Below are positions 1-64,000 of a stretch of 64,000 nt of DNA, in pieces (positions within the stretch are counted from its first letter, which is position 1; each line of letters begins with the position of its first letter). The DNA comes from a virus. A model generated the notes under the pieces. It did no database searches and had not been told where the DNA came from. It saw only the letters and a list, made by a program, of their open reading frames with translations. The stretch is from IMG/VR virus record IMGVR_UViG_3300048074_000120, positions 124,972 through 188,971 of that record. One strand, given 5' to 3'. The position numbers were made by a program, and so were the translations under genes.

Positions 1-188
1 TACCGCATCGCTCTCTCCTTCAGTGAAGGGCTTTCACTTTTTCTTTTTTGAAATTTATAACGATCTGGAGAAGGGATCTCTCAGAGGGTGTTCTCTCTAA
101 AGCTAACTACTGAACAGGGTATTAGTAAAAGTAGCAATATAACTTTTGAAAATAATTTGGAGAGAGTGCTCGCGAGACAGAAAGCGCA

Positions 189-686
189 CTAATCGGCATC
201 TTCGCTGCCACTTCTTTCCGGAGACCTCTGGGAAGACCCATTTCCGGAACCACGTTTCTCTGGCCACCGATGGACCAGGGTAAAGGTCACTGGCCACTCT
301 CCCCGGCGGCAGTCTCCACCCTCTTTGTCGATGTGAGGGACCAAGCTGTACCCCTCTGGCAATGACATGAGACCAATGGACACTGGGTTGGAGAGCCACT
401 TCTCGAGCCGTTGCTCGATAGTTCGGAACGGGTGTGGGGTCACAACGACGGTCTTGTCCTCGCCAAGGGCCATATCGACACCGACTTGGACATGCCCATT
501 CTCCTCAATGGGCAGATTGGCCTTCACGGCTTCTACGGGGGTTGCTTCCTCAGGCACCGGATAGACGATGGTGTGCCTGGTCTTGTCTTCGTACTTCTTG
601 CCTTTCTCAGCGGCATCCTTTTGATCAGTTGCCTCAAACTCGCCAAGGGGCTCTCTGGTTCTCGCACAAACGACTCTGAACTTCAC
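189..686 (-). CDS. hypothetical protein (165 aa)
   Basis: ATG start overlapping the stop of the upstream ORF (ATGA); followed by a hairpin at 165-190. Confidence 0.7.
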   Translation of the reverse strand: MKFRVVCARTREPLGEFEATDQKDAAEKGKKYEDKTRHTIVYPVPEEATPVEAVKANLPIEENGHVQVGVDMALGEDKTVVVTPHPFRTIEQRLEKWLSNPVSIGLMSLPEGYSLVPHIDKEGGDCRRGEWPVTFTLVHRWPEKRGSGNGSSQRSPERSGSEDAD

Positions 687-883
687 TTGGTTCTCCTCTC
701 CTGCAGCGTTGCTGCCTTTTCAATCCCGTTCTCGAGTAATCGCTTCAACTCCTCCGTGGGGCCACTGAGACTCTTGTCCTTGCCATGGACTAGGGCCAGA
801 GCGTCTGCAACAGCAGTCGCCTCGTCCATGGTGAGCGTCACGCTGATAAACACCTGCTCGTAGGGAAGTAGATGGCTGATCAT
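683..883 (-). CDS. hypothetical protein (about 66 aa; start moved to ATG 883)
   Basis: Part of track ORF 683..949; downstream of the leftward promoter at 958-983; stop overlaps the next ATG. Confidence 0.55.
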   Translation of the reverse strand: MISHLLPYEQVFISVTLTMDEATAVADALALVHGKDKSLSGPTEELKRLLENGIEKAATLQERRTK

Positions 884-957
884 GGTTGAAGCTTCTGCAT
901 GTACCAGAACTTTGGCATGAAGTCTTCCTTCCTGTGCAAAGGACCTCACTCACGGCC

Positions 958-983
958 TTATCTCGCAATCCAATTCGTTTTGC
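958..983 (-). promoter_or_regulatory. leftward copy of the phage promoter motif (GCAA-N14-CGAGATAAG)
   Basis: Half of a near-palindromic divergent promoter CTTATCTC-GCAA-N11-TTGC-A-GAGATAAG. Confidence 0.6.
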
Positions 984-992
984 AGAGATAAG
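965..992 (+). promoter_or_regulatory. phage promoter motif GCAA-N15-AGAGATAAG
   Basis: Matches the repeated bipartite motif; followed by AGGAGG and the GTG start at 1015. Confidence 0.75.
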
Positions 993-1014
993 AGACGCGT
1001 AGGAGGAAAACACA

Positions 1015-1632
1015 GTGCACCACGCTTTAGACGATATACCGATCAACGCAACAACCAACGATTTACTCAAGAGGGGACGCTTCAACCTACGCCTACTGGC
1101 GGAAGAGCTTGGAGTGTTTGTTGATGAGGAAGCAAAAAGTTCATTCATGCAGTTAGACAACCAAGGGCAAGCTGAAGTTGTTCGCAATGCCTTACTGAAA
1201 TCCAGGGGTTTGCCCCCTGTGGAACCCGTGGACATGCGACAGAAGGTAAGTAATGCCGTCCTGGCTAGGGTCACCAAAATGCGCGCCGATTCATCCGATA
1301 CGTGGCACCTCTACAAAACTCAACAGAAAGTTGAATCTGTTAGAGGAGAGCTTGTCAGACAGTACGAGGCGCAACTCAACGCTCTTCGTATAGAAAACTA
1401 TGGAGGCATTGAGCTTAGGGACAGGGCCCTCCTTCAGCTTCGCACAGAGTCAAACACGACTTGGGAAGAACTGAATCTTGAACGTGTGAGGCACAAAAAG
1501 ACGAGCGTAGAGTTGGTACAAGCCAATGCATTGCTGTCTGAGCTGCGCGCAAGAATCAGACAGCTGGAACTCCAGGTGCAGAAGCGCGAACGAGCTTCGA
1601 AAAGAAAGAAGAAGCCAGCTAGGCGCAAATAA
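1015..1632 (+). CDS. hypothetical protein with C-terminal coiled coil and basic tail (205 aa)
   Basis: AGGAGG SD, GTG start, long ORF. Confidence 0.8.
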   Translation: MHHALDDIPINATTNDLLKRGRFNLRLLAEELGVFVDEEAKSSFMQLDNQGQAEVVRNALLKSRGLPPVEPVDMRQKVSNAVLARVTKMRADSSDTWHLYKTQQKVESVRGELVRQYEAQLNALRIENYGGIELRDRALLQLRTESNTTWEELNLERVRHKKTSVELVQANALLSELRARIRQLELQVQKRERASKRKKKPARRK

Positions 1633-1652
1633 CCTCAAATCTCGGGGATAAG
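1625..1652 (+). promoter_or_regulatory. phage promoter motif GCAA-N15-GGGGATAAG
   Basis: Consensus copy; AGGAGG SD and ATG 1673 follow. Confidence 0.8.
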
Positions 1653-1672
1653 AAAGGTAGAGGAGGAAACAC

Positions 1673-2011
1673 ATGCTCAAAGCCAATTCAAACGTTGCCA
1701 TCGATGCCGCTGTTTTCAAGAAGGACACCATCCCTCCAGCGAATCCCCAGACCCACATAACAACGCTGGCAGAAGGCTATACGCTCAGCTACGAGATGTA
1801 CATGGCCCTCAGCAGAATCCCCATCGTGTATGGGTCAGAGGACAACACAGCACTCATCTCCAAAGCTGACGCTTGGGCAGACATGGTTGTGCTCGGTGCT
1901 GCTCTGCGCGAGCAGAGTCTGCAAAAGCAAATCGAAGAGCAAGTAATACAACTTGAAGACTTAGAGATACAAGTGGCTGAAAGCGGTCTACGGACGCTCG
2001 GCACCTTGTAG
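1673..2011 (+). CDS. hypothetical protein (112 aa)
   Basis: SD plus ATG directly after the promoter motif; followed by a hairpin and TTAGCCC. Confidence 0.8.
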   Translation: MLKANSNVAIDAAVFKKDTIPPANPQTHITTLAEGYTLSYEMYMALSRIPIVYGSEDNTALISKADAWADMVVLGAALREQSLQKQIEEQVIQLEDLEIQVAESGLRTLGTL

Positions 2012-2025
2012 TTTTACACTTGGGA

Positions 2026-2050
2026 GAGCCACACGGCTTTTCCTTAGCCC
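2026..2050 (+). terminator. hairpin + T-tract + TTAGCCC element
   Basis: GAGCC-acac-GGCTT then TTCCTTAGCCC. Confidence 0.55.
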
Positions 2051-2100
2051 ACCATCAACCATGCCGCGGGTGTAGACTGGTAGTTGCCGACCAGGCGTAC

Positions 2101-2277
2101 AAAGGCCTCGGAGCATTGGTGCTTCCGGGGCCTTTTGCTTGGAAGCAACCGGCCCGCTGTATCGAAACATTCAGGGTTCAAGGGGATCGAGGCGTAGAAT
2201 GGAATCTGCTCAACGTGTGGTCCTTTGCTGCCCCCGTGTGCGAAGAAAGGCCTCGGTTGGAAACGACCGGGGCCTTT
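2101..2277 (+). repeat. twin hairpins AAAGGCCTCGG-loop-CCGGGGCCTTT (2101-2135 and 2246-2277)
   Basis: Both 11-bp arms are identical between the two copies; the loops differ. Confidence 0.85.
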
Positions 2278-2289
2278 CACTAAGTTGCC

Positions 2290-2868
2290 ATGTGCTCGTT
2301 GCACCTCAGTACTCCGGAAGAGCTGTTCAACAACTACAAACGGCTTGTCGCCCCTATTGTCAGTCACTACTACAAAAAGCTTGGCGCTAGCGCATCGTAC
2401 GACGAGCTCTACCAGTGGGGGCTGATCGGCCTTTGGGATGCCAGCAAGCGCTGGGTGGGTGAGATCGGGGGGTTTTCTTCTTACGCCAAGGGGCGCATCA
2501 GTGGGCAGATCATTGACGAGTATCGCGTCAGCACAAGTTACATTCGACGCCTTGGAAATAGCAAACAGCCCAAGTACGTAAATCTCGATGATGATAATGA
2601 TGAAGAAAGACCCAACCTCCAGCTAGTTGCGTGTACACAGCCCCTAGAGCAAGTCATCCATACCCATAGGAACCTGCGACGTCTAAGTGCCGCTTTCTAC
2701 GAATTGACTGGCAAAGAAATCTGTATCCTTCTTCTTTTCTACTTCGACGGCATAAAACTCCAAGAGATTGCAGAACAACTCGAACTCAGTGAAGCCCGCA
2801 TCTGCCAGATCAAGACGGCCGCCATCAAGAAGCTCAAGCAGGCTACTTGCCTCGAGATTGATTTCTAG
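2290..2868 (+). CDS. RNA polymerase sigma-70 family factor, FliA/WhiG (sigma-28)-like, compact with region 3 reduced
   Basis: Region 2 YDELYQWGLIGLWDA...FSSYAKGRISGQIIDEYR; region 4 HTH LQEIAEQLELSEARICQIKTAAIKKLK. Confidence 0.9.
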   Translation: MCSLHLSTPEELFNNYKRLVAPIVSHYYKKLGASASYDELYQWGLIGLWDASKRWVGEIGGFSSYAKGRISGQIIDEYRVSTSYIRRLGNSKQPKYVNLDDDNDEERPNLQLVACTQPLEQVIHTHRNLRRLSAAFYELTGKEICILLLFYFDGIKLQEIAEQLELSEARICQIKTAAIKKLKQATCLEIDF

Positions 2869-2926
2869 CTACCTTGTCCTTGCCAGCTGGGCTCTTCAAC
2901 CAGTCACCAGCCAGCGGAAGGACAAT

Positions 2927-3514
2927 ATGGAAACACCTAACAAGATAGCTGAGAACTACCAAGACAGCCCCATTCTCACGCACGGGACACGGCCTCTACT
3001 TGAACCCAGCAAGATCGAATGGGCTTCTTCTATGGACAGCCAAGTTGCTATACAGCTTACACATCTGGAAGCCAGCCACGAAAGAATTATCGAATTTCGT
3101 GTGCTCAAATACCACCTTGAAGGGAAAAACCCCGAACACGAAGACTTCTATTCAGCAAGTACCCCATACAGAGCCATCGAGCACACTGGTAAGACCCTCG
3201 AAGAAGCTATCGGCGCTTTGCTGTTCTCCTATGCATGTCTATCCCGCGACGGAGCGTTCAATCCCCGCTTGCCATCGGAGCAAGGCGACCCACCTATCCA
3301 ACATGTTATCCATATCCTGACAGAGAGATTGAACTGGCATGTTGAGCGTCGACACCAGCACATGACAGAGGCTAGCATTGAGCCTGCGGGAGCACCTAAC
3401 GCCCCGTATACAGGAAACCGAGACCAAGCGTTGTCGGCAACTAAAGACGACAACAAGATCATCGCAGCACTGGCCACAGCCATTGCGGCGCTCGGTCGCG
3501 TTGATGAGCTGTAA
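2927..3514 (+). CDS. hypothetical protein (195 aa)
   Basis: AAGGA SD and ATG 2927 within track ORF 2768..3514. Confidence 0.75.
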   Translation: METPNKIAENYQDSPILTHGTRPLLEPSKIEWASSMDSQVAIQLTHLEASHERIIEFRVLKYHLEGKNPEHEDFYSASTPYRAIEHTGKTLEEAIGALLFSYACLSRDGAFNPRLPSEQGDPPIQHVIHILTERLNWHVERRHQHMTEASIEPAGAPNAPYTGNRDQALSATKDDNKIIAALATAIAALGRVDEL

Positions 3515-3564
3515 TTGAACAAAAGGCACTTCCTCCGGTGATAACAACGCTGGAGGAAGTAGCC

Positions 3565-3789
3565 ATGCAGGCAATCAGCAACAGCACGCGTTGGGCATTC
3601 AATGTAGCCACACTCAATGACCTTCGCTGGCAACCAGAAAAGTCGAGTTGGACTCGTGCTTACGAGCAGCGGGTGTATTGGGGGACAGTGGAACTTCATC
3701 AAAAGATCGCCAATGGTGAAGGCAACGCCGTTGACCCAGCAGAGCCAGTGAGCGCACAGATGCTCCGCGAGATAGTCAAAGTCGCGTAA
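3565..3789 (+). CDS. hypothetical protein (74 aa)
   Basis: GGAGG SD and ATG 3565. Confidence 0.7.
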   Translation: MQAISNSTRWAFNVATLNDLRWQPEKSSWTRAYEQRVYWGTVELHQKIANGEGNAVDPAEPVSAQMLREIVKVA

Positions 3790-3803
3790 TTTTCGGAGAT
3801 AAG
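3776..3803 (+). promoter_or_regulatory. phage promoter motif TCAA-N15-GGAGATAAG
   Basis: Same spacing as other copies; GGAGG follows. Confidence 0.7.
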
Positions 3804-3822
3804 AGGGATGGAGGTAGCCAAC

Positions 3823-4113
3823 ATGATGACAGTTTCCGATTCAAGGAAAACCATCGAGAACGCCATCCATAGTTTGCAGCGGTCTCTCGATGTACTGCTT
3901 TTGGCAGACGGCACGGTGATGGACACTCCCCTTGCCCAAAACGCGGCAACGATCCAAGAAGCAGCAGACGCCATTGCCGACGAAGCCACATTCATCGAAC
4001 TCACCGAATCCCCTCGGGGCATCCTCTGCGCGCTGAGGGTGTCTCTCAAGAGAAAGCTGCTGCAGCGAAAGAAGCTGAAGCGCCGAACCATCTTTGTCAC
4101 CGATCGTGAGTAA
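3823..4113 (+). CDS. hypothetical protein (96 aa)
   Basis: GGAGG SD and ATG 3823 after the promoter motif. Confidence 0.75.
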   Translation: MMTVSDSRKTIENAIHSLQRSLDVLLLADGTVMDTPLAQNAATIQEAADAIADEATFIELTESPRGILCALRVSLKRKLLQRKKLKRRTIFVTDRE

Positions 4114-4137
4114 TTTCCCCTCCAATTCGGGGATAAG
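4110..4137 (+). promoter_or_regulatory. phage promoter motif GTAA-N15-GGGGATAAG
   Basis: Same spacing; GGAGG and ATG 4156 follow. Confidence 0.75.
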
Positions 4138-4155
4138 AAGAATGGAGGTACTCAC

Positions 4156-4428
4156 ATGTGTAATTCCAGCCAAAGTTGTTCAGCCACAAAGATCTCAGAC
4201 AAAGCATTAGCCGATGGCATCGATGCAATCTCGTCTGAGCTAGCCATGGCGAAGAGCAACATCCCGTTGGTGACGCAGCAGGAGCAGAGGGAAGAATTCA
4301 TGGCAGCGCTGCACGAGCTCTTGCTCGCCGTCCAAGACGTCAACGTTGGCATCAATCAAGCCAATGACGCGTACGTTGCGGAGTTCGGGGAAAAAGAGCC
4401 CGACACGCTCAACGCGCTACAGCACTAA
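4156..4428 (+). CDS. hypothetical helical protein (90 aa)
   Basis: SD plus ATG after the promoter; terminator follows. Confidence 0.75.
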   Translation: MCNSSQSCSATKISDKALADGIDAISSELAMAKSNIPLVTQQEQREEFMAALHELLLAVQDVNVGINQANDAYVAEFGEKEPDTLNALQH

Positions 4429-4440
4429 GTGAAAACGAGA

Positions 4441-4470
4441 AAATGGGTCACACCATTTTTTCGTAGCTCC
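4441..4470 (+). terminator. hairpin + T-tract + GTAGCTCC element
   Basis: AAATGG-gtcaca-CCATTT TTT CGTAGCTCC abutting the next promoter. Confidence 0.55.
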
Positions 4471-4498
4471 GCAAAGTCGGGTGGTTACAAGGAATAAG
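4471..4498 (+). promoter_or_regulatory. phage promoter motif GCAA-N15-AGGAATAAG
   Basis: Same spacing; AGAAGGAG follows. Confidence 0.7.
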
Positions 4499-4531
4499 AA
4501 GGGTAGAAGGAGATGATGCAAGCCAACTGGC

Positions 4532-4843
4532 GTGCATCGAAACACCATGAAACAAACCCTACCCATCGCCACAGCAACGTTGATGTCTCTCTCCTGGGAA
4601 AAGCCACTCAACTTGGCCACTGGAAAAGGCTATGGCACCAACGAGTACAGCTCTCGAGATCGATACATCTACCGTAGACGCCCCAGTGCGTCAGCGACGC
4701 CGACACGACAGGAAGCTTCGGCATTTGAGTTCCACAGAGCCCCGTACGGACTTGCCTACAACTACAGGACGTGGACCGATGTTCCTGAGAGTTTGTGGGA
4801 GCCTGTTGACGCGTATGGCATGCCCGCACGGCGCGCTGGCTAA
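4532..4843 (+). CDS. hypothetical protein (start uncertain)
   Basis: Track ORF ending before a strong hairpin; an alternative SD-led 54-aa ORF starts at ATG 4513. Confidence 0.45.
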   Translation: MHRNTMKQTLPIATATLMSLSWEKPLNLATGKGYGTNEYSSRDRYIYRRRPSASATPTRQEASAFEFHRAPYGLAYNYRTWTDVPESLWEPVDAYGMPARRAG

Positions 4844-4854
4844 ACATAAAATGA

Positions 4855-4890
4855 ACGGAGGGGTGTACCCTGACAGTACATCCCCTCCGT
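4855..4890. terminator. strong hairpin between convergent genes
   Basis: ACGGAGGGGTGTAC ... GTACATCCCCTCCGT, 14-bp stem with one bulge. Confidence 0.65.
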
Positions 4891-4920
4891 CGGTGCAGTT
4901 TCAGGAATCGAACCTGAGCC

Positions 4921-5178
4921 TCATCCGGCAGGGATTGGGCGTACCACTACAACTCCTTTTTCTAGCGCAGCCTTGGCAGCGTCCATGGCTTCATCCTTGT
5001 TGTCTTTGCTGCCTGCTTCGAGCAGCATCTGACCGTTCCAGATCGCCCAATTATAACTCGTGCCGTCAAACGTTCCCTCGACCTTGGCGTGTAGCTGCGT
5101 ACCTTTTACGGAGCCATACCAGCAGTCCACATGCTGCCACTCGAGTTTGCGAGGAAATTCAACAACCTTGCCGGACAT
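4921..5178 (-). CDS. hypothetical protein (85 aa)
   Basis: ATG-started ORF with protein-like composition, convergent on the hairpin. Confidence 0.65.
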   Translation of the reverse strand: MSGKVVEFPRKLEWQHVDCWYGSVKGTQLHAKVEGTFDGTSYNWAIWNGQMLLEAGSKDNKDEAMDAAKAALEKGVVVVRPIPAG

Positions 5179-5181
5179 GAT

Positions 5182-5209
5182 CTAAAGCCTAGCAGTTTTC
5201 AGGCATAAG
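5182..5209 (+). promoter_or_regulatory. degenerate phage promoter motif CTAA-N15-AGGCATAAG
   Basis: Same spacing; GGAGG 6 nt after. Confidence 0.5.
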
Positions 5210-5213
5210 CACA

Positions 5214-6422
5214 TTGGAGGTCACCCTGTCAAAGAAAGACCAAAAGGGGCGTGTGCACCGGAAGGAACAGAAGCTGAAAAAGAGCAGAGAAAAGCTGCGA
5301 CAACGAGCAGCCACAGAACAGCTGCTGCACCCACAAAAGTTACCGATGAATGAATCGATGCTTCCAGTTGGGATCCTGTTTTGGTATTTCGTCAGGTGTC
5401 TCTGGTTGGGTAAGGAAAACCCAAGGATGGGTGAATACAAGGATCATATTGAAAAGCTCATCACCAGCAACGACGCCATTGGCAGCGCAGCACAATTTGC
5501 GAGTGCTGCTTCCTTCATGATGAAGGAACTACACCTAAGCTCAGAGTTTGTGGGAAAACTTGTCACATTTTTACAGCTATCTCTTCGACCAGAGAGCAGC
5601 AACATAAAGCAGCATAGTATTTTTGCTGACTGGTATGACAATGGTATGCCAGTGATCGAGGTGGGGCACAAGCTTGCGGCGTCATACATGGCCACTCGGA
5701 TCACAAAGGAGATGACTGCGAAAGCGCATTTACCTTTCTCATCTTTCAAGATTCAAGTCCCGGCGGGGCTACTACAACTAACGGATTGCCTAACAGGCAA
5801 ACCCGCGAACGTGACTGGACTGTACGTAGGCATTATGCTTGTGATGAGCACAGAACTCCGAGGCAAAGTCGAGGCATTGAGTGCAGAGGAAATTGCGCAG
5901 CAGTCTGGGCAACGCCCCTACATGCTATTAGTCAGCGACACAGGTACCTCGGCATGGCGGTCTTCATTCGATGCGGAAGAGGTGTTTACCTCTGCCGAAG
6001 TACCAGATGGAAAGTCTGCCGGACTGGATATGTCGCTGGAAGATCTGGACAAGCGGGCAATGATTTTGGCTGGGAGACTAGCAGCCAGCGTAATACTGCA
6101 CATCAATGGCGGGGAAGGGTGCTCGAGAGTCGGCACTGGCCATGAGAACTTCGATAGCACAACGAACAGGCGCAAATCTCCTCTCCCAACGCATAGAAGA
6201 TTTGTAATCACCAGAGATGTGCAACACGATATGCGTGAAGCCATACGAGACTTCATGTCTGGCAACAGAAAAACTCTCAGCGTGCAAACCATGGTTACTG
6301 GGCACTGGCGGTGGCAGCCCTTCGGAGCAGGTAGAACTCAGGTGAAACACATCTTCATTGAGCCATTCTGGAGAGGCCCAGAAGATGCCCCTATCGCACT
6401 ACGCAGACATAAACTTGAGTAA
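5214..6422 (+). CDS. uncharacterised phage protein with C-terminal GHWR...G...I.PFW.GP motif (start uncertain)
   Basis: 402-aa ORF; VTGHWRWQPFGAGRTQVKHIFIEPFWRGP resembles a widespread uncharacterised phage family. Confidence 0.8.
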   Translation: MEVTLSKKDQKGRVHRKEQKLKKSREKLRQRAATEQLLHPQKLPMNESMLPVGILFWYFVRCLWLGKENPRMGEYKDHIEKLITSNDAIGSAAQFASAASFMMKELHLSSEFVGKLVTFLQLSLRPESSNIKQHSIFADWYDNGMPVIEVGHKLAASYMATRITKEMTAKAHLPFSSFKIQVPAGLLQLTDCLTGKPANVTGLYVGIMLVMSTELRGKVEALSAEEIAQQSGQRPYMLLVSDTGTSAWRSSFDAEEVFTSAEVPDGKSAGLDMSLEDLDKRAMILAGRLAASVILHINGGEGCSRVGTGHENFDSTTNRRKSPLPTHRRFVITRDVQHDMREAIRDFMSGNRKTLSVQTMVTGHWRWQPFGAGRTQVKHIFIEPFWRGPEDAPIALRRHKLE

Positions 6423-6436
6423 TTTTCGGGGATAAG
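6409..6436 (+). promoter_or_regulatory. phage promoter motif ATAA-N15-GGGGATAAG
   Basis: TAATTTTCGGGGATAAGAA nearly identical to 3788-3805; AGAAGGAGG follows. Confidence 0.75.
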
Positions 6437-6463
6437 AAAGATAGAAGGAGGTACAAATCAAGC

Positions 6464-7030
6464 ATGACGCTTGCTGCATTTTACTCAGATCCACACATCG
6501 GGCATGCCAACATCATCAAATACTGCGAGAGGCCTTTCACCGATGTGGAGGAAATGAACCAAACCCTGGTGCAGCGCTACAACGCCAAGATCGATCGCAA
6601 GGACGTTGTCCTGTGGCTGGGGGATTGCTTCTTCAAAGGAGACCCCACCCGTTATCGAGACACCCTCCTGCAAATGAACGGTACCAAAATCCTACTAGTT
6701 GGAAACCACGACGGCTCCATGCCGGCTATGGCCAACCTTGGTTTTGCCTTGGTGCTGCAGGAAGCAGTACTCAATATTCGAGGGGTCACTTGCAGAGTGA
6801 ATCACTACCCCTACGAGGCCATACCTGTCTACGAGAAGCCTGATAAGTTTGCCGCGCTTCGCCCGCGCAAGCATCCAGGAGAGATTCTCATTCACGGACA
6901 CAACCACGCCAAAGGCCCTGTCAACGGCAACCAAATCAACGTGGGCGTGGACGCTTGGGATTTTGGCCCAGCCATGTACTACGAAGTTGCCGACTTAGTA
7001 GATCGTATCAAGCAAAGGACAACTACATGA
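6464..7030 (+). CDS. calcineurin-like metallophosphoesterase
   Basis: Motifs SDPHIGH, LGDCFF, VGNHDG, NHYP, IHGHNH, INVGVD. Confidence 0.92.
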   Translation: MTLAAFYSDPHIGHANIIKYCERPFTDVEEMNQTLVQRYNAKIDRKDVVLWLGDCFFKGDPTRYRDTLLQMNGTKILLVGNHDGSMPAMANLGFALVLQEAVLNIRGVTCRVNHYPYEAIPVYEKPDKFAALRPRKHPGEILIHGHNHAKGPVNGNQINVGVDAWDFGPAMYYEVADLVDRIKQRTTT

Positions 7031-7455
7031 GCATCAAAGATTGGCATGTTGGGCAGTCTGTCGTCGTACACTTCCCGCACGCAAACCAAGGTTCTATCCG
7101 GCAGCTGGATACAGAAATTGTCAAGCTAGGTCGGAAATACATCACCGTCAGAGGGGTTCAAGGGGAGTTCGATGCGGACCTTCCCATTCCCCGCTCAGGC
7201 CAAGAAGAGCTGTACACGCCCGAGGGGTACCAAGAGAAAGTGTACGTAACGAGTGTCTTACTCGAGCTTGACCGCAACAGATCTTTGTCGCGCATCCCAG
7301 CTCAAGTACTTATCCCAATAGGAGACTATCTAGGGATTGAAAAACCTGAACATCTACAACCCAAGCAGGAGATAAACCATGTTGAAGAAGAACCTAAGCC
7401 AAGCAGTACTCATCCTCGCCGTCCTAGTTACCGGCGTGCCAGCAAGGGCCAATGA
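7027..7455 (+). CDS. hypothetical protein (142 aa)
   Basis: ATGA overlap with the phosphoesterase stop. Confidence 0.65.
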   Translation: MSIKDWHVGQSVVVHFPHANQGSIRQLDTEIVKLGRKYITVRGVQGEFDADLPIPRSGQEELYTPEGYQEKVYVTSVLLELDRNRSLSRIPAQVLIPIGDYLGIEKPEHLQPKQEINHVEEEPKPSSTHPRRPSYRRASKGQ

Positions 7456-7618
7456 CGTAGACAACACCTGCAGAGCCAAGCGGTTCCGCTGCGAGTCCTT
7501 CTGCAGTTCCAGCAACAAGGTGGGCTCGATGGAGCACCTCAAGTGCAACGAGCAATGTCGAGACGACGAGAGCTTCTGTCGTAAAATAGGCTTTGCTCCA
7601 GACAGGAGGTACTACTAG
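7379..7618 (+). CDS. small secreted six-cysteine protein (79 aa)
   Basis: CAGGAG SD; signal-peptide-like N-terminus ending ARA; C-x6-C-x3-C-x13-C-x3-C-x6-C. Confidence 0.7.
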   Translation: MLKKNLSQAVLILAVLVTGVPARANDVDNTCRAKRFRCESFCSSSNKVGSMEHLKCNEQCRDDESFCRKIGFAPDRRYY

Positions 7619-7620
7619 TC

Positions 7621-7803
7621 ATGAAACGACCCGGCAAAAAGACACTGGCACAAAAAATGGCAGAGTCCGCTGCAGCCGGAGTGCAGGTGCAGCCCAAAGA
7701 CAAGTCCAACTACAAACCGGCACCTCGCCCCGAGCCGCCCCCTCCTGAGGTTTTCGAAAACAAGCCCTTTGCCAAAATGCTAGTACCCGGTGGTAAGCCA
7801 TGA
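7621..7803 (+). CDS. hypothetical Pro/Lys-rich protein (60 aa)
   Basis: Tightly packed ORF in the operon. Confidence 0.55.
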   Translation: MKRPGKKTLAQKMAESAAAGVQVQPKDKSNYKPAPRPEPPPPEVFENKPFAKMLVPGGKP

Positions 7804-8066
7804 TCGCAAGAAGCCCAGTTACTAAGATGAAGCAGCTGCCCCTGCCCTTCGATACCAAGTTCGTTCCAGGATGGAAGGGAAACAGATACCTGCTGTGCGA
7901 TGACAACCAATGGCACCTAGTGTTGGAGATTAGAGAGGGGGGCGTCGCAGACACCCAATGCTGCGAAGACGTACGACTGAGCGAGCACCCTACGTCGGGC
8001 GCGAAGGGCCTTCCTATGTGTGAGACATGCGTGAACCTTCAGTTTCCGAAGAAGGCCGCCAAATGA
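7800..8066 (+). CDS. hypothetical Cys-containing protein (88 aa)
   Basis: ATGA overlaps on both sides; CC and CxxC. Confidence 0.6.
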   Translation: MIARSPVTKMKQLPLPFDTKFVPGWKGNRYLLCDDNQWHLVLEIREGGVADTQCCEDVRLSEHPTSGAKGLPMCETCVNLQFPKKAAK

Positions 8067-8683
8067 GCTTCTCTCTCACCAGCAAACCGCACTACCTGTC
8101 CATTGACATCGACTACTGGACAGACTCCGAATTCGGCAAGTTCATTTGGGAATTCGGAAGGTTTCTGCTTGAGAGGCCCAAGGACATCCCCATCACTGCG
8201 GTGATGAACCATCAGCAGCTGCTCTGGAACGTAAACCGCACAAACGTGCAACGTCTAGTGAATATCGATTTCCACTCGGACCTAGTAAGCAGTGATGTGC
8301 AAGAGCTGCATTGTGGTTCCTGGGTCTCCTACGTGCACTGGCGACGCTGGGGCGAATACATCTGGGTTCGCCCGAAGAAAGACCCGAGCATGGGGTCGTG
8401 CAATGGCGAGAACAAGTGGTCTGAAGGCACTGATTGGAAAAAGACCACCGAAGTCATTCGCGATCCCAACTACATGCACCTGCGCACGCTTTATCGAAAC
8501 TGCAAAGGCATCGGCGTCTGCATGAGCCCGGCCTTCGTCAATCAAGCCATGCGCGCCGCTTTCCTCATGCTCATTGCAGAGAATGGAATCCCCTACCGAG
8601 AGGGAGATCCTACAGAACACATCTCTGTGCCGCGCCGCCCGCCTGGCGCAACAAGAAGAAAGTTCAAGCTCGCCAGTGGCTAA
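8063..8683 (+). CDS. UPF0489/arginase-deacetylase-fold-like protein
   Basis: LSIDIDYW, NHQQLL, LVNIDFHSDL, GSWV motifs; ATG 8063 overlaps the upstream stop. Confidence 0.6.
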   Translation: MSFSLTSKPHYLSIDIDYWTDSEFGKFIWEFGRFLLERPKDIPITAVMNHQQLLWNVNRTNVQRLVNIDFHSDLVSSDVQELHCGSWVSYVHWRRWGEYIWVRPKKDPSMGSCNGENKWSEGTDWKKTTEVIRDPNYMHLRTLYRNCKGIGVCMSPAFVNQAMRAAFLMLIAENGIPYREGDPTEHISVPRRPPGATRRKFKLASG

Positions 8684-8684
8684 G

Positions 8685-9164
8685 ATGAAAGACCCAACAG
8701 TCGTTAGGTTTTGGGCCAAGGTCAACAAACTTGGCCCAGTACATCCAACTCTCAAAACCAGGTGCTGGCTATGGACAGCATCCAAAGATAAAGATGGCTA
8801 TGGATTTTTCAAATTTGAAGGGAAGCAGCACAAGGCGCATAGGGTAGCTTTCAAGCTACGTCACGAGAAATGGCCGAGCCCCAATGCCTTACATAAATGT
8901 GATACCCCGAGATGTGTTAGGTGGTCACATCTTCAGGAGGGAACCGTACTAGACAACAACGCTGATCGTACAGCAAAGGGAAGAGGGGCAGTTGGCGTGA
9001 GGAACGGTGGTGGAGCAAAACTCACGGACGCTAGCGTTCGGGAAATTAGGCGACTACACGCCGATGAGGGCTGGTCTTACCGACTGCTCGCGGAACGCTT
9101 CGAAGTTCACAAATCCAGAATCGCCAGGGTAATAACTGGACAAAATTGGAAACACGTAACTTAG
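8685..9164 (+). CDS. HNH homing endonuclease (HNH_3-like) with C-terminal HTH
   Basis: RFWAKVNK...CWLWT...GYG...AHRV...LHKCD..RC..SHL..GT..DN..D..KGR. Confidence 0.9.
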   Translation: MKDPTVVRFWAKVNKLGPVHPTLKTRCWLWTASKDKDGYGFFKFEGKQHKAHRVAFKLRHEKWPSPNALHKCDTPRCVRWSHLQEGTVLDNNADRTAKGRGAVGVRNGGGAKLTDASVREIRRLHADEGWSYRLLAERFEVHKSRIARVITGQNWKHVT

Positions 9165-9436
9165 ATACCGCCGCCAAGGTTGGGCATACGCGCGGCTTTG
9201 GCGGCCATCCTCTTCTCTTTGATGGCTTTGACAATATCCCCACTGGCTCCAAGGCCATAGCCGGCGGCAGCCCCTGCCAAAGGATCTACGCCAACCATCT
9301 TTGCGACCCCGGCTCCGCCTACAGCGCCCAGTGCCGGGCCAAGCTCATGCTTCGCGCCCTCCCAGAAGTTTCCCAGAGCCCCTGAGGCACTGAGTTTCTG
9401 GAGCTCTTCACGCATGAAACCTGCCGCGTTTTCCAT
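9161..9436 (-). CDS. Gly/Ala-rich protein with FMREELQKLS motif (putative virion internal protein)
   Basis: Shares the N-terminal ELxK(L/I/V)(A/S/G) motif with the 45.6-51.5 kb cluster. Confidence 0.65.
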   Translation of the reverse strand: MENAAGFMREELQKLSASGALGNFWEGAKHELGPALGAVGGAGVAKMVGVDPLAGAAAGYGLGASGDIVKAIKEKRMAAKAARMPNLGGGI

Positions 9437-9477
9437 AGGAGTCAATCCTACACCACAGCCAAGAAGAAAGGAATTAC

Positions 9478-9960
9478 ATGCTACCAGCCACAGAGACTAC
9501 TCAAACCAACCTAAGACCCGTTTCCCGCGTGCACATGCAGGTGGGAAGCTATTACACAGCGGCCGACAGCAGCGTCTGGTGCTGCTTTCAGTACAACAAC
9601 GGGGCGTATCACTGCATACGCACGCCGGACAACGTTGTGGCGCGCTTCGAGGCAGACGGCCGCCTTGAGAACGATGATGGAAGCGCCGAAAGCACACTGC
9701 TTGAGCCCTGTCCCATACCCGGGCAAAAGCCCCTCACCATCTTGAGCAGGCTTGATTCAATCCTTCGTCAAGTGGATGAAATCATGACGATGTGCGAAGG
9801 ACAGGCCTCGCAGCTAGCTACACTGTCGCGTAGAATCAATCATCTACGAGGCGTACTTGGCAAGATAGCCAACGGGAAAGTGGCGGGGAATGACGCCGTA
9901 ACATCCGCGCAAGATGCCCTGCTCTGGCTTGCTGACAAAGAATCTAATCCATTCGACTAA
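9478..9960 (+). CDS. hypothetical protein (160 aa)
   Basis: AAGGA SD, ATG. Confidence 0.75.
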   Translation: MLPATETTQTNLRPVSRVHMQVGSYYTAADSSVWCCFQYNNGAYHCIRTPDNVVARFEADGRLENDDGSAESTLLEPCPIPGQKPLTILSRLDSILRQVDEIMTMCEGQASQLATLSRRINHLRGVLGKIANGKVAGNDAVTSAQDALLWLADKESNPFD

Positions 9961-9974
9961 CAGGAGGTACCCAT

Positions 9975-10268
9975 ATGAGCCATTGTATCAAGTGCGAAGA
10001 GGAAGACAACCTCATCCCGTGCAACGTCTGCATGGGCTGGCTATGTAGGAAGCATCGCGTGGGTACCGGTAGCGTTCGTGACGGCTATACCTGCATTGAG
10101 CACATGCTCGGGCCAACCCCTACCAAGCTCGCCCGCCCTAAGAACAAGTACGAAGCACTTGCAGATCTCATCGTCCTTGCCATCTTCGTCATCGCTGCTC
10201 TAGTGATCTACGGGGCTTTTGAATTCTGCAGAACCCTGTGGCCACTAATCGAGGTTACCCATCATTAG
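9975..10268 (+). CDS. zinc-finger-like protein with C-terminal TM helix
   Basis: GGAGG SD; CxxC, CxxC, C..H pattern; hydrophobic LIVLAIFVIAALVIYGAF. Confidence 0.7.
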   Translation: MSHCIKCEEEDNLIPCNVCMGWLCRKHRVGTGSVRDGYTCIEHMLGPTPTKLARPKNKYEALADLIVLAIFVIAALVIYGAFEFCRTLWPLIEVTHH

Positions 10269-10270
10269 CC

Positions 10271-10525
10271 ATGGTCGAACGCTACAAACGACAGTGCTCC
10301 TGTGGCCAAACCACAGGGCTATTTCAGTGCGAACGCTGCCGCCAATGGACTTGCGGCAGGCATGGCATCGCAATCAAAGCTGCAGAGCCAATCCGCATGC
10401 ACTCAGCCCCACCGAAAATGGACAAGGCTGTATTCATCTCAGCAGTGGTCATGGGCATGTGCCTTGGCGTCATCGTCATGCTTTTGATACAAGCAGGAAT
10501 CATTATTCACCATGCCCACCAATGA
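10271..10525 (+). CDS. zinc-finger-like protein with C-terminal TM helix
   Basis: CSC..CERC..C..H then hydrophobic segment; same architecture as the upstream ORF. Confidence 0.65.
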   Translation: MVERYKRQCSCGQTTGLFQCERCRQWTCGRHGIAIKAAEPIRMHSAPPKMDKAVFISAVVMGMCLGVIVMLLIQAGIIIHHAHQ

Positions 10526-10886
10526 GCTCCGCTTCGATTGCTGCCGGTGTCTGCGACGAAAGAGCGGAAAGCAAGCCAAGGTAAAAATCACTGGCGTGGG
10601 CGGCGTCATCCGCATCGAGTGCGATACGTGCCACGAGTCCGTACGCCAGAAGATCCTGCGCTACGTGCAGAGCGGGCGCTGGAGACTCGAGACAACCATC
10701 ATCCGCTACATATGCAAGTACGAAGGTACCTGGGATGAATCGCGCGTAATTGATGAGCTCTTTCGCCTGGTGCAGGAGAAGAAGATCGAATGGTTTGGGG
10801 CGGAAGACTCATTGTCCAAGCCCCTCAAGTACCGTTACTTGAAAGGCATCTACACAAATGATAACGCAGTCAACCTCGCGAGCTAA
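10512..10886 (+). CDS. hypothetical zinc-ribbon protein (124 aa)
   Basis: CCRC ... CDTC. Confidence 0.65.
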   Translation: MPTNELRFDCCRCLRRKSGKQAKVKITGVGGVIRIECDTCHESVRQKILRYVQSGRWRLETTIIRYICKYEGTWDESRVIDELFRLVQEKKIEWFGAEDSLSKPLKYRYLKGIYTNDNAVNLAS

Positions 10887-10889
10887 CCC

Positions 10890-11123
10890 ATGCCGAGAAC
10901 GCTAGTTCTACTCGCCACCGCCTGCATCGATGACGGAGAGCATTGCTCTTGGTCGTGTCCGTTGTTCTGCAGGGAAGGGGGCGCGCATTGCAAACAGGTG
11001 GACCCAGACAAGTTCACTAAGTCTAACCTTAGAAGGACAGCGCTCATCCTTGATGGCAAGAAAGAGTTGTACTTGCGCACATCACTCTGCAAAACCACGA
11101 GCCTGCCCATCCCGGGCTCGTAG
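10890..11123 (+). CDS. hypothetical Cys-rich protein (77 aa)
   Basis: ATG 3 nt after the upstream stop; terminator follows. Confidence 0.6.
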   Translation: MPRTLVLLATACIDDGEHCSWSCPLFCREGGAHCKQVDPDKFTKSNLRRTALILDGKKELYLRTSLCKTTSLPIPGS

Positions 11124-11131
11124 TTGACTGG

Positions 11132-11160
11132 AACGGTGCCTGCGACCGTTTCTTAGCTCC
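11132..11160 (+). terminator. hairpin + TTCTTAGCTCC element
   Basis: AACGGT-gcctgcg-ACCGTT TCTTAGCTCC abutting the next promoter. Confidence 0.6.
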
Positions 11161-11188
11161 GCAATCCACCGCAAGAATCGGGGATAAG
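11161..11188 (+). promoter_or_regulatory. phage promoter motif GCAA-N15-GGGGATAAG
   Basis: Consensus copy; AGAAGGAG and ATG 11203 follow. Confidence 0.8.
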
Positions 11189-11202
11189 AAAGGTAGAAGG
11201 AG

Positions 11203-11742
11203 ATGTGTAACATGAAGCGCAACTACAAGTTTTTCGTCCTCTGTGCGGTGCTGCTCACTTTGGCCAACTTGAGCTTTAGCGTGTACGCCCGCTCGCTCTC
11301 CCTCAAGCCTTCCCTCGTGTGCGAGAACCTCCAAAAAGCAGGCCTCGTTACCAAGTGCCAAGAAGGAGCCCCTTGGGCCTTCACGGTCACCAGGTACACG
11401 GCCCAATGGGAGTTCGAGCCGACCGGTGCTGAGGTCTTCAAGTGCTACACCGTCACAGACGGCCTTACGCACGTGCCCTGCCTGTTTAGGGGCACCGTGG
11501 CTCAGTTTGCCAGCGACGCCGACCTCGAGGCAGGCCTGGCTCAGATTCGCCAGCAGAACTACCGCAAGCACAGTGTGGCAGATTTGCAGGCAAACGTTAC
11601 CCGGGCGGACACCACGCTCGAGCAGTACGACTTCGAGGTATTGCGTGCAGAGCACCTGCTCGTCATCTTCCCCATCACGGAGAACCTTGGCGACATGCAA
11701 CGTGCTCTGTTGCAAATGAATGGCAGCTTCGAAGGGCTGTGA
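11203..11742 (+). CDS. exported or membrane-anchored hypothetical protein (179 aa)
   Basis: Basic then hydrophobic N-terminus (KRNYKFFVLCAVLLTLANLSFSVYA). Confidence 0.8.
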   Translation: MCNMKRNYKFFVLCAVLLTLANLSFSVYARSLSLKPSLVCENLQKAGLVTKCQEGAPWAFTVTRYTAQWEFEPTGAEVFKCYTVTDGLTHVPCLFRGTVAQFASDADLEAGLAQIRQQNYRKHSVADLQANVTRADTTLEQYDFEVLRAEHLLVIFPITENLGDMQRALLQMNGSFEGL

Positions 11743-11761
11743 CTTGTGCCGAAGGGGCTGC

Positions 11762-12382
11762 CTAGGGCTGCTCTTTCGTAGCGTCGTATCGTCCCAGGTT
11801 GGCCATCTTCAGCCTCCTGAGCTCGACGGCGCGCTCGATGAACATCACGGCCTGCTCCGCCGAGAAGGGCTTGGCAAGGAAGCAGAAGGCCCCTAACTCC
11901 CTTGCTTTCATGGTCCCTCCCTCATAGCCGCTGATCATGATGACCTCAACTGTGGGGTACTCCCTACGTACATATTCGAGGAGCGTATGCCCGTTCTTCG
12001 GCATGATCGCATCAGCCATGACCACATCGATATCGGGAGTACCCGCCAAAATCTCCATGGCTTGGGTGCTGTTCTCTGCACCAAAAACCGTCATCCCAGA
12101 ATCCTCGAGGATGCGCACTAGCGCCTTTCGCACATCCTCGTAATCATCCACCACCAGAACAGTGGCCCCCTTCACGCTCGTGACAACCCGCTTTCGAAGG
12201 GGACAGTCTAGTCCGCAGTTCTCACCCTGGATCAAGCCTTGAACCGTCAGATCATCCCTCAACTTGCCCAAATCCCGTTGCCATTGGTCCCGCAGCACAT
12301 TGAGCTCTTCAGTCCAAAGTGTCCGGATACGGTCTGCGGTCTTGTCGGCTACGGTTTGAGCTAGTTGAAGAAGATCCGTCAC
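11762..12382 (-). CDS. response regulator: N-terminal helical domain + CheY-like receiver domain
   Basis: VLVVDD, VVMADAIMP (phospho-Asp), IMISG, LAKPF. Confidence 0.92.
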   Translation of the reverse strand: MTDLLQLAQTVADKTADRIRTLWTEELNVLRDQWQRDLGKLRDDLTVQGLIQGENCGLDCPLRKRVVTSVKGATVLVVDDYEDVRKALVRILEDSGMTVFGAENSTQAMEILAGTPDIDVVMADAIMPKNGHTLLEYVRREYPTVEVIMISGYEGGTMKARELGAFCFLAKPFSAEQAVMFIERAVELRRLKMANLGRYDATKEQP

Positions 12383-12392
12383 GGCATGTACC

Positions 12393-12429
12393 TCGTATCT
12401 AAAATACCAGAGATACGATTTTTAGCCCA
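12393..12429 (+). terminator. hairpin + TTTTTAGCCC element
   Basis: TCGTATCT...AGATACGA TTTTTAGCCCA between two minus-strand genes. Confidence 0.5.
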
Positions 12430-12906
12430 CTAGACACTGAAGGTGATGCTGCCTCGGAGAATCCTCTTCCACGCCGATCCGATGGCAACATAGACGACGC
12501 ACTCGTCTGGAACTATCTCTCCATAGTGGTTCGGTGTGTCGTCATCTATGCTCAAATTCTCGCTACCTTCGTTGAGTACCCAAATGGTGTGGCCCGACCA
12601 AAAGGAGTTACGCACGAAGATGAACTTCCTGCCAGCGGTGGTCGGGGCAAGTGAAACTACATCCTTCACGTGATCGGGGTCGATGGTGTAACTCACATCC
12701 CCAAGCTCGAGCACCCTAGACTTACGAGTAAGCGTATCCCCAGGCACTGGGTCTTCCTGAACGATACATTGATTAACAAGGGTATCCGTTGGGGAACTGA
12801 TACCAAACTGCATATGCCCCTTGGTGTTCAATCCGCCATTTGCATTGAGCGCTCCGCCTATAGAAACCCCAGTACCGCAAAGAACTTGACTACGAAAAAT
12901 TGGCAT
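12430..12906 (-). CDS. hypothetical beta-rich protein, possibly virion-associated (158 aa)
   Basis: Gly/Ser/Thr/Val-rich composition. Confidence 0.7.
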   Translation of the reverse strand: MPIFRSQVLCGTGVSIGGALNANGGLNTKGHMQFGISSPTDTLVNQCIVQEDPVPGDTLTRKSRVLELGDVSYTIDPDHVKDVVSLAPTTAGRKFIFVRNSFWSGHTIWVLNEGSENLSIDDDTPNHYGEIVPDECVVYVAIGSAWKRILRGSITFSV

Positions 12907-12973
12907 CGCGTACTCCTGGCCAATCCTAGCATGACGCCCCCGTTGATCGGGACCTCTCTAGTCCATCAACTAG

Positions 12974-13001
12974 GCAAATTGCCGGTCATTTCAGGGATAA
13001 G
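12974..13001 (+). promoter_or_regulatory. phage promoter motif GCAA-N15-AGGGATAAG
   Basis: Consensus copy; AGAAGGAGG and ATG 13023 follow. Confidence 0.8.
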
Positions 13002-13022
13002 AAGGATAGAAGGAGGACTGCC

Positions 13023-13292
13023 ATGATCGGAAACATCACGCCGTCAGAACTGAGGTCAATCAACGTCCTCATGTACTTGCAAAGGATCGCTGGCATCGAT
13101 GTGAGTTTTGAAGAAGCTATTGAAGGCTGGAGAGCCCTCAGCGCTGCAGCTCAGGAGCAAATCATCACCGCAGTCGAGACAGCAAAGTTCATCAAGACCA
13201 GTTACCAAATGGGGAGGCAGCATGGAAACAAGACAAGCCAGACTTTACAAGGAACAACTACGGGAGAGCGCCACAGTACAGACCCTAATTGA
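13023..13292 (+). CDS. hypothetical protein (89 aa)
   Basis: SD plus ATG after the promoter. Confidence 0.75.
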   Translation: MIGNITPSELRSINVLMYLQRIAGIDVSFEEAIEGWRALSAAAQEQIITAVETAKFIKTSYQMGRQHGNKTSQTLQGTTTGERHSTDPN

Positions 13293-13494
13293 GTCTGAAC
13301 GCGGCACCGCCTCGGCGTCCTTTGGAAATGGGCTCGCAGGAGTGACCATCGTGGACAACCATCTACGAAGGAGCCATGCTTTACTAACCATCGAGGGCAT
13401 CGACAAGCTCATCGAGGAGCTAAAAATTGCGCGAGCTCATCTCGAGTTCGAAGCACAATTGGCAATGCTGCCTCGATACAAGACGGTCGGGTGA
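13222..13494 (+). CDS. hypothetical protein (90 aa)
   Basis: GGAGG SD and ATG 13222. Confidence 0.7.
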   Translation: METRQARLYKEQLRESATVQTLIESERGTASASFGNGLAGVTIVDNHLRRSHALLTIEGIDKLIEELKIARAHLEFEAQLAMLPRYKTVG

Positions 13495-13501
13495 GAACAG
13501 G

Positions 13502-13541
13502 AAAGGCGCATCCCCTAGGGAACACGCCTTTTCTTAGCCCC
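13502..13541 (+). terminator. hairpin + TTTTCTTAGCCCC element
   Basis: AAAGGCG...CGCCTTTT CTTAGCCCC at a convergent junction. Confidence 0.7.
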
Positions 13542-13650
13542 GCTTTCGCACCTCCCAGCCGGTAATTGCCACAAAGAAGAGAATGGCCACAGAGAGACAG
13601 GTCAACAGCTCTTTCACGATCCTGAGGATAGTGTCAACTACCACAATCAT
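13534..13650 (-). CDS. small membrane protein (38 aa, not in ORF track)
   Basis: MIVVVDTILRIVKELLTCLSVAILFFVAITGWEVRKRG; ATGA overlap with the upstream ORF; its TAA lies inside the TTAGCCCC element. Confidence 0.55.
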   Translation of the reverse strand: MIVVVDTILRIVKELLTCLSVAILFFVAITGWEVRKRG

Positions 13651-13871
13651 TCGAGCTTCTCCTCGGACCAAGCTTTTAGTAGCACCTCTTTTGCCAGCTC
13701 CACCGGCGCCGCCAGTTCTATGTAACTGTGGCTGAGATCGTGGGCAGACGCTGCGGCCATACTGGCTACTTTTTCCTGTGAGGTGGGTAACTCCTCCAGG
13801 AGTTCGAGCGCCTTGCGCAAGGCTATGGTGAGCCCCCTAGAGAGTCGGAGTCTTTGAGGCAGTCTTCGCAA
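13647..13871 (-). CDS. hypothetical protein (74 aa)
   Basis: Packed operon ORF. Confidence 0.55.
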   Translation of the reverse strand: MRRLPQRLRLSRGLTIALRKALELLEELPTSQEKVASMAAASAHDLSHSYIELAAPVELAKEVLLKAWSEEKLE

Positions 13872-13926
13872 CTATGGTGAATATCGACTTCATCCTCGCC
13901 GCGCAAGCAGTTATCGCAGCGGCAGC

Positions 13927-14157
13927 TCACCGCGGCCTTGCTTTCTGCTGACGAGGAACGTTGTGCACGTTTTGGTCGCTCTGAGTAACGAAGACATCTT
14001 CTTCGCACATCTTTCGTAGCCTAGCAGCCACCCCTTGTAGCCATTCCCCGGTCTTGTTGGCGGTCACATCCCGGATAATCATGAGTCCCTTGCCCCGCCG
14101 TTCAAGGAGGTTGGCGCAGGACTCAACGTCCTTTTTTGCCTCTTCCTCGTAACTCAT
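13927..14157 (-). CDS. hypothetical protein (76 aa)
   Basis: ATGA overlap at 14154-14157. Confidence 0.6.
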   Translation of the reverse strand: MSYEEEAKKDVESCANLLERRGKGLMIIRDVTANKTGEWLQGVAARLRKMCEEDVFVTQSDQNVHNVPRQQKARPR

Positions 14158-14468
14158 AGCGGCACCCTGTGCGCGGTTACACTCAGAAGTCTCTGATCGA
14201 AACGCTCGAATAGCATGCACCGAATAGTGTGCTCCATCGTCGCATCGTCCATCGGGTTACCCTGCATGCGCCGGTCGAGTTCATCGAAGATTTCTTCCAC
14301 GGTCATGCCGCACTTGTCCAATGCTTCGTACATGTCATCGTCGGTGGCGTACGGGGGAAGTCTGTCCTGTACAGCGAGTTCGGTGAGTTGAATCACTTCC
14401 CTTCGATGAAACGGTAGCCACGTCCCCTGCCAGTCGTGTAGTACTTGATTTCTTTCTGCCATCTCCAT
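14154..14468 (-). CDS. hypothetical protein (104 aa)
   Basis: Packed operon ORF. Confidence 0.65.
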   Translation of the reverse strand: MEMAERNQVLHDWQGTWLPFHRREVIQLTELAVQDRLPPYATDDDMYEALDKCGMTVEEIFDELDRRMQGNPMDDATMEHTIRCMLFERFDQRLLSVTAHRVPL

Positions 14469-14670
14469 TCACTCGCTTTCCACAGAACGGGCAACAGTTG
14501 AGCTCGATAAAACTGCCAGGCTCCTTTCGACTGCTGTGCATCCTGGCTATGAGCTTTGTGGTAAACCTGCCCGTTTTGAATACCAACAACTGCTCGCGCA
14601 TGATGCCAAGACGATCAGAAGGTCGAACACGGGAAAGGACAAGATCCATCCCCGGACAACACTCTTTCAT
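14335..14670 (-). CDS. hypothetical zinc-ribbon protein
   Basis: ECC ... NCCPFCG; AGGAG SD. Confidence 0.55.
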   Translation of the reverse strand: MKECCPGMDLVLSRVRPSDRLGIMREQLLVFKTGRFTTKLIARMHSSRKEPGSFIELNCCPFCGKRVNGDGRKKSSTTRLAGDVATVSSKGSDSTHRTRCTGQTSPVRHRR

Positions 14671-14992
14671 GAATGCTCCTTCCTAGGTTGATGCCCTCAG
14701 TGAGTAGCCTATCTCGGTATTCGTTGTAGTCCTCACCGGTTTCCGGGTGATGCCAATCTTCCCAACCTGGAATGCCGCTACCGACTACATCCTCCGAGTA
14801 GACCACAAGGTAGCTTGCATTGCAGTAATCTGGCTTGATGCTGTGCCTGAGTTGAAACAAGTCGTAGTCCGATAGAATCTCAATCAAGCGTATGCCTTCT
14901 TCCACCGAACTGACATCGGTGGCGAAGAACTCCATGGGGACCCGAGGTATGTGGTGCACCTGCAAGTCCCCTTTCTTGTACTGCTTATCCAT
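14615..14992 (-). CDS. P22 gp17-like protein (Gp17 superinfection-exclusion family)
   Basis: HIPRVPM..F..DVSSVEEG..LI..L.DYDLFQ..H.IKPDYCNA matches the recalled P22 gp17 signature. Confidence 0.75.
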   Translation of the reverse strand: MDKQYKKGDLQVHHIPRVPMEFFATDVSSVEEGIRLIEILSDYDLFQLRHSIKPDYCNASYLVVYSEDVVGSGIPGWEDWHHPETGEDYNEYRDRLLTEGINLGRSIHERVLSGDGSCPFPCSTF

Positions 14993-15001
14993 GCGGTTCC
15001 C

Positions 15002-15424
15002 TCACTGACACAGGCTTTTCTTCGCCTGCCCCCCTGTAGCATCTGGCAGCCAGCCCTTGTCGATGGCGATGTACTTTCGCACACCATCCATCCACCAAAC
15101 GTGCCAAATGCTAGCGTCTGTTAGCAGTTTATCTTGAATGCTGTCCCAAGACTCATCATCCCAGAGGCTGCGGATCGCTTCGATGCTCTCTGGTTTCCCG
15201 TTCCTAAGCGTTCTTGAAATCCAGTCAATGAGCAAGTTGGTGTAGTAGTTGACCTCTTCAGCGGTCACCTCGTCATTGCTTAGGTGCGCGTACGTCACCA
15301 GCAAGTTGAGCACTTTTTGAGTGATTACCGCGGGGCTTAGTCTTCCCTGCTCTGCCGTCACGAACAGCCGATGTATTTCCTCCCGGAGTCCCGGGTCGTC
15401 CGTATTCACTGATACTGATGGCAT
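15002..15424 (-). CDS. hypothetical protein (140 aa)
   Basis: ATG ORF in operon. Confidence 0.7.
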   Translation of the reverse strand: MPSVSVNTDDPGLREEIHRLFVTAEQGRLSPAVITQKVLNLLVTYAHLSNDEVTAEEVNYYTNLLIDWISRTLRNGKPESIEAIRSLWDDESWDSIQDKLLTDASIWHVWWMDGVRKYIAIDKGWLPDATGGQAKKSLCQ

Positions 15425-15674
15425 TGGCTATCCTTTCTTGCTCCGCCCGAGCAAATGCACGAATGAAAGTGCGGGCCTCTCGAATTGTCTCAAAGCCCTT
15501 ACTACGTCTCTTATACCGCTTCCAATACACAAATGTGGGGCTCAACGAGTTGACGTACCACCACTGGATACCGATCCTGCCGTCGTCATAAATGACGGGC
15601 TGCAGGTCTAGCGTGTTTCTTCCGTCTGGGATTACTTCCGGTTTTCCCGCTTTTCTATACCCTTGTTTGCTCAT
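15273..15674 (-). CDS. hypothetical protein (133 aa)
   Basis: ATG ORF in operon. Confidence 0.6.
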   Translation of the reverse strand: MSKQGYRKAGKPEVIPDGRNTLDLQPVIYDDGRIGIQWWYVNSLSPTFVYWKRYKRRSKGFETIREARTFIRAFARAEQERIANAISISEYGRPGTPGGNTSAVRDGRAGKTKPRGNHSKSAQLAGDVRAPKQ

Positions 15675-16002
15675 CGTAGTACTCCGGTCCGAGTATGACT
15701 TTCCAACGTTTGAGGAGGGTCTCGCCTGGGAGAAGAACCCTGTATTGCTTGAAGCTCTGGTCCACTAGGTAGAGCTTGTTACGCATCAGGTACTTCATCA
15801 CGCGGGCGGCCATGAGCTTGGTTTGAAGTTCTGTCAGAAAGCCGTGGATACACAGAAATTCCGTTACATCAACAACACGCTGTGCGATATCTCGGCGCAG
15901 CTTAAGTTCAAGATTTCTCGGGCTTTTCTTTACCCTTAGCTTTTTCGCTACCGCTTTCGCTTTTTGGGGCGAGTAGTGCTTCTCACTTCTTTTCTTCCTC
16001 AT
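15655..16002 (-). CDS. basic hypothetical protein (115 aa)
   Basis: K/R-rich ORF in operon. Confidence 0.65.
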   Translation of the reverse strand: MRKKRSEKHYSPQKAKAVAKKLRVKKSPRNLELKLRRDIAQRVVDVTEFLCIHGFLTELQTKLMAARVMKYLMRNKLYLVDQSFKQYRVLLPGETLLKRWKVILGPEYYDEQTRV

Positions 16003-16168
16003 CGTTGTACTCCTTGATCATGCTTTTGAAGTTCTTGTGGTCCCTACGGGCTTTGCTGAGAAAACGCACCAGAGCCCAAATACCTATGGCCCCGAACAGG
16101 GCTACCCACAGCAGAAAGCTGATAAGGCTCTCTTGCATGCGGTAGCCCATGTAATCGGTGAAGGTCAT
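15983..16168 (-). CDS. small membrane protein (61 aa)
   Basis: One TM segment LISFLLWVALFGAIGIWALVRF. Confidence 0.65.
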   Translation of the reverse strand: MTFTDYMGYRMQESLISFLLWVALFGAIGIWALVRFLSKARRDHKNFKSMIKEYNDEEEKK

Positions 16169-16381
16169 TTACCCCGAGTCATCCTCAAGAAGTACATGGC
16201 CATTCTCGAGTGCAGTCATGATGCCCTGTACAGTGGGCTCTTCGCAGGAAGGGCATTCGTAGCCATCGGCATCAGGCTCAATTCCGTGCGCAGTGGCATT
16301 GCAGCTCGTGCAGATGCCTTCCATATTGTCCTCTCGACGATGGTATTCCTCGAGAGTGATTATTTGCGTGTTGTCAGCCAT
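16169..16381 (-). CDS. phage zinc-ribbon protein
   Basis: GICTSC...IEPDA..YECPSC...VQG. Confidence 0.7.
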   Translation of the reverse strand: MADNTQIITLEEYHRREDNMEGICTSCNATAHGIEPDADGYECPSCEEPTVQGIMTALENGHVLLEDDSG

Positions 16382-16664
16382 TACGTCGACCTTCCTCTTG
16401 CAGTATGGCGTCAGTAGCCCACTGCATGTCATCGCGCAAATGGTTCAAGCGCTCTTGAGCCTTTGCGATCTCAATCTTCTTATCCAGGTTTTGCCGCGCA
16501 ACTTGCTCGAGGGTATCGGCAACGACCTTGGCCGCTTTGGTCTTGAGGAAGCTTTTGAGGAAATCACAGGGAGGAGCCAGGATGCCTCTGGCTTGAATCT
16601 CCTCGGCAATCTCCTCAAGGACATTTAGGTCGTCAGCCGCTGTCGTCCTTGGCATCCTTGGCAT
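16374..16664 (-). CDS. hypothetical coiled-coil protein (96 aa)
   Basis: Packed operon ORF. Confidence 0.65.
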   Translation of the reverse strand: MPRMPRTTAADDLNVLEEIAEEIQARGILAPPCDFLKSFLKTKAAKVVADTLEQVARQNLDKKIEIAKAQERLNHLRDDMQWATDAILQEEGRRNG

Positions 16665-16953
16665 CCTCTTGCTCCACGGTGTATTCAGCGAGCTTTTCCT
16701 CTTCCTGCAGCTTTTGCAGGTGTCGAGCTATTGCATTGACTGCCCGTTGTAGCTCCCTGGGGCGCTCGTCTTCTTCGAAGATTCCATCGCCCCGAGGAGA
16801 GCTCCAATAGACCACGTCACCACCGATATCTGGGCAGTGGACAGAGAAGTATCCATGTCGCAGGCGAAGACAGGCCACATGCTCTTCGCCCACGTAAGCC
16901 TCATAGGCCTCCGGGCACGCTATACCCACTTGAACTAGTCTGATATTGAGCAC
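16633..16953 (-). CDS. hypothetical protein (106 aa)
   Basis: GGAG SD, GTG start. Confidence 0.65.
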   Translation of the reverse strand: MLNIRLVQVGIACPEAYEAYVGEEHVACLRLRHGYFSVHCPDIGGDVVYWSSPRGDGIFEEDERPRELQRAVNAIARHLQKLQEEEKLAEYTVEQEDAKDAKDDSG

Positions 16954-16959
16954 GGGTCG

Positions 16960-17358
16960 TCACTCCTTGTCGTCAGTGAAGACAGGACCACTGACGTTTG
17001 TGTTGGTGGCAATTCGCTTGAGGTCTCCGAACGCGGTGTCAATAGCTTCCTGCGCCTGGTCGATGTCAAAATCTTCTTCCAGAGCTGATTTGTCACAGAT
17101 GCCGTGCTTGGCCATGAGCTCAAGCGCCCATTGCTTCCATTCAGCAGCCTGCCTGGCTTCGAGCGTCAACTGCTCGAACTCCTCGATATATACTGGTCCT
17201 AGGCGACGAATACTCTCGCCAAGGACTGAGCGTCGAACATCACGCATCATCTGATCCATGTTGCCTCTAGTGGTAATCTTGGCGACAAGATCCAGAGCCT
17301 CCTCTGGCAAGTCGCATTCTATGCTGACGTTTTTGGTGAGTTTGACTCGGTGGGGCAC
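16960..17358 (-). CDS. hypothetical protein (132 aa)
   Basis: AAGGAG SD, GTG start. Confidence 0.7.
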   Translation of the reverse strand: MPHRVKLTKNVSIECDLPEEALDLVAKITTRGNMDQMMRDVRRSVLGESIRRLGPVYIEEFEQLTLEARQAAEWKQWALELMAKHGICDKSALEEDFDIDQAQEAIDTAFGDLKRIATNTNVSGPVFTDDKE

Positions 17359-17485
17359 TGCGGCTCCTTCTCAGGCTGTGGCTCCTCAAGTCGAGCGCTA
17401 CCACAGGTGGCTGGCTTCTTCCCGAGCTCGCAGGTCCAAGGTTTATTTCTCGCGTAATAGTAGACGCAACCGTCGCACGGGGAGC

Positions 17486-17725
17486 TCATGCCGCCCTCCT
17501 TTGCAGTGCCAAGTGCTCGCAGTGCGGGCACAGGGTAAGCCCTGAGCGGATGCTGGCTCTAAGCGAATTGCTCGTGCGTAGCAACAGGTGACTGCCATCG
17601 CACAACACCCAAAATGCCGAAAGCCAAGTGGCCTTCCCGGTTCGCCTTGGCTGAGGTACGGATCCTGCCCGCTTGAGTACAGTGAATTTACCGATAGCTT
17701 GTCCCTCCACGATGGTGGGTTTCAT
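17486..17725 (-). CDS. hypothetical protein resembling the N-terminal Zn-binding module of HNH/AP2 endonucleases
   Basis: GQAIGKFTVLKRAG...W..LCD...CPHC. Confidence 0.5.
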   Translation of the reverse strand: MKPTIVEGQAIGKFTVLKRAGSVPQPRRTGKATWLSAFWVLCDGSHLLLRTSNSLRASIRSGLTLCPHCEHLALQRRAA

Positions 17726-17745
17726 ATAGTCACATCCTTTATTGA

Positions 17746-18891
17746 TTACGTGCCCTTCTCCCTGAGACCAATGCCCACTGGGAACCGAGGCACTCCTTCG
17801 TCAGTGAGCCCAAAGTGGCGCACTGTATAGGGTTTGCCAATCATGCTGTTTGCGTTTTGCTTCAAAAGAGCTCTGACCTCGTCAGTGCCCCGTGGGGTGA
17901 CCTCGAAGGTTTTGCCCTTACTCGTCTTGCAGGTAAAGATGGGTACATTGGCAAACTTGCCCTTGCCTAGGCACCAGCCAGTGATGATGAATTCCCCATC
18001 GTCAAAGGACTTCACCTTCAGAAGGTCAGACGAGCGGTACCCAATGCGGTACGTGCCTGAGTACGTGCGAACGATGGCCCCTTCGTAGCCTTCTCTCACA
18101 AACTGATCGTGCAGAGTCTTTACCATGTGCACGTTGGCCGCCGCATACGTCTGCACGGGCTTGATGAAATCAGGTAAGCCTTGTTCCTGCTCGTAATCGA
18201 ACCAAGCCCTGAGGTTTGTACCACGCTCAGTCCAATCCTCAGCGCCCTGCAGGTCCAAGTGCACAAAGTCATAGACGTGATAGGCGAGTAGCTTGCTCTC
18301 CTCCTGCGAACGCTTCACTAGCGAGATGATGTTCTGCAGGCTCATGCCGTGAACGTAGATCTCACCGTCGAGCATGTCGCCTTCATCGAGAATCTTTTCG
18401 AGCGCTCCGCGGATGTGCTCCACATCGTATGGATCACCGCCACGACTGTGAAGCACCACGTGCTTTCCCTCTCTATAGGCAAGGCAGCGCACACCGTCGA
18501 ACTTAGGCTGCACGGCGACGGGGTACTTGACCTTGGCCTGCTTGTCATCGAACTTTGCAGCCAGCATGGGGCGGAGCTTTGGCCCCGTTGCTTCCTCGAT
18601 ATTTACGTAGTACTTCTTCTTGAGCTGCTTCTTCCACTTGGCGATGGCTTCGAGGCGAGCCTGCTCGACCGCAGTTGTGGCATTTGCACGTCCTACGTTC
18701 TTGCGCTCGCACTGAAAGACCGACGTCTGCAAAGCGCCGCCCTTTTGCCCCCAACGCACCACAACGCCGCTACCCTTATCGAGCCAGACCTCCCACGTGT
18801 TGATGGCCCCTGTGGCCGTCTTTGAATACAAGGTTGGCAGCGCGTGCTCGCCATCCCACTCGTCAACGCTTTGTTCTGCTGTTTTTGGCAT
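17746..18891 (-). CDS. ATP-dependent DNA ligase with WGR-like N-terminal domain
   Basis: QPKFDGVR (adenylated Lys), LDGEIY, YEGAIVR, LLKVK; N-terminal VRWGQKGG. Confidence 0.95.
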   Translation of the reverse strand: MPKTAEQSVDEWDGEHALPTLYSKTATGAINTWEVWLDKGSGVVVRWGQKGGALQTSVFQCERKNVGRANATTAVEQARLEAIAKWKKQLKKKYYVNIEEATGPKLRPMLAAKFDDKQAKVKYPVAVQPKFDGVRCLAYREGKHVVLHSRGGDPYDVEHIRGALEKILDEGDMLDGEIYVHGMSLQNIISLVKRSQEESKLLAYHVYDFVHLDLQGAEDWTERGTNLRAWFDYEQEQGLPDFIKPVQTYAAANVHMVKTLHDQFVREGYEGAIVRTYSGTYRIGYRSSDLLKVKSFDDGEFIITGWCLGKGKFANVPIFTCKTSKGKTFEVTPRGTDEVRALLKQNANSMIGKPYTVRHFGLTDEGVPRFPVGIGLREKGT

Positions 18892-19081
18892 TAGCTTGTA
18901 CTTCCTAATCGTCTACGTCCGTGTTGTTGTAAATGAATCCATGCCCGTTGCGCACGCACTTGTACTGCGTCCGTTCAGACCCTCGAGCAATCACATACGA
19001 TTTGGATTTGCATAGAGGGCAGGGCGGCCGTGGCAGTGCCCATCGAACGACGTGTGCCAATCCCCAGGGCACCCACAGTCT

Positions 19082-19471
19082 CTACAAGCCATCGGGAGCG
19101 CTTAGCCCCTGGCAATGATACGAGTACGCAAGCTCTGAGCGCACCGAGAAAGACCAAATGCGTCCCTCTGAGTCTTCAACCCAAATTACGCGCTCTACTT
19201 GATACCGATCTGGGTGTTGCTCTGCGTACCAAACAGCGGCATCTAATGCAGTGAATCTTTCCACATGGAGCTTAGGCCCGCTCTCGGCCCAGCAGGTGTA
19301 CTCACGGGTCTCAGAGGCTTTCACGCGCCCGTTGTGTGCATGCTCAGCCATGTGGAGGAATCTTTTGGCATCCTCAAGCACCTTGTGAAACAGATGACCG
19401 CCAAGGTGGTGACGTACTTGCCACCAAAGCACGTTCATGTGCATTACAGCGTGTTGTTCGTGTTCATTCAT
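19082..19471 (-). CDS. hypothetical protein (129 aa)
   Basis: ATGA overlap with the upstream ORF. Confidence 0.65.
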   Translation of the reverse strand: MNEHEQHAVMHMNVLWWQVRHHLGGHLFHKVLEDAKRFLHMAEHAHNGRVKASETREYTCWAESGPKLHVERFTALDAAVWYAEQHPDRYQVERVIWVEDSEGRIWSFSVRSELAYSYHCQGLSAPDGL

Positions 19472-19914
19472 GTTGGCCTCGTTCCTAAATAGTCGCCCAG
19501 GTAGGCTTCGACGTATCGATTCAGCTCAATACCCGCCGTTACCCGATCATCATAAGGCCCATGCTCTATATCGGCCTCATCGTAGAACCACCACTTGCCT
19601 TCGTGCTCATAGGGGTTTGGTCTGCGTTGATGCTCAGCATCGATGGCGAACTTACGAATCCTTCGGGATTCGGCAACTAGCTTGTAGTAGCCGTTGTACC
19701 TGCCGACGCGTTCAACCGCAGAGAAGTTCGACAACCGGTCATTTACCTTGTCCACCAAGAGGTTCATGGCCTCTAGCTCGTGCAGGCCTTGGGCTTCAAG
19801 TGTTTCACCAAGCGGTGGAAACATCGTGTATGCCCTGAAGGGAGCTGCCCTGTTGTTTGGTGAGTACGTCACATAGATGTCCAGCAGGGACTTCAAGCGG
19901 TCATCAAAAGCCAT
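19468..19914 (-). CDS. hypothetical protein (148 aa)
   Basis: TAATG coupling; AAGGAG SD; WWFYDE...HGPY motif. Confidence 0.7.
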   Translation of the reverse strand: MAFDDRLKSLLDIYVTYSPNNRAAPFRAYTMFPPLGETLEAQGLHELEAMNLLVDKVNDRLSNFSAVERVGRYNGYYKLVAESRRIRKFAIDAEHQRRPNPYEHEGKWWFYDEADIEHGPYDDRVTAGIELNRYVEAYLGDYLGTRPT

Positions 19915-20354
19915 TAGTTGAGCTCCTTGGTATCTCGCCTCAGGTGGTCACAGCCAAGGCAGGGTTCGCACTCAGCCGCATCACAGACCAACACAGGGTC
20001 ACTGATGTGTCGAAACTTGACGGGCTGCACCGGGTCAATCACGATTCCGTTATCCTCGCACCACTTGGTGTACTTCTCAGAGGGAGGGCCCACAAGCTCG
20101 TAGAGCGAGCTCAAAGTACGCACGATACGTCCCTCCGTGGTCAAAATGCGTGAAGTGATGATCTCTTCTCCAGCGAGTCGTACCTTTGTCGGGTACTGCG
20201 TGTCCTCGGCCTCCGGTGGAAGGCACGTGTTTTCTCCCCCAGTGGCAACAACCTCCCATTTGATGAGCTTGATAGGCACACGCACTGGAGCCACAAGCTT
20301 GACTCCTTGCGCGGTAAGTCGTTTGTACTCAGACTTTGAACGAGCTTTCCTCAT
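19914..20354 (-). CDS. hypothetical protein with C-terminal Cys cluster (146 aa)
   Basis: ATG ORF; CD..EC.PC.GC. Confidence 0.7.
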   Translation of the reverse strand: MRKARSKSEYKRLTAQGVKLVAPVRVPIKLIKWEVVATGGENTCLPPEAEDTQYPTKVRLAGEEIITSRILTTEGRIVRTLSSLYELVGPPSEKYTKWCEDNGIVIDPVQPVKFRHISDPVLVCDAAECEPCLGCDHLRRDTKELN

Positions 20355-20427
20355 AAATATGCCTGGGTGCCCATACAGGCCTGTTCGATGACCTTAGCAA
20401 CATGCTCTTTCTCTTGGCTGGTCAACT

Positions 20428-21530
20428 TCATTGAGAACTCCTATTCGCGTGGGCGTATTTGGTCTTCCCCAATACGCCTCGAAGTTTCTTGATAGCCCGT
20501 TGCTCTAGCTGCCTGGCACGCTCTCGAGAAAATCCGAGCTTTCGACCTAAGTCTGCCAAGCTCAATGGATCATCGCTCATAAGTCGATGCTCCACGATGA
20601 TTTTCTCACGAGGGTCCAATAGCTCCAGAGCCTTGCCAACGATTCCGCTGCACGCTGCAGCTTGCTCCTGCAGTTCGATGCGACGCTCCGGCTCTATCTC
20701 GTCAGCAGCCAGCGTATCAAGAAGAGGCGCCGTTCCAAAAGATCTGGCGTCTAGCGATACGTCGTAGCACTCAAGTCTTTGTAATAACCCCTGTACTTGT
20801 TCAGGGGGCATATCCATGCGCCGTGTCAGCAGCTGCTCGATGGCATCTCGATCTTCTCCCACTATGTTTCGAGCCCTGATGAGCTCTCGACGTAGCTTGT
20901 ATAGATCCTTGCTACGAACGAGTTCTTTACCAAGAATGGTGCGGGACTTCTGGATGTATTTCGAGATTGATGCCTTGATCCACCAGGCTGCGTAAGTGAC
21001 GAAGCGCAGCCAAAGTTGCCCTCGGCAATGAGCGCCTCGATGGGATGCCCGCACTTGGGGAATAGGTAAGCAATCTGCACAACATGATGCAAGTGGCAAC
21101 GAAGAATAAGGTTTCGTGCAGTGATGTCACCGTCAACCTTCCATGCATGCCAGAGTTTGAACTCTTCCTCAGCACTCAGCCGATTACGGATGTCAAAGCG
21201 GTAATTACCAGCAACACCCGCCTTGGTGATGACCGGTGCGGGCTCGGGCCCAATGGGCTCCAGCGCTGGTTTCTTTATGGTCTCAATCTTACCGATGGGC
21301 ACAAAGCGCGGCTTGCGCTCGATGCTTTCTACAACTTGCATTTGCACATTCTCACCCCTGCGTCTTGCGTGGTGCGCTTTCATTGCGTCAGATCGGCTGA
21401 TTTTGCCGACGTATTTGCACAGAGTCTCCCTGTGCATCCCGGTGACCTTCATGATGTACTGAAGGGAGTAACCGAGCCTTCTTAGCTCCTGTGCTTGTGC
21501 CACCTTCGCTGGGCTGGCGTAGTTAGACAT
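20428..21530 (-). pseudogene. N-terminal HTH + RpoH (sigma-32)-like sigma factor, split by a frameshifting deletion at about 21010
   Basis: Frame A ends ...LSAEEE...ARNLIL..HL..VV.IA...LIAEGNFG; frame B begins LRFVTYAAWWIKA...VSLD...LGFSRERARQLEQRA; the intervening L..A..KFDP..G segment is absent. Confidence 0.85.
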
Positions 21531-21540
21531 GCCACCGTAA

Positions 21541-21729
21541 CTATGGCTTAGGTAGCTTCTCTAACTCAAGCATAGCCTTCACAACTGGCGGCACTGGCAA
21601 CTTCACACCATCTCGCCCAACGGCCATGGGCCCGTCGAGGCCTTCACCATCGTTGTCGGGCTGAATAGTCCCGCTCTCTGGGTAGCATACCTTGCAATTG
21701 CCCAAGCCCAAGTTGTGTCTACAGCTCAT
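21541..21729 (-). CDS. hypothetical protein (62 aa)
   Basis: GAGG SD; C.H...C..C. Confidence 0.6.
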   Translation of the reverse strand: MSCRHNLGLGNCKVCYPESGTIQPDNDGEGLDGPMAVGRDGVKLPVPPVVKAMLELEKLPKP

Positions 21730-21736
21730 GGTTACC

Positions 21737-22165
21737 TCATTTATTAGACTTCTCGTAGGCCACAGCTAACTTCATCTCTTGTACGACTGGGCTCACTTGA
21801 GCAAGACTTATGTTGAAGTAGGCGCTGTCAGAGGCGTACGCCGTAGGCCTTGCCTCATAGCCCTCCAATAGGGCTGCTTTGATGAAGGCCCCATTGGATA
21901 TGTATTTTCTGCTGTGCGGCCACCTGTGCCGAAGCAGGGGAATCTTGTAATGGCTGTCCTTACCCTCCGTCCAGCTCTCAACCACATGTTTCAAGCTGTA
22001 GGAGGAATATTTCGTATTCATGGTCTTTCGCGGTGTGCAGTAAGCCCGTATCCATTCCCTACAGCACTCCACTTGATCATCTGCTGGGCGTGCAGGGTTT
22101 GGTGTAGGGGACTTCTCGGGGATTAGTCCGGCAAACCATACATCGTCAATGCTTATGCTTTGCAT
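21737..22165 (-). CDS. conserved hypothetical protein with SSYxLKH..E...YxSNGxxIxAA..G motif
   Basis: Motif recalled from widespread uncharacterised phage/bacterial proteins. Confidence 0.75.
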   Translation of the reverse strand: MQSISIDDVWFAGLIPEKSPTPNPARPADDQVECCREWIRAYCTPRKTMNTKYSSYSLKHVVESWTEGKDSHYKIPLLRHRWPHSRKYISNGAFIKAALLEGYEARPTAYASDSAYFNISLAQVSPVVQEMKLAVAYEKSNK

Positions 22166-22188
22166 GACAGCTTTCCCATCATTGCCCC

Positions 22189-22638
22189 CTACCCTTCCTG
22201 GCTATTCCAGTAGTTTGGATCCTTCAATTGTTCTAAGGTCTTAGGGGATATACCCTTGCGAAAAAACGCATAATAGGTTTCTCCCAGATAATCCCCTGTG
22301 CGCCTTATCTCTACAGTGCACTTCAGCAGTTCTGCCTCGATCAATTCCCATATCTTGTAGGAAACACACTCCATGTCATCGCAGTCAGCGATCTCTGTGG
22401 TGACAGCATTTATCCTGAATTCAATGGCCTTACCCCAGTCAACCTTTATGTAGCCGCATCTGAATCGGTAGGTTTTCCAATCCTCAGTTGCGCTGTTGCG
22501 GACTAACCGGAGCACTCGTTTGAGTAACGCTCTCCCTCTTTTGTAGTTCTTTTTACCTTTGTGTATGACCAGCGTGTGGTGCCGCCAGTGCCATGAACCT
22601 TCGTTTTCGTAACGAACATCACCCATCCAATCAAACAT
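22189..22638 (-). CDS. hypothetical protein, AT-rich (149 aa)
   Basis: TGATG coupling with the upstream large gene. Confidence 0.7.
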   Translation of the reverse strand: MFDWMGDVRYENEGSWHWRHHTLVIHKGKKNYKRGRALLKRVLRLVRNSATEDWKTYRFRCGYIKVDWGKAIEFRINAVTTEIADCDDMECVSYKIWELIEAELLKCTVEIRRTGDYLGETYYAFFRKGISPKTLEQLKDPNYWNSQEG

Positions 22639-25600
22639 CAGTAGCTTGTCCCTGACGTCACAATGTTGGCGCCAACAGGTATGTCGGGTGTTGCCGGGGA
22701 GTCGGCATCATCTGAGGTGAACTCGAAATCCTTCTCGTCAGGGATAGTCCCAATGGTGGTCTGTCCCACGAGCTTGGTTCGATTGGTCTTTCGCATGGGC
22801 AGGTCCTTGGCCACGAGCTCCCGCGCGCTCTTGATGAGCGTGCCTGCGTAGCTAGTCCCTTCCATGTCGAGCCCAAAGAACGTGCTGAACTGCCCGCCCA
22901 GCAACAGATCGATGGCCCTGTCAGATCCCTTATTCCTGAAACTCGCCAATAATGCGTCAATCGAAGGCTCGATAGGTGAGACGTAACTGCCAAAGGCTGT
23001 CTCTAGTGTAGCCAGGCTGTCTTGCAGCAGCTGCAGCTGGGTGTTGGCGGTTGCAATCTCAGCCACCGATGGTCTTGCGTTGAGCAGCACAGGGTTGAGA
23101 AAGCGGGCCAGATCCCTGAAGAACTGCGTTTGCTGAGGCGCTGCCGCAAGCCAGCCATCGAGGCCTTCTTTGAGCGTCTGGTAGTTGGCCACCTTGGCGA
23201 CTCGAATGAGCGCAAAGGGCGGGTTCACGTTGTCCTTGAACTGGTAGTTCGCTGTGGACTCAATCTCGGGCGTTATCTTGAGCACATTGAGGCTTGCCGA
23301 CGTGGTCGAATCCACGATGGTAAATTGCCGGGTGATGGTCTCGATATCCGTTTGGTAGATGAGGATAAGGTCTCTATCTTCGACGCTACTTGGCCAGCTG
23401 TTGAAGTGCAGGTACGGCGTTGTGCCATAGGCCGTGGCGGGCAGGCTCGAGGTGAAAAAGAAGTACTCAGCCCCTAGCGTCCCTGGTTGATTCTCGACAC
23501 GCACGTGGCTTGCGATCTGCTGCAGGCGGCTCCCAAAGGAGAGGAACTCTGCCCCGAACTCCACATCGAAGGACACCGTGTTCGTCCCATCCCGCGGCAC
23601 TGGCAGGGCATTCTCGACGGGCACTTCAAAGGAGCATGTGGTGCCTACACCTTGCGCGTCCCTCACCGGATAGCGCCCTTGGTTGTTCCCACTTGTGATG
23701 TTGAGCACGTCACCGAAGTGAAAGATGAAGTTAGGGCCAACCTCAATCCCGACGGCACCTGCTGTCACTGAGGAGGTGAACCACACGGTGATGGTCGTAT
23801 CCGTGTGGCTTGCAATGATGCCCTCGAGGTTTATGTCAGCGGTTGTATTCGTTGAGAGAATCACCAAGTAGTCGAAGAACCCTATGCCTGATAGGTCGGT
23901 GCCTGGGCTCGCCGTAAAAGTGACCGTTGTACCTCCCGTGATGGTGCCCTCAGCTTGAAGCTTCGAGAGCACCACAATGCTTGCGTCTGTGGTGCTTGAG
24001 CGCGCCCTGCCTGAATAGTGCGTGGGCTTGAACACAGCCGAGGCGGCAATCGTTGAAGTGGATGCATTGAGGTTGCTCGCGATGTCTTTGGCTGCCACCG
24101 GACGAGAGCGTGACTCCATGCCGGGGATCCACCCAAGGGTCGAGGCGCCATTGCTCATGGCCGCGGTGGTATTGAGCAGGCGAATCGATCGGCGCAGCGA
24201 CAGGCTTTGCTCGGCATCAGTGTCCACCAAGTTGAGTGAGCGCGCAGCAGGGCCAATCTTGACTTCGATGTCATTGGGCAAGGAGACAGGAGTCACTGGG
24301 GCTGAGCCATGGGCATCGACGTAAGTCGCTGATACGCCAGTAACGGTCCATGTAGTTCCCGCATTGGGCCCCGTCACGATGTCAATCTCATCGCCAATCA
24401 CCACGCCAAGCCCAGAGAGCGACCCGCCAAGCAGGGTAAAGCGGGCATTGTTGCCTCCAAGGGAGGCCACAGTAACGAGCGAGTTGAATCTGAGGGGGTA
24501 AAAAGCGCGCTTGCAGACGAGCCCTGTGCCCGCCAATGCTGCATTGATTTCAGCAGCAATGGCGGTTGAACTGCGTGAACCCCCAGTGGTGAGGGTCACG
24601 TCAATGGTCAGGGGAGAGGGCGCATTCGGATCATCGAACTGAATCCTCAACTTGTTATTCGAGGCAATCTCGGTGTCGAGAATGATGGTGAAGGGCTCTT
24701 GGAGCGTCCCGATGATGTTTGCCACATAGCCCAGTGGCATTGGGTAATCGAGAAAAGACCCACCATCGAGCGTCAGGCGCACGAACTGGTTTGCCTTTGT
24801 GATCGCGTAGGGCCCAGGGATGTCGCTCACTACAACCGCGGGAGTCGAGAGATTGATGGCATCGCTGTAGGCAGAGCCAATGCCCTGCACGGAAATAAAC
24901 TCGCCCGGGGCCAGAGCGCTGCCGAATTTCTTTACAATGGACCGCTGAGTGAGCAGGTCGAGCATGATTTCACGCAGGTTGGTCAGGCGCGTGTTCTCGT
25001 CTTGGGCGGCCAGAGTCTCGTAGTGCCCCTTGAGCACATCGCTCGAGCGGGAGATGACTCCCTGCGCTGTGGCCTGGGGCAAGTTCATGGCGCCAAAGTC
25101 CGCCATGGCATTGGCAAGCAGCCTGACCCGGGCGATGAGGTCTTGGTGCTGGGTCTGCATGCTGGTCACGAGGGCTGGGATTTTCGCCCGAGCCCCGGCG
25201 GGGGTGTCCGTGACGCTGGACGTAGTGACCACCTCGAGGGTGTCCGGGTCAACGGAGGTAGAGACGCCCTTGATGTTGTCGCCCCCTGCATTGACGAACT
25301 GGGTGATGGAGCTCGCGTACCTCTGGTAGGCAGGGACTTGGAGGATGTCCTGGAAGCCCTCGCTGCGGTTGGCTACAGCGCTTCCTAGGGCCTCGAGAGC
25401 AGCATTGGCGTTAGCTAGGGGCGATATGTCGCTAATGGGGCTGGTGAGCTTGCCTGTAGCCCTTACGGCATCCATGAGCTGGGAGATGGTTTGGGCTTGG
25501 GTACTCGCGTAATCAGCGACTCTTGTAGTCCCCAGCTTGATGCAATAGAAGGGGGCATTGTAATAGAGAACAAAGACCCCCGCAGCTGCCTCCTGCAGCT

Positions 25601-25715
25601 CATTGAAGGACGTCTTCGTGTCTCTGTTCCCGAGAATACCCGTAGGATGGTCCACCGAGGAGCGGACAATCTTACTGACGGCGGCGTTTACTTCTTCTGG
25701 GGTGTAGTTAGCCAT
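22638..25715 (-). CDS. large probable virion structural (tail/baseplate) protein (1025 aa)
   Basis: Long ORF with Thr/Ser/Gly/Val-rich beta-type centre and helical ends; AAGGA SD; function inferred. Confidence 0.6.
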   Translation of the reverse strand: MANYTPEEVNAAVSKIVRSSVDHPTGILGNRDTKTSFNELQEAAAGVFVLYYNAPFYCIKLGTTRVADYASTQAQTISQLMDAVRATGKLTSPISDISPLANANAALEALGSAVANRSEGFQDILQVPAYQRYASSITQFVNAGGDNIKGVSTSVDPDTLEVVTTSSVTDTPAGARAKIPALVTSMQTQHQDLIARVRLLANAMADFGAMNLPQATAQGVISRSSDVLKGHYETLAAQDENTRLTNLREIMLDLLTQRSIVKKFGSALAPGEFISVQGIGSAYSDAINLSTPAVVVSDIPGPYAITKANQFVRLTLDGGSFLDYPMPLGYVANIIGTLQEPFTIILDTEIASNNKLRIQFDDPNAPSPLTIDVTLTTGGSRSSTAIAAEINAALAGTGLVCKRAFYPLRFNSLVTVASLGGNNARFTLLGGSLSGLGVVIGDEIDIVTGPNAGTTWTVTGVSATYVDAHGSAPVTPVSLPNDIEVKIGPAARSLNLVDTDAEQSLSLRRSIRLLNTTAAMSNGASTLGWIPGMESRSRPVAAKDIASNLNASTSTIAASAVFKPTHYSGRARSSTTDASIVVLSKLQAEGTITGGTTVTFTASPGTDLSGIGFFDYLVILSTNTTADINLEGIIASHTDTTITVWFTSSVTAGAVGIEVGPNFIFHFGDVLNITSGNNQGRYPVRDAQGVGTTCSFEVPVENALPVPRDGTNTVSFDVEFGAEFLSFGSRLQQIASHVRVENQPGTLGAEYFFFTSSLPATAYGTTPYLHFNSWPSSVEDRDLILIYQTDIETITRQFTIVDSTTSASLNVLKITPEIESTANYQFKDNVNPPFALIRVAKVANYQTLKEGLDGWLAAAPQQTQFFRDLARFLNPVLLNARPSVAEIATANTQLQLLQDSLATLETAFGSYVSPIEPSIDALLASFRNKGSDRAIDLLLGGQFSTFFGLDMEGTSYAGTLIKSARELVAKDLPMRKTNRTKLVGQTTIGTIPDEKDFEFTSDDADSPATPDIPVGANIVTSGTSY

Positions 25716-25737
25716 GCGTATTATCCTTGCAGTACAA

Positions 25738-26229
25738 TCAGGCTGTCTTTCGACATCTATTATGCACGATGTGGGCGATTTGCCCTTTTGTAACTCCGTA
25801 ATGCTTTGCTAAGGAAAGATAGGAACCGTCCTTCGCCGCATGCTTGACTCTAATCTCAACTACATCGGCGTCTGCCAGCTTCACTTTACCGTGCTTCTCC
25901 CCTAAGCTCACCCCGTATGCCTGTCGGCCCTTATCCAGCATGTCGTGAACATTGTCTGCACGAGTGCCCTCAAACAGGTGCTCTGGTCTAACACAAGAAG
26001 TTACATCGCACCTATGAAGACAACACGGCCTTGGCCACGCGCCATGGGTAATGAGCCAGGCCATGCGGTGCGCAAATTCATAACCTCCATTGACAGTAAA
26101 TGTGCCATAGCCATGCTTGTTGATGCCAGCAGTCCATAGCCAACATCGAGTCTTCAATACCGGGTGAATCGGGCCAAACTTATTGACCTTGGCCCAGAAT
26201 CTCTTCAGTAATTTTTGAGTTAGTATCAT
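25738..26229 (-). CDS. HNH homing endonuclease (HNH_3-like) with C-terminal HTH
   Basis: RFWAKVNK..CWLWT..GYG..AHR..LHRCD..SCVRPEHLFEGT..DN. Confidence 0.9.
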   Translation of the reverse strand: MILTQKLLKRFWAKVNKFGPIHPVLKTRCWLWTAGINKHGYGTFTVNGGYEFAHRMAWLITHGAWPRPCCLHRCDVTSCVRPEHLFEGTRADNVHDMLDKGRQAYGVSLGEKHGKVKLADADVVEIRVKHAAKDGSYLSLAKHYGVTKGQIAHIVHNRCRKTA

Positions 26230-26231
26230 TT

Positions 26232-26327
26232 TTACTTGAGTGGAGTTTGCTGCCACTTGAGCCTTTTAGCCAGGCGCCGTTCGAACTTGCGGGCCTCCCG
26301 GCGCTCTTTGCGGGTGAAGGTGGTCAT
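26232..26327 (-). CDS. 31-aa basic peptide, partial paralog of the upstream ORF (not in ORF track)
   Basis: MTTFTRKERREARKFERRLAK vs MAKFTRKERKAARALERRLAR; ATGA overlap. Confidence 0.6.
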   Translation of the reverse strand: MTTFTRKERREARKFERRLAKRLKWQQTPLK

Positions 26328-26512
26328 GGCAGCTTGGCACCCATGAGGTCCTTTTCCTTCAATCTCCCAGAATCAAGGAGAGCTTTAGCCCACGCCCCAT
26401 CCACCATAAGGTCTGTGCCAGGGATGTGGACGAAGGCCCTTGCTGGATTGCGTGCCAGCCTACGTTCGAGTGCTCTGGCTGCCTTGCGTTCTTTGCGGGT
26501 GAACTTAGCCAT
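26324..26512 (-). CDS. basic hypothetical protein (62 aa)
   Basis: ATG ORF, paralog downstream. Confidence 0.7.
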   Translation of the reverse strand: MAKFTRKERKAARALERRLARNPARAFVHIPGTDLMVDGAWAKALLDSGRLKEKDLMGAKLP

Positions 26513-26690
26513 GGCCGCACCTAAGAGAGATTACGTCTTTCATTTTGGGGTGCCTCGGAGCCAAAAGTGCTGTTTGGGTGCTGGTTTGTACTTGGTAATG
26601 GTCACCGTCATTGTGGCATCCGAGATGTCCTTGTACTCCCCATGCCGGATGAACGAGGCAGATACCGAAGTTCCTCTCAGCTTGATTCAT
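26505..26690 (-). CDS. hypothetical protein (61 aa)
   Basis: GAGG SD; packed operon. Confidence 0.5.
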   Translation of the reverse strand: MNQAERNFGICLVHPAWGVQGHLGCHNDGDHYQVQTSTQTALLAPRHPKMKDVISLRCGHG

Positions 26691-26892
26691 GAAGCACCTC
26701 AGGGTTGGCTATGTGGGCTTTCAAGTCACAGAACTCGTGGCCACAGGGGCATTGAAAACGAGGAAGGTCGAATTTCATCCAGTGCATGAATGCCTCGGCC
26801 CCTACGATTGGAGCATCGGGATACTCCTTGGTCTGTTTGTGGCAGCCGTTGCACTCAATGATGACGTGGTCGATGATGATTTGATTAGCCAT
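26677..26892 (-). CDS. zinc-ribbon protein (71 aa)
   Basis: CNGC ... CPCG...C. Confidence 0.6.
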   Translation of the reverse strand: MANQIIIDHVIIECNGCHKQTKEYPDAPIVGAEAFMHWMKFDLPRFQCPCGHEFCDLKAHIANPEVLHESS

Positions 26893-27160
26893 GACGAAGC
26901 TTCTTTGCTGAGAGTACGAGCCTAGACTGCTCCAGGTTGGTTTTGTCGAAGTACTGGTCCTTATCCCACTGTGTCTCGAGTAAACCAAGCTTACGGGCAA
27001 GGCCATACCTAGCGAAACGCCCAAGATTGAGCATACCTTCCAGCGTATCAGGGCTGTTCTCTATGGTCAGGTGTGCCTTCAGATGGAGCTCGAACCTGGT
27101 CTCCATGTCGCGGGCAATAGCGTCCTCTTCAGTCCTTCGACGCCGATTCTTCGCAGTCAC
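26885..27160 (-). CDS. hypothetical protein (91 aa)
   Basis: Packed operon ORF. Confidence 0.6.
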   Translation of the reverse strand: MTAKNRRRRTEEDAIARDMETRFELHLKAHLTIENSPDTLEGMLNLGRFARYGLARKLGLLETQWDKDQYFDKTNLEQSRLVLSAKKLRHG

Positions 27161-27294
27161 AGAAAGCCTTCACGGGTAGCGGCCATGGTCATTGTGATAG
27201 GCGACCCTCGGTAGAGGATCCCCGCTTGGGGGCAAGAGCAGCAATGTCCTCAGGGTAAACCTGCCGTGCTAATTTTCCGCGGGCTCTGGCTACT

Positions 27295-28011
27295 TTAGTC
27301 AGTGCCTTCAATACTGGCAGGGGCTGGTTTGAGAATTCTGCATTCGAAGGGTAGATCATCAATATCCTCCGGGGGCATCTCCCTCAACGTCTTTCGCTGA
27401 TCTGCATCCCAATCAAAGCCATGGAAGTACGTCAAGTCCTTCTGGGCTTTGGTGGTGAGAGCTTCCACAAGCGCCCGTGGGCGCATGGCTTGCTCGAGCA
27501 AATGCTCAAGGTCTGTGCCAGTTTCAGCAACCCGGGTGAACAGCCTCGCCAGGATGTCACTGTCAGTAAGCGCGCGGTGCGCCCCAACTACAGGAACCCC
27601 ATGGGCCAAAGCCAAAGCCACCAAGTTGCGGTTAGCAATCTTTCTTGGCCACTTGATGTGGCGCATGGAGCAGATCCAAGGAAGCCTATCCCAGTCAAAG
27701 CCCCAGTAGTCTTCCTTCTTCACGAAATCGTAGTCGAACTGGGCACTATGCGCGACAATGGCATCAGCATTCATCTGCATCTCGTCTAGTACGGCACAGG
27801 TTGTACCAAGCGATACTGACTGCTTGAGGAGCAATGGTGAGATGCCATTGAAGGCAGCGGACTCGTTCTCTACGCCGGGAACAAGGCCTGCATACGTGGC
27901 GATGGGAGCATGCTGCTCAATGCTGTAGAGGATAGCCGCTACCTCAACGATGTGATGGTCCCTCTTGTTCACGCCTGTGGTTTCAGTATCTAGGAGGAGT
28001 ATGCGTTTCAT
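27295..28011 (-). CDS. DEDDh 3'-5' exonuclease (DnaQ/Pol III epsilon-like)
   Basis: LLDTETTG, VAHSAQFD, CSM, HRALTD. Confidence 0.92.
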   Translation of the reverse strand: MKRILLLDTETTGVNKRDHHIVEVAAILYSIEQHAPIATYAGLVPGVENESAAFNGISPLLLKQSVSLGTTCAVLDEMQMNADAIVAHSAQFDYDFVKKEDYWGFDWDRLPWICSMRHIKWPRKIANRNLVALALAHGVPVVGAHRALTDSDILARLFTRVAETGTDLEHLLEQAMRPRALVEALTTKAQKDLTYFHGFDWDADQRKTLREMPPEDIDDLPFECRILKPAPASIEGTD

Positions 28012-28310
28012 GTTCTTTTCTCTGGTGGGATGTTGCCATTGTCCACGGCTTCTTTCACTTGTTTTTCCGCAGCTTCAATGAGGCCAATGCCCGTGATCCA
28101 GAAGGGTCGCACGTTATTGACGGCCCAGTCCTGCAGTTCATCACGTTGCATGTCAGTCAAGTTGTCGAAGTTGTAGCCCTTGACGAACTTTGGAGGACGC
28201 TTACCCGTCATAGCCTCGAGCACTTTGCGGATAGGGTTCTTCGGTATATCAAGGTAGAGCTTGGGTGGGTTCATAAAGGAAAACACCAATTGATTTTCGT
28301 TGTGCGGCAC
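28008..28310 (-). CDS. hypothetical protein (100 aa)
   Basis: ATGA overlap with the exonuclease. Confidence 0.65.
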   Translation of the reverse strand: MPHNENQLVFSFMNPPKLYLDIPKNPIRKVLEAMTGKRPPKFVKGYNFDNLTDMQRDELQDWAVNNVRPFWITGIGLIEAAEKQVKEAVDNGNIPPEKRT

Positions 28311-28531
28311 GCAGCGCGCTTTTCCTTTGCTTGCGTAGTCTTCGACGCTCGCTTGAATGCATTCTCCGCCTCCTCGTAAGTGCTGCCCGTTGCGTCCATG
28401 TAAATTCGAATGTAGGGATACTCAGGCCGCATTGTTCTTTCAACTGAGACCGCCTGCTCTGTAGGGGTTCTGCCTTGCAAAAGCTTTCCAAGTGGCCTGC
28501 ACAAGTTCTTGAAGAATTTTGCAATGGACAT
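28271..28531 (-). CDS. hypothetical protein (86 aa)
   Basis: ATG ORF in operon. Confidence 0.6.
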   Translation of the reverse strand: MSIAKFFKNLCRPLGKLLQGRTPTEQAVSVERTMRPEYPYIRIYMDATGSTYEEAENAFKRASKTTQAKEKRAACRTTKINWCFPL

Positions 28532-28539
28532 CTGAACAC

Positions 28540-28929
28540 CTACTCGCTTCCGTCTCTGCTCTGAAGTCGAATGAACTTCCGTGGGCGTGGGGGTTGAGGC
28601 TTGACGTCGTCTTCCACCACACGCCTGCCCAAGAATACCTCAGCTCGCCTGAATATCTCAGGACGGTTGATGACCTCATCGCAGGTGCGCCAATTTCCCT
28701 TCTCAAGGCCCTTGGCGCAGTTCAGCAGGTCTTGGATGAGCTGTCGTGTTTCATCGGCGCCCCATCCTTCCTTGACAAGCTCAGCGACAGCGCGGGCAAG
28801 CTTGATCTCAGAGTCCGAGGTTGTATTCATCGTGGGGTTCTTCAAGTGAAGTGCCACGTCGGAGCACTTACCATCCCACCAGGTTTTAGCTGCTTGCAGC
28901 ACTCGGCGTTGCAGGAGATGCTTTCTCAT
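28540..28929 (-). CDS. hypothetical protein (129 aa)
   Basis: ATGA overlap; AGGAG SD. Confidence 0.65.
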   Translation of the reverse strand: MRKHLLQRRVLQAAKTWWDGKCSDVALHLKNPTMNTTSDSEIKLARAVAELVKEGWGADETRQLIQDLLNCAKGLEKGNWRTCDEVINRPEIFRRAEVFLGRRVVEDDVKPQPPRPRKFIRLQSRDGSE

Positions 28930-29591
28930 GGATTTCGTCTCACTTCCATGGCCCGAATCACTTCAGGGCACAGGTAAGGGTTCTCGGCACAGGCGGTCAC
29001 TTCAAGTTCAGCCAGCGCCGCTTCTTTATCCTTCTGGTCATTGCCACCATGGCCCCAGCTCGACTCGATGTACTTTCCTATTGGGTGCGAATATTGGTGG
29101 TGCCTTGTTCGCACGGCGGCCGAGATGCTTGCCTCTTGTGTGATGCCATACTTCAGAAAGCTGTGGCAGTGAACATACATGGCGCCTGTGTCCTGCCGTA
29201 TTCGCTGCGTATCCAAGTGGTATTTATACACGGCGTAAAGCCTGCGCCTTTCGAGCTTCTGAAGGAACTTCTCCCAGCGACGTGTTGCTGAAAGCTTTGA
29301 GCAGTGAGCCACACAAATGAGCTCGCTACTCCACTCAGTGTCCCACTCGTCATACTCGTAAGAGCATCGATAGCTGTAGGGCTCACTGATGGCCACTTGG
29401 AAGGGTTGGCCTGGGGCGATACCCATCTCCACTGCCCAGTAGAGCCAGCTGTATTGTAGCTCAAGGCGCTCAGCGACAGGGACGTAGTGCGAGCCATAGC
29501 CAAGCCCGAGCATCGTCCCTAAATCGTTCTCAACAGTATCCCACCACTCAGGGGGCGTGCCGATAGCGGGGACCGCGCATAGCCTTGGCAC
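28926..29591 (-). CDS. hypothetical protein (start uncertain)
   Basis: Protein-like 3' part of track ORF 28926..29876; the 5' part overlaps the acidic ORF. Confidence 0.55.
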   Translation of the reverse strand: MPRLCAVPAIGTPPEWWDTVENDLGTMLGLGYGSHYVPVAERLELQYSWLYWAVEMGIAPGQPFQVAISEPYSYRCSYEYDEWDTEWSSELICVAHCSKLSATRRWEKFLQKLERRRLYAVYKYHLDTQRIRQDTGAMYVHCHSFLKYGITQEASISAAVRTRHHQYSHPIGKYIESSWGHGGNDQKDKEAALAELEVTACAENPYLCPEVIRAMEVRRNP

Positions 29592-29664
29592 AAGGTCATG
29601 ACACCCAGATGCATGCAACCAATACCATACGCGGACTTCCCCTGGAAAAAACAGATTGTAGAGG

Positions 29665-29931
29665 CTACTCTTCTTCCTCGTCTTCCTCCGTATCCTCTTC
29701 GTCTTCCTCATCGTCCTCTTCTTCATCGTAGTCCTCGTCTTCGTCATCAGCGACCTCATCGATGGATACGAGGCTTTCCACGGACACATTCCAGCCGGCG
29801 GCTTCAAGGGCTTTGACTTGCGCCGAGCTTTGCTCCTCAATTTTATCGTCAGAGGCTTCATCATCAACGCTGTCAACGCCCTCGATCTCGAGGATCCGCT
29901 GAACCATGTACGTGGCAGAAATTCTTAGCAT
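29665..29931 (-). CDS. highly acidic small protein (88 aa)
   Basis: C-terminal tract DDEDEDYDEEEDDEEDEEDTEEDEEEE. Confidence 0.75.
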   Translation of the reverse strand: MLRISATYMVQRILEIEGVDSVDDEASDDKIEEQSSAQVKALEAAGWNVSVESLVSIDEVADDEDEDYDEEEDDEEDEEDTEEDEEEE

Positions 29932-29933
29932 GC

Positions 29934-30737
29934 TTAGTCCTTTGGCCTTTGCCTAGTAGTTCCCAGCGTAATGCCAGCGGCTACCCCGGGCTTGTTCTTG
30001 TCGCGCTCGTACGCGTACACGTTGCCGTTCTTGGTGAAGATGCCACATTCGCCGCAGTCAAAAGCTTTTGCGGCAAGTGCGTCTTCCTCTTCGTCGAATG
30101 CATCTAGCAAGTCGAGCTTCGTCTTGCTATGCACGGACTCTGCCCACTCTCCACAGCGTGGGCAGTATTGGCCGTCAGTAGCCCAGTCTGTTGTGATCGA
30201 GGCCTCGAACTGCACGATGGTGCCTGCGTCGTACCTGCGCTGGATCACAGCCTTAGGCATGTTGCGCAGTTGAGTAGGGGCTGTGCTGTATTGAAGCCTC
30301 GAGCGAATGGCTTGCATGCGGTCGTTGTGCGCCGCCACAAGAAAGTCGTGGTCAATGGAAAGCGTAGCCAGGTGCTCAATGGCCGCATCGATGCCGCGTT
30401 CAAGCTCGCCGTCGGTTAGCTCCACTGATTTATGTGAGTCTGCGGGTAGATCTCCTTCAGCTAAATTCAAAGCACGCGACAACAGCCACAGCGGCGCCGC
30501 AGCTGGTCCAAAGAACTTTGGTCCACTGAGAAAGACCAAAGCCTTGTCGTAGGCTGCCAGAAGCAGCTTGGTGTATGAGTTTTGGCCAGGCTGAATAGGC
30601 CTGGTGCCAACACAAATGGGGAAGCGCGTGCAGCCGTAAAAGGCGCCGCGACCCACATAACTGCGCTCAACCATGGGCACACCACACTCAGGGCACCTGA
30701 TGTGGTCTATTGGCTGAGGCCTACGCTTGTAAGCCAT
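29934..30737 (-). CDS. protein with topoisomerase-type C4 zinc finger and a second Zn ribbon
   Basis: CPECGVPMVER...FYGCTRFPICVGTRPI; CPRC...CGEC. Confidence 0.8.
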   Translation of the reverse strand: MAYKRRPQPIDHIRCPECGVPMVERSYVGRGAFYGCTRFPICVGTRPIQPGQNSYTKLLLAAYDKALVFLSGPKFFGPAAAPLWLLSRALNLAEGDLPADSHKSVELTDGELERGIDAAIEHLATLSIDHDFLVAAHNDRMQAIRSRLQYSTAPTQLRNMPKAVIQRRYDAGTIVQFEASITTDWATDGQYCPRCGEWAESVHSKTKLDLLDAFDEEEDALAAKAFDCGECGIFTKNGNVYAYERDKNKPGVAAGITLGTTRQRPKD

Positions 30738-30750
30738 CTGTTGCTATCAA

Positions 30751-31071
30751 CTAGTGCGTGGACTGTAGCTCGTAGGGGACTACGCCATCGTTCTCTTCAA
30801 GCTCGATGGCTCGTTGAACAACCTGCGTTGGAAGCCCAGAGGGCCAGCTGAGTGCGCCGAGTTGTTCAAGCTCTCGGACTACGCCCAAGAGATCTCTGTA
30901 CGTGGCCACAGCCCCTTTGTGATCTCCAGCAAGCTTGAGCTGCATGCCTGTCTGTTGCAGATGTTGTGCCCGCTCAACGAGTACGGATATTTCCTCTAGG
31001 CTAGCCCCAAATCGAAGTACCCGTCGTCCAGAAGTTGCTCGGTTGCCCAACATGCAATCAGTAATAGACAT
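30751..31071 (-). CDS. hypothetical helical (TPR-like) protein
   Basis: ATG 31071; LQQTGMQLKLAGDHKGAVATYRDLL. Confidence 0.55.
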   Translation of the reverse strand: MSITDCMLGNRATSGRRVLRFGASLEEISVLVERAQHLQQTGMQLKLAGDHKGAVATYRDLLGVVRELEQLGALSWPSGLPTQVVQRAIELEENDGVVPYELQSTH

Positions 31072-31259
31072 AGAACACCTGAGATGAGTTTGAGAATATT
31101 CTTCACGATGTGTGCACTCCAGGGAATTTTGGTAGAGGTGGCGCGCCGGGGATTGCAATCGATGAATCGCCGGGTGGCGGGTATGACGACGTAGGGGGAT
31201 CGCAGGGGAGGGTGTCTCTGAGTTCTTGCGTGCCTGCCAATAACTGCCTGTCACTAGAA

Positions 31260-31601
31260 CTAGTATTCCGTGTCTCCATCTGATCCTCGAATCACGTAGG
31301 CGTCAGCCAACTCCTTTGCTTGTGAAAGCAAGGTGAGTGTAGCCTCTCGACCCATGCAAAGTTGATAGTTCACAATCACGGCCTTTTGCACGAGGCGTAT
31401 TGCCGCAAGTTGAACTACTGATGGCTCCAAGTTCGAACAGAGGAGCTCCATTATCCGTTGTGATAGGTCGAGAGTCCCGTCTTCCCGTACGTCGTCCGCT
31501 GCGGATTTGCGCTCCCATTGCGCAGGTTTCGGATCTACGAGGTCGCCCATTAGTTTCCTTATGCCACAAAAGTCCCCAACTATGCATGCTTGCATGTCCA
31601 C
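31260..31601 (-). CDS. hypothetical protein (start uncertain)
   Basis: First minus-strand ORF left of the plus-strand cassettes. Confidence 0.6.
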   Translation of the reverse strand: MDMQACIVGDFCGIRKLMGDLVDPKPAQWERKSAADDVREDGTLDLSQRIMELLCSNLEPSVVQLAAIRLVQKAVIVNYQLCMGREATLTLLSQAKELADAYVIRGSDGDTEY

Positions 31602-31665
31602 TGGATGGGCGTTCCGATCTCTTATGCATACGTACGGGGCGTAGACCTCGAAGTCTATCAGAGTT

Positions 31666-31693
31666 GCAAGCGATTTGAAAAGTCAGGGATAAG
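31666..31693 (+). promoter_or_regulatory. phage promoter motif GCAA-N15-AGGGATAAG
   Basis: Consensus copy; AGAAGGAGG and ATG 31715 follow. Confidence 0.8.
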
Positions 31694-31714
31694 AATTACG
31701 AGAAGGAGGCGACA

Positions 31715-31972
31715 ATGATTAGAGTTTTCGATGTTGATGAGCCAACCACAGAGATAGAACTACATCCGGACACCGTCGTGCGAACGATTGACATCAAGCA
31801 CTACCTCACGACAGGTATACTTCGCTTCATCGGTGAACCAAAGCCAGCTCAACAGGTTGCGCTGAGCGACGCCATGGTGGTTGAGACCGGGTTCGAGGAA
31901 GACCACGGCGCCACCGTGGTGATTCGAGTGGCTTCGAGAGAGGAACGCGGACGCTTAGCGCGCATGCACTGA
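31715..31972 (+). CDS. hypothetical protein (85 aa)
   Basis: SD plus ATG between promoter and terminator. Confidence 0.8.
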   Translation: MIRVFDVDEPTTEIELHPDTVVRTIDIKHYLTTGILRFIGEPKPAQQVALSDAMVVETGFEEDHGATVVIRVASREERGRLARMH

Positions 31973-31983
31973 TCGTAAGGATG

Positions 31984-32013
31984 AACTGGCCCTGCCGGTT
32001 TTTCCTTAGCCCC
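31984..32013 (+). terminator. hairpin + TTTTTCCTTAGCCCC element
   Basis: AACTGGC-cct-GCCGGTT TTTCCTTAGCCCC abutting the next promoter. Confidence 0.7.
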
Positions 32014-32041
32014 TCAATTGCGCTTCAAAGTACGGGATAAG
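32014..32041 (+). promoter_or_regulatory. phage promoter motif TCAA-N15-CGGGATAAG
   Basis: Same spacing; AGAAGGAG and ATG 32062 follow. Confidence 0.75.
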
Positions 32042-32061
32042 TACTTCAGAAGGAGTTCTGT

Positions 32062-33384
32062 ATGAAAGTACTTCAAAGACGCCCGTACCAAGTCAAGGCT
32101 GCCAACAGGGCAATGACATCAAGAAAGAAACGAGTACTAATCGTATCCCCTGGAGCCTCCGGGAAAACAGTTATTGCAGCCCTAATTGTCAGCAAAGCTA
32201 GACGTAGCGGTAAGCGTGTACTGTTGCTATCTCATCGCAGGGAAATAGTCAGACAAACCATCAATACGCTAAAAGGCAGACATGCCGTGGGAACTATCCT
32301 GACCGGGGAAGCACCAGACGCTAGTGCACCAGTACAGGTCGCTTCCATACACACGCTAGTTCGAAGAAAGTTACTGAAAGCAGATGTTGTGATCGTAGAT
32401 GAAGCGCACAGGGCGGTTACACCGACATACAACAGAGTGCTACTTCACTACGAGCAATGCGGTGCCAGAATTATTGGGCTATCTGCCACACCATACCGAC
32501 TCGATGGTGTGGGTATGAGTGCTCGGTTTGATATCATGTTTGAGGCGGCAAAGCCCAGCCAGCTACTTGGAAAATACATAATGAAGCCGGTAGTGTACTC
32601 GGCTCCACCGGAGCACTTACCAAACTTGGTTGGCATGAATTACAAAGGGCATGACTATCAGCAGAAGGCTTTAGTCAAACGCGTAAACAAACATGGCCTA
32701 GTAGGCGGAATCGTAAAAACGGCCAAGAAGCACCTTGGCAAGAGAACCACCGTCGTATTTTGTGTTTCAATTCAACACAGTAAATCAGTAGTGTCCAGGC
32801 TGGCAAAAGCTGGGTACACAGCCGCCCACATTGATGCAAACACCAAAACAAAAGAACGCGAACGCATACTTGAGGCAGTACGCACCAGGCAGATTCAAAT
32901 CATCTCTTGTTGCGTGCTGCTAAGCGAAGGATGGGATCTACCCGATTGTGAAGCAATCGTGATGGCTAGGCCCACCAGAAGTTTAGCTTTATACATACAG
33001 ATGGCCAACCGCGGAGCTCGCATGAGCAAGCGGCGCCCCCTGATACTAGACCACGCGTGCAATACCATAACCCATGGTTTTTCTTGGATCGATAGAAACT
33101 GGAGCCTCAACGGTAAATCCATCACCACGCTTGGAAGTAAGATACACGTGGTTGTGTGCCCGCATTGCGGACGTGTAAATGGTTTGTCGGCAAGGAAGTG
33201 CGCCAGTTGCGGGCAGCCGTTGCCTAAACGTACCAGAACCGCATCAGAGCAAAAGGCACTTGAACTTGTTCGCTACTCAGCAAAAGAGAAAAAGAAACGC
33301 AGGAAACTCATAGAAGCCTTCGCGAGAAAACGAGGATTTAGCAAGGACTGGATAGAGCAAGTTTACCAACTCTGGCAGATATGA
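32062..33384 (+). CDS. SF2 DEAH-box helicase (RadD/YejH/UvsW-like) with C-terminal Zn ribbon
   Basis: RPYQ, PGASGKT, IVDEAH, GLSATP, SEGWD.P, IQMANR; CPHC...CASC. Confidence 0.92.
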   Translation: MKVLQRRPYQVKAANRAMTSRKKRVLIVSPGASGKTVIAALIVSKARRSGKRVLLLSHRREIVRQTINTLKGRHAVGTILTGEAPDASAPVQVASIHTLVRRKLLKADVVIVDEAHRAVTPTYNRVLLHYEQCGARIIGLSATPYRLDGVGMSARFDIMFEAAKPSQLLGKYIMKPVVYSAPPEHLPNLVGMNYKGHDYQQKALVKRVNKHGLVGGIVKTAKKHLGKRTTVVFCVSIQHSKSVVSRLAKAGYTAAHIDANTKTKERERILEAVRTRQIQIISCCVLLSEGWDLPDCEAIVMARPTRSLALYIQMANRGARMSKRRPLILDHACNTITHGFSWIDRNWSLNGKSITTLGSKIHVVVCPHCGRVNGLSARKCASCGQPLPKRTRTASEQKALELVRYSAKEKKKRRKLIEAFARKRGFSKDWIEQVYQLWQI

Positions 33385-33385
33385 C

Positions 33386-34282
33386 ATGAAGAAGTACAGA
33401 GATTGGTCTAAATTGACTCTGAGGCAAGGGCACCGTAGTGGCCATCTAGTTGTCATTGATGGAAAACCGAAGCTAGTAAACCCTAACAGTAAGCAGTACA
33501 GCTACAAGGTGCTGTGCCTCTGTGAGGGTTGTGGCAAAGTGGTGGCTTTACGTCCATACAGACTACTAGGGGACAAGTCTGCTCGAAGCTGTGGCTGTAA
33601 ACGTAAACCCCTAAAGCCGTTGATAGCTACTCCGGCAAGATACAAGTTAGTGAGACGTAGACCAGATCTGGGTAGGCATTACGTTGATATAGTTTGTAAG
33701 AGGTGCCACAAAGCGTCAACAATCAACCTTGCGATAGAACAAAAAATGAGGAGGACTCTAGGGGAGTGTCCCCTTTGCTATCAAAAATACATATGCAATG
33801 GAGATCTGTATTCCATCAGGGACTTGATGAAGCTGACTAACCTCAGCAAGCCAGGTGTGATGGGCCGTATCAACGCCGGCGTCAGCATTGCAACTCTTCT
33901 CGAGGAAGGGAGAATAAAGAAAGAACACAAACTTCACATGCGTGATCTGACAGAAGGAAGTCTAACTCCCTCCGGAGCATTTCTGGTGCTGAAAGTAGCA
34001 GTAAAGAAAACCAGGCATGCCGTACTGCACTTGGTTCAGTGCACCACATGTGGAAGAAGGCACACACTGGATAGTAGATCTCTATCCCGAAGCAGAAAGG
34101 GTTGCATAACGTGCGCGCACGGGTTCCACGCCCAAGTGGCAGGGGAGCCCTTATCCCTAAGGGAGTTATGCGAACTATTTTCTGTATGGAGGTGCAGACT
34201 GCATGGCGTAAAGGATAAGTTGAGCACCATCTTGGCCATAAGACGCCAAGAACATGCCACCTTCAAGCCTTGTAAAAGCTAG
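33386..34282 (+). CDS. multi-CxxC basic protein (298 aa), resembles Zn-binding modules of HNH/AP2-type endonucleases
   Basis: CLCEGCG...SCGC, CKRC, CPLC, CTTC, CITC; no clear HNH core seen. Confidence 0.75.
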   Translation: MKKYRDWSKLTLRQGHRSGHLVVIDGKPKLVNPNSKQYSYKVLCLCEGCGKVVALRPYRLLGDKSARSCGCKRKPLKPLIATPARYKLVRRRPDLGRHYVDIVCKRCHKASTINLAIEQKMRRTLGECPLCYQKYICNGDLYSIRDLMKLTNLSKPGVMGRINAGVSIATLLEEGRIKKEHKLHMRDLTEGSLTPSGAFLVLKVAVKKTRHAVLHLVQCTTCGRRHTLDSRSLSRSRKGCITCAHGFHAQVAGEPLSLRELCELFSVWRCRLHGVKDKLSTILAIRRQEHATFKPCKS

Positions 34283-34296
34283 TCAGGGCACCATGG

Positions 34297-34332
34297 GAAG
34301 GGCCATTGAGTAATGGCCCTTCTTTTAGCCCT
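34297..34332 (+). terminator. hairpin + TTTTAGCCC element
   Basis: GAAGGGCCATT-gagt-AATGGCCCTTC TTTTAGCCCT; contains the TAA of the convergent gene. Confidence 0.7.
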
Positions 34333-35110
34333 CCATTGCGTGGTTCGAGTACAACGGATCATGCACAGGCAGGCAGTCAACGTCTACGTCGAAGACTCGC
34401 AGGTCCTCTGAGTGAAGCGCATCCTCTGAAACGTTCTTGTGCTTACGTCGCTCTGCGGGGCGCCCAGCATTCATGATCTCTTTCTTAGTCAGCAGGCGAA
34501 TACGATCACGAACCTTATCGGGATCAAGGTCAAGCAGCTCACAGATGGAGACGAATCCCGTAATACTCTTGCCGTTCTTGCAGCGCATGGACCACGTGGC
34601 TGAGTCAGGCTCCTCGACGAACAACCAATGAAAAGCTGATTCTGCCAACTGCTTATTGATCAACTTCGAGCTCGAGCGATAGAGCACCCAGTCGAAGGCC
34701 GCGCGGCGCACGATCTCAAGCAGGAGCGCCCGGCACGCCGAGGCCTCGAGGGAGGCTTTGGCCCGTTTGTCCGTTGCCGTACCGGCCAGAAAGCCAAGAT
34801 GAGTGACATCGGGCGGCACGGGCAGCTTGTTGGGAGCCTCCAAAGCGCTCAGCGCCCGCTTGGACAGGCGCCTGCCACGTCCTTTCATGACCAGCCTTGG
34901 CGGTAACCGTGTCGCCCGGGCGCGCGCCTTAGGCGGCGTCTCTCCGAGCATCCCATCGAGAGCGTGCAGCGGGCCGGTCATCGCCGCCAAAAAGCGCGGG
35001 ATGGCCCAGGTGCTGTCGAGAACCTGGGAGGCCATCGTGGCGTACCGCATGGCCTCCACACCGTCAGAAACTTCACGCATAACCTGAAGCAAAAGCTGGT
35101 CGACTGCCAT
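34325..35110 (-). CDS. hypothetical protein (261 aa) with F.SICE.L.LDP..VR motif
   Basis: TAATG coupling with the upstream ORF. Confidence 0.75.
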   Translation of the reverse strand: MAVDQLLLQVMREVSDGVEAMRYATMASQVLDSTWAIPRFLAAMTGPLHALDGMLGETPPKARARATRLPPRLVMKGRGRRLSKRALSALEAPNKLPVPPDVTHLGFLAGTATDKRAKASLEASACRALLLEIVRRAAFDWVLYRSSSKLINKQLAESAFHWLFVEEPDSATWSMRCKNGKSITGFVSICELLDLDPDKVRDRIRLLTKKEIMNAGRPAERRKHKNVSEDALHSEDLRVFDVDVDCLPVHDPLYSNHAMEG

Positions 35111-35637
35111 TAGAGCACCGTTACGTCCGCAGGGACGCCTTCAATTGGAGGGTTGGGGACACACGCGTCAAATGTGGCTTCTTGAAAAGACTTACCGCGC
35201 TTGATGCGCGCATCGATGCGTGAACGCACTACATCTATTTCCTCGCCTGGATAACTGCTCTCGATGAATTCAGCCAAGGAGACTTCACGACCTCCTAGCG
35301 ACACAATTCTGCTAGTTGATCTGTTCCTTGCTTGAACTTTTCTAGTGGCCCACTTGCAATTATCAGGGGAGTAATCTTCATTCACTCGCTTGCGCTCAAG
35401 CGTATGCGTAGGCGTTGGGCGCCTCCCCATATCAGCTAAGAAGTTGTCATAAGAATGCAACCAGCGGAGGCATACCTTGATCCCTCGTCCGCCGTAACGC
35501 GCATAACGTCGGTTATTGACGTTGTAGCAACGGCTCTTCATCAGAGTCCAACTTCTGTACTCCGCAGAATTCTTGTTGTTCTCCCCATGTATGAACAGGC
35601 CGGGGTTAGGTAAAAACCTAGTAGGGTATCTGCTCAT
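35110..35637 (-). CDS. HNH endonuclease carrying a relic C-terminus of the upstream gene
   Basis: EYRSWTLMKSRC...YGGRGIKVC.RW..YDNFLADMG.RP...TLER...NEDYSPDNCKWAT; ATGA overlap at 35634-35637. Confidence 0.88.
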   Translation of the reverse strand: MSRYPTRFLPNPGLFIHGENNKNSAEYRSWTLMKSRCYNVNNRRYARYGGRGIKVCLRWLHSYDNFLADMGRRPTPTHTLERKRVNEDYSPDNCKWATRKVQARNRSTSRIVSLGGREVSLAEFIESSYPGEEIDVVRSRIDARIKRGKSFQEATFDACVPNPPIEGVPADVTVL

Positions 35638-36521
35638 ATGACGGTTACCTCCACAGGAACTCCTTGAATGGCAGGATTCGGTATCCTGATGATGGAGCTG
35701 TCGGCTCGAGCCGCCTGCAATTGGGCAGACCCGGACGACAACCCACGGAGGACCAGAGTCTTGTCGGTAGCGAGCACCGCCAGGACGTTGGGATTGCTCG
35801 ATGACCACTGGACATCGCAGATGGCCACGCCCGGCAGCACGCGACCGTCCGAGGTCCGTACCGTGGGTGTGACGGTGATCTCGTGCTCGACACCGGCCGT
35901 AGTCGAGTACGGCCCAGCCGGGTCAAACGAGATGCTCTCGACCACTGGGAAGATGAGGTCAGGCAGGTTGACGCTAGGCGCATCGGGGACCGTGATGATC
36001 CGCACCTGGTCTTCGAACCCTTCGACCGTCACCTCATACTGGCCAAAGCGCACCAGGTTGAATTGAACAAAGCCGCGAGCGTCCGTCGTGCACTGCAGCA
36101 GCTCCGTAAGCATGGCCGCATCCTCAAAGAGGATTGGGTCGAACTTCGGAACTACATGGACGATGTGACCGACAGCAGGAGAGTTATCGGGTTGCTTGAA
36201 GAATCCCGAGCAACAACACAGCCGTGGGTGCACCGCTTCCGGAGGTGTGTAAACGTGCCCAACCGCTGTGTAGGTGTTGATTACGGTGTCAGGCACCACC
36301 ACGTTCTGTGGCTGGGGGATAGAGCACCGTTCCTTGAAGAAGCGGGCTTGATAGGTGGCCGGCGCGGTGAGAGTAAACCCAGCTAATCCGGCAGCATCCG
36401 TCGTTGCCTGCATGATGAAGGTTGTGCCTGTGGCATCGAAGATACGGACTACAACCCCCACGATCGGATTAGAATTTACCGTGTCGTCCTTGACGAAAAT
36501 ACCAACGCTGGATAATGACAT
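35634..36521 (-). CDS. probable virion protein with beta-sandwich (carboxypeptidase-regulatory/Ig-like) domains (295 aa)
   Basis: GVVVRIFDA...TTDAAGLAGFTL; TTDARGFVQFNLV; VQWSSSNPNVLAV (Big_2-like). Confidence 0.65.
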   Translation of the reverse strand: MSLSSVGIFVKDDTVNSNPIVGVVVRIFDATGTTFIMQATTDAAGLAGFTLTAPATYQARFFKERCSIPQPQNVVVPDTVINTYTAVGHVYTPPEAVHPRLCCCSGFFKQPDNSPAVGHIVHVVPKFDPILFEDAAMLTELLQCTTDARGFVQFNLVRFGQYEVTVEGFEDQVRIITVPDAPSVNLPDLIFPVVESISFDPAGPYSTTAGVEHEITVTPTVRTSDGRVLPGVAICDVQWSSSNPNVLAVLATDKTLVLRGLSSGSAQLQAARADSSIIRIPNPAIQGVPVEVTVI

Positions 36522-36523
36522 GG

Positions 36524-36925
36524 TTACCTGAAGGGTCTGTCGCTGCTATTGAGCTCAAGGATGTCGCCAGGTCGTAGGTAGTGACTGAGCTTCACCCTGC
36601 GTCGACCAATGACCCTGGCGTATTTGAAGACAGGGATGTGCTTGAAGATGCTGTCCTGCAGGCGTGCTCGAGCAAACAGCCGCTGCACGTTGAGCGTAGG
36701 CTCCCAAGACACGTGCACCGAGCGCAAGCCTGTTGGGGACATGTAGAGAATAGTGACGTGATTCGTTGGAGTAGGTGTTACCCCACTGTGTTCAGGCGCA
36801 CGGGGAACTACTTGTAGCGGCACGAATAGGTCAGTGGCACGAGGAAAAGAGGTGGAAGTACTCCCCTCGCTCGATGCATCTCCGAGCAGCACCTGTTCTA
36901 TTGCCTCAGGCGAATACATGGTCAC
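36524..36925 (-). CDS. hypothetical protein (133 aa), C-terminus possibly beta-grasp-like
   Basis: ...RVKLSHYLRPGDILEL. Confidence 0.7.
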   Translation of the reverse strand: MTMYSPEAIEQVLLGDASSEGSTSTSFPRATDLFVPLQVVPRAPEHSGVTPTPTNHVTILYMSPTGLRSVHVSWEPTLNVQRLFARARLQDSIFKHIPVFKYARVIGRRRVKLSHYLRPGDILELNSSDRPFR

Positions 36926-37965
36926 ACATTACTCAATAAGGTGGGTATTTGGGGGATTCTAACTCTGAAGTAGTCCTGCTGTTCAGAGATATCCGGGTCA
37001 AGCAAGGGAAACGAGGTTATTGCCGGATCTGTAGGAACCAGAATGGTTTTGACCAGGTTCGATCCAGCGATGGAAAGCTCATATTGCATGCCACGCACGA
37101 GCGTAAACTCGATGTGGCCAAAGGCATCCGTCAACTTCGAGAGGGCATTGCCAAGGACAGATTTGCCATCGACCATTGTGCCGTTGTACTGAGCGCTCAA
37201 GCTCACCTCTCGGCTCACTAACGGCCGCCCTTGCAAGTCAATGAGGTCTAAGTAGCCACAAGCAAGGTTCAGTGGGTTGACCCCCACTACTTGTCCAACG
37301 CTAAACGGGAGGCTGAACTCGCTCACGGATCCCGTTGAACGATTGCGAAACCGCGTTCGATAGAAGAAACTGGTCGACCCAGCGCCGTCCGTGAACAGAT
37401 AAAGATTCACCCCAGGGGTCAATGCAATTCGGGCATCCTTGCCAAAGACCAAATCGTCGGGCGGCTGCAAAGGGAGGGCTAAAGTTGAAGCGGCCTCGCT
37501 TGGAAGGACACGTAGAGCCGCGGCGGTGCCCGGCTCCATGGTCTCAATCACAAGCTGCGCACTGGTGTCCACATACGAATGAAGCCGCCCAGCACTCTGA
37601 GCGTCTATCTGCGAGGCGGCTTGTGCAAATGTTATGGGGTCTGGCCCCACAAACGTAATCGCTATCGTGTCCTTTTCCTTCAGTACAAGCTCCAAAGTTT
37701 TCCCGTTGAGCGCTACCGAAGGCCCCGTTACGAGTGACGCTGGCTGATCTCCCCCGGTTTTGGGAAGCCGTGCAGGCCGCCACCGATCCGAGGTCATCTC
37801 TTCGTAGGGGCCACTGAATGTCGAGCGGGACCGCCAAATCTCCACCACATCGAAGTAGCCCACAAAGTCCGTGTCCTTCGCGAGTAGTTCTAACGTCACT
37901 ACTCCGAAGTCTATGGGTTCATTGGACCTAAGTGGGCTTACAACTATCGTATTAGGCAGTGACAT
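36922..37965 (-). CDS. probable virion structural protein (347 aa)
   Basis: Beta-rich; shares a TDxxG.I/V.F.LVR.. repeat with 35634..36521. Confidence 0.6.
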   Translation of the reverse strand: MSLPNTIVVSPLRSNEPIDFGVVTLELLAKDTDFVGYFDVVEIWRSRSTFSGPYEEMTSDRWRPARLPKTGGDQPASLVTGPSVALNGKTLELVLKEKDTIAITFVGPDPITFAQAASQIDAQSAGRLHSYVDTSAQLVIETMEPGTAAALRVLPSEAASTLALPLQPPDDLVFGKDARIALTPGVNLYLFTDGAGSTSFFYRTRFRNRSTGSVSEFSLPFSVGQVVGVNPLNLACGYLDLIDLQGRPLVSREVSLSAQYNGTMVDGKSVLGNALSKLTDAFGHIEFTLVRGMQYELSIAGSNLVKTILVPTDPAITSFPLLDPDISEQQDYFRVRIPQIPTLLSNV

Positions 37966-38440
37966 GTCTCCAAGTCTTTCCCAGCTTTATGGCTGAAATT
38001 TGGCTATGAGCTACATCGTACTTCTTGCCCAATGCGCGTAACGAAGCACCTTTACCAAGTGCCTGTTTTATTTCTCGCACAGCCGCTACCGTAAGCCTCG
38101 CTAGGTTATTTCTCTCTCCAACGGGGGCTCCTCCACGGCGTCGACCTTTTGCTGTCATGTCCGCTAGGTTATCTGCCTGTGTTCCCTCAAACAGATGACT
38201 TGGGCGTACGCATGCAGGATTGTCGCACCGATGCAGTGCATTAGGGTTTGGCCATCTCCCATGCTCCAAGAACCAAGAGACCCTAGGGGCAAGCTGCATC
38301 TTGCCCCCAACGCCAATTCTCCCGTACCCATTTCCATTTCGAAAGCCAGTCCATAGAAAGCAGCAAGTGGTCATCCCTGGCATACAGGGGCCTTTCTTGT
38401 CTACTTTTGACCAAAACCTTTCGAACAAGGGTTGCGGCAT
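37952..38440 (-). CDS. HNH homing endonuclease (HNH_3-like) with C-terminal HTH
   Basis: RFWSKVDK..C.LWTG..GYG..LHRCDNPACVRPSHLFEGTQADN. Confidence 0.92.
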   Translation of the reverse strand: MPQPLFERFWSKVDKKGPCMPGMTTCCFLWTGFRNGNGYGRIGVGGKMQLAPRVSWFLEHGRWPNPNALHRCDNPACVRPSHLFEGTQADNLADMTAKGRRRGGAPVGERNNLARLTVAAVREIKQALGKGASLRALGKKYDVAHSQISAIKLGKTWRHVTA

Positions 38441-38447
38441 GTCACCT

Positions 38448-38816
38448 CTACTGCTGTTTGCGCATAAGGGGATCGCGAGCCGGATTCCTTGGAATTACAA
38501 CGCCATCTTCAGTGATCATGTTCTGTTGGAGATTGACGCCATACTTCGACTCGAGTTGAAGCATGAATTTGCGTGCTTCTTGACTGATCTGCCCGAAGTC
38601 GATCTGGGCTCGCTGCAGCTCTCTGGAGTACATATCGATGAGGAGTTGGGCTTTCTCAGCCTTCACTCCAAGTAATAGGTACTCCATAAGGTCAGCGCGT
38701 TCAATACGTACCGGTTGTGGCGCCTCTTGTACGCCAGGTTCCTGCGTAGCAGTTACACCCGGATCGGTAGTCTTCGGATAGCTGTCGGCATTGTGCTCTT
38801 GTGGGTGTATGTCCAT
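38448..38816 (-). CDS. hypothetical coiled-coil protein (122 aa)
   Basis: ATG 3 nt after the upstream stop. Confidence 0.7.
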   Translation of the reverse strand: MDIHPQEHNADSYPKTTDPGVTATQEPGVQEAPQPVRIERADLMEYLLLGVKAEKAQLLIDMYSRELQRAQIDFGQISQEARKFMLQLESKYGVNLQQNMITEDGVVIPRNPARDPLMRKQQ

Positions 38817-38819
38817 GGA

Positions 38820-39035
38820 TTATCCCGTCAAAAAGTCATTGATGGAGGCAACCGCAAGCTCGGAGGACTGGCTTACGGCAGCTTGTGCCAACCGAGTTGA
38901 GCCTGTTCGACCTTGCAAAATCCTTTTGCACACGTCGACCCGGTGATTCAACGTCTTTCTTTGCTGCTCGGCGAACTGGGTCACGGCTGACTGCAGGGCA
39001 TCCAACCGTTGGTTTCGTTCTGCAATGGTGGCCAT
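38820..39035 (-). CDS. hypothetical protein (71 aa)
   Basis: ATG ORF in operon. Confidence 0.65.
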   Translation of the reverse strand: MATIAERNQRLDALQSAVTQFAEQQRKTLNHRVDVCKRILQGRTGSTRLAQAAVSQSSELAVASINDFLTG

Positions 39036-39071
39036 TACATAAAATCTACCCGAAATGGCACAACGGGGCGA

Positions 39072-39752
39072 CTACTTTGCAGAACGTTCTATGAGCTGGC
39101 TGATGTTGCGATAGCTTTTGCGATGTACCAGCGTCACGCCGTGCTTGACCAAACCCTGCTGATGGCTAGGCGTACCGTATCCCACATTGTTCTCAAAATC
39201 GTACCCCGGGTACTCGAGCGCCAATACTTCCATGAGCTCGTCTCGGTACACTTTGGCGAGGATGCTCGCCGCGCTCACCGCAGGAACTAGGTTATCTGCC
39301 TTTGGCATGCAGATAAATCGATCAGGCATACCAGCCGGTCTAGTATTTCCATCCATGACAACGCACGTGTTTGCGGATAAGAAGCGCCCAACACAACGCC
39401 GTACGGCGCGCATCGCCAGTAGGTCCCTCGCACGCGCCACTCCGAGTTCGTCGATTTCCTGGCTGCTGTACGAGAGAATGACGTGGTAGGGGATGATCGG
39501 CGGGATGAGGAGGTTCCGGGTCAGGGCTTCTCGAGTAGCTCGAGCAACCTTTGGGTCGCTCCCATAGTCCTTCGAGTCCCTGACTTCCGGATGGGACCAC
39601 CGGGCAGGGGCAACCGCGGCACACACCACGACCGGCCCTGCCCAGGCTCCGTAGCCTACCTCGTCGACTCCGATGACAAAGTCAAGAGTAGGGTCCTGCA
39701 GCTTGCTCAGACCCCGTTCCTGGAGCTCTGACGAAGTGACTTTCGGCATCAC
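39072..39752 (-). CDS. rnhB: ribonuclease HII
   Basis: GVDEVGYGAWAGPVVV, DSK, MDGN, KAD...VSAASILAKV.RD, GYGT..H. Confidence 0.95.
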   Translation of the reverse strand: MMPKVTSSELQERGLSKLQDPTLDFVIGVDEVGYGAWAGPVVVCAAVAPARWSHPEVRDSKDYGSDPKVARATREALTRNLLIPPIIPYHVILSYSSQEIDELGVARARDLLAMRAVRRCVGRFLSANTCVVMDGNTRPAGMPDRFICMPKADNLVPAVSAASILAKVYRDELMEVLALEYPGYDFENNVGYGTPSHQQGLVKHGVTLVHRKSYRNISQLIERSAK

Positions 39753-40768
39753 AGTTCCCGCGGCGCGCTCGCCAAGGCCTCCTGCTGAAGTACTTCGGCG
39801 GGAATCGCATCCTCGATGTTGATTTTGAAGTCCGCCGGCTTCTCGTAGAGGTCTGGTGTGTTGATCTGGTCAAAGGCCGCCAGGAACTCCTCGTACTCAC
39901 GCTTGGTCATCCCGAGGTTCTCTGCGTGCGGTAAGGTGGCCTGCTCAACCATGTTCCTAGTCAACACGGGTTGATCAAACATCACCACACGGTTGAGCAT
40001 TCTGCGCAGAAGCACCATCTCCATGCGGCTGAAGGTACGCGCTTGAAACTGGTAATCGATCCATGCCTCGTAGGATAACGGCGCCACAGCCCGCATGATC
40101 GAGGCCTTCATGTTGGAATACTGTTGAATCTCCCACTGGGCGTGCCCATCGCAGCGCAGGCAAAGGAAGTGCATGAGGTTGTGCATATCCATAGACCAAA
40201 TCCACTCAGTGTAGATCGATAGGGGTAAGCCAATTCGAGCCAGCTCCCTTGCTAAGTCGACATCTTTTGAGGTCACTAGCTCATAAAGCTCGACTGCTTC
40301 TCGTTGCAATAACCTCCATTTCATCTGAATAGCGTCGGCTTGATACGCGGTGACTGGCTCGGCACGCCCTTGCTTGTTCTTTTTGCTCTGTGTCCCCATA
40401 TCTTTGGGTTCGGGTACGTAGAACTGCATGAACGGTAACGAGTACCGCATGGAATATTCATTCAGGCTAGCAGTTCGATGACGAATTAGCTGCCGTGCTA
40501 CAAAGATGGGCAACTTTACATGAAATCTCAAAATTACTTGCTCAAAGGGTGAGATATGGTTGTGCTTCAACATGTAGCGTAAAAGACCACGATCATCCTT
40601 GCCATTCTTCGTACCGATCCCATACGAGACCCTGGCTGACTCCAGCACCGTGTCGTCAGACCCCATGTAATCTATCAAGGATACGAACCCGTGGTCGAGC
40701 ACACGAAAATATAACCCAAGAATTTCTTCCGCAGCGGGCACAACACGCCTTCTCGTCATTGCTTCCAT
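39749..40768 (-). CDS. thyX: flavin-dependent thymidylate synthase
   Basis: HGFV.LIDYMGSD..ARVSY..H.SPFE..PIFVARQLIRHRTASLNEYSMRYS (ThyX motif RHRx7S). Confidence 0.96.
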   Translation of the reverse strand: MEAMTRRRVVPAAEEILGLYFRVLDHGFVSLIDYMGSDDTVLESARVSYGIGTKNGKDDRGLLRYMLKHNHISPFEQVILRFHVKLPIFVARQLIRHRTASLNEYSMRYSLPFMQFYVPEPKDMGTQSKKNKQGRAEPVTAYQADAIQMKWRLLQREAVELYELVTSKDVDLARELARIGLPLSIYTEWIWSMDMHNLMHFLCLRCDGHAQWEIQQYSNMKASIMRAVAPLSYEAWIDYQFQARTFSRMEMVLLRRMLNRVVMFDQPVLTRNMVEQATLPHAENLGMTKREYEEFLAAFDQINTPDLYEKPADFKINIEDAIPAEVLQQEALASAPREL

Positions 40769-41280
40769 GTTTTGTTCCTTACTACTTTATGTATAGTGGC
40801 AACTGCCAAGCCGTACTCAACCGCCAGTTGCTCAAGTGTTTTCCGTGGATATTGAGACCTAATTGAATGAACTTTTTCCCAAGTGAGCTTGTGGGTGCCA
40901 CAGCGCTCACCACGAGGGGCACGGTCCGGGTGAAGATGCATACCGTGACGATTCCCAGTGGCGGCCCTCCCCTTAGCTACCATATCCCTCGAGTTTTCCA
41001 ACTTCGTACCATTGTGCAGATGGGATGAACGCACACAGCGACGGTAATCGCATTTGTGCAAGAGGCACTCTTTAGGGAATTCTCCATTCTTCAATTTGAA
41101 CGATATTCGATGCGCGTAGTGTAGCTTTCCATCAGTGTAGATGTAGCCGTAACCATTTCGCGTACCGCCCGTCCATTCCCAACAGCACGTTTTCATATGC
41201 GCCTGGGTAGGGCCGTGCTTATTGACATTGGCCCAAAACCTCTCAGCCAACCCGGGCCATCTGTTGACTTTACTTTTCAT
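40756..41280 (-). CDS. HNH homing endonuclease (HNH_3-like) upstream of thyX
   Basis: RFWANVNK..CWEWTG..GYG..AHRIS..LHKCD..CVRSSHL..GT. Confidence 0.92.
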   Translation of the reverse strand: MKSKVNRWPGLAERFWANVNKHGPTQAHMKTCCWEWTGGTRNGYGYIYTDGKLHYAHRISFKLKNGEFPKECLLHKCDYRRCVRSSHLHNGTKLENSRDMVAKGRAATGNRHGMHLHPDRAPRGERCGTHKLTWEKVHSIRSQYPRKTLEQLAVEYGLAVATIHKVVRNKTWKQ

Positions 41281-41726
41281 TTGTATCGATTCCTATCTGG
41301 ACATTTGCCGCCACAAACCTGGCAGTCTGCTTCTTTTTCCCCATGGGACAGGGAACAGTTGTTGATGGAGCCCTCCGGGGTGCGTAATAGCACAGGCGAG
41401 AGGTTTGTATTTTCTTTATGCTCTTTGATGATGACCTGCGTGCGCTTCATGTTTCCGGGAGAGGACTCCCACTGCACTGAAACATGATTGCCTATTTTGC
41501 TCAGCCACATTCGAGTCGTTCTTGGCACATGCGCTTCACCCACCGCCTCTAGCGCGTTCTCTATTTCCTCGAGTAGCATGCAGGACAGTGCAAACTTGTC
41601 TCGGCATACCTGAGGAAGGGCAGAACACTCCCTGTCTGGGGTGGGCGAGATTCTTCCGCACATCCTGCAAACAAAGAGTGTCTTTCCGCTGGGTGAAGTC
41701 GCGTAAAGCTCAAGCCAGCGACTCAT
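41277..41726 (-). CDS. hypothetical Cys-rich protein (149 aa)
   Basis: CRMC...C; CQVC..C; ATGA overlaps. Confidence 0.7.
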   Translation of the reverse strand: MSRWLELYATSPSGKTLFVCRMCGRISPTPDRECSALPQVCRDKFALSCMLLEEIENALEAVGEAHVPRTTRMWLSKIGNHVSVQWESSPGNMKRTQVIIKEHKENTNLSPVLLRTPEGSINNCSLSHGEKEADCQVCGGKCPDRNRYK

Positions 41727-42028
41727 GGACCTTTCTCTGCTGGCCCAGGCTGCTGGAATGCTCTGGCTAGCTCGTTTTGCATGAGGGCCACATTACGAGC
41801 TTGTTTCATACCAAGAAGAGTAGGGTTGAACGCCACGATGTCGTAGGTAGCTACTTTCACCGTGCGAGGTCCCGCCCCTAACGCACCGCTAGCGTCTAAC
41901 TCCTCAACAACGCGATCTAGGCGATATATCTGATAGCCCTCCTCGTCTAACGCGTTCAGGACGATCTCAAGACCCTCCTTCGCTACATTAGGCACGAACT
42001 TCCAAACCTTCTTTTGCTCATCCATCAC
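41723..42028 (-). CDS. hypothetical protein (101 aa)
   Basis: GGAGG SD. Confidence 0.7.
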   Translation of the reverse strand: MMDEQKKVWKFVPNVAKEGLEIVLNALDEEGYQIYRLDRVVEELDASGALGAGPRTVKVATYDIVAFNPTLLGMKQARNVALMQNELARAFQQPGPAEKGP

Positions 42029-43223
42029 TAGCCTCCGCCGGCTTTCTTAGCAGATACGTGCCCGCGAGTGCTTTGATTTCCATGCTCTTTGAAGTGTCCG
42101 TCTGTTTCTCTGCCAAAAGAGACAGCGCTGCAGCAGCCCACCACTTGGAGGGGAGGGGCTCGCCATCGCTACCAACGCCGGGCTTGGGGAGGTCAATAAC
42201 GCCATCGGTCAAGAAGCTTTCGATGGTTGAAACGTCCGACTTGGACAAGGCCTTGTTCAACCGATCTCTGAGCTTTACCCAAGGGATGTCCTCCGCATGG
42301 GCCTTGCCAATGGCATTGAGAAGTGTTTGTACTGACTCGGGCTTCATCACTTCGCGTACAGCTGACTGCTCTGCTGCAGCCACAGCTTCGAGCTCCTTGA
42401 CGGCAGCCCGGTCATCTAGCTTGATGTCCGTGTCCTGCACAACAGAGCCAATGTGGATTCGGCTAAAGGCATCCCCTGTGATGAAGCTGCCTTGCCCATT
42501 GAGGCGAAGCACATTGTGGCTGATCTTCACCTTGCCCTCACCAAAGTCGCTGTTACCCCAGCAGGTGCCGATGGCCACAAACTCCCCTGGGTAAGGTTGG
42601 AAGGCAAAGGGCAAGTAGGTCTGCAGGTGAACGCGAGTATCCGTAATGTGTGCTTTGATCGGCGCCAAGCCAACTTCTTGGCATACCTCGAGAAAAGGCT
42701 GGAGCACTGCTGCGCTGACAAGATGCCTGTTGTAGCTCTGAGTCAGGACCGCCCGGAGTTGTCCATTGACCGTGCGATGCAGGAATTCAGCTTCACGCTT
42801 CAGCTTATTGAGAAATCGCTGGTTTGCGTAAAGTGTGTTGAGGTTCACCACCAGGAGCTCTCGTTTCCAGGCTCCGGGCGTGTCCTCGTCAAGAAAGCCC
42901 AGGTAGGTGCGTTTGAGTCCGGCGATGTCGCTGAGGTGGCCAAGGGCGTGCTTGTGGATCGCCTTGGACTCCGCCGAACCCTGGCGCATCTTGTACCGAA
43001 TACGTACAGGCGAGTGGGCATTACCACCGTCGACAAAGAAGGACATGAGCTTTGGGTGAACGTAACGATCCGTCGGAACGTTGTCGGCACAAAACTGAAC
43101 GAGACGTTTTTGTTCTTGTGAGCCAAGAGTGATGTGAGAAAGGAGACGACGCTGCTGCATGCGTGTTTGTTCGTCATCCCGCACTTCGTAGTCTGCTGCT
43201 GAATAAGGCACAAATACCTCCAT
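42018..43223 (-). CDS. DUF932-like protein (401 aa)
   Basis: LRAVLTQSYNR, WGNSDFGEGKV.I...LRL pattern typical of DUF932. Confidence 0.6.
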   Translation of the reverse strand: MEVFVPYSAADYEVRDDEQTRMQQRRLLSHITLGSQEQKRLVQFCADNVPTDRYVHPKLMSFFVDGGNAHSPVRIRYKMRQGSAESKAIHKHALGHLSDIAGLKRTYLGFLDEDTPGAWKRELLVVNLNTLYANQRFLNKLKREAEFLHRTVNGQLRAVLTQSYNRHLVSAAVLQPFLEVCQEVGLAPIKAHITDTRVHLQTYLPFAFQPYPGEFVAIGTCWGNSDFGEGKVKISHNVLRLNGQGSFITGDAFSRIHIGSVVQDTDIKLDDRAAVKELEAVAAAEQSAVREVMKPESVQTLLNAIGKAHAEDIPWVKLRDRLNKALSKSDVSTIESFLTDGVIDLPKPGVGSDGEPLPSKWWAAAALSLLAEKQTDTSKSMEIKALAGTYLLRKPAEASDG

Positions 43224-43243
43224 GGTGACATAGTTGCACCACG

Positions 43244-43278
43244 CTTATCCCAGATGTAGTCACCGCTTGCGCGGCTAC
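43244..43278 (-). promoter_or_regulatory. phage promoter motif TAGCCGC-GCAA-N14-TGGGATAAG (minus strand)
   Basis: Only clear minus-strand internal copy; precedes the DUF932-thyX-rnhB run. Confidence 0.65.
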
Positions 43279-43279
43279 A

Positions 43280-44041
43280 TCAGATGTTCTGTTTTACTTT
43301 GGTCGCGATAGAGGTCTTCAATCGCGATACCTTGGGCTGTGAGATGCCGAGTTGCGCGGCAAGCCCCGTTGTGTCTGTGATCTTCTTGGCGCCGCCTACG
43401 CCATAGATGTGCTGAAAGACCTTGGCTTCGTCGGGGGTGAAGTATTCGTGAGGACGCTGTTGCATCAGACGAATCACGTCTAGTTCCCGAGAAGAAGCGT
43501 TACCGAAGGGGTCTGTCTCGAAGCGAGAGGCAGGCACATCTTTGCGACGCGCCTTCATCAGCGTTGTGACCTTGTGCTCGGGTAAACCCATGCGAGCGGC
43601 AATCTCACCGTGCGTCGGGGCCCGGCCAAGCTCCTCGAGGAGTTCTTCTTGAGCTCGATCCAACGGACCGATGTTCACCGACTGCCCCTCGGGGATGTAG
43701 CCAACGTTTTGATAGCGTGCGTTGAACCGCTGCGCTTTAGGCAGGCGTGTTTGCACGTGGGTATTGAAGGCAACCCCGCGCTCCGGGTCAAAGGAGTGGG
43801 CTGCATGAATGAACTGCCGCTGAAGCTCTGCGTTGAATGCGGCAGGGTCTACTGCAGGGGCTTTCCAGTCCCTGGCCTTTCTCGCTAGCAAAGGCTCATA
43901 ACGCTTCAACAACGGTTGAAGCTGCTCTGGCTTTCTACCGGATTGATCCCAGGCATGCCAAAGCTGCAGGTCCTCTTCAGCCTTCTTGTTGGCTGTTTTC
44001 TCCTGCAGCTTCAGAAACTCCTGAGCTGGATTCTCATCCAT
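43280..44041 (-). CDS. RNA polymerase sigma-70 family factor, SigB/F/G-like (candidate late sigma)
   Basis: AAHSFDPERGVAFNTH (region 2), ELGRAPTHGEIAARMG (region 3), LAAQLGISQPKVSRLK (region 4). Confidence 0.85.
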   Translation of the reverse strand: MDENPAQEFLKLQEKTANKKAEEDLQLWHAWDQSGRKPEQLQPLLKRYEPLLARKARDWKAPAVDPAAFNAELQRQFIHAAHSFDPERGVAFNTHVQTRLPKAQRFNARYQNVGYIPEGQSVNIGPLDRAQEELLEELGRAPTHGEIAARMGLPEHKVTTLMKARRKDVPASRFETDPFGNASSRELDVIRLMQQRPHEYFTPDEAKVFQHIYGVGGAKKITDTTGLAAQLGISQPKVSRLKTSIATKVKQNI

Positions 44042-44047
44042 GGAACC

Positions 44048-44533
44048 TCAGAATTGGTCTATGACTCGACGCACGCGCTCTGAAAGAGAACCTGCGGCAC
44101 CCTCTTTGGTCTTGCTTTGTAGCAGCAAGGAGTGCGCCGTAAAGTCCCCAGACTTTGCGTGATCGAAGTTTGCACTAAGGACAGCCTGCGCATTACTTTC
44201 AGCGGTAGGCAGTGAGTCAAGCGCTCTGCCAGTGACGGCGTGTCGCTCTTCTTGAGAGGCCACATAGGTGCCTTGGTTTTGGTGGAAGGGGTCCGCACCC
44301 GTGGTCTGCTGCGGCTTTTTCCCCCAGCGGCCATCGACATTGGTCACGTCTTTACGGCCCTTGGGATCGTCGTAGAGATCGGAGTAACTGGCCGTGCTCG
44401 TCGCCTCATTGGTCTCCGGGACTTCACCGCCACCGGCAGCTTCCTTGGCTAACCATTGGGAAAGTTCACTGTTCTCCGCCGTGGTGTAGTTGCTTGCGGT
44501 GATTCGGATGGGGACATCGTCGGTACGTGCCAT
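44048..44533 (-). CDS. hydrophilic hypothetical protein with KEA/KEG motifs (161 aa)
   Basis: ATG ORF; low-complexity, disorder-like composition. Confidence 0.7.
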   Translation of the reverse strand: MARTDDVPIRITASNYTTAENSELSQWLAKEAAGGGEVPETNEATSTASYSDLYDDPKGRKDVTNVDGRWGKKPQQTTGADPFHQNQGTYVASQEERHAVTGRALDSLPTAESNAQAVLSANFDHAKSGDFTAHSLLLQSKTKEGAAGSLSERVRRVIDQF

Positions 44534-44557
44534 ATCACCAGGATACTACGACATTCT

Positions 44558-44920
44558 TCACGTGATACCCAAGTCGGCCCCTATCGTGGCCAGGATGCCT
44601 TCCAGTTCTGCTATTTTGTCGTCCTTTTCCCGAATGGTGGCCTGTACTTCCTCTAGTTTTGCGTTGGCTTCTTGTAGTTCCTCGTAGGTAGTGTCGAGCT
44701 CGTCACTCAAGGCCGAGAGTACCTCTTCCGTGGCACTGCTAAAGACCTTGAAGTCTTCGAACTTCTCGATGGCCATGTCCCAGAGTTTCTTGTCATGAAT
44801 CTCGCAGGACATGGTGATGGTACCGGTGCGGGTACCTACCCTGTTGGAACGCTCCTCAGCAATAACGCCGTAGAAGCGCAGTCCGGGCAGGTCCTTCTCT
44901 ACGTCCGATGTATTTCCCAT
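44558..44920 (-). CDS. coiled-coil protein (120 aa)
   Basis: Heptad run ELDTTYEELQEANAKLEEVQATIREKDDKIAELE. Confidence 0.75.
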   Translation of the reverse strand: MGNTSDVEKDLPGLRFYGVIAEERSNRVGTRTGTITMSCEIHDKKLWDMAIEKFEDFKVFSSATEEVLSALSDELDTTYEELQEANAKLEEVQATIREKDDKIAELEGILATIGADLGIT

Positions 44921-45621
44921 GCTCTTGCTGCAAACCTCTCGGATTGAGAAAGTAAAATCTCGGCAAGCTCAATGAGCCCCTGCATTCCCGTGCGCGCCAC
45001 GTGGGCCGCCTTAGCTAGGCGCGTTCCTACCCGCGTTAGCCTCACGTTGGGGTTTCGCAGCGACTGCCGTAGGATGACGGCAGACTCGCCCGCATAGCGG
45101 TACACGTGCTGCAGCAGCTTACGGTTGTTTTGATATATCTGGTCAGCCCCATCTCCTACGCGCACGGGTACTGCAGCGGGATCATCTGGTTGAAGCACCA
45201 TTCCTAGTGAAAAGGTGTGCTCGGTCATCACGCCTAAAAGCTCTTCATTGTCTCCTCGTAGCATCTCAATGAGGTTCGTTAGGCCTTCACGAGATCTCTC
45301 CCAGGGAGACATGGCTAGTTGCTGAGCTGTGCCCGAGGGTAACCCTACCGGCAAGCGGTAGAGCATCCATTCTACGCAAAGAAAAGCACGCAGGTGTTGA
45401 CGTGCTCGTGTGTTACTGAAGCGCTGAAGCTCTAAAAGCTCTTCTATGTAGTTGAGCTCACGGCTGTACGCGTCAATGGTGAGCACAGTGCTCTCTTCCA
45501 TGTATTTACGCACTTGAGCCAGATAGCTCTCAACTACAGGGCAGGCCGTGTACATGTAGCCTCCTGGTGCAAGAACGGATTGTTCGTAGTTCTTATGCCG
45601 CTTGCGCACTTGTAGTTGCAA
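44899..45621 (-). CDS. hypothetical protein (240 aa)
   Basis: Long ORF in operon. Confidence 0.7.
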   Translation of the reverse strand: MQLQVRKRHKNYEQSVLAPGGYMYTACPVVESYLAQVRKYMEESTVLTIDAYSRELNYIEELLELQRFSNTRARQHLRAFLCVEWMLYRLPVGLPSGTAQQLAMSPWERSREGLTNLIEMLRGDNEELLGVMTEHTFSLGMVLQPDDPAAVPVRVGDGADQIYQNNRKLLQHVYRYAGESAVILRQSLRNPNVRLTRVGTRLAKAAHVARTGMQGLIELAEILLSQSERFAARAWEIHRT

Positions 45622-46012
45622 GAGGGGCTACGCGGTCAATCAACTTCTCAAGCCCATGCTTACCCGCTTGGTAGGCTAGCGTTGCTCCCGGGATCGGCAC
45701 AGCATTTGTGGCAATGGAACCTAATGGGTCTCTTGCCAAGTTGCGTGCTTGACTTGTAATCACAGACTTCACTTTGCCCTCAGGCAATCGACGAAGCCCC
45801 TTGTCTGCTACACGCATGATGGGGTCAGTCACTCGACTGTCCCACCCTTGAGCCACCGCGTGCTGCAGTCCTGCGAGTTCAGCCGGGCTTCGGTGCTTCA
45901 TGAGCAGATGCGGCGTACCCGGAACGTCCGTTGCCCCTAGCCGCACCAAGCGCTCAAGGAGAGCAACCTTCTCGAGCTCTTGGCGCATGAAGGAGAATTC
46001 GAGGTCCATCAA
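45593..46012 (-). CDS. ELxKxA-motif protein, putative virion internal protein (139 aa)
   Basis: FMRQELEKVA near the N-terminus. Confidence 0.75.
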   Translation of the reverse strand: MMDLEFSFMRQELEKVALLERLVRLGATDVPGTPHLLMKHRSPAELAGLQHAVAQGWDSRVTDPIMRVADKGLRRLPEGKVKSVITSQARNLARDPLGSIATNAVPIPGATLAYQAGKHGLEKLIDRVAPLATTSAQAA

Positions 46013-47037
46013 AGTTGATTCTTCAGGGTACCGGAAAGCGGTGTGCCAAAGCCCTTGGGCTTGGCGATGTCGGAGATGCTCGGTCCGGCAAAGCCAGTCA
46101 CCTTTGGGCCACCGACGCGTTGAGCCGCACGCAGTTTACCGGCAACCCCCATGGCGCCAGTAGCTGGTGCCGCAGTCTTTGCCTGTTCGAGGGGCGGAGC
46201 GGTGAAGGGAGGAATTTGACTGGTCTGCTTGAACGGCCCCATGGACAATGGACCTGAGTACTGCGATGCCGACATCCCAGCGCCGACGCCAACACCGGCC
46301 TCTTTCTTGCGCCCCTTGTACGCAGCAACCCCAGCACCACCAGCAACGGCTGTCCCTGCGCCAAGGGTTGCTCTGGCCTTCAGGGTCTCTTTGTCCGCTA
46401 CGCCGGCAAGTACTCCTGCTAGATGCCCTGCGCGCGCGTGCCGTCTAGCGTCAGTCTCAAGGGACTTTGTGGGGCGTGTCCAGCCACCGCTGATCGGAGG
46501 CAGGCTCACGGCTCTGCCAAGATCCGGCTTACTCTTCAGGGCTGACTCAATCGCGCTGGCAGACTCCAGATGCCTCGCGGCCGCGTCCCTGAACTTTGCG
46601 CCTTCACCCTTGACTGCCTTCGCGAAGTTTCGAACCCCGCTTGGGATCAACGCTGCCTGCTTTACCGCAAGTGGCGGGGCTACGAAGGGAGGGATCTGGC
46701 TATGCCCTCGCATGCCCGGGCCATTCTGTGCCGGCTGCCCGCCGTACGCCGAAGCAGCAAATCCTACCTTGGTCAGCACCGTGACGAGTACTTCACCGAG
46801 CGAGGCGTGCTTTATCTTCGGTGACTCGAGCCCACCTGGATTCGACCGCTTCTCATCGTCCTTGGGCGTGCTGTACTTAGCCTTGGCCGTCTGCCGGCCC
46901 TGCGATGTGCCGTATCCCTTGGGTGATTTACCCAAGGCGTGCGACTGCTGGGTCGCTATCCCCCATGCTTCTGATTCTGGCATGCTTGGGTTCTTAGCGC
47001 GAAGATGGGCAACCCTGTCGTGAATCCACTGCGGCAT
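46009..47037 (-). CDS. Gly/Ala/Pro-rich KxA-motif protein (342 aa)
   Basis: KHAS, TKVG, KQAA, KEAG, KTAA; internal repeat SQIPPF.APPL twice. Confidence 0.8.
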   Translation of the reverse strand: MPQWIHDRVAHLRAKNPSMPESEAWGIATQQSHALGKSPKGYGTSQGRQTAKAKYSTPKDDEKRSNPGGLESPKIKHASLGEVLVTVLTKVGFAASAYGGQPAQNGPGMRGHSQIPPFVAPPLAVKQAALIPSGVRNFAKAVKGEGAKFRDAAARHLESASAIESALKSKPDLGRAVSLPPISGGWTRPTKSLETDARRHARAGHLAGVLAGVADKETLKARATLGAGTAVAGGAGVAAYKGRKKEAGVGVGAGMSASQYSGPLSMGPFKQTSQIPPFTAPPLEQAKTAAPATGAMGVAGKLRAAQRVGGPKVTGFAGPSISDIAKPKGFGTPLSGTLKNQL

Positions 47038-47040
47038 GTC

Positions 47041-47457
47041 TTATCCCTGATTCTCTTTCATGTACCGTCGAAGTGTGCCCATCTCAGCACGTCGATCCAT
47101 GGTGTTGCGAATGAGCGGAATCGCTCCCCCGCCTAACGCCCCTTTGGCTGTGTTAGCCGCCAGGTTGAGGACCTTCGCCTTGGTAGTGGCGCCTTTCAGC
47201 GGGGAGCCAGACTCGATCAGGTGCCCGATGGCACCGATACCGGCACCACCAAGTCCACCGATGGCTCCATACCTGGCTGCCTGACCTGCCGTTGGTTTGC
47301 TTTGCTCGAGCGCATCGAGCCGATCGAGAGAACGACGCGCATGCTCCGGAGAAACACCCGCGTACTTCGCCAAGGCTAGCGCCTGACCTGGCGTTACCGC
47401 CCCTTGCGCCAACAGTTCCTTCGCACAGGCGTACTTCAACAGGGCCAGTTCATCCAT
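47041..47457 (-). CDS. Gly/Ala-rich KxA-motif protein (138 aa)
   Basis: LLKYA, LAKYAG; glycine-zipper-like AIGGLGGAGIGAIG. Confidence 0.8.
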   Translation of the reverse strand: MDELALLKYACAKELLAQGAVTPGQALALAKYAGVSPEHARRSLDRLDALEQSKPTAGQAARYGAIGGLGGAGIGAIGHLIESGSPLKGATTKAKVLNLAANTAKGALGGGAIPLIRNTMDRRAEMGTLRRYMKENQG

Positions 47458-48182
47458 TAGGCGGCTCCCGCCGCCATGGGAGGCGGCATCATGCTGTAGC
47501 CAGTAACCGGTGCAGCGACGGGGCGCCGTACGAGACCGGCCGCCTGCCTAGCTTTGTTCACGGCCGTATGCGCTCCCGTTCCCACAACGTCGTGCGCCGC
47601 ATGCGCCGCGGTAGTTCCTAAGCCATGCACTGCTTCACCAATGGCCGGCGCCGCTGTGGCAAGCCCGCCCACCATGTGATGGCCCACCGCGCCTGCCAAG
47701 GACACGGGCGCATGGATGGCGCCACCTAATCCGGCAAGCCCAGCCACTTCACCCACACGCCCAACGGGCTTAGCTGCCCGTTGAAGCCCAACGCCTGCCG
47801 ACTGCATGGTCTGTCCTACACGGCCAGCAATCCCAGAGCCCGCCGTGTGCAGTTCCTTGCCAGCGGCTCGAGTGAGACCTTCAGCGGCCCCACCTAGCGC
47901 GCCACCAAGCGGGTTGATGAGGTTACTGAGCGTGCCCTTGTTCGCGTAGTGATGCCCCACGGAATGGGCGACTTCTCCGGTAACACGCTGACCAAGACTC
48001 GCCGGCGCAAACTTCCCTGGGGCTACGAGTTTGTTCGAACCCAGCATCTTCCCGCCTGCCATGAGATCACGGCCAAAGCTCTGGAAGATGCCAAGCTGCC
48101 CGGCTTTGAAGGGATTGGCCGCAGCAATCTTCTGGTACTCATCAACGAAAGCGGCGTACATCACCTGTTCGTAATCCATCAC
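47457..48182 (-). CDS. Gly/Ala/His-rich ELxKxA-motif protein (241 aa)
   Basis: AFVDEYQKIAA near the N-terminus. Confidence 0.8.
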   Translation of the reverse strand: MMDYEQVMYAAFVDEYQKIAAANPFKAGQLGIFQSFGRDLMAGGKMLGSNKLVAPGKFAPASLGQRVTGEVAHSVGHHYANKGTLSNLINPLGGALGGAAEGLTRAAGKELHTAGSGIAGRVGQTMQSAGVGLQRAAKPVGRVGEVAGLAGLGGAIHAPVSLAGAVGHHMVGGLATAAPAIGEAVHGLGTTAAHAAHDVVGTGAHTAVNKARQAAGLVRRPVAAPVTGYSMMPPPMAAGAA

Positions 48183-49288
48183 ATCCTCGTCGTCGCACCG
48201 GTTTGAGAACCAGCGTCGGCTGTTGCTGCCGCTGTTGGCAAAGTTGCCATGAAGTCTGGACCTGCCTCATGCTTGACCGTAATGGCCGAGCCCGGGCTAG
48301 TGCCGTCTCGCGAAGGAACATCACCCCGTTTGGTTCGATCGGGTTTTTCATCCGAATCGATGCGGCTCATGGTGCTCGTGAGTGGGCTGCCAGCTGAGCC
48401 AACGCCGTCCCAAGCAAGCTTTGAGGTTGGCGAGTCGCTGCCTTCCATGTCGGGAAAGTCCCCGGGCTTCTTCGGTTGCTGTGCGCCTACGCGGTCAGCG
48501 TAAAGTGTAGTGTTCGAAGGATCCACCGTGGCAATCTTTCTTAGCTCATCCATACAGGCTAACCACATAAGTTGCCCGAAACCTGCTGCGGAGCCTAGCT
48601 TTTTTAGTTCATCTCGTAGTGCTGCTCGCTCAGCAAGTATCTGCCTATGTTTTTCTACATCCGTACCAGCCCCGTAAACTCGTGAGGTATGCGCGGCCCT
48701 ACCCTCATCGATCATCCTTGTTAGATGTTTGCGGGCATGTCTACTCACACGGCCTCCCTTGCCAAAATTCAGCCCGGTATGCTGATACAAATCAAGCCCT
48801 TCAGTTGGCAATCGATGCTCTCGAAGAACTTCTCCTGCTGAGCTAAGATCTTTTGGCAGCGTGCTGATCATGTTGTGCTCTCGAAGAATTACATCAGGGC
48901 TAAGGTGGCCATGAAAATTCCCGATAGCTGATGGCCTAGCTTGTAGTTCTGCCAGTTCATGGCCCTTTACGATGGCATCAAGCGCACGGCGTGCCTGGGG
49001 ATCTTTAGGCAAATGTAAGCTAGGATTTTCGTTCCTAAAAAAAGAAGTGGAATCCCCACGCTTTGGGACTTGTATTCTTTGCCCACGGGAAGACCAGGCG
49101 ACGGCACTTCCTAATTCATTTCGATGCGCACCAAGCGCCAAATCTCCACCAAGCCGTTGGAGCGCCTTTCGGCCAGCGCCCACTACCTTCGAGCTGAATG
49201 CCTGAAAGGGACCAGTCTTCAAAAGCATTGGCTTTGTATGCGTCAATACCTGGGAGATCTCCTTTTCACCAAAAGCTAGCTTTTTCAT
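48179..49288 (-). CDS. mosaic KxA-motif protein (369 aa) with a HELAE...H segment
   Basis: MKKLAF, DELKKLG, MDELRKIA, SKLAW; AT-richer N-terminal coding part. Confidence 0.8.
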   Translation of the reverse strand: MKKLAFGEKEISQVLTHTKPMLLKTGPFQAFSSKVVGAGRKALQRLGGDLALGAHRNELGSAVAWSSRGQRIQVPKRGDSTSFFRNENPSLHLPKDPQARRALDAIVKGHELAELQARPSAIGNFHGHLSPDVILREHNMISTLPKDLSSAGEVLREHRLPTEGLDLYQHTGLNFGKGGRVSRHARKHLTRMIDEGRAAHTSRVYGAGTDVEKHRQILAERAALRDELKKLGSAAGFGQLMWLACMDELRKIATVDPSNTTLYADRVGAQQPKKPGDFPDMEGSDSPTSKLAWDGVGSAGSPLTSTMSRIDSDEKPDRTKRGDVPSRDGTSPGSAITVKHEAGPDFMATLPTAAATADAGSQTGATTRM

Positions 49289-49318
49289 GTTGCGGCCAAT
49301 CTAAACTAGCATAATCTT

Positions 49319-49738
49319 GTGATCATCATGAGAGCAAAGCGCGGAAAAGGACACATCAGAAAACTCGGGGGAGAAACTGAGTATCGACTCATACGCATCA
49401 ACGGAAAACAAGTACTTGAACATCGCCACAAGATGGAGGTCAAACTTGGTAGACCTCTCAAAAGAACTGAAGTTGTGCACCACAAGGACGAGAATGGCCT
49501 CAATAACGACATCGACAACTTAGTCGTGCTGACACGCATTGAACACAGACAATTGCACGGTGGCCCAAGGTTTTGGAAAATCACCCTGGAGAAGGCTGTC
49601 CTTATGCGCAACCAGGGAAAGACTCTGGAAGAGATAGCAACCGTGGCTGGCGTTACGTGGACTGCTGTCCACCACGTTTTCAAACGGCGCGGTATTTCAA
49701 CCAAAGACGTCAGAAGAATGCTCATTGAATCTTCCTAA
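49319..49738 (+). CDS. HNH endonuclease (HNH_3) with C-terminal HTH, antisense to flanking genes
   Basis: LEHRHKME.KLGRPL...EVVHHKDENGLNNDIDNL.VL...EH..LH. Confidence 0.92.
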   Translation: MIIMRAKRGKGHIRKLGGETEYRLIRINGKQVLEHRHKMEVKLGRPLKRTEVVHHKDENGLNNDIDNLVVLTRIEHRQLHGGPRFWKITLEKAVLMRNQGKTLEEIATVAGVTWTAVHHVFKRRGISTKDVRRMLIESS

Positions 49739-51302
49739 TCTTTCCCTGCTTTTCCTTGAGACGCCGCTTCAACTCATCCACTGTAATTGTCGTAATTGGG
49801 CCAAGTAGCTTTCTGCCAACGCCGTTGTAATGGTCTAAGTAGGCTTCTCTGGTTGCCTCTTCGCTAGGCATACCTAAGAACAACTTGTCTTCGTCGTACT
49901 TGCCGCTCTCGAGCTTTCGTTGGTGTACTACAAAAGCATTTGGAGCCTTCTTGTCGGCCCCCACATAGACATCGATCTCTTCACCATCGTTGCCCTCGGT
50001 GCCCGTGATGTAACCGTAGGGGATTTTGAAGACAGTCTTCCAGGGCTTGCCATCCTCATCGACACCCTTTCGCACAGATCCCTTGCGGTTCTCAATGGCG
50101 ATGGGAAGGCCCTGCACTGTGGTGTGCCCCTGCAGCTGAAAGGCAAGCTTTTGTCGAAGCTCAGCCACCCGTGCGGTCAAGGGTGACTTTGCTATGTCTG
50201 CCGGAAGTACATGATCACGGTCTTTACCCGCAGCAAAGTTCAAGTGTGGGTAAGCCCGCACAACAACCTGTGAGCAGATGACGGCCTTTTTCTTAGCCTC
50301 GTCAAGCCCCTTGTTTGCGCCCGCGGGCAGCAGGAGACGCAGTGCACCCTTCAGATCGTAGGGAGTACCGACAAAGTCTTTAGCCTTCTCGATAGCTTCG
50401 CCCCTTGCGCTAGCATCGACCTTGGGCCGATACGCACGGATCTCGCGCCCTCCGCCCCACTTCTTGTAGACCTCAGGGAGTGTTGTAGTGAACACGCCTT
50501 TATCAACTCGAGTGTCTATGACCTTGCCGTCGCCGGCATAGATGGAAGAATGACCAAACTCGCTATGCTGCACAGCGGAAACCACGCGGGACATCAATGT
50601 GGGATGTACTGCCCGCGTCAACAGGATATCGCCCGGCTTTAGCCTGGATTCAAAGTTCTTCAAGTCATCTGTGACCAGAGCCCCGCTCTTGGTCAAGTCA
50701 CCAAAGCCAAGACGGCGCAGTTCATCTTCGCTAATCTGAGTCACGCCGCTCATCGTGCGTGTACCCGGCGCTTTCATCGCAGGACTAACCCCCGATGGCC
50801 TAAACGGCGGAACACTTGTCGCCTTGCCCTTGGCCATGGTGGCCATGCCTTGCAGGGGTCGCTTACCAGTATTGATTACCCAGTCCTTGGTACCAGGAAT
50901 TGGCACGCGTAGAAAGTCACCAAGTCCTGCCTGCTTCTCGTGTTCGCCCTCCATCTTCTGCAGCTTGGTGTAGTAGTGCGGATCTTCCGTGAGGTGATCC
51001 ATTGCAATCTCTTGCGCGATCTCGGGGCGACTTGTGTGTTCGCCTTCTACCGCCTTGCCCTGGGCCAACGCCTTAGCATCGAAGTCGTTGGGCTTCTTAT
51101 TGTCCGCCAGTCCACCGGGTAAGTGGTCGTGCCAGTTCTTTTTGAACAAAGTCCCGTCACGGTCCTTCCTAAGTAGAGTGTCGACGCGCATTGAGCGACG
51201 ACCTGACCGAGTCTGAGGGACAGCCATGCGCTGCTTGGAAGCAGCCAACTTCTGAAGTTCATCCAGAAGTCCTTTGTAGTGGGCTGGGGTTAGCGGGTCC
51301 AT
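49722..51302 (-). CDS. polyvalent protein: DUF5661 + permuted papain-like amidase (YiiX/YaeF, C92) + inorganic-pyrophosphatase-like (InPase) domain
   Basis: G..VEGEHT...A.EIAMDHL.EDP.YYTKL; LKPGDILL...GHSSIY.G.G...CSQVV; IAIENRKGSVRKG.D..GKPW...YGYI.GT.G.DGEEIDVYVG...DEDKLFLG. Confidence 0.85.
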   Translation of the reverse strand: MDPLTPAHYKGLLDELQKLAASKQRMAVPQTRSGRRSMRVDTLLRKDRDGTLFKKNWHDHLPGGLADNKKPNDFDAKALAQGKAVEGEHTSRPEIAQEIAMDHLTEDPHYYTKLQKMEGEHEKQAGLGDFLRVPIPGTKDWVINTGKRPLQGMATMAKGKATSVPPFRPSGVSPAMKAPGTRTMSGVTQISEDELRRLGFGDLTKSGALVTDDLKNFESRLKPGDILLTRAVHPTLMSRVVSAVQHSEFGHSSIYAGDGKVIDTRVDKGVFTTTLPEVYKKWGGGREIRAYRPKVDASARGEAIEKAKDFVGTPYDLKGALRLLLPAGANKGLDEAKKKAVICSQVVVRAYPHLNFAAGKDRDHVLPADIAKSPLTARVAELRQKLAFQLQGHTTVQGLPIAIENRKGSVRKGVDEDGKPWKTVFKIPYGYITGTEGNDGEEIDVYVGADKKAPNAFVVHQRKLESGKYDEDKLFLGMPSEEATREAYLDHYNGVGRKLLGPITTITVDELKRRLKEKQGKIRKIQ

Positions 51303-51304
51303 TG

Positions 51305-51541
51305 TTATGCCGCGGCAGGCTGCTTGATGGATTTCAAGTGCGCCTTGATGTTGGAAGCAATCTCAGCGGCGCGTCCTCTATCGCGTGAGGCTACGTTTTG
51401 TACCTGCTTGATGCTAGGGAACATCGAAGGACGAAATCCTTGTCGTTCGGCTAGGTGTGACAGGAGCTCCCCCACACCCTTGCCAGCGCCTATCTTCTGC
51501 AGTTCATCGATAAAACCTGGGTACACAGAGGGGCGATCCAT
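51305..51541 (-). CDS. ELxKxG-motif protein (78 aa)
   Basis: GFIDELQKIG near the N-terminus. Confidence 0.75.
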   Translation of the reverse strand: MDRPSVYPGFIDELQKIGAGKGVGELLSHLAERQGFRPSMFPSIKQVQNVASRDRGRAAEIASNIKAHLKSIKQPAAA

Positions 51542-51577
51542 GCCATCAGTTTTATCACGGGGCCTGAACGAGTGGAA

Positions 51578-54500
51578 CTAGCCCAGGATGGCTCTGCCGA
51601 TGCCTAAGCCCGCTAAGTAGTCCTTTACCGCGTCTTGTTTCACTTTTCGTGTGTCGCCTTTTTGCGCGGCAGTAGTTCCACGCTTGAGGCCCACGACTTC
51701 TTCGAGTTCGGCGGTCACAAGACCAAACAGGTCGTTGTAAGGGCCAAAAGCTCTCGAGTGAAATCCCTCAATGCCCTGCACAATGTACTGGCCATCGGGG
51801 CTGAGCTGCAGGTCCGTTGTCCCAAACATGTCGATCATGGTGGCAATGGGGCGCCAAGTGTAAGCGCGAATGAACTGCTCGACGTCGAGGCCCGACTGCT
51901 TGATGTGGCTGTAGGTTGCCTGAAGGAAGGCAGCTGCCTGCTCAATCGAAGCTCCCGCTGAAAGCTGATACGCTACCGGGGCCGTTGAACGCGGGTCGTT
52001 AGGATCATCGGTCTCGCTCGAAGAGTCCAAAGCATCCTGGGCATCGTTGTTTGGCGCTGGTACCTGCGCTCCACTCGGATCGTTGATGGTGTGCGGGTCC
52101 GTAATGGCCCCTGTCGAGAAGAACGTCTCGTAGGCCTGTCCGATCTTTGCCGGGTGCCAGATGTCTCCGTACCAGCCAGGCCTGATGTATTCTTCCGCGG
52201 GAAGGTCCACCACCTCTTGATAAAACCGTGGAACTTCTTCTTGCAGTCGATAGGCGCGGATGGTTACCGGGCGTGGCTGCGTGTAAAAGGATGCCTCTTG
52301 GTTTGAAGACGTGTTACCGCCGGCGGCAGGAAGCATCCCGAGCTCACGCAGTACATCCTTGTCGAGGTCACGGGCATCTACCTCTACGCCTACGGGCACC
52401 TTTGCTCGCTTCCTACTGGCTGGGGACCGGGGCTTTCTCCCCGTTTGGCTGCTGAACAGCAAAAGCGGTTTGCTACTCACGGCGTCCTGCACGGTACGTG
52501 TTGTTGGGCTGCCGTGATACAACGAGGAAACTTCCTCTACGTTGGTGATTCTACCTAGGTTGGGGCCTAGGGATTCCACAGAGGGCTGACCGATCGAGGC
52601 CACATCCGTGACGCGCACCACGTCTTCGTTGAAGCGACGACTGATAGTGGTCTCTTCCACATCCGTTGCCCCAAGGTACTCAACCCCCTCGTCGGGCTGA
52701 CGTGGGTAGCTCATCACAACGTCCATGGAGCCACTGCTCTGGTTCACGTTGAAAGTAACCTGAGTAAAGTTACCAAGGAACGCTGTGCCAAGCAGCTTAT
52801 TGATGTCGCGCGTTGGCTTGCCTGCTTTTTGCAGCAGCTCGTTGTAGAGCTGCAGCGTGGCCGCGTCTACGTACTTGTCCAGTACAAGGCCTGGGAAACC
52901 AACGGCGATGTAGGGATTGAATCGCCCGCTTACCGTCATCTGCCGGGCAGCGAAGCGGTACTTGAAGTAGAGAAAGTTTGCCGAGCGCTGAGCAAGGCCT
53001 ACCTGAGGTACTCGATCATTGACTACACCGCCCCTTGCCGCAAAGATGTTGAGCTCCCCCATCTTCTCGAACACAGGCAGGATGCCGGTAAATAGCTCGT
53101 GGTCCAATAGGTCGTTGGTCAATAGCGCTTGAAGGTTGACCTTGCTCTTTTTGACGCTCGACGTCTTTGGTGCAAAGTAGAACCTATCGAACAGCTCATC
53201 CTCACCAAAGAACTCGTCGTTTGTCTTCAGCAGTAGCCGCGTTGGCTCTTCCATGAAGCTACGACGGTAAGAGAGTCTGCTGTAGTGCTCAGGGAACAGT
53301 ACATTGCAGCGTGGGGGCGCGCTGAACCACACATCGGGTCGCAGGATCTGCTGAGCCAAGCGCGCTGGCTTTCGATTCTTACTCGAGTTTGTAACCACTG
53401 TGAGATTAGCCACGCGGTTTAGATTCGAGATGGCGTCCTTTAGTGGGTTCTCAACGTCAGTAATAGACTTTGGATTGTTCGCATTCCAGCGGGCAGCCTT
53501 CGTGGCGGCAATCCCAATTTTTTGCACGGCTGTATTCAGCATGGAGGATGCTGACGGCACCGCGGGGGTTACCCGGCGTAGCTGCATCGTTGTGCTGTTC
53601 AAGAACTGCTGCTGGCGCCTGAGGCGAAGAATGATTTGGCTTCGAAGGCTTGCCTGCACCGTGCCTGACGTAGAGAATAACGAAACATCGGGGCGGTTAT
53701 CCGCAACATGCAGCTGCTGCACGATGGAAGTAAGCTCTGTTGAAACCGCGGTAGCGTTGCGGGCAATGAACACGGTCCCCGGGTCCTGGTCAAGACGCTT
53801 TCGTACCTGCCCGCTTACTGTGCCATCCACGCCGGGAATGTACTTGGGGCAGGGCTGCGCGTAAGTTTCGTGGAAGATAATGCCTTGCAACGCTGTGATG
53901 CTCTGACGGATAGAGGTCTGCCCTCCCATACCTCCGAGCAAGCGACTCATGAGGCTCGTGTAGCCCTGGATGGCAAGGAGCCTTGACGCCGTAGGGTCGT
54001 CCTCGATCGCCATAATCATCTGATTGATGTGCAGACGAAGCTCTGCCAGCGTGAAGAAGATGTTCTGCCCGGCGATCTTCTTGTCGTAGTAGTGCGAACC
54101 ACCAATGGCCTCGAGCAGATGAACTATCCCACCAGCGAGCCCTTTGAGCTTTGGGAAGGTAATGGAGGGCGTACGCAGAATGGTTGTAATAACTTCGGCC
54201 GAGCTCGAGAGAAAATCAGTAAAGAGGTTCGTCGATCCCCCGGAGAACATCGCTTTGATGCCCGGCCCAAAAAGATCTGTGTTCGTCCACTGGTAGGCAT
54301 AGTCCCAATAGTTAGACCAATCCGCACACTGAAGGATGAGCGCGCGCTGTGCTTGATCCTTACTCCACTCGAACCCTAGGAACTCTCCGCCAAAGAACAG
54401 CTTATAACGAGTAAGGTCGTTGACGGCTAAGCCCGCCGTGCCATTGACATCGTTCTCTGCCTGGTTCATCACCTTCTGGTACGACGACGGATCCATGCTG

Positions 54501-54739
54501 CGTGATGCTGTGCCCGCTTGTGACCCTGACAGAAGTGGACTCTCTTCCTCGTAGGGGTCAAGGAAAAATACATGGACTAGTGTGCGCGGCTTTAGCCGTG
54601 TTCCTTCCGGCACCGGTGGCACTTGAATAGCTGCCATGATTGGGGCATTCGGCAGGCATTGAAGCTGTACCCCCACGACAGGGACCTCAACCCCTTCGAG
54701 AAACAATCGAAGCTTCAGACGTAGTGCGTGTGCGGTCAT
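51578..54739 (-). CDS. large probable baseplate hub/tail protein (1053 aa)
   Basis: N-terminal LFLEGVEVPV..VQLQC..N...A.IQVP typical of phage late-control-D/hub-like beta-barrel proteins; in a virion gene cluster. Confidence 0.6.
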   Translation of the reverse strand: MTAHALRLKLRLFLEGVEVPVVGVQLQCLPNAPIMAAIQVPPVPEGTRLKPRTLVHVFFLDPYEEESPLLSGSQAGTASRSMDPSSYQKVMNQAENDVNGTAGLAVNDLTRYKLFFGGEFLGFEWSKDQAQRALILQCADWSNYWDYAYQWTNTDLFGPGIKAMFSGGSTNLFTDFLSSSAEVITTILRTPSITFPKLKGLAGGIVHLLEAIGGSHYYDKKIAGQNIFFTLAELRLHINQMIMAIEDDPTASRLLAIQGYTSLMSRLLGGMGGQTSIRQSITALQGIIFHETYAQPCPKYIPGVDGTVSGQVRKRLDQDPGTVFIARNATAVSTELTSIVQQLHVADNRPDVSLFSTSGTVQASLRSQIILRLRRQQQFLNSTTMQLRRVTPAVPSASSMLNTAVQKIGIAATKAARWNANNPKSITDVENPLKDAISNLNRVANLTVVTNSSKNRKPARLAQQILRPDVWFSAPPRCNVLFPEHYSRLSYRRSFMEEPTRLLLKTNDEFFGEDELFDRFYFAPKTSSVKKSKVNLQALLTNDLLDHELFTGILPVFEKMGELNIFAARGGVVNDRVPQVGLAQRSANFLYFKYRFAARQMTVSGRFNPYIAVGFPGLVLDKYVDAATLQLYNELLQKAGKPTRDINKLLGTAFLGNFTQVTFNVNQSSGSMDVVMSYPRQPDEGVEYLGATDVEETTISRRFNEDVVRVTDVASIGQPSVESLGPNLGRITNVEEVSSLYHGSPTTRTVQDAVSSKPLLLFSSQTGRKPRSPASRKRAKVPVGVEVDARDLDKDVLRELGMLPAAGGNTSSNQEASFYTQPRPVTIRAYRLQEEVPRFYQEVVDLPAEEYIRPGWYGDIWHPAKIGQAYETFFSTGAITDPHTINDPSGAQVPAPNNDAQDALDSSSETDDPNDPRSTAPVAYQLSAGASIEQAAAFLQATYSHIKQSGLDVEQFIRAYTWRPIATMIDMFGTTDLQLSPDGQYIVQGIEGFHSRAFGPYNDLFGLVTAELEEVVGLKRGTTAAQKGDTRKVKQDAVKDYLAGLGIGRAILG

Positions 54740-54740
54740 G

Positions 54741-56687
54741 TCAAATGAGGCTCAACAGGTCAAAGCCTGTGGCTCCAGACTGAGTAAGGCACGGGACGTT
54801 GTATGGGTTAGTTGGCGCAAAGCCAAGCCGACGCCCTGTGGCTGTGAGTGCATTGCCGTTAGGAATAAGGGAGCCCGGGGCCGCGAAGATGGCAAAGGCG
54901 CTAATCGATCCGCCTACTGCAACAGAGGCTCCCCCGCCCACTCCGGCGTAACTATCTCCGGCACCAACGCCGCCGAACCCTGTACCAAAGCCGGGTTTAG
55001 GCGTGAGTAGTCGCTCCAGATCACTGCTTTGATTCTCAACGCCGGCCAGTGTGAGATTGGAAGGAGCCATATAGCCTGGGTCTCCCATGGGCCCAAAGCT
55101 TGCCCCGAATCCAAGTCCTCCGTAATCGCCATAGCCGGCTTTTCCGTACCCGGGTCCTCCATAAGGACTATCGTAGCCGTAAAGGGGATCACCAAACCCT
55201 GTATCGACACCAGCCACGGCCACGGCTGAGGCCCCTGTACTAAAGAGGACATCGCCTTGGGCTGCGGCAAGAGCTCCAGCTGAGTAGGCGGAAGCGGAGA
55301 CTCCTGCGGCGACAAAGCCATTTGCGGAGGATCGAGCGCCGGCTCCGGCGGAGCCAAAGGCGCCCACGCCGGCAAAAGCACCAGCGCTAAATCCGGCTCC
55401 GGCTCCTGCGCTCGCACCAAAACCAAATCCAGCGCCAGCGCTGCCACCAAAGCCCACTCCAGCACGCGACGTTGCACCGAACGTCGCCCCTGCGCCAATA
55501 CCAGCGCCAATGCCAGCACCAAATCCAATACCAACCCCAATTCCAGCGCCAAAGGTAACTCCCATCCCCAGGCCATTGAGCGCCTGGTAGCTATTGATGT
55601 TAGCGCCAAAGCATGCCATCCAGCTGATCGCTTCCTGGAACAAGTCGTCTACCTCTAGCGCGTCACGCACCAGAGGGTCAATCGAGTCTGGAGTTTCCCC
55701 GTGATAAGGGTCGATTGTAATGACGCCCGAGCCCGTGTACTCATCGGTGTTGTCCGCAATCAATCCTCGCAGCGGCTTTTGATTGAACTGCTCGAACATC
55801 AAGTCTGTGTAGCCCTGCTCTTGCAAGCTATCGATGTAGGCTTGTACCGATGCCGGAAACGCCACCGAGTGCGCCCCTTGGTTCAAGGTTTGGACTAGCC
55901 TGCCCACATTGCCAAAGCCATTCTCGTCCGAATTGCGTTCGACCTCGTCGGGCCACGACGAGGTATCGTCGAGGGGTCGTCCACCATCGGAGAGTACTGT
56001 CAGTAGCTTGCCAAAGGCGTCAGCAGCTGTGAGGGAAACATCGGGGGGAAGTACAACAGACTCAGCCACAGGAAAGTTCGGGTCACCCACGAACGAGACG
56101 TTTCGGTAACTCGAGACGAACATCCGCCAGCTGAGCTGTACCAGGAAGGGTTCTGTGCTCACTGTGACTGCTTGCGCGAGAAGCATGTAGCCTTCGACAA
56201 CGTTGTCATCGTAAAACATGTAAGTGCGAGCACCGTTCTCAACAGACTTCGAGCCCCGCAGCGTGTTGTCCCAGTTAGCCCACCACTCCGCCTGCCAGTT
56301 GAAGTCGTTGCTGTTGATGAGAACTGCCTGCACCTCAAGGAAGCGTGGGGACTCCCCGAAGAGGTAGAGGTACGTATCTCCGAAGGTCTCGATAATCTGG
56401 TGCTTCTCCATGCGGGCTTCCTGCACCGACTGCAGGATGAAATTCGAGTAGGAGGTAGAACGCCCCGTCGGTGAGCTCGAATCTAAGAAGGGGACTTCTG
56501 TCCCATCCGAACGAATCACCTTCAACGCGCCATAGGTGTCTTCCTTGATCTCTAAACCCCGCAAAGGGCGGCGCACATTCGAAAGCCCCGCTCTCCCGCT
56601 TCTAGACAATGCTGGGTCGTTTCTCCGCTTGAGTCGATTGTAGTTAGCCTCGAACGCATCCGTGCACAATTCGATGAACACGGCCAA
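54741..56687 (-). CDS. probable tail/baseplate protein with silk-like Gly-Ala-rich C-terminal region (648 aa)
   Basis: N-terminal FILQSVQE.RMEK.QIIETFG..Y.Y.FGE.PR tail-tube-fold-like segment; GFGAGIGAGIGAGA repeats. Confidence 0.65.
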   Translation of the reverse strand: MAVFIELCTDAFEANYNRLKRRNDPALSRSGRAGLSNVRRPLRGLEIKEDTYGALKVIRSDGTEVPFLDSSSPTGRSTSYSNFILQSVQEARMEKHQIIETFGDTYLYLFGESPRFLEVQAVLINSNDFNWQAEWWANWDNTLRGSKSVENGARTYMFYDDNVVEGYMLLAQAVTVSTEPFLVQLSWRMFVSSYRNVSFVGDPNFPVAESVVLPPDVSLTAADAFGKLLTVLSDGGRPLDDTSSWPDEVERNSDENGFGNVGRLVQTLNQGAHSVAFPASVQAYIDSLQEQGYTDLMFEQFNQKPLRGLIADNTDEYTGSGVITIDPYHGETPDSIDPLVRDALEVDDLFQEAISWMACFGANINSYQALNGLGMGVTFGAGIGVGIGFGAGIGAGIGAGATFGATSRAGVGFGGSAGAGFGFGASAGAGAGFSAGAFAGVGAFGSAGAGARSSANGFVAAGVSASAYSAGALAAAQGDVLFSTGASAVAVAGVDTGFGDPLYGYDSPYGGPGYGKAGYGDYGGLGFGASFGPMGDPGYMAPSNLTLAGVENQSSDLERLLTPKPGFGTGFGGVGAGDSYAGVGGGASVAVGGSISAFAIFAAPGSLIPNGNALTATGRRLGFAPTNPYNVPCLTQSGATGFDLLSLI

Positions 56688-56688
56688 A

Positions 56689-57252
56689 TTACACCCAGCT
56701 CTCTTTACGAACGATATTACCGATGGTGGTGCTGTCTACGTCGTATTTCACGGCCAAGTCCTTGTAGAAGTACTTTCCAGTTGCATACTCAACCCTTATC
56801 TTAGCAGCCAGGGCCCTAGTCAACTTGGCCTTGCAGTTTTTCTCCCCTCGCCATGGTCGGGCTTTCCTCGTCCAGTGTTCATCCCCGTGTTTCAGCCACT
56901 CGGGATGCTTTCTTGCCCAATGCGTATCCCCGCTTTGATGTACCTCCCGTCCACGAGCTTTCCTATCAGCTGCATTCTGCCTTTGTGTCCCTAGGTACAG
57001 GTGTGAAGGATTGACGCAACCTGGGTTATCGCAGTGGTGTAGAACGCAAACTCCTTTAGGCCATTTACCAAAATGTATTTTCCACGAAGCATGCGTTGCA
57101 TGCACTAGCTTCCCAGTGAAACCTATATACCCATAGCCGCCGGATTTAGACGCAGTCCACTCCCAACAGCATGTTTTCATGTGCGGCATCTGCCGTCCAC
57201 ATTTGTTGACCTTTTCCCAAAACCGTTCTTCTAGTGGCCTTGTTGCCGGCAT
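56689..57252 (-). CDS. HNH homing endonuclease (HNH_3-like) with C-terminal HTH
   Basis: RFWEKVNK..CWEWTA..GYG..VLHHCDNPGCVNPSHLYLGTQRQN. Confidence 0.92.
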   Translation of the reverse strand: MPATRPLEERFWEKVNKCGRQMPHMKTCCWEWTASKSGGYGYIGFTGKLVHATHASWKIHFGKWPKGVCVLHHCDNPGCVNPSHLYLGTQRQNAADRKARGREVHQSGDTHWARKHPEWLKHGDEHWTRKARPWRGEKNCKAKLTRALAAKIRVEYATGKYFYKDLAVKYDVDSTTIGNIVRKESWV

Positions 57253-57276
57253 GAAAAGGGTCTATAGTATCCTAAT

Positions 57277-57304
57277 GAAAATAGCAACTAAATTCAGGAA
57301 TAAG
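57277..57304 (+). promoter_or_regulatory. phage promoter motif GAAA-N15-AGGAATAAG
   Basis: Same spacing, Y|R predicted start at 57311. Confidence 0.55.
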
Positions 57305-57310
57305 ACACAT

Positions 57311-57472
57311 GAGAGACAACCACATTTGTGAACTACAGCACTATTACGTTCAACAAGCAGTCAGGAGTCGACGCGAGAAGACATTGATTGACGTATAGAC
57401 AGCCACCGAATCCCCGGTGGCGGCCGGGGCGGGAGCCCCGGCGCGTTGAATCGCCCCTTGTTTTTAGCTACC
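57311..57472 (+). ncRNA. candidate sRNA (promoter to hairpins + TTTTTAGCTACC)
   Basis: Predicted start falls inside the only ATG; two GC hairpins 57392-57441. Confidence 0.35.
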
Positions 57473-57473
57473 T

Positions 57474-57501
57474 GAAAATTCCCCGACAGATCAGGGATAA
57501 G
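57474..57501 (+). promoter_or_regulatory. phage promoter motif GAAA-N15-AGGGATAAG
   Basis: Same spacing, Y|R predicted start at 57508. Confidence 0.65.
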
Positions 57502-57561
57502 ACCACTGTACAGCGAACTCACTTGTAGATTGACGGATCTCGTGAAGTTATACGGCGCACA

Positions 57562-57600
57562 GCATGCCCCGACGGGGGCATGCCGCTGACTTTAGCTACC
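57562..57600 (+). terminator. hairpin + TTTAGCTACC element
   Basis: GCATGCCCC-gacg-GGGGCATGC then cgctgacTTTAGCTACC. Confidence 0.45.
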
Positions 57601-57618
57601 AACCACAGGAGAAAGTAC

Positions 57619-58014
57619 ATGAGCAATACCAGCGTAAAAGAGCCTGCAGTGCACTGGGGATTCAGCGCAGAGATAGAAAAGATAGACATACAACGCATCC
57701 TCAATGAGGCTGAGGACGCAGGTCTTACCCTGTTCTCAGTGAGTTACACGTCGAGAATAGGCCCTGAGAAGATCTTCTTCGTGAAAATTGGAACCAACGA
57801 CCATGCTGCCGTCAAGGATGTAATCGACCATTTAGATTCAGCCGGGGAAGGCACTAGGCTTACAGATGACGGAGCAGAGCCCGGAGGCAGCGGTCAATGG
57901 GCAGTATTCGCCTGTGAGGATGATGCTGTAGAAAAAGAAATGCTTGAACATGTAACCGTTGCCCGTAAATGGTACGGGAGGAAAAAGCATCGTGTTGCGG
58001 TTGTAGGGTACTAA
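57619..58014 (+). CDS. acidic hypothetical protein (131 aa)
   Basis: AGGAG SD and ATG 57619. Confidence 0.8.
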   Translation: MSNTSVKEPAVHWGFSAEIEKIDIQRILNEAEDAGLTLFSVSYTSRIGPEKIFFVKIGTNDHAAVKDVIDHLDSAGEGTRLTDDGAEPGGSGQWAVFACEDDAVEKEMLEHVTVARKWYGRKKHRVAVVGY

Positions 58015-58032
58015 CCTGCAACGGAAAGCTTG

Positions 58033-58068
58033 GTTGACATTACCGTCAACTGCGCTTTCTTTAGCCCC
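58033..58068 (+). terminator. hairpin + TTTCTTTAGCCCC element
   Basis: GTTGAC-attacc-GTCAAC then TTTCTTTAGCCCC directly after the convergent TGA. Confidence 0.55.
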
Positions 58069-58338
58069 TCAAATGACAACGTCTTGCTTGATGATGAAGT
58101 CCCTGAGCTGCCGAGCTGGAGGAGTACCTGCATAAGCTTCTCCTTGCGCAATGGCAAAGGCGGCAGCCTTCATCATCACAATCAGCATGTCCTCTACCAC
58201 GATCTTGTCACGCAGGATGAAACGGTAAATGCGACCGCCCTTGCGAAGTGACACGGGAATCTCCGTACGATCACACTGGCCACAGCCCGGTGGTACATGA
58301 AGCGTTGCTCCGTCTTGGTACAAAAGCGAACGAGCCAT
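58069..58338 (-). CDS. hypothetical protein coupled to the tape-measure-like gene (89 aa)
   Basis: TAATG coupling at 58338. Confidence 0.75.
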   Translation of the reverse strand: MARSLLYQDGATLHVPPGCGQCDRTEIPVSLRKGGRIYRFILRDKIVVEDMLIVMMKAAAFAIAQGEAYAGTPPARQLRDFIIKQDVVI

Positions 58339-61300
58339 TACTTCTCACCATCTTTCTTTGCCGCTTCACGCGTGTTGCTCTGGATGTTAGCCAGCTCTCT
58401 TGCCGCATCCTTATTGGCTTGCACCATGGCCTTCAAGTAGTTGTTGCCCTCACCAAGCTTATCGATGATCTTCTCCTCAGGAGAGCCACGGCCCTTGGCT
58501 AGTTCTTCGAGCTTCTTTCTTGCCTCTGGATCGTTTTGTAACGTTTGACTTAGGAGGATACTGCCTGCAGCGCCGCCGCCCTTCTTCGTGGCAGCCGCCA
58601 TGGAAGCTGTGAGGCCTTCCACGAGTTTTGTATCGTCACCGAGGCCGAGCTTTGCCGCTAGCATCTTGGCAGCACTGCCTGCGTCGGCCCCTTTCAATCG
58701 AGCCGCCTCTTCTGGCGTCAAGTCCATGCCAAGGGCACCGGCAAAGGCTCCACCAATGCCACGCTTACCCTTGCTGGCATCTATGCCCATCCCACGCATG
58801 ACGGCTTCTGAGGCGATGCCGCCACGAGCTGTGCCTGCCAAGGAGCCCGCCACTGCCTTCATCTCCTTAGTGCTTAGACCAGACAAGCTGCGCATGAAAT
58901 CGCTGTTGGCCGATTCCATGGCGGCAAGGCCTTCTCCCTCTGGACCAAGGTGTGCTTCTGCCGACTGGGCTGCCATGGCGAGCCGAGCAGCTTGTACTGC
59001 CCCTTTGCCGCCCTTAGCGAGAAGACCCTTTTCAGTAGCGGCGGTAAGGGAGAACACACCGTCTTTATACGTGGCGATGCCACCGGCTTGAATGAAGTTT
59101 GCTTCGTCACGTGAGGTGCGTGTAATCTGCTCGGCGATCTTTGTCTTGATCTCCTGCTGCGCGCGCGCTGCGCCACCGCGCACGGTATTGAACTGACCTT
59201 GCAGCGCGTCTACGGACATCTTGGCCTTACCGGCTAGGTTCGACCAATCCTCCGCGGTCAGCTTATCTACGCCACCACGCTTGAGGGCAACGGCCATGAC
59301 CTCGCCAGCGTTTTGTACCGCTCGCAGCGAGCCAGCCTCACCAATAGCAGCGTCGCTCTTGTCACCTTGTAGTTCAATGAGTCGTCGGTTTATCTGCTCG
59401 GAGGCCTTGGTGTCTCCTGTGAGTACACCCAGCGCCAGGCTGCGCGTCTCCGCTTTGTCAAAGAGCGCGCCTGCGGCTTGAGCCTGCGCGTCCTTGGCAC
59501 GATTGAAGAAGCGATCGGCAATGATGCTGAAGATACTGGTGCCGCCGGGTGCCATTCCAGAGGCCATGCCGCCGCCACCCATAGCGATGGCGCGAGTCTG
59601 ATCCGCAGTTTGCTTGAGCCTATCGTCTGAGGTTGAAGTTGCCAGCAGCCCATGGCCCAGGCGCTCTCTTGCTCGAGCGTTGGTTCTGTCGTCTCCCCCA
59701 CCGACTAACTCAGGCAGCTGCGGGATGTTGAAGGACTCACTGAGCCGGCGCTCGGCTGGGATCTTCAGCTGGCTTTCCATCTCCTGAATCCGCATTAGGA
59801 CTTCTTTGCGATCCTTGCCGTGAAGGAACGCTTGCATCTCCGTGTCACCTTTGAAGGCTTCGCGCAGCTGGTACAAACGGTCCTCGCCCTGGGCCGAGGC
59901 TGTGCCTCGAGCGTAGACATCGAGCAGCTTTGACTGCCGAGAGTCAATCATGCCGCGGTCCCCAGCACTCAAGCTCTGTGCGCTCGCCATGCGAGTGGCA
60001 AACTGGTAGTCCTGCATTTTGTTGATGTAGGCACGTTGACCAATGTCTTCGTGCGGCCCACCCCCGGCAAGAGCTGGCCCTAAGTTGCCCCCGGTCAGCG
60101 CTTTGACCGCAGAGCGGCCAGCTCCACCGCCAAGCAGCAGTGACTTCTTGAGGTCCTGCACTTCGATCTGCCGCTCTTCGTACACGCCAGCAATCTTGTT
60201 CCCCCACTCCGCAATCATGTCGGTGGTGGAGTTGAGAATGTCCTGCCCGACCTTTTGCATGCTGTTGTTGACTTGGTCGCGTGCCGCCTCGAGCTTGCGT
60301 TTGATGCCCTCAATGCCAGAGCCCTGCGCCCGCAGGCCATGCTCACGGGAGAACACATCCTCTTGGGCCATCTCCCGACGGTGCTCGAGCAACTCAGGCA
60401 TGCGGCGAGCCATCTTGACCAGGGCATCCGCCTCATCGCGTCCCATGCCCATTTGGCGCTGCATGAAGAGCATCTCTCGATCACCCATCGAGTTGATGTC
60501 GATGCCTTTGCCCTGAGCCCAACCCATCATGGCCATCGCTGGAGCAAGACCGCCAAATTCCTCCATCACTGCGCCACGAAGTCGGCCCTCGTTTCGGATA
60601 AAGTTCGCCCGTCCCACCCCACGCAAGTTTCTATATGCCGCTCCGCGAGTATCCCCCACGGACATGCCGCCTGACATGAAATCAGCTACCGAGCCTGCAT
60701 CGAGCTGACCATTCTTACCGGCCATGGACGCTAACAGCCAGCGACCGCGGGACGACTTCAGGAAAGAACCCGTCTGCAGCAGGTTCTGCTGCGCCATCGC
60801 CTGGCGTCCCTCGGCGCCGGTGAGCCCTGTGGACTGGTAGATGTCCTCTTCAGAAAGGATTCCTGTCTGCAGCGCCGAGCCCACCTGCTCGATGGAGCGG
60901 ATGCCACCCATCGCTCCTTGGCGCCCGGTGCCGCCAAACATGCGGCTGATTTGGGAGCCGATGTTCATCATTCCTGTAACCTCGGTGGTAGCTAGGCCAC
61001 CGGCTACCGTCGCTCCACGGATCGCGCTGCCCACGCCCGCCTGCCGGCTAAAGACGCCTGACCCCTTCATGGAGGCCATCATCTTTTGGGCTTCTTCGAG
61101 CGTAGTGCCCATGTCCTCGGCGATGGTTTTCACCGAGCGCATCATCTCTTTGAACTTGTCGGTAAACTCCTTGGCGTTACGCACGCCATCGGCAAGCCCC
61201 ATCCGTCCCATGTTGGCTGCCAGGCGCCCGAGCTCGGCAAAGCTTGGACCTAGTTGGAACTGGTCTCCAGTACCACCGAATTGCGCCCCCTGATGACCCG

Positions 61301-61799
61301 CCATACCGCGAAGAGATCCGCCGATGTCCCGGATATCGCTCTCGGCAAAGCCTCTCCCATGATTGCCGTACGGATTGAAGAACCCATAGTTCGAGCGCAT
61401 CCCTTGATTGAACTGCTGAGTTTGCTGAGCACCTTGCATCACCTGGTTGCCCATGTACCCCACGGCGCCCATGCCGATCATGCCCATGCCGGCAACACCG
61501 GCACCCACGGCTAGCCCCGCGCCAAGACCGCCTGCGCTGCCCGCGGACATGCCGTACTTGATGCCCATCGAGATCGGGTCCACGCCAAGGAGTCCCATCC
61601 CGAGCGTCGCCATCGGTACGCCAACCCCGGTGGCCGTGTTCAATGCACGACTGGCAAGCCCTTCGCTTTGAGCGCCTGTGTTGTAGCCGCCGAGGTTGAA
61701 CCCTGGCGGTTGGATGCTCTGTGCGAATTGTTGGTTCTGTAGGTATTGCTGCTGAAAGGCACCGTTCAGCTGCGCGATCTGTGAGCTCGAAAAGGGCAT
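58338..61799 (-). CDS. tape-measure-like protein (1153 aa)
   Basis: Very long Ala/Gly/Met-rich helical ORF in a virion cluster; no catalytic motif recognised. Confidence 0.6.
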   Translation of the reverse strand: MPFSSSQIAQLNGAFQQQYLQNQQFAQSIQPPGFNLGGYNTGAQSEGLASRALNTATGVGVPMATLGMGLLGVDPISMGIKYGMSAGSAGGLGAGLAVGAGVAGMGMIGMGAVGYMGNQVMQGAQQTQQFNQGMRSNYGFFNPYGNHGRGFAESDIRDIGGSLRGMAGHQGAQFGGTGDQFQLGPSFAELGRLAANMGRMGLADGVRNAKEFTDKFKEMMRSVKTIAEDMGTTLEEAQKMMASMKGSGVFSRQAGVGSAIRGATVAGGLATTEVTGMMNIGSQISRMFGGTGRQGAMGGIRSIEQVGSALQTGILSEEDIYQSTGLTGAEGRQAMAQQNLLQTGSFLKSSRGRWLLASMAGKNGQLDAGSVADFMSGGMSVGDTRGAAYRNLRGVGRANFIRNEGRLRGAVMEEFGGLAPAMAMMGWAQGKGIDINSMGDREMLFMQRQMGMGRDEADALVKMARRMPELLEHRREMAQEDVFSREHGLRAQGSGIEGIKRKLEAARDQVNNSMQKVGQDILNSTTDMIAEWGNKIAGVYEERQIEVQDLKKSLLLGGGAGRSAVKALTGGNLGPALAGGGPHEDIGQRAYINKMQDYQFATRMASAQSLSAGDRGMIDSRQSKLLDVYARGTASAQGEDRLYQLREAFKGDTEMQAFLHGKDRKEVLMRIQEMESQLKIPAERRLSESFNIPQLPELVGGGDDRTNARARERLGHGLLATSTSDDRLKQTADQTRAIAMGGGGMASGMAPGGTSIFSIIADRFFNRAKDAQAQAAGALFDKAETRSLALGVLTGDTKASEQINRRLIELQGDKSDAAIGEAGSLRAVQNAGEVMAVALKRGGVDKLTAEDWSNLAGKAKMSVDALQGQFNTVRGGAARAQQEIKTKIAEQITRTSRDEANFIQAGGIATYKDGVFSLTAATEKGLLAKGGKGAVQAARLAMAAQSAEAHLGPEGEGLAAMESANSDFMRSLSGLSTKEMKAVAGSLAGTARGGIASEAVMRGMGIDASKGKRGIGGAFAGALGMDLTPEEAARLKGADAGSAAKMLAAKLGLGDDTKLVEGLTASMAAATKKGGGAAGSILLSQTLQNDPEARKKLEELAKGRGSPEEKIIDKLGEGNNYLKAMVQANKDAARELANIQSNTREAAKKDGEK

Positions 61800-61969
61800 T
61801 ACCTTTTCATAGTATCACGCAAAAATGTGGGCAGACCGGGGATAAGAAAGTCGAAGGTACTGAACAGCTCTCCTCTCACATGGAGTGCATCTCCTTCTTC
61901 TTGGTTGGTACCTCCAGCTCGTCCTTTGGCAAGGCGAGTGTCCGTCCCCACGGGCCCCATCGATGACAT
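61799..61969 (-). CDS. possible 56-aa leader ORF coupled to the tape-measure-like gene (not in ORF track)
   Basis: CAGGAG SD + ATG 61969; TAATG overlap with the TMP start. Confidence 0.35.
   Translation of the reverse strand: MSSMGPVGTDTRLAKGRAGGTNQEEGDALHVRGELFSTFDFLIPGLPTFLRDTMKR
61819..61846 (+). promoter_or_regulatory. phage promoter motif GCAA-N15-GGGGATAAG
   Basis: Consensus copy, predicted start 61853; no SD-led ORF follows. Confidence 0.75.
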
Positions 61970-62035
61970 CCTAACTCCTGCTGAGTGTCATCGGTGGGGC
62001 GCCACTAATACCAAGGGCACCTATGGCTTAGCCCC
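61853..62035 (+). ncRNA. candidate sRNA or antisense RNA with anti-SD motifs
   Basis: Promoter, CU-rich tracts, 15-bp hairpin 61954-62000, ends at CTTAGCCCC. Confidence 0.4.
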
Positions 62036-62062
62036 TAAAAACCAGGGCAAACCAGGGATAAG
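62035..62062 (+). promoter_or_regulatory. phage promoter motif CTAA-N15-AGGGATAAG
   Basis: Abuts TTAGCCCC; AAGGAGG and ATG 62083 follow. Confidence 0.75.
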
Positions 62063-62082
62063 AACTGTGAAGGAGGAAGACG

Positions 62083-62196
62083 ATGCTGGTCATAATGGGC
62101 CTGGTGGGTATCGAACTGCTCATCAAAGTGCCCCTAAAAATTCACAACAAGTTCATGAGGGATCTCGCAAAGGCTAAGGCCGCAGGACGTTTATGA
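62083..62196 (+). CDS. small membrane peptide (37 aa, not in ORF track)
   Basis: AAGGAGG SD; MLVIMGLVGIELLIKVPLKIHNKFMRDLAKAKAAGRL; ATGA overlap with the next ORF. Confidence 0.65.
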   Translation: MLVIMGLVGIELLIKVPLKIHNKFMRDLAKAKAAGRL

Positions 62197-62501
62197 TGAA
62201 TCCAATGAACTTATCCGAGGCAGAACGTAGAGAAAAACAGCAGGAGGCAGGCCTGGAATTCCTGCCGAGATTGGAGCTAGTCGTGAGTGAATCAGTGAAT
62301 AACAAGACAGATAACGGCAACCGACGCGCGCAGGAAACCGAGCGCAACCAAGCCCGACAGGTCCTTCACAGGCTTTCCCGAGATGAAAGCTTTTGGGGGA
62401 TTGCGCTCCATGAACTGAAAAGAGCCGCGGTTACGGTCCCCATTTTCGCCACAGCTGCCTTGGGGGTTCTGTGGGTGAATAAGCGCTTCATACTCAAATG
62501 A
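62193..62501 (+). CDS. hypothetical protein with C-terminal TM helix (102 aa)
   Basis: AVTVPIFATAALGVLWV. Confidence 0.7.
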   Translation: MMNPMNLSEAERREKQQEAGLEFLPRLELVVSESVNNKTDNGNRRAQETERNQARQVLHRLSRDESFWGIALHELKRAAVTVPIFATAALGVLWVNKRFILK

Positions 62502-62507
62502 AGTAGC

Positions 62508-62553
62508 GGAAAAGACGCCGGTTTTACATGACCGAGCTTCTTTTCTTAGCCCC
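62508..62553 (+). terminator. hairpin + TTTTCTTAGCCCC element
   Basis: Imperfect hairpin then TTTTCTTAGCCCCTCAAATGAC; TTAGCCCCTCAAATGAC (17 nt) is identical to 58061-58077. Confidence 0.6.
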
Positions 62554-62688
62554 TCAAATGACCACTGTGGCAATGGCGTACATGAGGCGGCTACAACACA
62601 GACAAGTTGAATTCCCTTGAAGTGCTTGCAGATTCATTCAGAATGGCTATAGACACTACAACGAAACCCCAACCCGTAGGTATTCACC

Positions 62689-62967
62689 ATGAACAAGGTA
62701 ACCATTTTTGAGAGCCCCTTCGCGCTCGAAAATGCCCAGGTAATGCTGGACCTGTGCCGTGATGAGTACGAGCGGGCAGGACATGGGAGCATTGTTCAAT
62801 CTCTCAGGGGATTGGACGTTACGTCCTTTGAGTCAGCCCGACTTGCACTCCTCACGGTCCGCTCCATCCCAGCGTTAGAGGGCGTTGCTGACGTGCGCAG
62901 ATACACCATCAAGGCGCTTGCCGATGTCATCAACTCGATGAAGGCAACACAGCGCCTCGCCGGGTGA
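62689..62967 (+). CDS. hypothetical protein (92 aa)
   Basis: ATG ORF with protein-like composition. Confidence 0.7.
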   Translation: MNKVTIFESPFALENAQVMLDLCRDEYERAGHGSIVQSLRGLDVTSFESARLALLTVRSIPALEGVADVRRYTIKALADVINSMKATQRLAG

Positions 62968-62969
62968 CT

Positions 62970-62998
62970 GCAAAAACCTAGTACAGCTCAGAGATAAG
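62970..62998 (+). promoter_or_regulatory. phage promoter motif GCAA-N16-AGAGATAAG
   Basis: Motif copy upstream of ORF 63042. Confidence 0.65.
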
Positions 62999-63041
62999 AG
63001 ACATGTAGAAGGACGTGGGGTCCCCTACATGGAGGAGCTGT

Positions 63042-63665
63042 ATGAGGTTGTTCGAAGTCACCGATAGCGTGCGTCCTGGCGTGAGACTAGTTAGGCAGTC
63101 AGGCGGCGTGGGTGTCCCGTTGGGCGTCAATGCCGACAACGGGACAACTATCCTGCTACCGGTAGGGAAGTCCATCAGTCGATGGATGAATCATCCCGAT
63201 GACGCAGACGGGACCTTCAAGTTGCATCACGCAGCCTTGAGGATAGCCCCGTCTGGCCGTTGTCTAGTCAAGCAACTCGTAGAGGAGTCGATAGCAGAGA
63301 GGAAGGCATTAGTGTTTGTGGATTGCTGCGTAGACCAGGAGCTAGGCAGAACTAGGATCGACAAGGCACGAAGACGCACAGCGCCGGAGGCTATCGCGTC
63401 GTTTGAGTTCCCGGGCTACACAAGAGAGCTGTTCAAATTCAGGCCTGGCGATGCTCTATTCATTTGCTGGCCAGCGGCAGCCCTAGAGACATTCACTGGG
63501 AGGCCCAAGCGATTCATCATCTCTTGGGATGGGCAGCAGCTGACGGAGGAGGCTTGCCAACGGCGGCTCCCGCCGCGACAGGCGCGGAGGAAGGTTGATT
63601 CCGAGCGGGCGGAGAAGCCTCCGAGGTCACCGGTTGTGGAGTCACAGCTGGTGTTGACTGCGTAG
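63042..63665 (+). CDS. hypothetical protein (207 aa)
   Basis: GGAGG SD and ATG 63042. Confidence 0.75.
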   Translation: MRLFEVTDSVRPGVRLVRQSGGVGVPLGVNADNGTTILLPVGKSISRWMNHPDDADGTFKLHHAALRIAPSGRCLVKQLVEESIAERKALVFVDCCVDQELGRTRIDKARRRTAPEAIASFEFPGYTRELFKFRPGDALFICWPAAALETFTGRPKRFIISWDGQQLTEEACQRRLPPRQARRKVDSERAEKPPRSPVVESQLVLTA

Positions 63666-63969
63666 GTGGGGTGGCGGATGAGGCTGCGGCCTTGTCCGCC
63701 GTCTCAGCTTTCGAGTCGTCCTTCTTTTTCTTAGCCACTCGAATTGCGCTTACCTTCTGCAGTGTCTTCGAGATCTGCTTGGCGAGGGCATAGACCGTTT
63801 GCTTGCAACTCGGGCAAAGACAATCGAACTTCGCTTGAACGGGAGCCCCACTATCGCCAAAGTCCGCTTTGATTTCAACCGAGCACGACGGCTCTAACTT
63901 ACCCTCATCGGCATACCAAACGCTGGGGCAACGGTCACACTCGTACTGCAGAACTTTCTTGGGGGGCAT
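63517..63969 (-). CDS. Zn-binding protein with low-complexity Pro/Ala tail (150 aa)
   Basis: CDRC ... CPSC; GGAG SD. Confidence 0.7.
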   Translation of the reverse strand: MPPKKVLQYECDRCPSVWYADEGKLEPSCSVEIKADFGDSGAPVQAKFDCLCPSCKQTVYALAKQISKTLQKVSAIRVAKKKKDDSKAETADKAAASSATPPTQSTPAVTPQPVTSEASPPARNQPSSAPVAAGAAVGKPPPSAAAHPKR

Positions 63970-64000
63970 TGAACTTCTCCGAATGAGTTTTCCACAACAG

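Follow-up and report, generated by a model that had tools for sequence, protein, structure and literature searches.

The 64,000-nt window analyzed here (positions 124,972 to 188,971 of IMGVR_UViG_3300048074_000120, a 189-kb phage genome) carries a real two-part element ahead of small plus-strand genes, and its anatomy points to a promoter. Our preferred reading, to which we assign as a whole a probability of about 0.6, is that this promoter is private to the phage lineage, is extended -10-like with G for T at -7, and is read by a phage polymerase together with a Gp10-like sigma. The consensus from 16 plus-strand copies and the matrix built on them is gCAAa-N15-RGGGATAAG-N5-Y-R, followed by a Shine-Dalgarno site. 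Copies are named after the start of their RGGGATAAG-type element, the R of which is position 0 in motif coordinates; each line gives the upstream tetramer, the element, the matrix score and the ORF that the copy would serve.

963..999, plus strand: copy 984, GCAA, AGAGATAAG, 22.5 bits; predicted start 999; ORF 1015-1632; located in a divergent intergenic region.
1623..1659, plus strand: copy 1644, GCAA, GGGGATAAG, 36.7 bits; operon of 1673-2011, 2020-2283 and a FliA-like sigma gene, 2290-2868.
3774..3810, plus strand: copy 3795, TCAA, GGAGATAAG, 32.2 bits; ORF ending at 4113 and probably starting at 3823.
4108..4144, plus strand: copy 4129, GTAA, GGGGATAAG, 30.6 bits; ORF 4156-4428.
4469..4505, plus strand: copy 4490, GCAA, AGGAATAAG, 26.5 bits; small ORF from 4513; immediately preceded by a hairpin and T-run.
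5180..5216, plus strand: copy 5201, CTAA, AGGCATAAG, 25.9 bits; ORF ending at 6422, start codon uncertain.
6407..6443, plus strand: copy 6428, ATAA, GGGGATAAG, 35.4 bits; phosphoesterase gene 6464-7030 and following genes.
11159..11195, plus strand: copy 11180, GCAA, GGGGATAAG, 34.1 bits; ORF 11203-11742; preceded by a hairpin and then TTTCTTAGCTCC.
12972..13008, plus strand: copy 12993, GCAA, AGGGATAAG, 36.7 bits; ORF 13023-13292.
31664..31700, plus strand: copy 31685, GCAA, AGGGATAAG, 27.7 bits; ORF 31715-31972.
32012..32048, plus strand: copy 32033, TCAA, CGGGATAAG, 22.5 bits; helicase gene 32062-33384 and HNH gene 33386-34282.
57275..57311, plus strand: copy 57296, GAAA, AGGAATAAG, 29.3 bits; no normal gene behind it, and 3' of it a structured stretch of ~160 nt (fold z-score -4.4) that includes a 29-codon ORF.
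57472..57508, plus strand: copy 57493, GAAA, AGGGATAAG, 32.8 bits; ORF ending at 58014; leader of ~110 nt with a hairpin.
61817..61853, plus strand: copy 61838, GCAA, GGGGATAAG, 32.1 bits; conserved 28-codon ORF from 61880.
62033..62069, plus strand: copy 62054, CTAA, AGGGATAAG, 32.9 bits; ORFs 62083-62196 and 62193-62501; the -35 box adjoins the terminator-tail word CTTAGCCCC.
62969..63005, plus strand: copy 62990, CAAA, AGAGATAAG, 28.1 bits; ORF ending at 63665.

All 16 plus-strand elements of the original prediction were found at their coordinates, and its tetramer tally is exact (GCAA in seven copies, TCAA, CTAA and GAAA in two each, GTAA, ATAA and CAAA in one each). AA occupies -17/-16 in every copy, and the pyrimidine-purine step, claimed for most, is present at +14/+15 in 16 of 16. 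In 11 of the 16, a start codon and its Shine-Dalgarno site come 10-21 nt past the purine. The window contains 15 matches to RGRGATAAG where 1.3 are expected, a number that none of 100 shuffles reached. A position matrix built from the 16 plus-strand copies gave 22 matches at or above a threshold of 14 bits in the 189-kb genome versus 0.5 in Markov shuffles, and recovered sites that had not seeded it at genome positions 64742, 110014 and 111012 as well as in relatives. Eighteen of the 19 best matrix matches are intergenic, though intergenic DNA makes up 10% of the genome. The GATAAG hexamer alone shows no enrichment (64 copies against 72 expected), and it is the extended two-box element that carries the signal.

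Of 37 plus-strand genes, 13 have ATAAG in the 60 nt ahead of them, versus 3 of 79 minus-strand genes; a control word gives 2-3. The regulon had been called genome-wide, a description that does not fit: 16 of the 19 strong sites lie inside the window, all 19 are on the plus strand, and in the main replication module there is no more than a weak variant (genome 71752). The cassettes are short, plus-strand and mostly ORFans, and many end with a hairpin, a T-run and a TTAGC tail. The proposed DNA-metabolism targets come down to one helicase/HNH pair and a phosphoesterase. The long virion genes, as originally noted, have no strong copy ahead of them.

These features are best explained by a sigma-70-family-type promoter belonging to the phage lineage. 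In motif coordinates, gCAAa at -19 to -15 would be a -35-like box, the G at position 1 would represent the G of the extended -10 'TG', and GATAAG at positions 3 to 8 would form the -10 hexamer after a 17-nt spacer. The pyrimidine-purine step would then be -1/+1, placing A at -11 and the invariant G at -7, where bacterial promoters carry T. This geometry predicts that transcripts start 7 nt past the hexamer, nearly on the Shine-Dalgarno, with leaders of 10-21 nt, and each copy would head one short plus-strand cassette.

The motif is conserved well beyond this genome. The relative G001 is collinear with it at 65-85% nucleotide identity and keeps about 17 sites. Across 10 site pairs from the two genomes, the -10 box is best conserved (identity 0.91), followed by the -35 box (0.74), the spacer (0.55) and the downstream sequence (0.44). 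Copies 31685 and 61838 have orthologous sites at G001rc 906 and 25062, the ortholog of copy 12993 at G001rc 162045 retains both boxes with a diverged spacer, and the nearest counterpart of copy 5201 (G001rc 155736) pairs weakly. In five close relatives the forward/reverse counts of GGGATAAG are 1/11 in G001, 2/10 in G002, 0/9 in G004, 1/11 in G005 and 1/8 in G006. In at least nine distant relatives, and in two cultured phages, Arash of Salmonella and D69 of Vibrio, the element reads G(G/T)TATAAG and the CAA box is retained. This form is present 30-35 times on one strand and 0-3 times on the other in G010, G012, G013, G014, G016 and G019, and is also biased in G009 (23/3), G015 (14/0) and G017 (2/11). 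One strand of the Arash genome carries 30 copies of GGTATAAG against 2.4 expected, one of them likewise ahead of a helicase gene, and 18 of the 19 copies of GTTATAAG in D69 share a strand, with a TT(C/A)AA(T/C) box upstream. As judged from these genomes, the motif family extends across the lineage with a consistent strand bias. The original assignment to a promoter class that serves a phage-encoded transcription system is supported.

Cassette content varies between relatives, and about six places per genome have a near-inverted partner word (GGGGCTAAG, minus strand) next to a terminator hairpin. Both observations would suit a motif that is not a promoter at all, acting instead as a boundary repeat of mobile cassettes or as an RNA-level processing element in which GGGGATAAGAA pairs with the TTCTTAGCCCC word after terminators. 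We regard this as very unlikely: two boxes, a spacer that varies but keeps its length, a constant distance to the ribosome site and the pyrimidine-purine step are promoter anatomy, whereas the partner word has no CAA box and accompanies only a minority of cassettes. Moreover, with a predicted start downstream of the word, the cassette's own RNA would not contain it.

Of the roughly 18 copies originally counted, the 16 plus-strand ones stand. The other two, both on the minus strand, score below 7 bits, and their spacer is shorter by 1 nt. These, and one candidate absent from the original prediction, are:

950..986, minus strand: copy 965, CGAGATAAG; a doubtful, weak divergent copy, back to back with copy 984.
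43237..43273, minus strand: copy 43252, TGGGATAAG; weak, between the Gp10-like sigma gene and ORF 42018-43223.
45585..45621, minus strand: weak candidate with GCAA in register and CGGCATAAG, inside the head-gene block.

A matrix scan of G001 returned no counterpart of copy 965. Copy 43252 is conserved, G001 having GGGTATAAG in the same place, and the G001rc counterpart of the third candidate (11416) scores 15.1 bits.

The sigma genes and the putative phage polymerase ORF considered as readers are:

2290..2868, plus strand: FliA/WhiG-like sigma, 192 aa, regions 2 and 4 only.
20428..21530, minus strand: RpoD/RpoH-like sigma, in two frames split near 20990-21010.
43280..44041, minus strand: Gp10-like sigma, best family match SigB/F/G, region 3 detected; the proposed reader.
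Genome 54062-60469: ORF of 2135 codons.

The ORF at 2290-2868 had been named as the most plausible reader. Its best family matches are indeed FliA/WhiG, at 94-95 bits, which is half of the curated cut-offs (190-201 bits). It lies behind copy 1644 and would therefore be a product of the regulon. One of 20 near-complete relatives, G003, has a homologue and 19 do not; in G001, tblastn found none (best E 2.8). A dedicated sigma encoded by this ORF, with the motif as a phage sigma-28 regulon, would account for the exact alignment in register of TAAA-N15-GCCGATAA, with AA and ATAA invariant, and for the GATAAG-type -10 of G003, which has motif copies around its FliA-like gene. We nevertheless consider it highly improbable, since some other factor would have to read copy 1644 first, G001, G002, G004, G005 and G006 hold 8-11 strand-biased copies of GGGATAAG and no homologue, region 3 is missing from the low-scoring ORF, and distant relatives carry TATAAG instead of GATAA. 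As dedicated reader, the FliA-like sigma is largely refuted; it is more likely regulon cargo.

The same protein could still act as a redundant second reader once a Gp10-like sigma has started the regulon, keeping host core or the phage enzyme on all or some GATAA-type promoters. Its gene is itself part of the regulon, the motif is similar to the sigma-28 consensus, and this genome (G000) and G003, both carriers, belong to the GATAAG sub-lineage. FliA-like genes occur in two of eight GATAAG-type genomes (G000-G006 and G008) versus none of 11 TATAAG-type genomes (Arash and D69 included), a comparison limited to genomes with a classifiable -10 form that is suggestive, not significant; G011, of unclassified form, has a full-length FliA/WhiG-like gene. 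Most GATAAG-type genomes are without a FliA-like sigma, the G000 and G003 proteins are just 28% identical, and we judge this role unlikely.

The early genes of most phages are transcribed by the host holoenzyme. Host RNA polymerase with the primary sigma or a host FliA might accordingly read the motif, leaving the phage polymerase to serve other genes; the TGnTATAAG of Arash and D69 fits the extended -10 consensus at all positions but one, and the form in this phage looks like a sigma-28 site. T at -7 is, however, among the most important bases for sigma-70, and the last hexamer base is G in 16 of 16 copies and likewise in the relatives. The same ATAAG core is common to a Salmonella phage, a Vibrio phage and phages of unknown hosts with G+C contents of 45-62%, sigma-70-type matches are nowhere enriched and are under-represented (13 versus about 28.6 expected in 54 kb), and Arash virions contain a polymerase and a sigma. 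Together, these points make a host reader improbable.

The RpoD/RpoH-like sigma has a good region 4, is present in G000 and, intact, in G001, and has a parallel in the second sigma owned by Arash and D69. It was not found in G002, G004, G005 or G006, which keep the motif, and appears dispensable from this distribution; moreover, it is frame-split here, its G001 counterpart belongs to an operon downstream of a GGGCATAAG copy, and the second Arash sigma, gp196, is not named in the Arash study and is absent from its virion table (PMC10585845). This gene distribution leaves it close to refuted, and the least probable of the readers considered.

Because the motif is kept in relatives without a FliA-like gene, it is most likely read by a sigma shared across the lineage. 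The Gp10-like sigma is the sole sigma common to all motif-carrying genomes, is present in 45 of 45 loci found, and is the only one detected in G002, G004, G005 and G006. It is homologous to Arash gp10 (E 2e-15, 91% of length, 28% identical), with considerable divergence of the region-4 recognition helix between the two phages, though the CAA box is common to both. The Arash virion proteome includes Gp010 and the RNA polymerase beta (Gp206) and beta' (Gp216) subunits, in a preparation that also held clearly non-structural enzymes (PMC10585845). Our assignment draws on this proteome of one relative and on gene distribution, which is confounded with phylogeny.

We propose that the reader is most likely a single-chain beta-beta' phage RNA polymerase with the Gp10-like sigma, both probably carried in the virion by analogy with Arash, so that the cassettes would switch on at the start of infection without a host sigma. 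The FliA-like sigma, and the RpoD/RpoH-like sigma of G001, would be accessory regulon products that may target the host polymerase or prepare the ground for later steps. If the Gp10-like protein is the sole sigma in several relatives, it must serve minus-strand genes too, or something else does; a search for a second promoter class ahead of minus-strand genes found none.

Our literature search found no paper describing this promoter family. Like extended -10 sigma-70-family promoters (TGnTATAAT with or without TTGACA), the motif has two boxes, a 17-18 nt spacer, A at -11, G at -14 and a purine start 7 nt past the hexamer. It differs in the lineage-wide invariant G for T at -7, in a -35 box of nnCAAn instead of TTGACA, in probable use of a phage rather than host polymerase and, in this phage, in a hexamer that begins with G and a purine for the T of 'TG'. 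The relatives' words, TGGTATAAG in Arash and TGTTATAAG in D69, resemble the extended -10 element more closely than the sigma-28 element. As originally noted, the 15-nt spacing and GATAA core align with the sigma-28 (FliA/WhiG/SigD) consensus, as does AA in the upstream box; RGG for GCC, G/C for T/A in the upstream box, the extra invariant G after ATAA, TATAAG in relatives and the persistence of the motif in the 19 of 20 relatives without a FliA-like sigma set it apart.

Arash (OQ632216.1; PMC10585845) and Vibrio phages D69, D148 and D181, for which we found no published promoter or transcription analysis, share with this phage a genome of about 180-190 kb, a homologous Gp10-like sigma adjoining virion genes, and the promoter architecture and T-run/TAGC terminator tail on the strand of non-structural genes. 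Their -10 words differ by one or two bases, their sigmas are only 26-29% identical, and Arash has separate beta and beta' genes. As with SPO1 gp28 and gp33/34, T4 gp55, N4 and phiKZ/AR9, private promoter words would separate phage from host transcription, and, as in phage sigma cascades, later-class regulators would be encoded within an earlier class. Delivery of the enzyme with the virion, as proposed here, recalls N4 and phiKZ. The sigmas of SPO1 and T4, however, associate with host core, N4 uses a single-subunit enzyme, and those of phiKZ/AR9 have no sigma (PMC7824862), whereas the phage described here would pair a bacterial-type polymerase with its own sigma-70-family factor.

The virus record measures 188,971 bp (CheckV completeness 100%, G+C 55%) and ends in the 64-kb window. 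Its genes are mostly on the minus strand, with the plus-strand genes grouped in islands. The two-box motif gCAAa-N15-RGGGATAAG-N5-Y|R was recovered at each of the 16 plus-strand positions originally predicted for it, and the census of the tetramer upstream was likewise exact (GCAA in seven copies, TCAA, CTAA and GAAA in two each, and GTAA, ATAA and CAAA in one each). RGRGATAAG occurs 15 times versus 1.3 expected. A position matrix was built over -21 to +11, taking the R of RGGGATAAG as position 0. At a threshold of 14 bits it scored 22 hits genome-wide versus 0.5 in Markov shuffles, which bears out the predicted enrichment, and it also recovered three non-seed sites, at genome positions 64742, 110014 and 111012. 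Intergenic DNA, which makes up only 10% of the genome, holds 18 of the 19 best hits, and most best hits stand 18-27 nt upstream of a start codon. The bare hexamer GATAAG is not enriched; it is the composite element that forms the signal. The description of the motif as genome-wide did not hold, since the window contains 16 of the 19 strong sites and the minus strand none. The two minus-strand copies that had also been proposed are both weak, with spacers shortened by 1 nt; the counterpart of the one at 43252 is conserved in a relative.

Alignment of the 16 copies yields gCAAa at -19 to -15, T-C at -2/-1, RGGGATAAGAa at 0 to 10 and T/C-purine at 14/15, followed by AGAAGGAGG. The 15-nt spacer between the two elements is invariant in the 16 plus-strand copies, all of which contain ATAA, with a preceding G in 13. 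If the motif is read as a promoter, GATAAG would be the -10 hexamer (-12 to -7), putting the conserved G at -14, and the CAA box would occupy the place of the -35 hexamer with a spacer of 17 nt. In promoter numbering, every copy carries G at -14, A at -11, and G and never T at -7. A pyrimidine-purine step occupies -1/+1 in every copy, consistent with a predicted start at a purine about 7 nt past the hexamer. At -15, where the TG of an extended -10 element has its T, the present genome has A or G, and most copies of the cultured phages Arash and D69 have T. The predicted leaders measure 10-21 nt in 11 of the 16 units and would begin nearly at the ribosome site. The copy at window position 5201 and its GGAGG are followed by no ATG, GTG or TTG at the usual distance, and an in-frame CTG lies 5 nt past the ribosome site (window 5201-5260, plus strand).

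The window harbors three genes of the sigma family:

2290-2868, plus strand, FliA-like sigma
20428-21530, minus strand, RpoD/RpoH-like sigma
43280-44041, minus strand, Gp10-like sigma, homologue of Arash Gp10

The RpoD/RpoH-like gene, recognized over 20428-21099 (minus strand), is in two frames compared with an intact 400-codon gene in the related genome G001. Its frame breaks near 20990-21010, and the split may reflect true pseudogenization, a fault in the assembly or a programmed shift. The Gp10-like sigma has region 3, has SigB/F/G as its best family match and is encoded among virion genes. It bears an N-terminal extension missing from Arash and D69, in which residues 8-17 (EFLKLQEKTA; window 43991-44041, minus strand) loosely resemble the tags of neighboring head proteins (FMRQELEKVA, LLDELQKLA and FIDELQKIG). 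This segment could be a capsid-targeting signal; we left it out of the evidence.

No relatives were found by megablast of 20 kb against phage records, by searches for related loci via the FliA-like sigma and via the helicase, or by a metagenome scan. A scan for the promoter plus ribosome-site word identified G001 (186,879 bp, complete), which is collinear with the present genome at 65-85% nucleotide identity and contains approximately 17 strong, identically built sites on the equivalent strand, several of them at orthologous places. Over ten site pairs, identity between the two genomes is 91% in the -10 box, 74% in the -35 box, 55% in the spacer and 44% in downstream DNA. A search with an alignment of Gp10-like sigmas retrieved 45 related records. 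The word GGGATAAG is strand-biased in G001, G002, G004, G005 and G006, G003 and G008 have GGGNATAAG or GGAGATAAG sites, and G(G/T)TATAAG shows a clear strand bias in at least nine more distant genomes, six of which hold 30-35 copies on one strand versus 0-3 on the other.

The Gp10-like sigma also links the present genome to cultured phages: to Salmonella phage Arash through a match to gp10 (E 2e-15, 91% coverage), and to the Vibrio phages D69, D148 and D181 through a match to one of their genes. In Arash, GGTATAAG is the most over-represented 8-mer of the genome, with 30 copies on one strand versus 2.4 expected, and usually takes the form TGGTATAAG-(t/a)aaRgTGTA, preceded by a CCAAT/TCAAT box and followed by a ribosome site. 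In D69, 18 of the 19 copies of GTTATAAG are on one strand, with TT(C/A)AA(T/C) about 16 nt upstream, and many copies immediately follow a terminator T-run and TTTTTAG. ATAAG is found within 60 nt upstream of 23 of 84 motif-strand genes in Arash and 25 of 71 in D69, versus 1 of 28 and 1 of 21 genes, respectively, on the other strand. The motif studied here fits this Arash-like ATAAG family, defined by a strand-specific G-K-K-ATAAG and a CAA box upstream of non-structural cassettes. Judged by sequence, it is a putative sigma-70-family-type promoter private to this phage lineage. The ancestral form would have been an extended -10 look-alike with G for T at -7, and the sigma-28 look would result from the hexamer having become GATAAG in this sub-lineage.

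The original prediction named the FliA-like product as the sigma that reads the motif, an assignment contradicted by genome comparison: G001, G002, G004, G005 and G006 keep the motif and have no FliA-like gene. G001 has no homologue of this ORF (tblastn best E 2.8), and the 3.9-kb locus that holds it in the present genome is replaced there by about 0.8 kb. Among 20 near-complete relatives, the gene was detected in G003 only (28% identity, same short form), and its only close relative (P0002, 71% identity) comes from a 4.7-kb contig. G002, G004, G005 and G006 lack the RpoD/RpoH-like sigma, and in these genomes a search with the FliA/WhiG model returned a single sigma, the Gp10-like one. With the other two missing from motif-bearing relatives, the Gp10-like protein is the only sigma common to all motif-carrying genomes. 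Alongside it, the FliA-like protein might, with low probability, act as a redundant second reader of the motif. Its top NCBIfam families are FliA/WhiG, at half the cut-off (TIGR02479, 94.3 bits versus 189.6; NF005413, 95.1 versus 201), and within its 192 aa Pfam detects regions 2 and 4 only, not region 3. A full-length 269-codon FliA/WhiG-like sigma (105.9 bits) is encoded by the distant relative G011 (IMGVR_UViG_3300028883_000032, 67594-68229, plus strand), in which G(G/T)TATAAG is not enriched over control.

The most economical reading is that the putative phage polymerase and the Gp10-like sigma would read the motif, based on the gene distribution among genomes and on the virion proteome of one distant relative. 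Purified Arash virions contain the RNA polymerase subunits beta (Gp206, the most abundant by spectra) and beta' (Gp216) and the sigma Gp010 (100% coverage, 467 spectra); the second Arash sigma, gp196, is not mentioned in that paper (PMC10585845). By analogy, the polymerase and the Gp10-like sigma are probably delivered in the virion, in which case the cassettes would be early. As the FliA-like gene lies behind copy 1644, its product would belong to the output of the regulon; the RpoD/RpoH-like sigma gene of G001 likewise lies behind a motif copy. Comparing region 2.4 of the Gp10-like sigmas with RpoD through a PDB alignment gave no clean residue link to the G/T difference at -12.

The genes behind the copies are nearly all small ORFans lacking Pfam and PHROG matches, the exceptions being a phosphoesterase (6464-7030), the FliA-like sigma and a helicase/HNH pair (32062-34282). 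The main replication module (genome 71.8-87.7 kb; helicases, primase, DNA polymerase and a UvsX-like protein) has as its only motif a weak variant at genome 71752, and a weak variant at 60541, also conserved in G001, accompanies an ATPase/HNH block. Many copies are immediately preceded by a hairpin, a T-run and TTAGC, so that the units look like promoter-gene-terminator cassettes. A terminator-tail word, GGGGCTAAG (plus-strand reading CTTAGCCCC), trails terminator hairpins and T-runs at six places:

2043-2051, minus strand, terminator-tail word
13533-13541, minus strand, terminator-tail word
19101-19109, minus strand, terminator-tail word
32005-32013, minus strand, terminator-tail word
62027-62035, minus strand, terminator-tail word
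62545-62553, minus strand, terminator-tail word

This word nearly inverts the -10 word and comes without the CAA box. Terminators of Arash and D69 are followed by a similar tail (a T-run, then TAGC), and the word may be part of a lineage-specific termination signal. We rejected a reading of the motif as a cassette-boundary inverted repeat because the partner word has no CAA box and belongs to terminator tails.

Copy 57296 leads into about 160 nt that fold strongly and finish in GC-rich hairpins and a T-run (window 57309-57470, plus strand; z-score -4.4). This stretch can be read as a small RNA or as a 29-codon ORF; the ATG of the latter overlaps the predicted start, so its mRNA would be leaderless. 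Copy 61838 serves a 28-codon ORF (window 61880-61966, plus strand; ME..SFFL....FGKA) that is partly conserved in G001. The best-conserved copy, at genome 64742 (plus strand, 60,229 bases before the window start), is identical to its G001 counterpart from -10 to +25; as it has no ORF behind it and faces convergent minus-strand genes, an antisense transcript may result. Scanning the window for Rfam families and tRNAs gave no hits.

Matches to the sigma-70-type consensus are not enriched in the cassette region (6 versus 7.6 expected) and are depleted outside it (6 versus 12.6 and 1 versus 8.4), amounting over window 1-54000 to 13 matches versus approximately 28.6 expected from shuffles. Gibbs sampling of 79 and 81 upstream regions for a minus-strand promoter class gave only noise. 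The Arash word CTAAAATA, considered as a second promoter class, proved to be the reverse of the same motif with its upstream T-run. A conserved GGCTATACT, identical in G001, stands 2 nt before the GGAG and start codon (genome 60470-60500, minus strand) of a 2135-codon ORF encoding the putative polymerase (genome 54062-60469); this different -10-like word may represent another promoter class.

These observations provide a testable promoter code for a phage lineage with a bacterial-type polymerase (putative here) and its own sigma, and correct the tempting misassignment of the FliA-like sigma as its reader. Start sites and the reading sigma are open to bench checks in the cultured Arash (Salmonella) and D69 (Vibrio). 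The motif is also useful for annotation, where it marks out about 20 transcription units and flags several tiny genes or RNAs. We also put forward a wider scenario, tentatively and at roughly three chances in ten: a widespread lineage of ~180-200 kb phages would carry a self-contained bacterial-type beta-beta' polymerase and a virion sigma, which together read a private code, nnCAAn-N17-(T/G)ATAAG, insulated from host sigma-70 by the T-to-G change at -7, in genomes purged of host-type promoters; here the code would have drifted to a sigma-28 look, and a captured FliA-like sigma would let host core join at the same sites.

Our literature search retrieved no paper describing these promoters. A study of a polymerase-encoding Caudovirales lineage is silent on sigma and promoters (PMC7481178), and a jumbo phage survey reports polymerase without sigma or sigma without polymerase, not both together (PMC7824862). 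Compared with sigma-28-class promoters, the motif shares the 15-nt spacer in all 16 copies but does not match the -35 TAAA: the consensus at -19 to -16, counted from the R, is GCAA, with T in 2, A in 3, A in 16 and A in 16 of the 16 copies at the successive positions. Against the sigma-28 -10 element GCCGATAA the picture is mixed: ATAA is present in all 16 copies and the G before it in 13, GCC is replaced by R-G-G, and relatives carry TATAAG. Compared with extended -10 promoters of the sigma-70 family, it shares the A at -11 and has G in place of T at -7, and this invariant G is a simple candidate for separating the promoters of the phage from those of its host.

Follow-up and report, generated by a model that had tools for sequence, protein, structure and literature searches.

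The same eight bases, TTAGCCCC, stand directly after many transcription terminators in a group of uncultured phages with genomes of 170-195 kb and an RNA polymerase of their own. We observed this box in the window, the final 64 kb of a phage record 189 kb long, and in the relatives of that phage. A frame of ~2150 amino acids with RNA polymerase beta domains was found in G000-G006 (six complete genomes and a seventh that is 92% complete), and in G000 this frame is a beta-beta' fusion. The T7-type polymerase family (PF00940) gave zero matches, but it gave zero in the control as well. Genes were called with a simple script, and the calls are approximate only. In PHROG and Pfam scans, the large virion genes and the cassette genes were mostly without a family. 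Rfam and tRNA scans of the window found nothing, and a megablast search with positions 1-20000 of the window against the phage record collection returned no match.

The consensus of the box region is C-TTTT-C/T-T followed by T-A-G-C-(C/T)-(C/A)-(C/T). An earlier sequence-only reading of the window had listed about 12 copies on the plus strand, and these copies are real: the pattern [T/G]TAGC(C/T)(C/A)(C/A) is present at all 12 listed positions, and TTCTTAGCCCC with at most one mismatch has 13 matches in the window versus 1.05 expected. The thirteenth match, at 63731, encodes Ala-Lys-Lys-Lys in a minus-strand reading frame in all six genomes, so protein coding accounts for it. Across five related genomes, TTAGCCCC was among the top intergenic 8-mers, and the other of the two most enriched was the promoter core GGGATAAG. 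We scored the box as present when it lay within 16 nt of a T tract and compared intergenic predicted terminators on the minor and major strands with intragenic sites that combine a hairpin and a T tract. The box was present at 30 of 63 minor-strand terminators (48%; Fisher p = 3e-18 versus intragenic sites) and at 12 of 71 major-strand terminators (17%; p = 5e-4), compared with 24 of 509 intragenic sites (5%). When only exact copies of TTAGCCCC were counted in six genomes, a T-rich tract and a hairpin preceded 20 of 62, and four control 8-mers had none. About half of the good-looking predicted terminators have no box.

The sequence-only reading had held that the box nearly always comes right after a terminator-type hairpin, and at 9 of the 12 sites (2044, 4463, 11153, 12422, 13534, 32006, 34325, 58061, and 62546) we observed a hairpin and T tract followed by the box after a gap of 0-3 nt, although the adjacency at 11153 was read by eye and the best computed hairpin there lies 20 nt upstream. 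It is the extended form of the hairpin, with the arms GAAAAG...CTTTTC, that ends 0-3 nt before the box. These sites have the GC-rich hairpin and subsequent U tract of a canonical intrinsic terminator. At 57464 and 57592 a strong GC hairpin precedes the box with no canonical T tract, and at 62028 the box has no adjacent terminator. In a logo of 69 aligned copies, information was found only in the T tract and seven bases, with none past +12. The 8 nt preceding the A of TAGC contain 5-7 T in all 69 copies, and the last G of the stem lies 10-11 nt before that A in 41 of them; the base after this G is C in 38 copies and T in 25. After the U tract, the base order at the box is A-G-C, not R-U.

The terminator at 62509..62553 is orthologous in six genomes, and among these 6 of the 16 stem pairs carry compensatory changes. 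Neither the T tract nor TAGCCC varies there, while the sequence downstream has diverged. The junction at 34325 has the box in all six genomes, and the copy without a U tract at 57592 is conserved, with counterparts in G001 and G005. Box-bearing terminators occur inside invariant gene blocks and on the major strand; the contexts are convergent (25) and tandem (12 + 12), on both strands. The claim that the box sits on or just after the stop codon of a convergent minus-strand gene was borne out in 25 cases across five genomes, in which the stop lies -1 to +11 nt from TAGC.

The enrichment, together with the stem covariation around an invariant T tract and TAGCCC, led us to regard the box as a terminator element under selection. 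We give an even chance to the explanation that these phages share a terminator design of their own, in which the box is the distal element, encoded in the DNA. The observed order of parts is an RNA hairpin with GAAAAG...CTTTTC lengthening its arms, a U tract that is short and interrupted, TAGC, and a C-rich run. Counting from the last stem G places the predicted RNA 3' end at the T or the A of TAGC. At release, A-G-C-C-C-C would then still be double-stranded DNA downstream, immediately in front of the active site. Most likely, the box would halt the polymerase or trigger release, whether its sequence acts directly or a factor binds to it. Even a short U tract would then suffice for efficient termination in one direction only, and this one-way termination would shield the convergent late genes, whose starts lie only a few bases beyond. 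The copies at 57592 and its counterparts, which lack a U tract, and at 62028 and its orthologues, which lack an adjacent terminator, count against this explanation; they look more like independent DNA sites than like simple extensions of a U tract. A bolder version, which we regard as speculative and rather unlikely, is that TAGCCCC is a private, sequence-specific termination signal, read by the phage beta-beta' polymerase or a phage factor, that ends units even without a U tract and doubles as a linker for cassette exchange.

In the usual description, an intrinsic terminator is a hairpin and a U tract with nothing fixed after them, and there are older reports of terminator-distal sequence effects at the early terminators of T3 and T7. 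To our knowledge, an invariant box of 7-8 nt far exceeds any known downstream effect on a bacterial polymerase. A 2026 preprint (bioRxiv 10.64898/2026.05.29.728758) calls into question the premise of the sequence-only reading that nothing conserved is needed past the U tract: intrinsic termination can depend on the sequence at the U-tract end. Its HUB model specifies two dinucleotides of modest information content, GC at -11/-10 and RU at -2/-1. Like the HUB terminators, those described here combine a hairpin and U tract with a putative sequence need at the U-tract end or release point that RNA structure does not explain. Unlike the two HUB dinucleotides, however, the box is 7-8 nt long and nearly invariant, and with A-G-C-C-C-C after the last U it seems to match neither RU nor the published GC(U)7RU rule. 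The class II terminator signal of single-subunit phage polymerases, ATCTGTT, is absent from the box. The box is invariant at the predicted release point across ~50% protein divergence, with the hairpins rewritten. If it does raise or direct termination, it would be a natural and strong example of control by downstream sequence. Such control might be matched to the phage's own multisubunit polymerase, and the box might then lend itself to compact terminator parts that act one way only.

Table 1. Box-bearing sites, promoter cores, and associated genes in the 64-kb window
Position	Strand	Feature
2022..2051	+	Hairpin (to 2043) and box TTAGCCCA; tandem, upstream of the sigma-factor gene
2290..2868	+	Sigma factor, 192 aa, regions 2 and 4
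4437..4470	+	Terminator hairpin and box GTAGCTCC; abuts the -35 GCAA of core 4490-4500
11130..11160	+	Terminator hairpin and box TTAGCTCC; abuts the -35 of core 11180-11190; left edge of cassette 11203-11742
11180..11190	+	Promoter core GGGGATAAGAA with GCAA 15 nt upstream (example)
11770..11785	+	CTCTTTC-GTAGCGTC; right edge of cassette 11203-11742; approximate, by eye
12393..12429	+	Hairpin, TTT, and box TTAGCCCA between two minus-strand genes; this genome only
13500..13541	+	Terminator and box TTAGCCCC; end of unit 12993-13541; conserved in G001
31979..32013	+	Terminator and box TTAGCCCC, then core 32033-32043; head of the cassette with the helicase and 298-aa genes
34296..34332	+	Terminator and box TTAGCCCT; TTA is the stop of convergent gene 34325-35110
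56689..57252	-	HNH_3 endonuclease gene at the insertion hotspot of cassette 57619-58014; only G000 and G001
57416..57471	+	GC-rich hairpin, 8-nt gap, box TTAGCTAC; abuts the -35 of core 57493-57503
57553..57599	+	Conserved GC hairpin without T tract, box TTAGCTAC; left edge of cassette 57619-58014
58023..58068	+	Terminator and box TTAGCCCC; right edge of cassette 57619-58014; stop of convergent gene 58069-58338 directly after
62028..62035	+	Box TTAGCCCC without adjacent terminator; abuts the -35 of core 62054-62064; box kept in G000-G003
62509..62553	+	Terminator and box TTAGCCCC downstream of gene 62193-62501; orthologues in six genomes
63731..63738	+	Look-alike TTAGCCAC inside minus-strand ORF 63517-63969; probably a different element
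1644, 4129, 4490, 6428, 12993, 31685, 32033, 57296, 57493, 61838, 62054		Other promoter cores

The plus-strand units that the sequence-only reading had placed antisense in minus-strand operons are self-contained cassettes lying antisense in late operons; at one cassette site, two late genes overlap in three relatives with nothing between them. A comparison with related genomes had been suggested as a check on the cassettes, and gene gain and loss do fall at box-bearing terminators. Two indels lie between two boxes and leave a single box at the empty site (loci 11153/~11778 and 57592/58061), a third lies between two box-bearing terminators (32006/34325), and one further indel is bounded by two promoter cores. 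The cassette at 11203-11742 is missing from G001, which has a single TTTAGCGTC at that place, the cassette at 32062-34282 (a helicase gene and a 298-aa gene) is in no relative, and the cassette at 57619-58014 is in this genome only. These positions suggest that units ending in the box have been swapped between relatives, much like the promoter-terminator cassettes of T4-type phages. The promoter-gene-terminator units would be inserted, lost, or replaced at short homologies. Since the T tract with the box (~14 bp) and the promoter core (~25 bp) are present at every unit boundary, they could serve as those homologies.

The T4-type counterparts are the promoter-early stem-loop (PeSL) cassettes, which have no dedicated recombinase and whose exchange is ascribed to homologous recombination (PMC2839356, PMC4122927). 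As in PeSLs, a terminator stem-loop, a promoter, and a Shine-Dalgarno sequence are combined in one short intergenic module at five places in the window (4463, 11153, 32006, 57464, and 62028). Such modules are repeated around small orphan genes in variable regions, and at three loci they flank indels between relatives, with a single module at the empty site. A dedicated recombinase is likewise missing: no tyrosine recombinase (PF00589) was detected in five complete genomes, while control genomes gave matches, and no serine recombinase or resolvase (PF00239) was detected in the same number of genomes. A search of the rest of the genome for a recombinase had been suggested, and neither of these two types was found; the shuffling therefore looks PeSL-like, through short homology, rather than integron-like. 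In contrast to PeSLs, the modules belong to another phage group, one with its own fused beta-beta' polymerase, and their promoters follow GCAA/TGAAA-N15-GGGGATAAG, whereas PeSLs have sigma-70 promoters with an AT-rich upstream region and belong to T4-like myoviruses. What sets the modules apart from PeSLs is the invariant 8-mer right after the T tract, which occurs as well at stand-alone terminators, on both strands, and in conserved gene blocks. In this way, the PeSL view of regulatory modules as linkers for the recombination of orphan genes would reach a phage group unrelated to T4.

The promoters are of the FliA/sigma-28 style, and the core GGGGATAAGAA has 11 matches in the window versus 0.74 expected. 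The 192-aa sigma factor is a candidate reader of these promoters. Where a promoter follows the box, TAGC lies 25-28 nt (in one case 32 nt) before the core. At four G000 sites the distance from TAGC to GGN is 26-27 nt, which leaves 19-21 nt after the 8-mer and agrees with the spacing given in the sequence-only reading. The box was found at 13 of 110 candidate promoters (12%), which were four window modules and 9 in relatives; the unit at 57464 is absent from this computed list and was read by eye. A general upstream promoter element was rejected because the box is present at only 12% of promoters. An RpoH-type -10 (CCCCAT) was rejected because positions past CCCC carry little information, and an ops-like element, GGTAGCGTG, read by a NusG-like factor was rejected because no NusG domain was found in five genomes. 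The description of the box as the reverse complement of the promoter core with one mismatch is literally true. However, 5 of the 11 matching bases are merely the T tract, and the sole mismatch sits in the invariant core of both motifs (GCTA versus GATA).

Several other roles for the box have to be weighed against that of a terminator part. It could mark unit boundaries by binding a protein of the phage or the host. Such a protein might act as a roadblock or insulator that stops the polymerase past the hairpin, or as a docking site that passes the polymerase to the neighboring promoter, and the box might be read by the factor of the promoter core. We consider this possible but unlikely. An invariant asymmetric 8-mer is typical of protein sites, and the persistence of the box without a U tract or hairpin (57592, 62028, and orthologues), its set distance ahead of the following core, and the 12 of 14 bases shared with the inverted core all point in this direction. 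However, few candidate promoters have the box, the one mismatch to the core falls at a position invariant in both motifs, no candidate binding protein was identified, and the tight spacing may merely reflect intergenic compaction. We judge it improbable that the box is instead the crossover site of a dedicated site- or structure-specific recombination system, whether integron-like or built from a hairpin plus core, that mobilizes the cassettes. Such a system would fit the two indels that are bordered by a box on each side and have one box where the insert is missing, and also the third indel between box-bearing terminators. Integron attC arrays resemble the units in having a hairpin-associated short core at the cassette boundary and small genes in one orientation, and a hairpin followed by TTAG is superficially like the attC R' core GTTRRRY. 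Nevertheless, the Phage_integrase (and with it any IntI-type enzyme) and Resolvase domains are absent from the five complete genomes. In attC (RYYYAAC...GTTRRRY) the core is paired, whereas the box lies unpaired outside the stem with no conserved inverse copy upstream of the hairpin, and TTAGCCC does not fit TTRRRY. The cassettes also have promoters and terminators of their own, unlike those of integrons, and one indel has promoter cores as its bounds. Box-bearing terminators within invariant gene blocks and on the major strand speak against a mobilization site as well, and at 31715-34325 a hairpin kept in G001 suggests that the joint lies upstream of the hairpin and not in the box. Of the shuffling hypotheses in the sequence-only reading, the PeSL comparison was apt, while integron-like site-specific recombination was not supported, for want of a recombinase and a paired core site.

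The resemblance to the promoter core raised a further alternative: as GGGGCTAAGAA on the opposite strand, the motif could be a promoter for antisense transcripts, either to silence early cassettes or to start late transcription anew. At one copy, 58061, a GCAA does stand 15 nt upstream. Such a promoter role is unlikely, and we assign it a very small probability. The 69 aligned copies have no conserved -35-like element at the expected place, and the A of GGNATAAG that defines all compiled promoter copies is always C in the box, so that the box has GCTAA where the -10 needs a conserved GATAA. At 58061 the GCAA is part of the conserved end of the coding sequence of a 61-aa gene, which explains why G001 retains it, and a transcript from the box would start inside the hairpin with no gene to serve. 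Pairing between the 5' and 3' ends of transcripts was also not sustained, since the promoter core would have to be transcribed. Finally, the box might have arisen by chance, or as a by-product where the last codons and stops of convergent genes overlap. In about eleven cases its TTA does serve as a convergent gene's stop, the last codon and stop at locus 34325 read (G/A)GC TAA in all six genomes, and coding does explain the copy at 63731. However, 24 copies in tandem contexts have no convergent gene, which largely refutes this account, and where genes converge, the stop is mostly located past the box. At 34325 the amino acid varies (Gly/Ser) yet GCTAA is kept, and chance is excluded by the enrichment statistics. 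We therefore hold a by-product to be highly improbable.

We also scanned a viral collection for the exact 14-mer CTTTTCTTAGCCCC. Most matches were chance occurrences that served as a negative control, and only 5 of 110 had a hairpin, in line with an element specific to this group of phages. Two of these five were the known relatives, and two more, which are additional relatives, carried the same promoter motif.

The window comprises bases 124972-188971 of the 188,971-bp virus record (G000), which has 55% G+C. A megablast search with window positions 1-20000 found no near match among deposited phage records. Through protein similarity we picked up five relatives of 186-195 kb (G001-G005; 50-91% identity over two virion proteins, of 1153 aa and 1053 aa), and we retrieved them as whole genomes. 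These six genomes and a seventh (G006) all encode an open frame of ~2150 aa with an RNA polymerase beta domain. In G000 this frame is a true beta-beta' fusion, with Rpb2 domains 3 and 6 ahead of Rpb1 domains 1, 2, and 5, and a sigma factor of 192 aa with regions 2 and 4 is encoded within the window. The box-bearing phages are an undescribed group encoding its own polymerase. The major strand (minus in the window) holds most genes by our approximate calls from a simple script, and the box cassettes are on the minor strand.

The box is an 8-base motif of the TAGC(C/T)(C/A)(C/T) type, usually directly after a terminator hairpin and T tract. It and the promoter core occur in the window well over chance (13 matches versus 1.05 expected and 11 versus 0.74, respectively), and the box was present at all 12 positions listed in the sequence-only reading. 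The two most enriched minor-strand intergenic 8-mers in five genomes were GGGATAAG and TTAGCCCC. A hairpin and T-rich tract preceded 20 of 62 exact TTAGCCCC copies and no copy of four control 8-mers. We compiled 108 sites with a hairpin, T-rich tract, and TAGC from six genomes, 69 of which had the full TAGC(C/T)(C/A)(C/T). The aligned copies carry information only in the T tract and the seven bases after it; a weak R-W-T follows, with nothing beyond. The stem is lengthened by GAAAAG/CTTTTC pairs, and its folded end lies 0-3 nt 5' of the box at most window sites.

We scored (T/C/G)TAGC within 16 nt of terminator candidates chosen by a motif-blind filter. It was found at 30 of 63 minor-strand intergenic candidates (P = 3e-18) and 12 of 71 on the major strand (P = 5e-4), compared with 24 of 509 intragenic hairpin-plus-T sites. 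In the convergent setting (n = 25), the opposite gene's stop codon lies -1 to +11 nt from TAGC; the tandem setting accounts for 12 boxes on each strand. Thus, boxes occur on both strands and also outside mobile cassettes. The link between box and terminator has its best single evidence in the terminator after gene 62193-62501. It is orthologous in six genomes with compensatory change in 6 of 16 stem pairs, and its T tract and TAGCCC are invariant while the sequence past the box has diverged.

The distance from the last stem G to the A of TAGC is 10-11 nt in 41 of 69 copies. With the usual terminator geometry, a transcript would end at the T or A of TAGC, and the A-G-C-C-C-C of the box would then lie in the downstream duplex. 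The premise of the sequence-only reading, that no conserved sequence is needed after the U tract, is weakened by a 2026 preprint (bioRxiv 10.64898/2026.05.29.728758), in which a hairpin and U tract are insufficient for intrinsic termination and bubble-edge dinucleotides (GC(U)7RU) are required. However, the box misfits this rule and is much longer. The box is a real, conserved terminator-distal element inside modules like the promoter-early stem-loop (PeSL) cassettes of T4-type phages, with a putative role in termination.

The promoter reads (G/T)(C/G)AA(A)-N15-GGGGATAAG(A), then AGGTAGAAGGAGG, then ATG. Intergenic regions of all genomes are enriched, on both strands, for a second flavor, GG(C/T)ATAAG(A), which also lies 5' of major-strand operons. 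A box precedes just 13 of 110 candidate promoters; therefore, it is not a general promoter element. At box-bearing promoters, TAGC lies 25-28 nt (32 nt in one case) 5' of the core, adjoining the -35 element, and adjacent terminator, box, and promoter are one module of ~80 bp. We also observed a sigma-70-like TTGCAR-N16-TATAGA at about 62600-62680, upstream of gene 62689-62967, in G000, G001, and G005, which suggests a separate promoter class for host polymerase.

Features of the window and of G000 outside it
Feature	Location	Strand	Remarks
HNH_3 homing-type endonuclease gene	window 56689-57252	-	between conserved late genes; only G000 and G001; same hotspot as plus-strand cassettes
ORF-less unit: promoter, ~90-nt RNA, GC-rich hairpin end	window 57493-57592; G001 165713-165620 (minus); G005 about 154202-154100 (minus)		
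Helicase (PHROG 16) and 298-aa gene (weak HNH match), self-contained unit	window 32062-34282	+	in no relative examined; between two box-bearing terminators
Second promoter flavor, examples	G000 156536, 140488		
Response regulator, receiver domain only, phage-encoded	window 11762-12382	-	also G001, G004
Promoter core, short hairpin, terminator and GTAGCTCC within about 260 nt	G000 64743-65006 (outside window)	+	conserved in G001, G005; no obvious ORF
Fused beta-beta' RNA polymerase, 2143 aa (locus L178)	G000 54062-60493	-	corresponding beta-domain frame of ~2150 aa in G001-G006

The proposal that boxes mark cassette ends held in part. At the junction of the 648-aa and 61-aa late genes, the genes overlap without an insert in G002-G004. 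The G005 insert comprises a promoter, a ~90-nt RNA that lacks an ORF but contains a GC hairpin, and a box; G001 has an HNH endonuclease gene on top of this insert; and G000 has an additional second promoter unit with gene 57619-58014. This gene is exactly bounded by TTAGCTAC and TTAGCCCC; the corresponding place in G001 has CTAGCCCC once. Gene 11203-11742 is bounded by TTAGCTCC and GTAGCGTC, in place of which G001 carries just one TTTAGCGTC, behind the same hairpin. An additional small gene of G001 is flanked by two promoter cores. At the helicase unit, the hairpin kept in G001 is like the right-hand one of G000, so the joint is probably upstream of that hairpin and not within the box. The indels between boxes or promoter cores match the pattern described for PeSL cassettes (PMC2839356, PMC4122927). 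However, each unit requires a terminator, and flanking boxes would therefore also be expected if the box were purely functional. Thus, the indels do not establish crossover within the box itself. A domain search of five genomes, with positive controls, found no tyrosine or serine recombinase domain.

The box had also been read as an inverted repeat of the promoter core and a possible antisense promoter. On the opposite strand, the box and T tract do agree with the core and the bases following it at 12 of 14 positions, but five of these matches are the T tract. The mismatch between box and core sits at a base invariant in both motifs, and the 69 aligned copies have no -35-like signal at the expected distance. 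Therefore, an antisense promoter is unlikely; one shared protein could conceivably read both motifs. The box might be a free-standing site, protein-bound or sequence-specific. This reading is kept alive by the box at 57592 and its counterparts in G001 and G005, which come after a conserved hairpin that lacks a U tract, and by that at 62028 and its orthologues (G001-G003), which lack an adjacent terminator. The match at 63731 is probably not a true box; it is inside a minus-strand ORF, and coding explains it.

Exact CTTTTCTTAGCCCC had 110 matches in the viral collection, with a hairpin at only 5, two of them G001 and G002. The hairpin-bearing matches L088 and L068 also have the promoter motif. 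The L088 genome encodes the same large polymerase, and no polymerase was found in the L068 genome, a fragment 77% complete.

The stem of the ~90-nt ORF-less RNA has compensatory changes between genomes, making it a candidate small RNA or leader; G000 64743-65006 may be another such unit. The antisense ORFs 63517-63969 (-) and 63015-63665 (+) overlap by about 150 nt, with both frames open in G001, and the minus-strand product has a tail rich in Ala/Pro/Ser/Lys. The leader of gene 63015-63665 (about 62985-63015) has a hairpin centered on GACGTGGGGTC, also in five relatives. GACGTGGGGTC is identical in the six genomes, with differing flanking stems and a Shine-Dalgarno sequence directly 3', and the hairpin is a possible regulatory RNA element.

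What the first reader, a model, noticed from the sequence alone, without database searches (positions are those of the whole stretch)
44048..51541. Cluster of proteins sharing an E-L-x-K-(I/L/V)-(A/G/S) or K-x-A motif: candidate capsid-targeting and protease-maturation code
Seen near N-termini: FMRQELEKVA (45593..), AFVDEYQKIA (47457..), LLDELQKLA (49722..), FIDELQKIG (51305..), FMREELQKLS (9161..). Seen internally: MDELRKIA, DELKKLG, KQAA, KEAG, KTAA, KYA, KHAS, KEAA. The proteins are otherwise unrelated, Gly/Ala-rich and probably disordered, and lie between the SigB/F-like sigma and the baseplate genes. Established: T4 gp21 and phiKZ gp175 process internal head proteins at short motifs, and T4 internal proteins carry an N-terminal capsid-targeting peptide. 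Inference: a family of ejected internal head proteins with a shared helical address tag cleaved after K-x-A/G.
Basis: partly seen in the sequence, partly recalled or inferred. Interest (0 to 1): 0.8.

Follow-up and report, generated by a model that had tools for sequence, protein, structure and literature searches.

The report
Shared N-terminal tag on phage cargo proteins
A group of large uncultivated phages puts the same 17-residue opening peptide on many otherwise unrelated, mostly basic proteins, and this peptide most likely addresses them to the inside of the virus head, as phage T4 does with its internal proteins, though no experiment has tested this.

Summary
The long motif is real. E-[LY]-x-K-[ILVM]-[AGS] occurs 7 times in the window, all in real minus-strand genes (6 observed against 0.27 expected in the proteome). 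The loose list of internal K-x-A sites is not more frequent than chance in these proteins (23 against 18.1±3.9).

In relatives the motif sharpens to M-x7-A-F-x-D-E-L-x-K-I-A. This 17-residue opening sits on unrelated proteins or at the joints of fused ones. A scan of IMG/VR found at least 120 places, 81 of 92 examined with a start codon 3-16 codons upstream. The parts after the tag are strongly basic (median pI 10.3 against 6.9). They include SNF2 helicases, GNAT, MazG and a C92 amidase with InPase. The same motif lies inside the scaffold-like head protein.

My best reading is a capsid-targeting propeptide of the T4 kind, probably cut after Lys-x-Ala. Cutting, packaging and ejection are untested.

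This scan has already noted the Lys-x-Ala code in this genome and in many others, and similar tags in other large phages.

The parts
51305..51541 (-). 78-aa protein. Tag = residues 1-18 (51488-51541), MDRPSVYPGFIDELQKIG. The rest is basic (pI 11.0).
   Evidence: tag HMM iE 2.3e-5; 6 orthologues
49722..51302 (-). 526-aa protein: N-terminal tag (51243-51302), then DUF5661, Peptidase_C92 and InPase domains. Partly conserved K-x-A/G sites (K kept in 56-73% of orthologues) lie near the domain borders (residues 123, 205, 385).
49319..49738 (+). HNH_3 homing endonuclease on the opposite strand. It lies where relatives have one continuous gene (tag-...-InPase-C-terminal domain).
48179..49288 (-). 369-aa protein. 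Residues 1-244 have no homologue in the 27 related loci. Two internal tag copies lie at 48593-48610 and 48530-48547. Residues 258-369 are the ancestral C-terminal domain of the 526-aa family.
47457..48179 (-). 240-aa protein counted from the ATG at 48179 (241 aa from the listed GTG at 48182). Tag = 48123-48179 (MDYEQVMYAAFVDEYQKIA). Gly/Ala-rich, basic (pI 10.8). Fused behind InPase proteins in L008, L017, L026 and L027.
47041..47457 (-). 138-aa protein with a worn tag (ALALAKYAG, K31). Orthologues have the canonical tag (e.g. ACLDELQKLGAV).
46009..47037 (-). 342-aa basic protein with no N-terminal tag. Its conserved 67-residue N-domain is followed by a worn internal site (VLTKVG, about 46762-46779). 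In L007/L025 the canonical tag stands at that place.
45593..46009 (-). 138-aa protein counted from the ATG at 46009 (139 aa from the listed TTG at 46012). Tag variant FMRQELEKVA (45962-46009). K-x-A stands directly before the conserved LLERLVRLGATD domain in 13 of 13 aligned family members (this protein and 12 orthologues).
44048..44533 (-). 161-aa protein with a variant N-terminal site SELSQWLAKEAA (about 44435-44473), K kept in 78% of 9 orthologues.
43280..44041 (-). Sigma factor. N-terminal variant NP-x-x-[DE]-[FY]-L...K-x-A (43991-44041), present in 19 of 21 orthologues by my reading of the printed N-termini.
9161..9436 (-). Small Gly/Ala-rich protein outside the cluster with the tag (MENAAGFMREELQKLS). 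The orthologue in G002 has the canonical A-F-Y-D-E-L-S-K-L-A.
51578..54739 (-). 1053-aa conserved protein directly upstream of the cluster. Its N-terminal ~210 residues are homologous to Arash gp8, a virion protein.
44558..45621 (-).

Best explanation
The motif is the core of a 17-residue N-terminal propeptide, M-(D/N/E)-x-(I/V)-x-hydrophobic-(A/S)-A-F-x-D-E-L-(E/Q)-K-I-A. It works like the capsid-targeting sequence of phage T4 internal proteins. Each cargo module carries it at its start, or at the joint when modules are fused into one gene. The tag copies a conserved segment of the phage's own scaffold-like head protein. I infer that tagged proteins join the scaffold core of the procapsid through this segment. 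I further infer that the acidic tag is then removed by the head-maturation protease at the hydrophobic-x-Lys-x-Ala site that also marks the head proteins. That would leave basic proteins and enzymes packed with the DNA and delivered to the host at infection.

Shown: the tag, its position, its conservation, the unrelated and basic cargo, and the copy in the scaffold-like protein. Inferred: targeting, cutting, packaging and ejection.
For: (1) Enrichment and frame. In 27 related loci a looser pattern hits the coding strand 64 times and the other strand once.
(2) Position: of 57 HMM hits in 22 of 28 sources, 29 are N-terminal, 14 have a nearby Met and no upstream homology, 9 are internal with upstream homology and 5 are internal without. 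Of 92 exact pattern matches in 80 IMG/VR loci, 62 have an ATG and 19 a GTG/TTG 3-16 codons upstream of the Phe, and 11 have none. A reverse-order control pattern gave 47 stretches, of which 37 are one near-identical protein and 0 have such an ATG.
(3) Peptide-level selection: synonymous codons vary at every conserved position.
(4) Sharp end: information drops from 3-5 bits to 0.35 bit or less right after K-I-A.
(5) Breadth: 27 of 30 large tag-bearing contigs have a capsid-protein homologue, 32-74% identical.
(6) Modularity: the same domains occur as separate tagged genes or fused with the tag at the joint, as in L026 (714 aa), L023 (563 aa), L007 (783 aa) and L015 (215 aa).
(7) Head link: the scaffold-like protein between the protease candidate and the capsid gene carries [AS]-[FY]-V-x-E-[LM]-x-K-I-A in about 25 of 35 orthologues (my count from the printed alignment). 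It carries the exact motif in 6 matches (5 distinct sequences) in distant relatives. In four of these loci the ORF lies between the protease-candidate and capsid-gene matches, and a fifth is consistent with that order.
(8) Cargo: the sequence after the tag has median pI 10.3, and 88% are above 8.5, against 6.9 and 40% for 625 other ORFs of the same loci (p=6e-21; the 75 tagged ORFs include a few internal copies cut 8 residues before the Phe). The tag has net charge -2. Cargo domains are SNF2 helicase, GNAT with glyoxalase, MazG, transketolase-like, and C92 with InPase.
(9) Neighbourhood: the cluster lies between homologues of Arash gp8 (hhalign probability 95%, E=3e-8) and Arash sigma gp10 (8e-20). 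Both were detected in Arash particles (PMC10585845, passages read).
Against: - There are no data on cutting, packaging or ejection.
- No capsid protease is recognisable by sequence. Pfam S77, S78, S21 and ClpP are absent from the genome.
- The 588-aa candidate has no Pfam, PHROG or PDB match and does not align with T4 gp21. There is only a weak Atlas lead to Peptidase_S78 clusters (score 0.86, TM 0.26/0.37).
- The residue after K-I-A is free (A 16, G 10, K 7, V 6, S 6, L 6, T 5 of 77), unlike the K-x-A-(S/A) of head proteins.
- Five of 13 aligned members of the 139-aa family (four distinct sequences) start directly at M-(D/E)-K-x-A without the upstream half of the tag.
- The 138-aa protein of this genome has lost D-E.
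- The helix test by hydrophobic moment is inconclusive (2 of 4 tags near the 5-7% tail, 2 not).
- The cultured relative Arash has no extended tag anywhere in its genome (best iE 0.36, in a frame that is not a gene), so its virion proteome cannot test the idea.
- K-x-A is not over-represented in the region.
Confidence: 0.55

Rival explanations
1. The tag is only an extended cleavage site of the head protease (the long form of the Lys-x-Ala code). It has no addressing role, and the proteins reach the head, or are processed elsewhere, by other means.
For: The tag ends in the same hydrophobic-x-K-x-A as the head-module sites. K-x-A is the only part kept in 13 of 13 aligned members of the 139-aa family, including those that start at M-D-K-x-A. 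In scaffold orthologues that lack K-I-A, a K-x-A reappears three residues further on. Tags stand at the joints of fused genes.
Against: Eight further positions upstream of the site are conserved (A, F, D, E, L, and I/V at -5), and the start Met sits at a preferred distance (at -8 in 25 of 77). That is more than the short head-protein sites show. The residue after the site is unconstrained. No cut has been shown and no protease identified.
Confidence: 0.15
2. The tag is an uncut docking peptide for another assembly or enzyme. Candidates are the tail or ejection apparatus next to the 1053-aa protein, the phage RNA polymerase and sigma, a chaperone, or a modifying enzyme that recognises the peptide.
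For: In 27 of 27 related loci the tagged genes follow the 1053-aa gene, whose Arash homologue is annotated as a virion cell-wall hydrolase. The sigma factor has a related N-terminal peptide. Earlier notes of this scan (e1-127136, unchecked by me) record a shared N-terminal tag that turned out to go with a modifying enzyme and not with capsid sorting.
Against: The exact motif is a conserved internal element of the scaffold-like protein encoded between the protease candidate and the capsid gene. The cargo is overwhelmingly basic, as expected for proteins packed with DNA. I saw no single enzyme gene linked to the tags, but I did not test this systematically.
Confidence: 0.2
3. The tag is a double-glycine-type leader that is cut by a C39-like peptidase and exported.
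For: There is a superficial likeness of E-L-x-x-I-x-(G/A)-(G/A) in the 78-aa protein (ELQKIGAG). The leader consensus is recalled from memory and was not tested against a model.
Against: The two residues that would be Gly-Gly are not conserved. After K-I-A, Gly occupies 10 of 77 and then 7 of 77 positions. In the first set it occupies 4 of 52 at each position. The invariant Lys and Ala are not features of such leaders. The only peptidase domain found in any of my Pfam or PHROG scans was Peptidase_C92, and none was a C39 peptidase or an ABC exporter. Those scans covered selected proteins and not the whole genome.
Confidence: 0.02
4. The motif is a chance match or a left-over of recent gene duplication without a function of its own.
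For: Two of the window's tags (FMRQELEKVA and FMREELQKLS) look like a sub-family.
Against: 6 observed against 0.27 expected. The proteins are unrelated outside the tag. The tag is kept in genomes whose capsid proteins are only 32-74% identical, with varied codons. There were 77 distinct 30-residue contexts in the IMG/VR scan, against about 8 distinct contexts for the control.
Confidence: 0.02

Closest known systems
Capsid-targeting sequence (CTS) of phage T4 internal proteins IPI, IPII, IPIII (Mullaney and Black 1996, cited in PMC9024508 and PMC10052503; review PMC3012670, passages read)
   Same: A short conserved N-terminal peptide is the only thing shared by diverse proteins. In T4 it loads them into the scaffold core of the prohead. 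T4 internal proteins contact the DNA through lysines (PMC3012670), and here the cargo is basic. The locus is plastic, with fusions, splits and a homing-endonuclease insertion.
   Different: The sequence is different and longer (17 residues). It ends in Lys-x-Ala, not in the (L/I)-x-Glu site of gp21 (the T4 site is recalled, not tested here). It also occurs at internal joints of fused genes and inside the scaffold-like protein. The cargo includes large enzymes. Nothing has been shown experimentally.
N-terminal packaging signal of phage P1 DarB (PMC9024508, abstract and passages read)
   Same: In P1 an N-terminal ~30 residues are sufficient to bring a large enzyme into the head for delivery to the host. 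The 526-aa protein's InPase domain matches a PHROG named DarB-like antirestriction. SNF2 helicases are among the tagged cargo.
   Different: The P1 signal is described for one protein and not as a motif shared by many. I saw no sequence likeness, but I made no comparison.
Propeptides of head and ejection proteins of SPN3US and phiKZ-like phages, cut after A-X-E (PMC10052503, passages read)
   Same: Several head proteins have N-terminal propeptides, two of them short (20 and 24 residues). These are removed by the prohead protease at a simple motif, and the authors suggest a targeting role.
   Different: The motif there is A-X-E with Ser preferred after the cut. Here it is hydrophobic-x-K-x-A with a free next residue. 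In SPN3US the cuts were measured by mass spectrometry, here none was.
Polyvalent proteins of phages and conjugative elements
   Same: The 526-aa protein combines DUF5661, a papain-like C92 amidase and InPase. These domains occur in very long PHROG families named minor head protein, virion structural protein and DarB-like.
   Different: Here the modules are short, mostly in separate genes, and each is preceded by a common tag. I do not recall such a tag being described for polyvalent proteins and did not search for one.
Cargo-loading peptides of encapsulins (recalled, not tested)
   Same: A short conserved terminal peptide on unrelated cargo directs it into a shell built from an HK97-fold protein.
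   Different: Those peptides are mostly C-terminal, are not removed, and have a different sequence. There is no DNA and no scaffold protein carrying the same motif.

Membership tests
T4-type capsid-targeting propeptide of internal head proteins | A short N-terminal peptide shared by otherwise unrelated proteins of one phage | tested here: met
T4-type capsid-targeting propeptide of internal head proteins | The peptide ends at the cleavage motif of the phage's prohead protease and is removed | tested here: inconclusive
   It ends in hydrophobic-x-K-x-A, the motif enriched in head-module proteins. There are no cleavage data, and the protease was not recognisable. The residue after the site is free.
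T4-type capsid-targeting propeptide of internal head proteins | Tagged proteins are inside the head of the virion | not testable with these tools
   No cultured phage carries the tag (Arash). Indirect signs only: basic cargo, scaffold copy, virion-gene neighbours.
T4-type capsid-targeting propeptide of internal head proteins | The tag is sufficient to load a foreign protein | not testable with these tools
   Needs an experiment.
T4-type capsid-targeting propeptide of internal head proteins | Descent from the T4 system (gp21-type protease S77, gp23-type capsid protein) | tested here: not met
   Pfam Peptidase_S77 and Gp23 are not found in the genome. hhalign of the candidate family against T4 gp21 gives probability 0.2%. 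So it works like the T4 CTS but is not a member by sequence.
Polyvalent proteins (InPase / DUF5661 / peptidase modules) | Characteristic domain set | tested here: met
   PF18823 E=1.3e-39, PF18905 E=1e-9, PF05708 E=1.3e-8 in the 526-aa protein.
Polyvalent proteins (InPase / DUF5661 / peptidase modules) | Many effector domains strung in one very long protein | tested here: not met
   The protein has 526 aa. The modules are split over genes in this genome and variably fused in relatives.
Double-glycine leader peptides | Gly-Gly (or Gly-Ala/Ser) at the last two leader positions | tested here: not met
Lys-x-Ala head-protease code noted earlier in this scan | Hydrophobic-x-K-x-A-(S/A) over-represented and conserved in head-module proteins | tested here: met
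   33 against 11.3±3.3 in the proteome, clustered in the genes at 37.7-44 kb of the genome. F-E-K-x-A-(S/A) is printed at the N-terminus of 34 of the 40 listed orthologues of the protease candidate; in the other six the 40-residue print stops before the site (4) or the two most distant members show a different N-terminus (2). Also seen in Arash gp220-226.
Lys-x-Ala head-protease code noted earlier in this scan | K-x-A over-represented in the proteins of this finding | tested here: not met
   23 against 18.1±3.9. Only the conservation of these lysines is raised.

The most novel reading that the evidence does not exclude
Cargo enters the procapsid by mimicking the scaffold. The 17-residue tag is a copy of the scaffold protein's own conserved helix, so tagged proteins co-assemble with the scaffold core. 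A head protease with an undescribed Lys-x-Ala rule then frees them. If so, the whole injected proteome of a large uncultivated phage group can be read from sequence alone. That proteome would include basic DNA-bound proteins, SNF2 helicases, acetyltransferases, a cell-wall amidase with pyrophosphatase and, through a variant tag, a sigma factor.
Probability: 0.3. Interest if true: 0.8.

Novelty: new variant of a known kind. Interest (0 to 1): 0.6.

Why it matters
If the tag is an address label, it does three things. It gives a sequence-only way to list the proteins that a widespread group of 100-210-kb environmental phages carries in its head and probably injects. It points to many unknown small basic proteins and enzymes as candidate host-takeover or anti-defence factors. 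It offers a second, independent capsid-targeting peptide, with a different cut rule, for loading foreign proteins into phage heads. The copy of the tag inside the scaffold-like protein suggests a concrete and testable loading mechanism. I do not know of a settled mechanism for the T4 signal; the passages I read say only that it loads proteins into the scaffolding core.

Tried and rejected
- DNA and protein similarity to cultured phages. blastn of the region found no match. tblastn of the 1053-aa protein found no match. Only the capsid protein found Arash and three Vibrio phages, at 26-28% identity.
- Pfam and PHROG on the small tagged proteins found nothing useful, except for the 526-aa protein.
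- Identifying the protease. Pfam S77, gp23, S78, ClpP and S21 searches of the genome were all empty. The S21 control also found nothing anywhere, so that search says little. Pfam and PHROG on the 588-aa candidate were empty. PDB searches by sequence and by profile gave only chance hits. hhalign against T4 gp21 gave no match. A search of 5.8 billion proteins found at least 1428 relatives, none named as a protease and named only 'hypothetical protein' or, in two intein-bearing forms, 'intein/homing endonuclease'. The Atlas gave a weak lead only.
- Single-linkage clustering of cluster proteins merged everything through fused genes. I replaced it with direct pairwise checks.
- K-x-A enrichment in the region is rejected as a count.
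- The double-glycine leader idea is rejected.
- The amphipathic-helix test by hydrophobic moment was inconclusive.
- The tag search in the whole Arash genome was negative, so the Arash virion proteome cannot test packaging of tagged proteins. The paper names no public deposit of spectra in the text I searched. Its supplements were not opened and may hold peptide-level data that bear on K-x-A cuts.
- One literature search for 'K-X-A' or 'KXA' with prohead or maturation protease listed no paper describing such a phage cleavage rule (listing only). I ran no literature search for the longer tag.

Full report
**Setting.** The window is the last 64 kb of a 188,971-bp IMG/VR phage record (G000). The span 44048-51541 holds eleven genes. 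Ten are co-directional on the minus strand. The eleventh is an HNH_3 homing endonuclease on the plus strand. Upstream lies a conserved 1053-aa gene. Downstream lies a sigma factor (PHROG 351 E=2.4e-13; Sigma70_r3 E=6.8e-12). Almost nothing here matches known families. The region has no DNA match among 50,697 phage records.

K-x-A occurs 23 times against 18.1±3.9, and K-x-[AGS] 41 times against 42.7±5.2. Lysines in that context are better conserved than other lysines of the same proteins (0.60 against 0.43, p=0.004). With the tag masked, no two of the window's proteins match each other at E<1e-5.

**What relatives show.**
- The 1053-aa protein found 27 related loci in IMG/VR, 42-91% identical.
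- In these loci a looser pattern hits the coding strand 64 times and the other strand once.
- Fifty-two distinct instances give the consensus hydrophobic-A-A-F-x-D-E-L-x-K-I-A-A.
- A profile built from these instances finds five strong sites in G000 itself. These are the 78-, 241- and 526-aa proteins, the internal site of the 369-aa protein, and an internal site of a 271-aa acidic protein in the head module. Weaker hits fall on the 94-aa protein at 9161-9436 and on the first site of the 369-aa protein.
- Across the 27 loci plus the window there are 57 hits in 22 of 28 sources. Of these, 29 are N-terminal and 14 have a Met just upstream with no homology further up, which suggests over-extended ORFs. 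Nine are internal with homologous sequence upstream and 5 are internal without.
- The profile was built from these same loci, so these counts describe and do not test.

**An independent scan.** I scanned IMG/VR for the back-translated motif A-F-x-D-E-L-x-K-I-A.
- The 80 loci returned hold 92 matches. Sixty-two have an ATG, 19 a GTG or TTG, and 11 no start codon 3-16 codons upstream of the Phe.
- Ten of the 80 loci hold two to four matches.
- A control pattern with the same codons in reverse order gave 47 stretches. Thirty-seven are one near-identical long protein and none has such an ATG.
- Among 77 distinct contexts, Met stands at -8 in 25, I/V at -5 in 37, A/S at -2 in 36 and E/Q at +5 in 37. 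Information content falls to 0.35 bit or less directly after K-I-A.
- Synonymous codons vary at every conserved position, so selection acts on the peptide.
- Twenty-seven of 30 large tag-bearing contigs encode a homologue of this phage's capsid protein, 32-74% identical. All 16 that are at least 90% complete do.

The tag therefore belongs to a wide group of phages of roughly 100-210 kb.

**Modular cargo.** The window's tagged proteins are unrelated to each other, but relatives shuffle the same modules.
- The 241-aa module is fused behind InPase proteins in L008, L017, L026 and L027. In L026 a full tag stands at the joint (Phe at residue 441 of 714).
- The 138-aa module follows an InPase domain in L023, with a tag at residue 206.
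- The N-domain of the 342-aa protein is followed by a tag and an SNF2 helicase in L007 and L025.
- The 526-aa protein is tag-DUF5661-Peptidase_C92-InPase.
- In L002-L006 its orthologues run on into a C-terminal domain. In G000 that domain is residues 258-369 of the 369-aa protein. The HNH gene and 244 residues without homologues lie in between.
- Partly conserved K-x-A/G sites lie near that family's domain borders, including the junction H-[KT]-K-[IL]-A-T.
- In the 139-aa family, K-x-A stands directly before the conserved LLERLVRLGATD domain in all 13 aligned members. This holds whether the site follows a full tag, opens the ORF as M-D-K-x-A (5 members, four distinct sequences) or lies at a fusion joint.

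**Worn or variant tags.** These occur in the 138-aa protein (ALAKYAG), the 342-aa protein (VLTKVG), the 161-aa protein (SELSQWLAKEAA) and the sigma factor. The sigma factor has NP-x-x-[DE]-[FY]-L...K-x-A in 19 of 21 orthologues by my reading.

**What the cargo is.** Of 75 tagged ORFs from the IMG/VR scan, Pfam recognises only a few. They are SNF2 helicases (2), Peptidase_C92 (2), a transketolase-like protein, a GNAT with glyoxalase protein and a MazG-like protein. The rest have no family.

The sequence after the tag is strikingly basic. Its median pI is 10.3 and 88% are above 8.5. For 625 other ORFs of the same loci the figures are 6.9 and 40% (p=6e-21). The 75 include a few internal copies cut 8 residues before the Phe. 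The tag itself carries a net charge of -2. In the window the mature parts of the 78-, 526-, 241-, 138-, 342-, 139- and 94-aa proteins have pI 9.6-11.0.

**Link to the head.**
- The capsid protein is at 35989-37107 of G000 (PHROG 2522 E=2e-13).
- Hydrophobic-x-K-[ILVM]-[AS]-x occurs 33 times in the proteome against 11.3±3.3, and clusters in the genes just upstream of the capsid gene.
- One of these genes is a 271-aa acidic protein between a conserved 588-aa protein and the capsid gene. It carries [AS]-[FY]-V-x-E-[LM]-x-K-I-A in about 25 of 35 distinct orthologues. Where K-I-A is missing, a K-x-A appears three residues later.
- In distant relatives (capsid protein 38-45% identical) six pattern matches (five distinct sequences) have the exact motif preceded by G-(R/K)-x-x-A-R. 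In four of these loci the ORF lies between the matches to the 588-aa protein and to the capsid gene, and a fifth is consistent with that order.
- The capsid protein's own N-terminus holds L-N-(D/E)-L-F-x-x-K-L-G and G-K-E-K-I-A-E. The whole protein is so conserved that this proves little.

**The protease.** I could not identify it. The 588-aa protein has many invariant His, Ser and Asp residues. F-E-K-x-A-(S/A) is printed near the N-terminus of 34 of its 40 listed orthologues. In four more the printed stretch stops before the site, and the two most distant members show a different N-terminus. The family has at least 1428 relatives, some interrupted by inteins.

It has no Pfam, PHROG or PDB match and no hhalign match to T4 gp21. 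Pfam models of the known capsid-protease families find nothing in the genome. The Atlas look-up of a 53%-identical homologue gave only a weak lead to Peptidase_S78 clusters. Earlier notes of this scan call this phage's protease T4/herpesvirus-like. I could not check that.

**Cultured relative.** The capsid protein finds Salmonella phage Arash at 28.5% identity. I read passages of its paper (PMC10585845), not the supplements. It reports virion mass spectrometry with RNA polymerase subunits, sigma gp10, the 'cell wall hydrolase' gp8, gp4, gp6 and gp7 among 116 proteins. The authors warn that abundant enzymes may simply co-purify.

The 1053-aa family is homologous to the N-terminus of gp8 (hhalign probability 95%, E=3e-8). 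The window's sigma factor is homologous to gp10 (8e-20). The tag cluster therefore sits between homologues of two proteins detected in Arash particles. In Arash the tail and baseplate genes lie elsewhere (gp227-gp239). Arash head proteins gp220-gp226 are packed with K-x-A-(S/A). The extended tag is absent from the whole Arash genome.

**Reading.** The closest known system is the T4 capsid-targeting sequence. [quoted passage not shown] Two further parallels exist. P1 DarB has an N-terminal packaging signal (PMC9024508). SPN3US has short 20-24-residue propeptides cut after A-X-E (PMC10052503).

The present tag works like these on the evidence of position, shared use, basic cargo and the copy in the scaffold-like protein. 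It is not a member of the T4 family by sequence. Cleavage after Lys-x-Ala is plausible but unproven. The free residue after the site and the orthologues that lack the upstream half both argue for caution.

**Within this scan.** The Lys-x-Ala code was already noted for this genome and many others. Comparable N-terminal tags were noted in other large phages.

Noticed in passing
window 49319-49738 (+): An HNH_3 homing endonuclease lies on the opposite strand, exactly where relatives have one continuous gene. Together with 244 residues of unmatched sequence it splits the tag-DUF5661-C92-InPase gene from its old C-terminal domain.
   Followed up: partly
window 43991-44041 (-): The sigma factor starts with a related peptide (NP-x-x-[DE]-[FY]-L ... 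K-x-A), kept in 19 of 21 orthologues by my reading. Its Arash homologue gp10 was found in virions but lacks this peptide.
   Followed up: partly
window 47038-47050 (-): CAGGGATAAGAC stands directly before the ATG of the 342-aa gene. It matches the core of the phage promoter described in earlier notes of this scan, which would leave almost no leader.
   Followed up: no
window 56689-57252 (-): A second HNH endonuclease gene (PHROG 1872, E=1e-29) lies among the large conserved genes upstream of the cluster.
   Followed up: no
L029:13340-15103 (-), G000 40337-42103: The 588-aa head-module protein (protease candidate) has at least 1428 relatives, none named as a protease. About a dozen of the 120 listed carry intein or homing-endonuclease domains (PF14528, PF05203, PF13403).
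   Followed up: partly
L030:1-2249 (-), G000 46001-48249: The 749-residue piece I scanned of the 960-aa ORF at G000 45367-48249 matches the large terminase (PHROG 675, E=2e-41). It has extra weak hits to PhoH-like and ribonucleotide-reductase families at residues 402-478, possibly an insertion.
   Followed up: no
L114 (Salmonella phage Arash 138705-163568): Arash head-module proteins gp220, gp223 and gp225 hold 7-9 K-x-A-(S/A/...) sites each, and the capsid protein gp226 has one at residue 27. The short code therefore reaches a cultured phage whose spectra could test it.
   Followed up: partly
L031:7421-8491 (-) and L029:15128-15724 (-): Two further G000 proteins outside the window start with tag-like peptides. 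One is MRGFVEQLSKEALAG in a 356-aa Gly-rich protein. The other is MANPVEEFFLTKQAL in a 198-aa protein of the head module.
   Followed up: no
window 46837-47037 (-): The first 67 residues of the 342-aa protein are conserved across the 20 related proteins aligned. In other genomes they head very different bodies, including an SNF2 helicase in L007 and L025.
   Followed up: partly
window 39749-40768 (-) and 17746-18891 (-): A thymidylate synthase (PHROG 85, E=6e-56) and an ATP-dependent DNA ligase (PHROG 114, E=2e-79).
   Followed up: no
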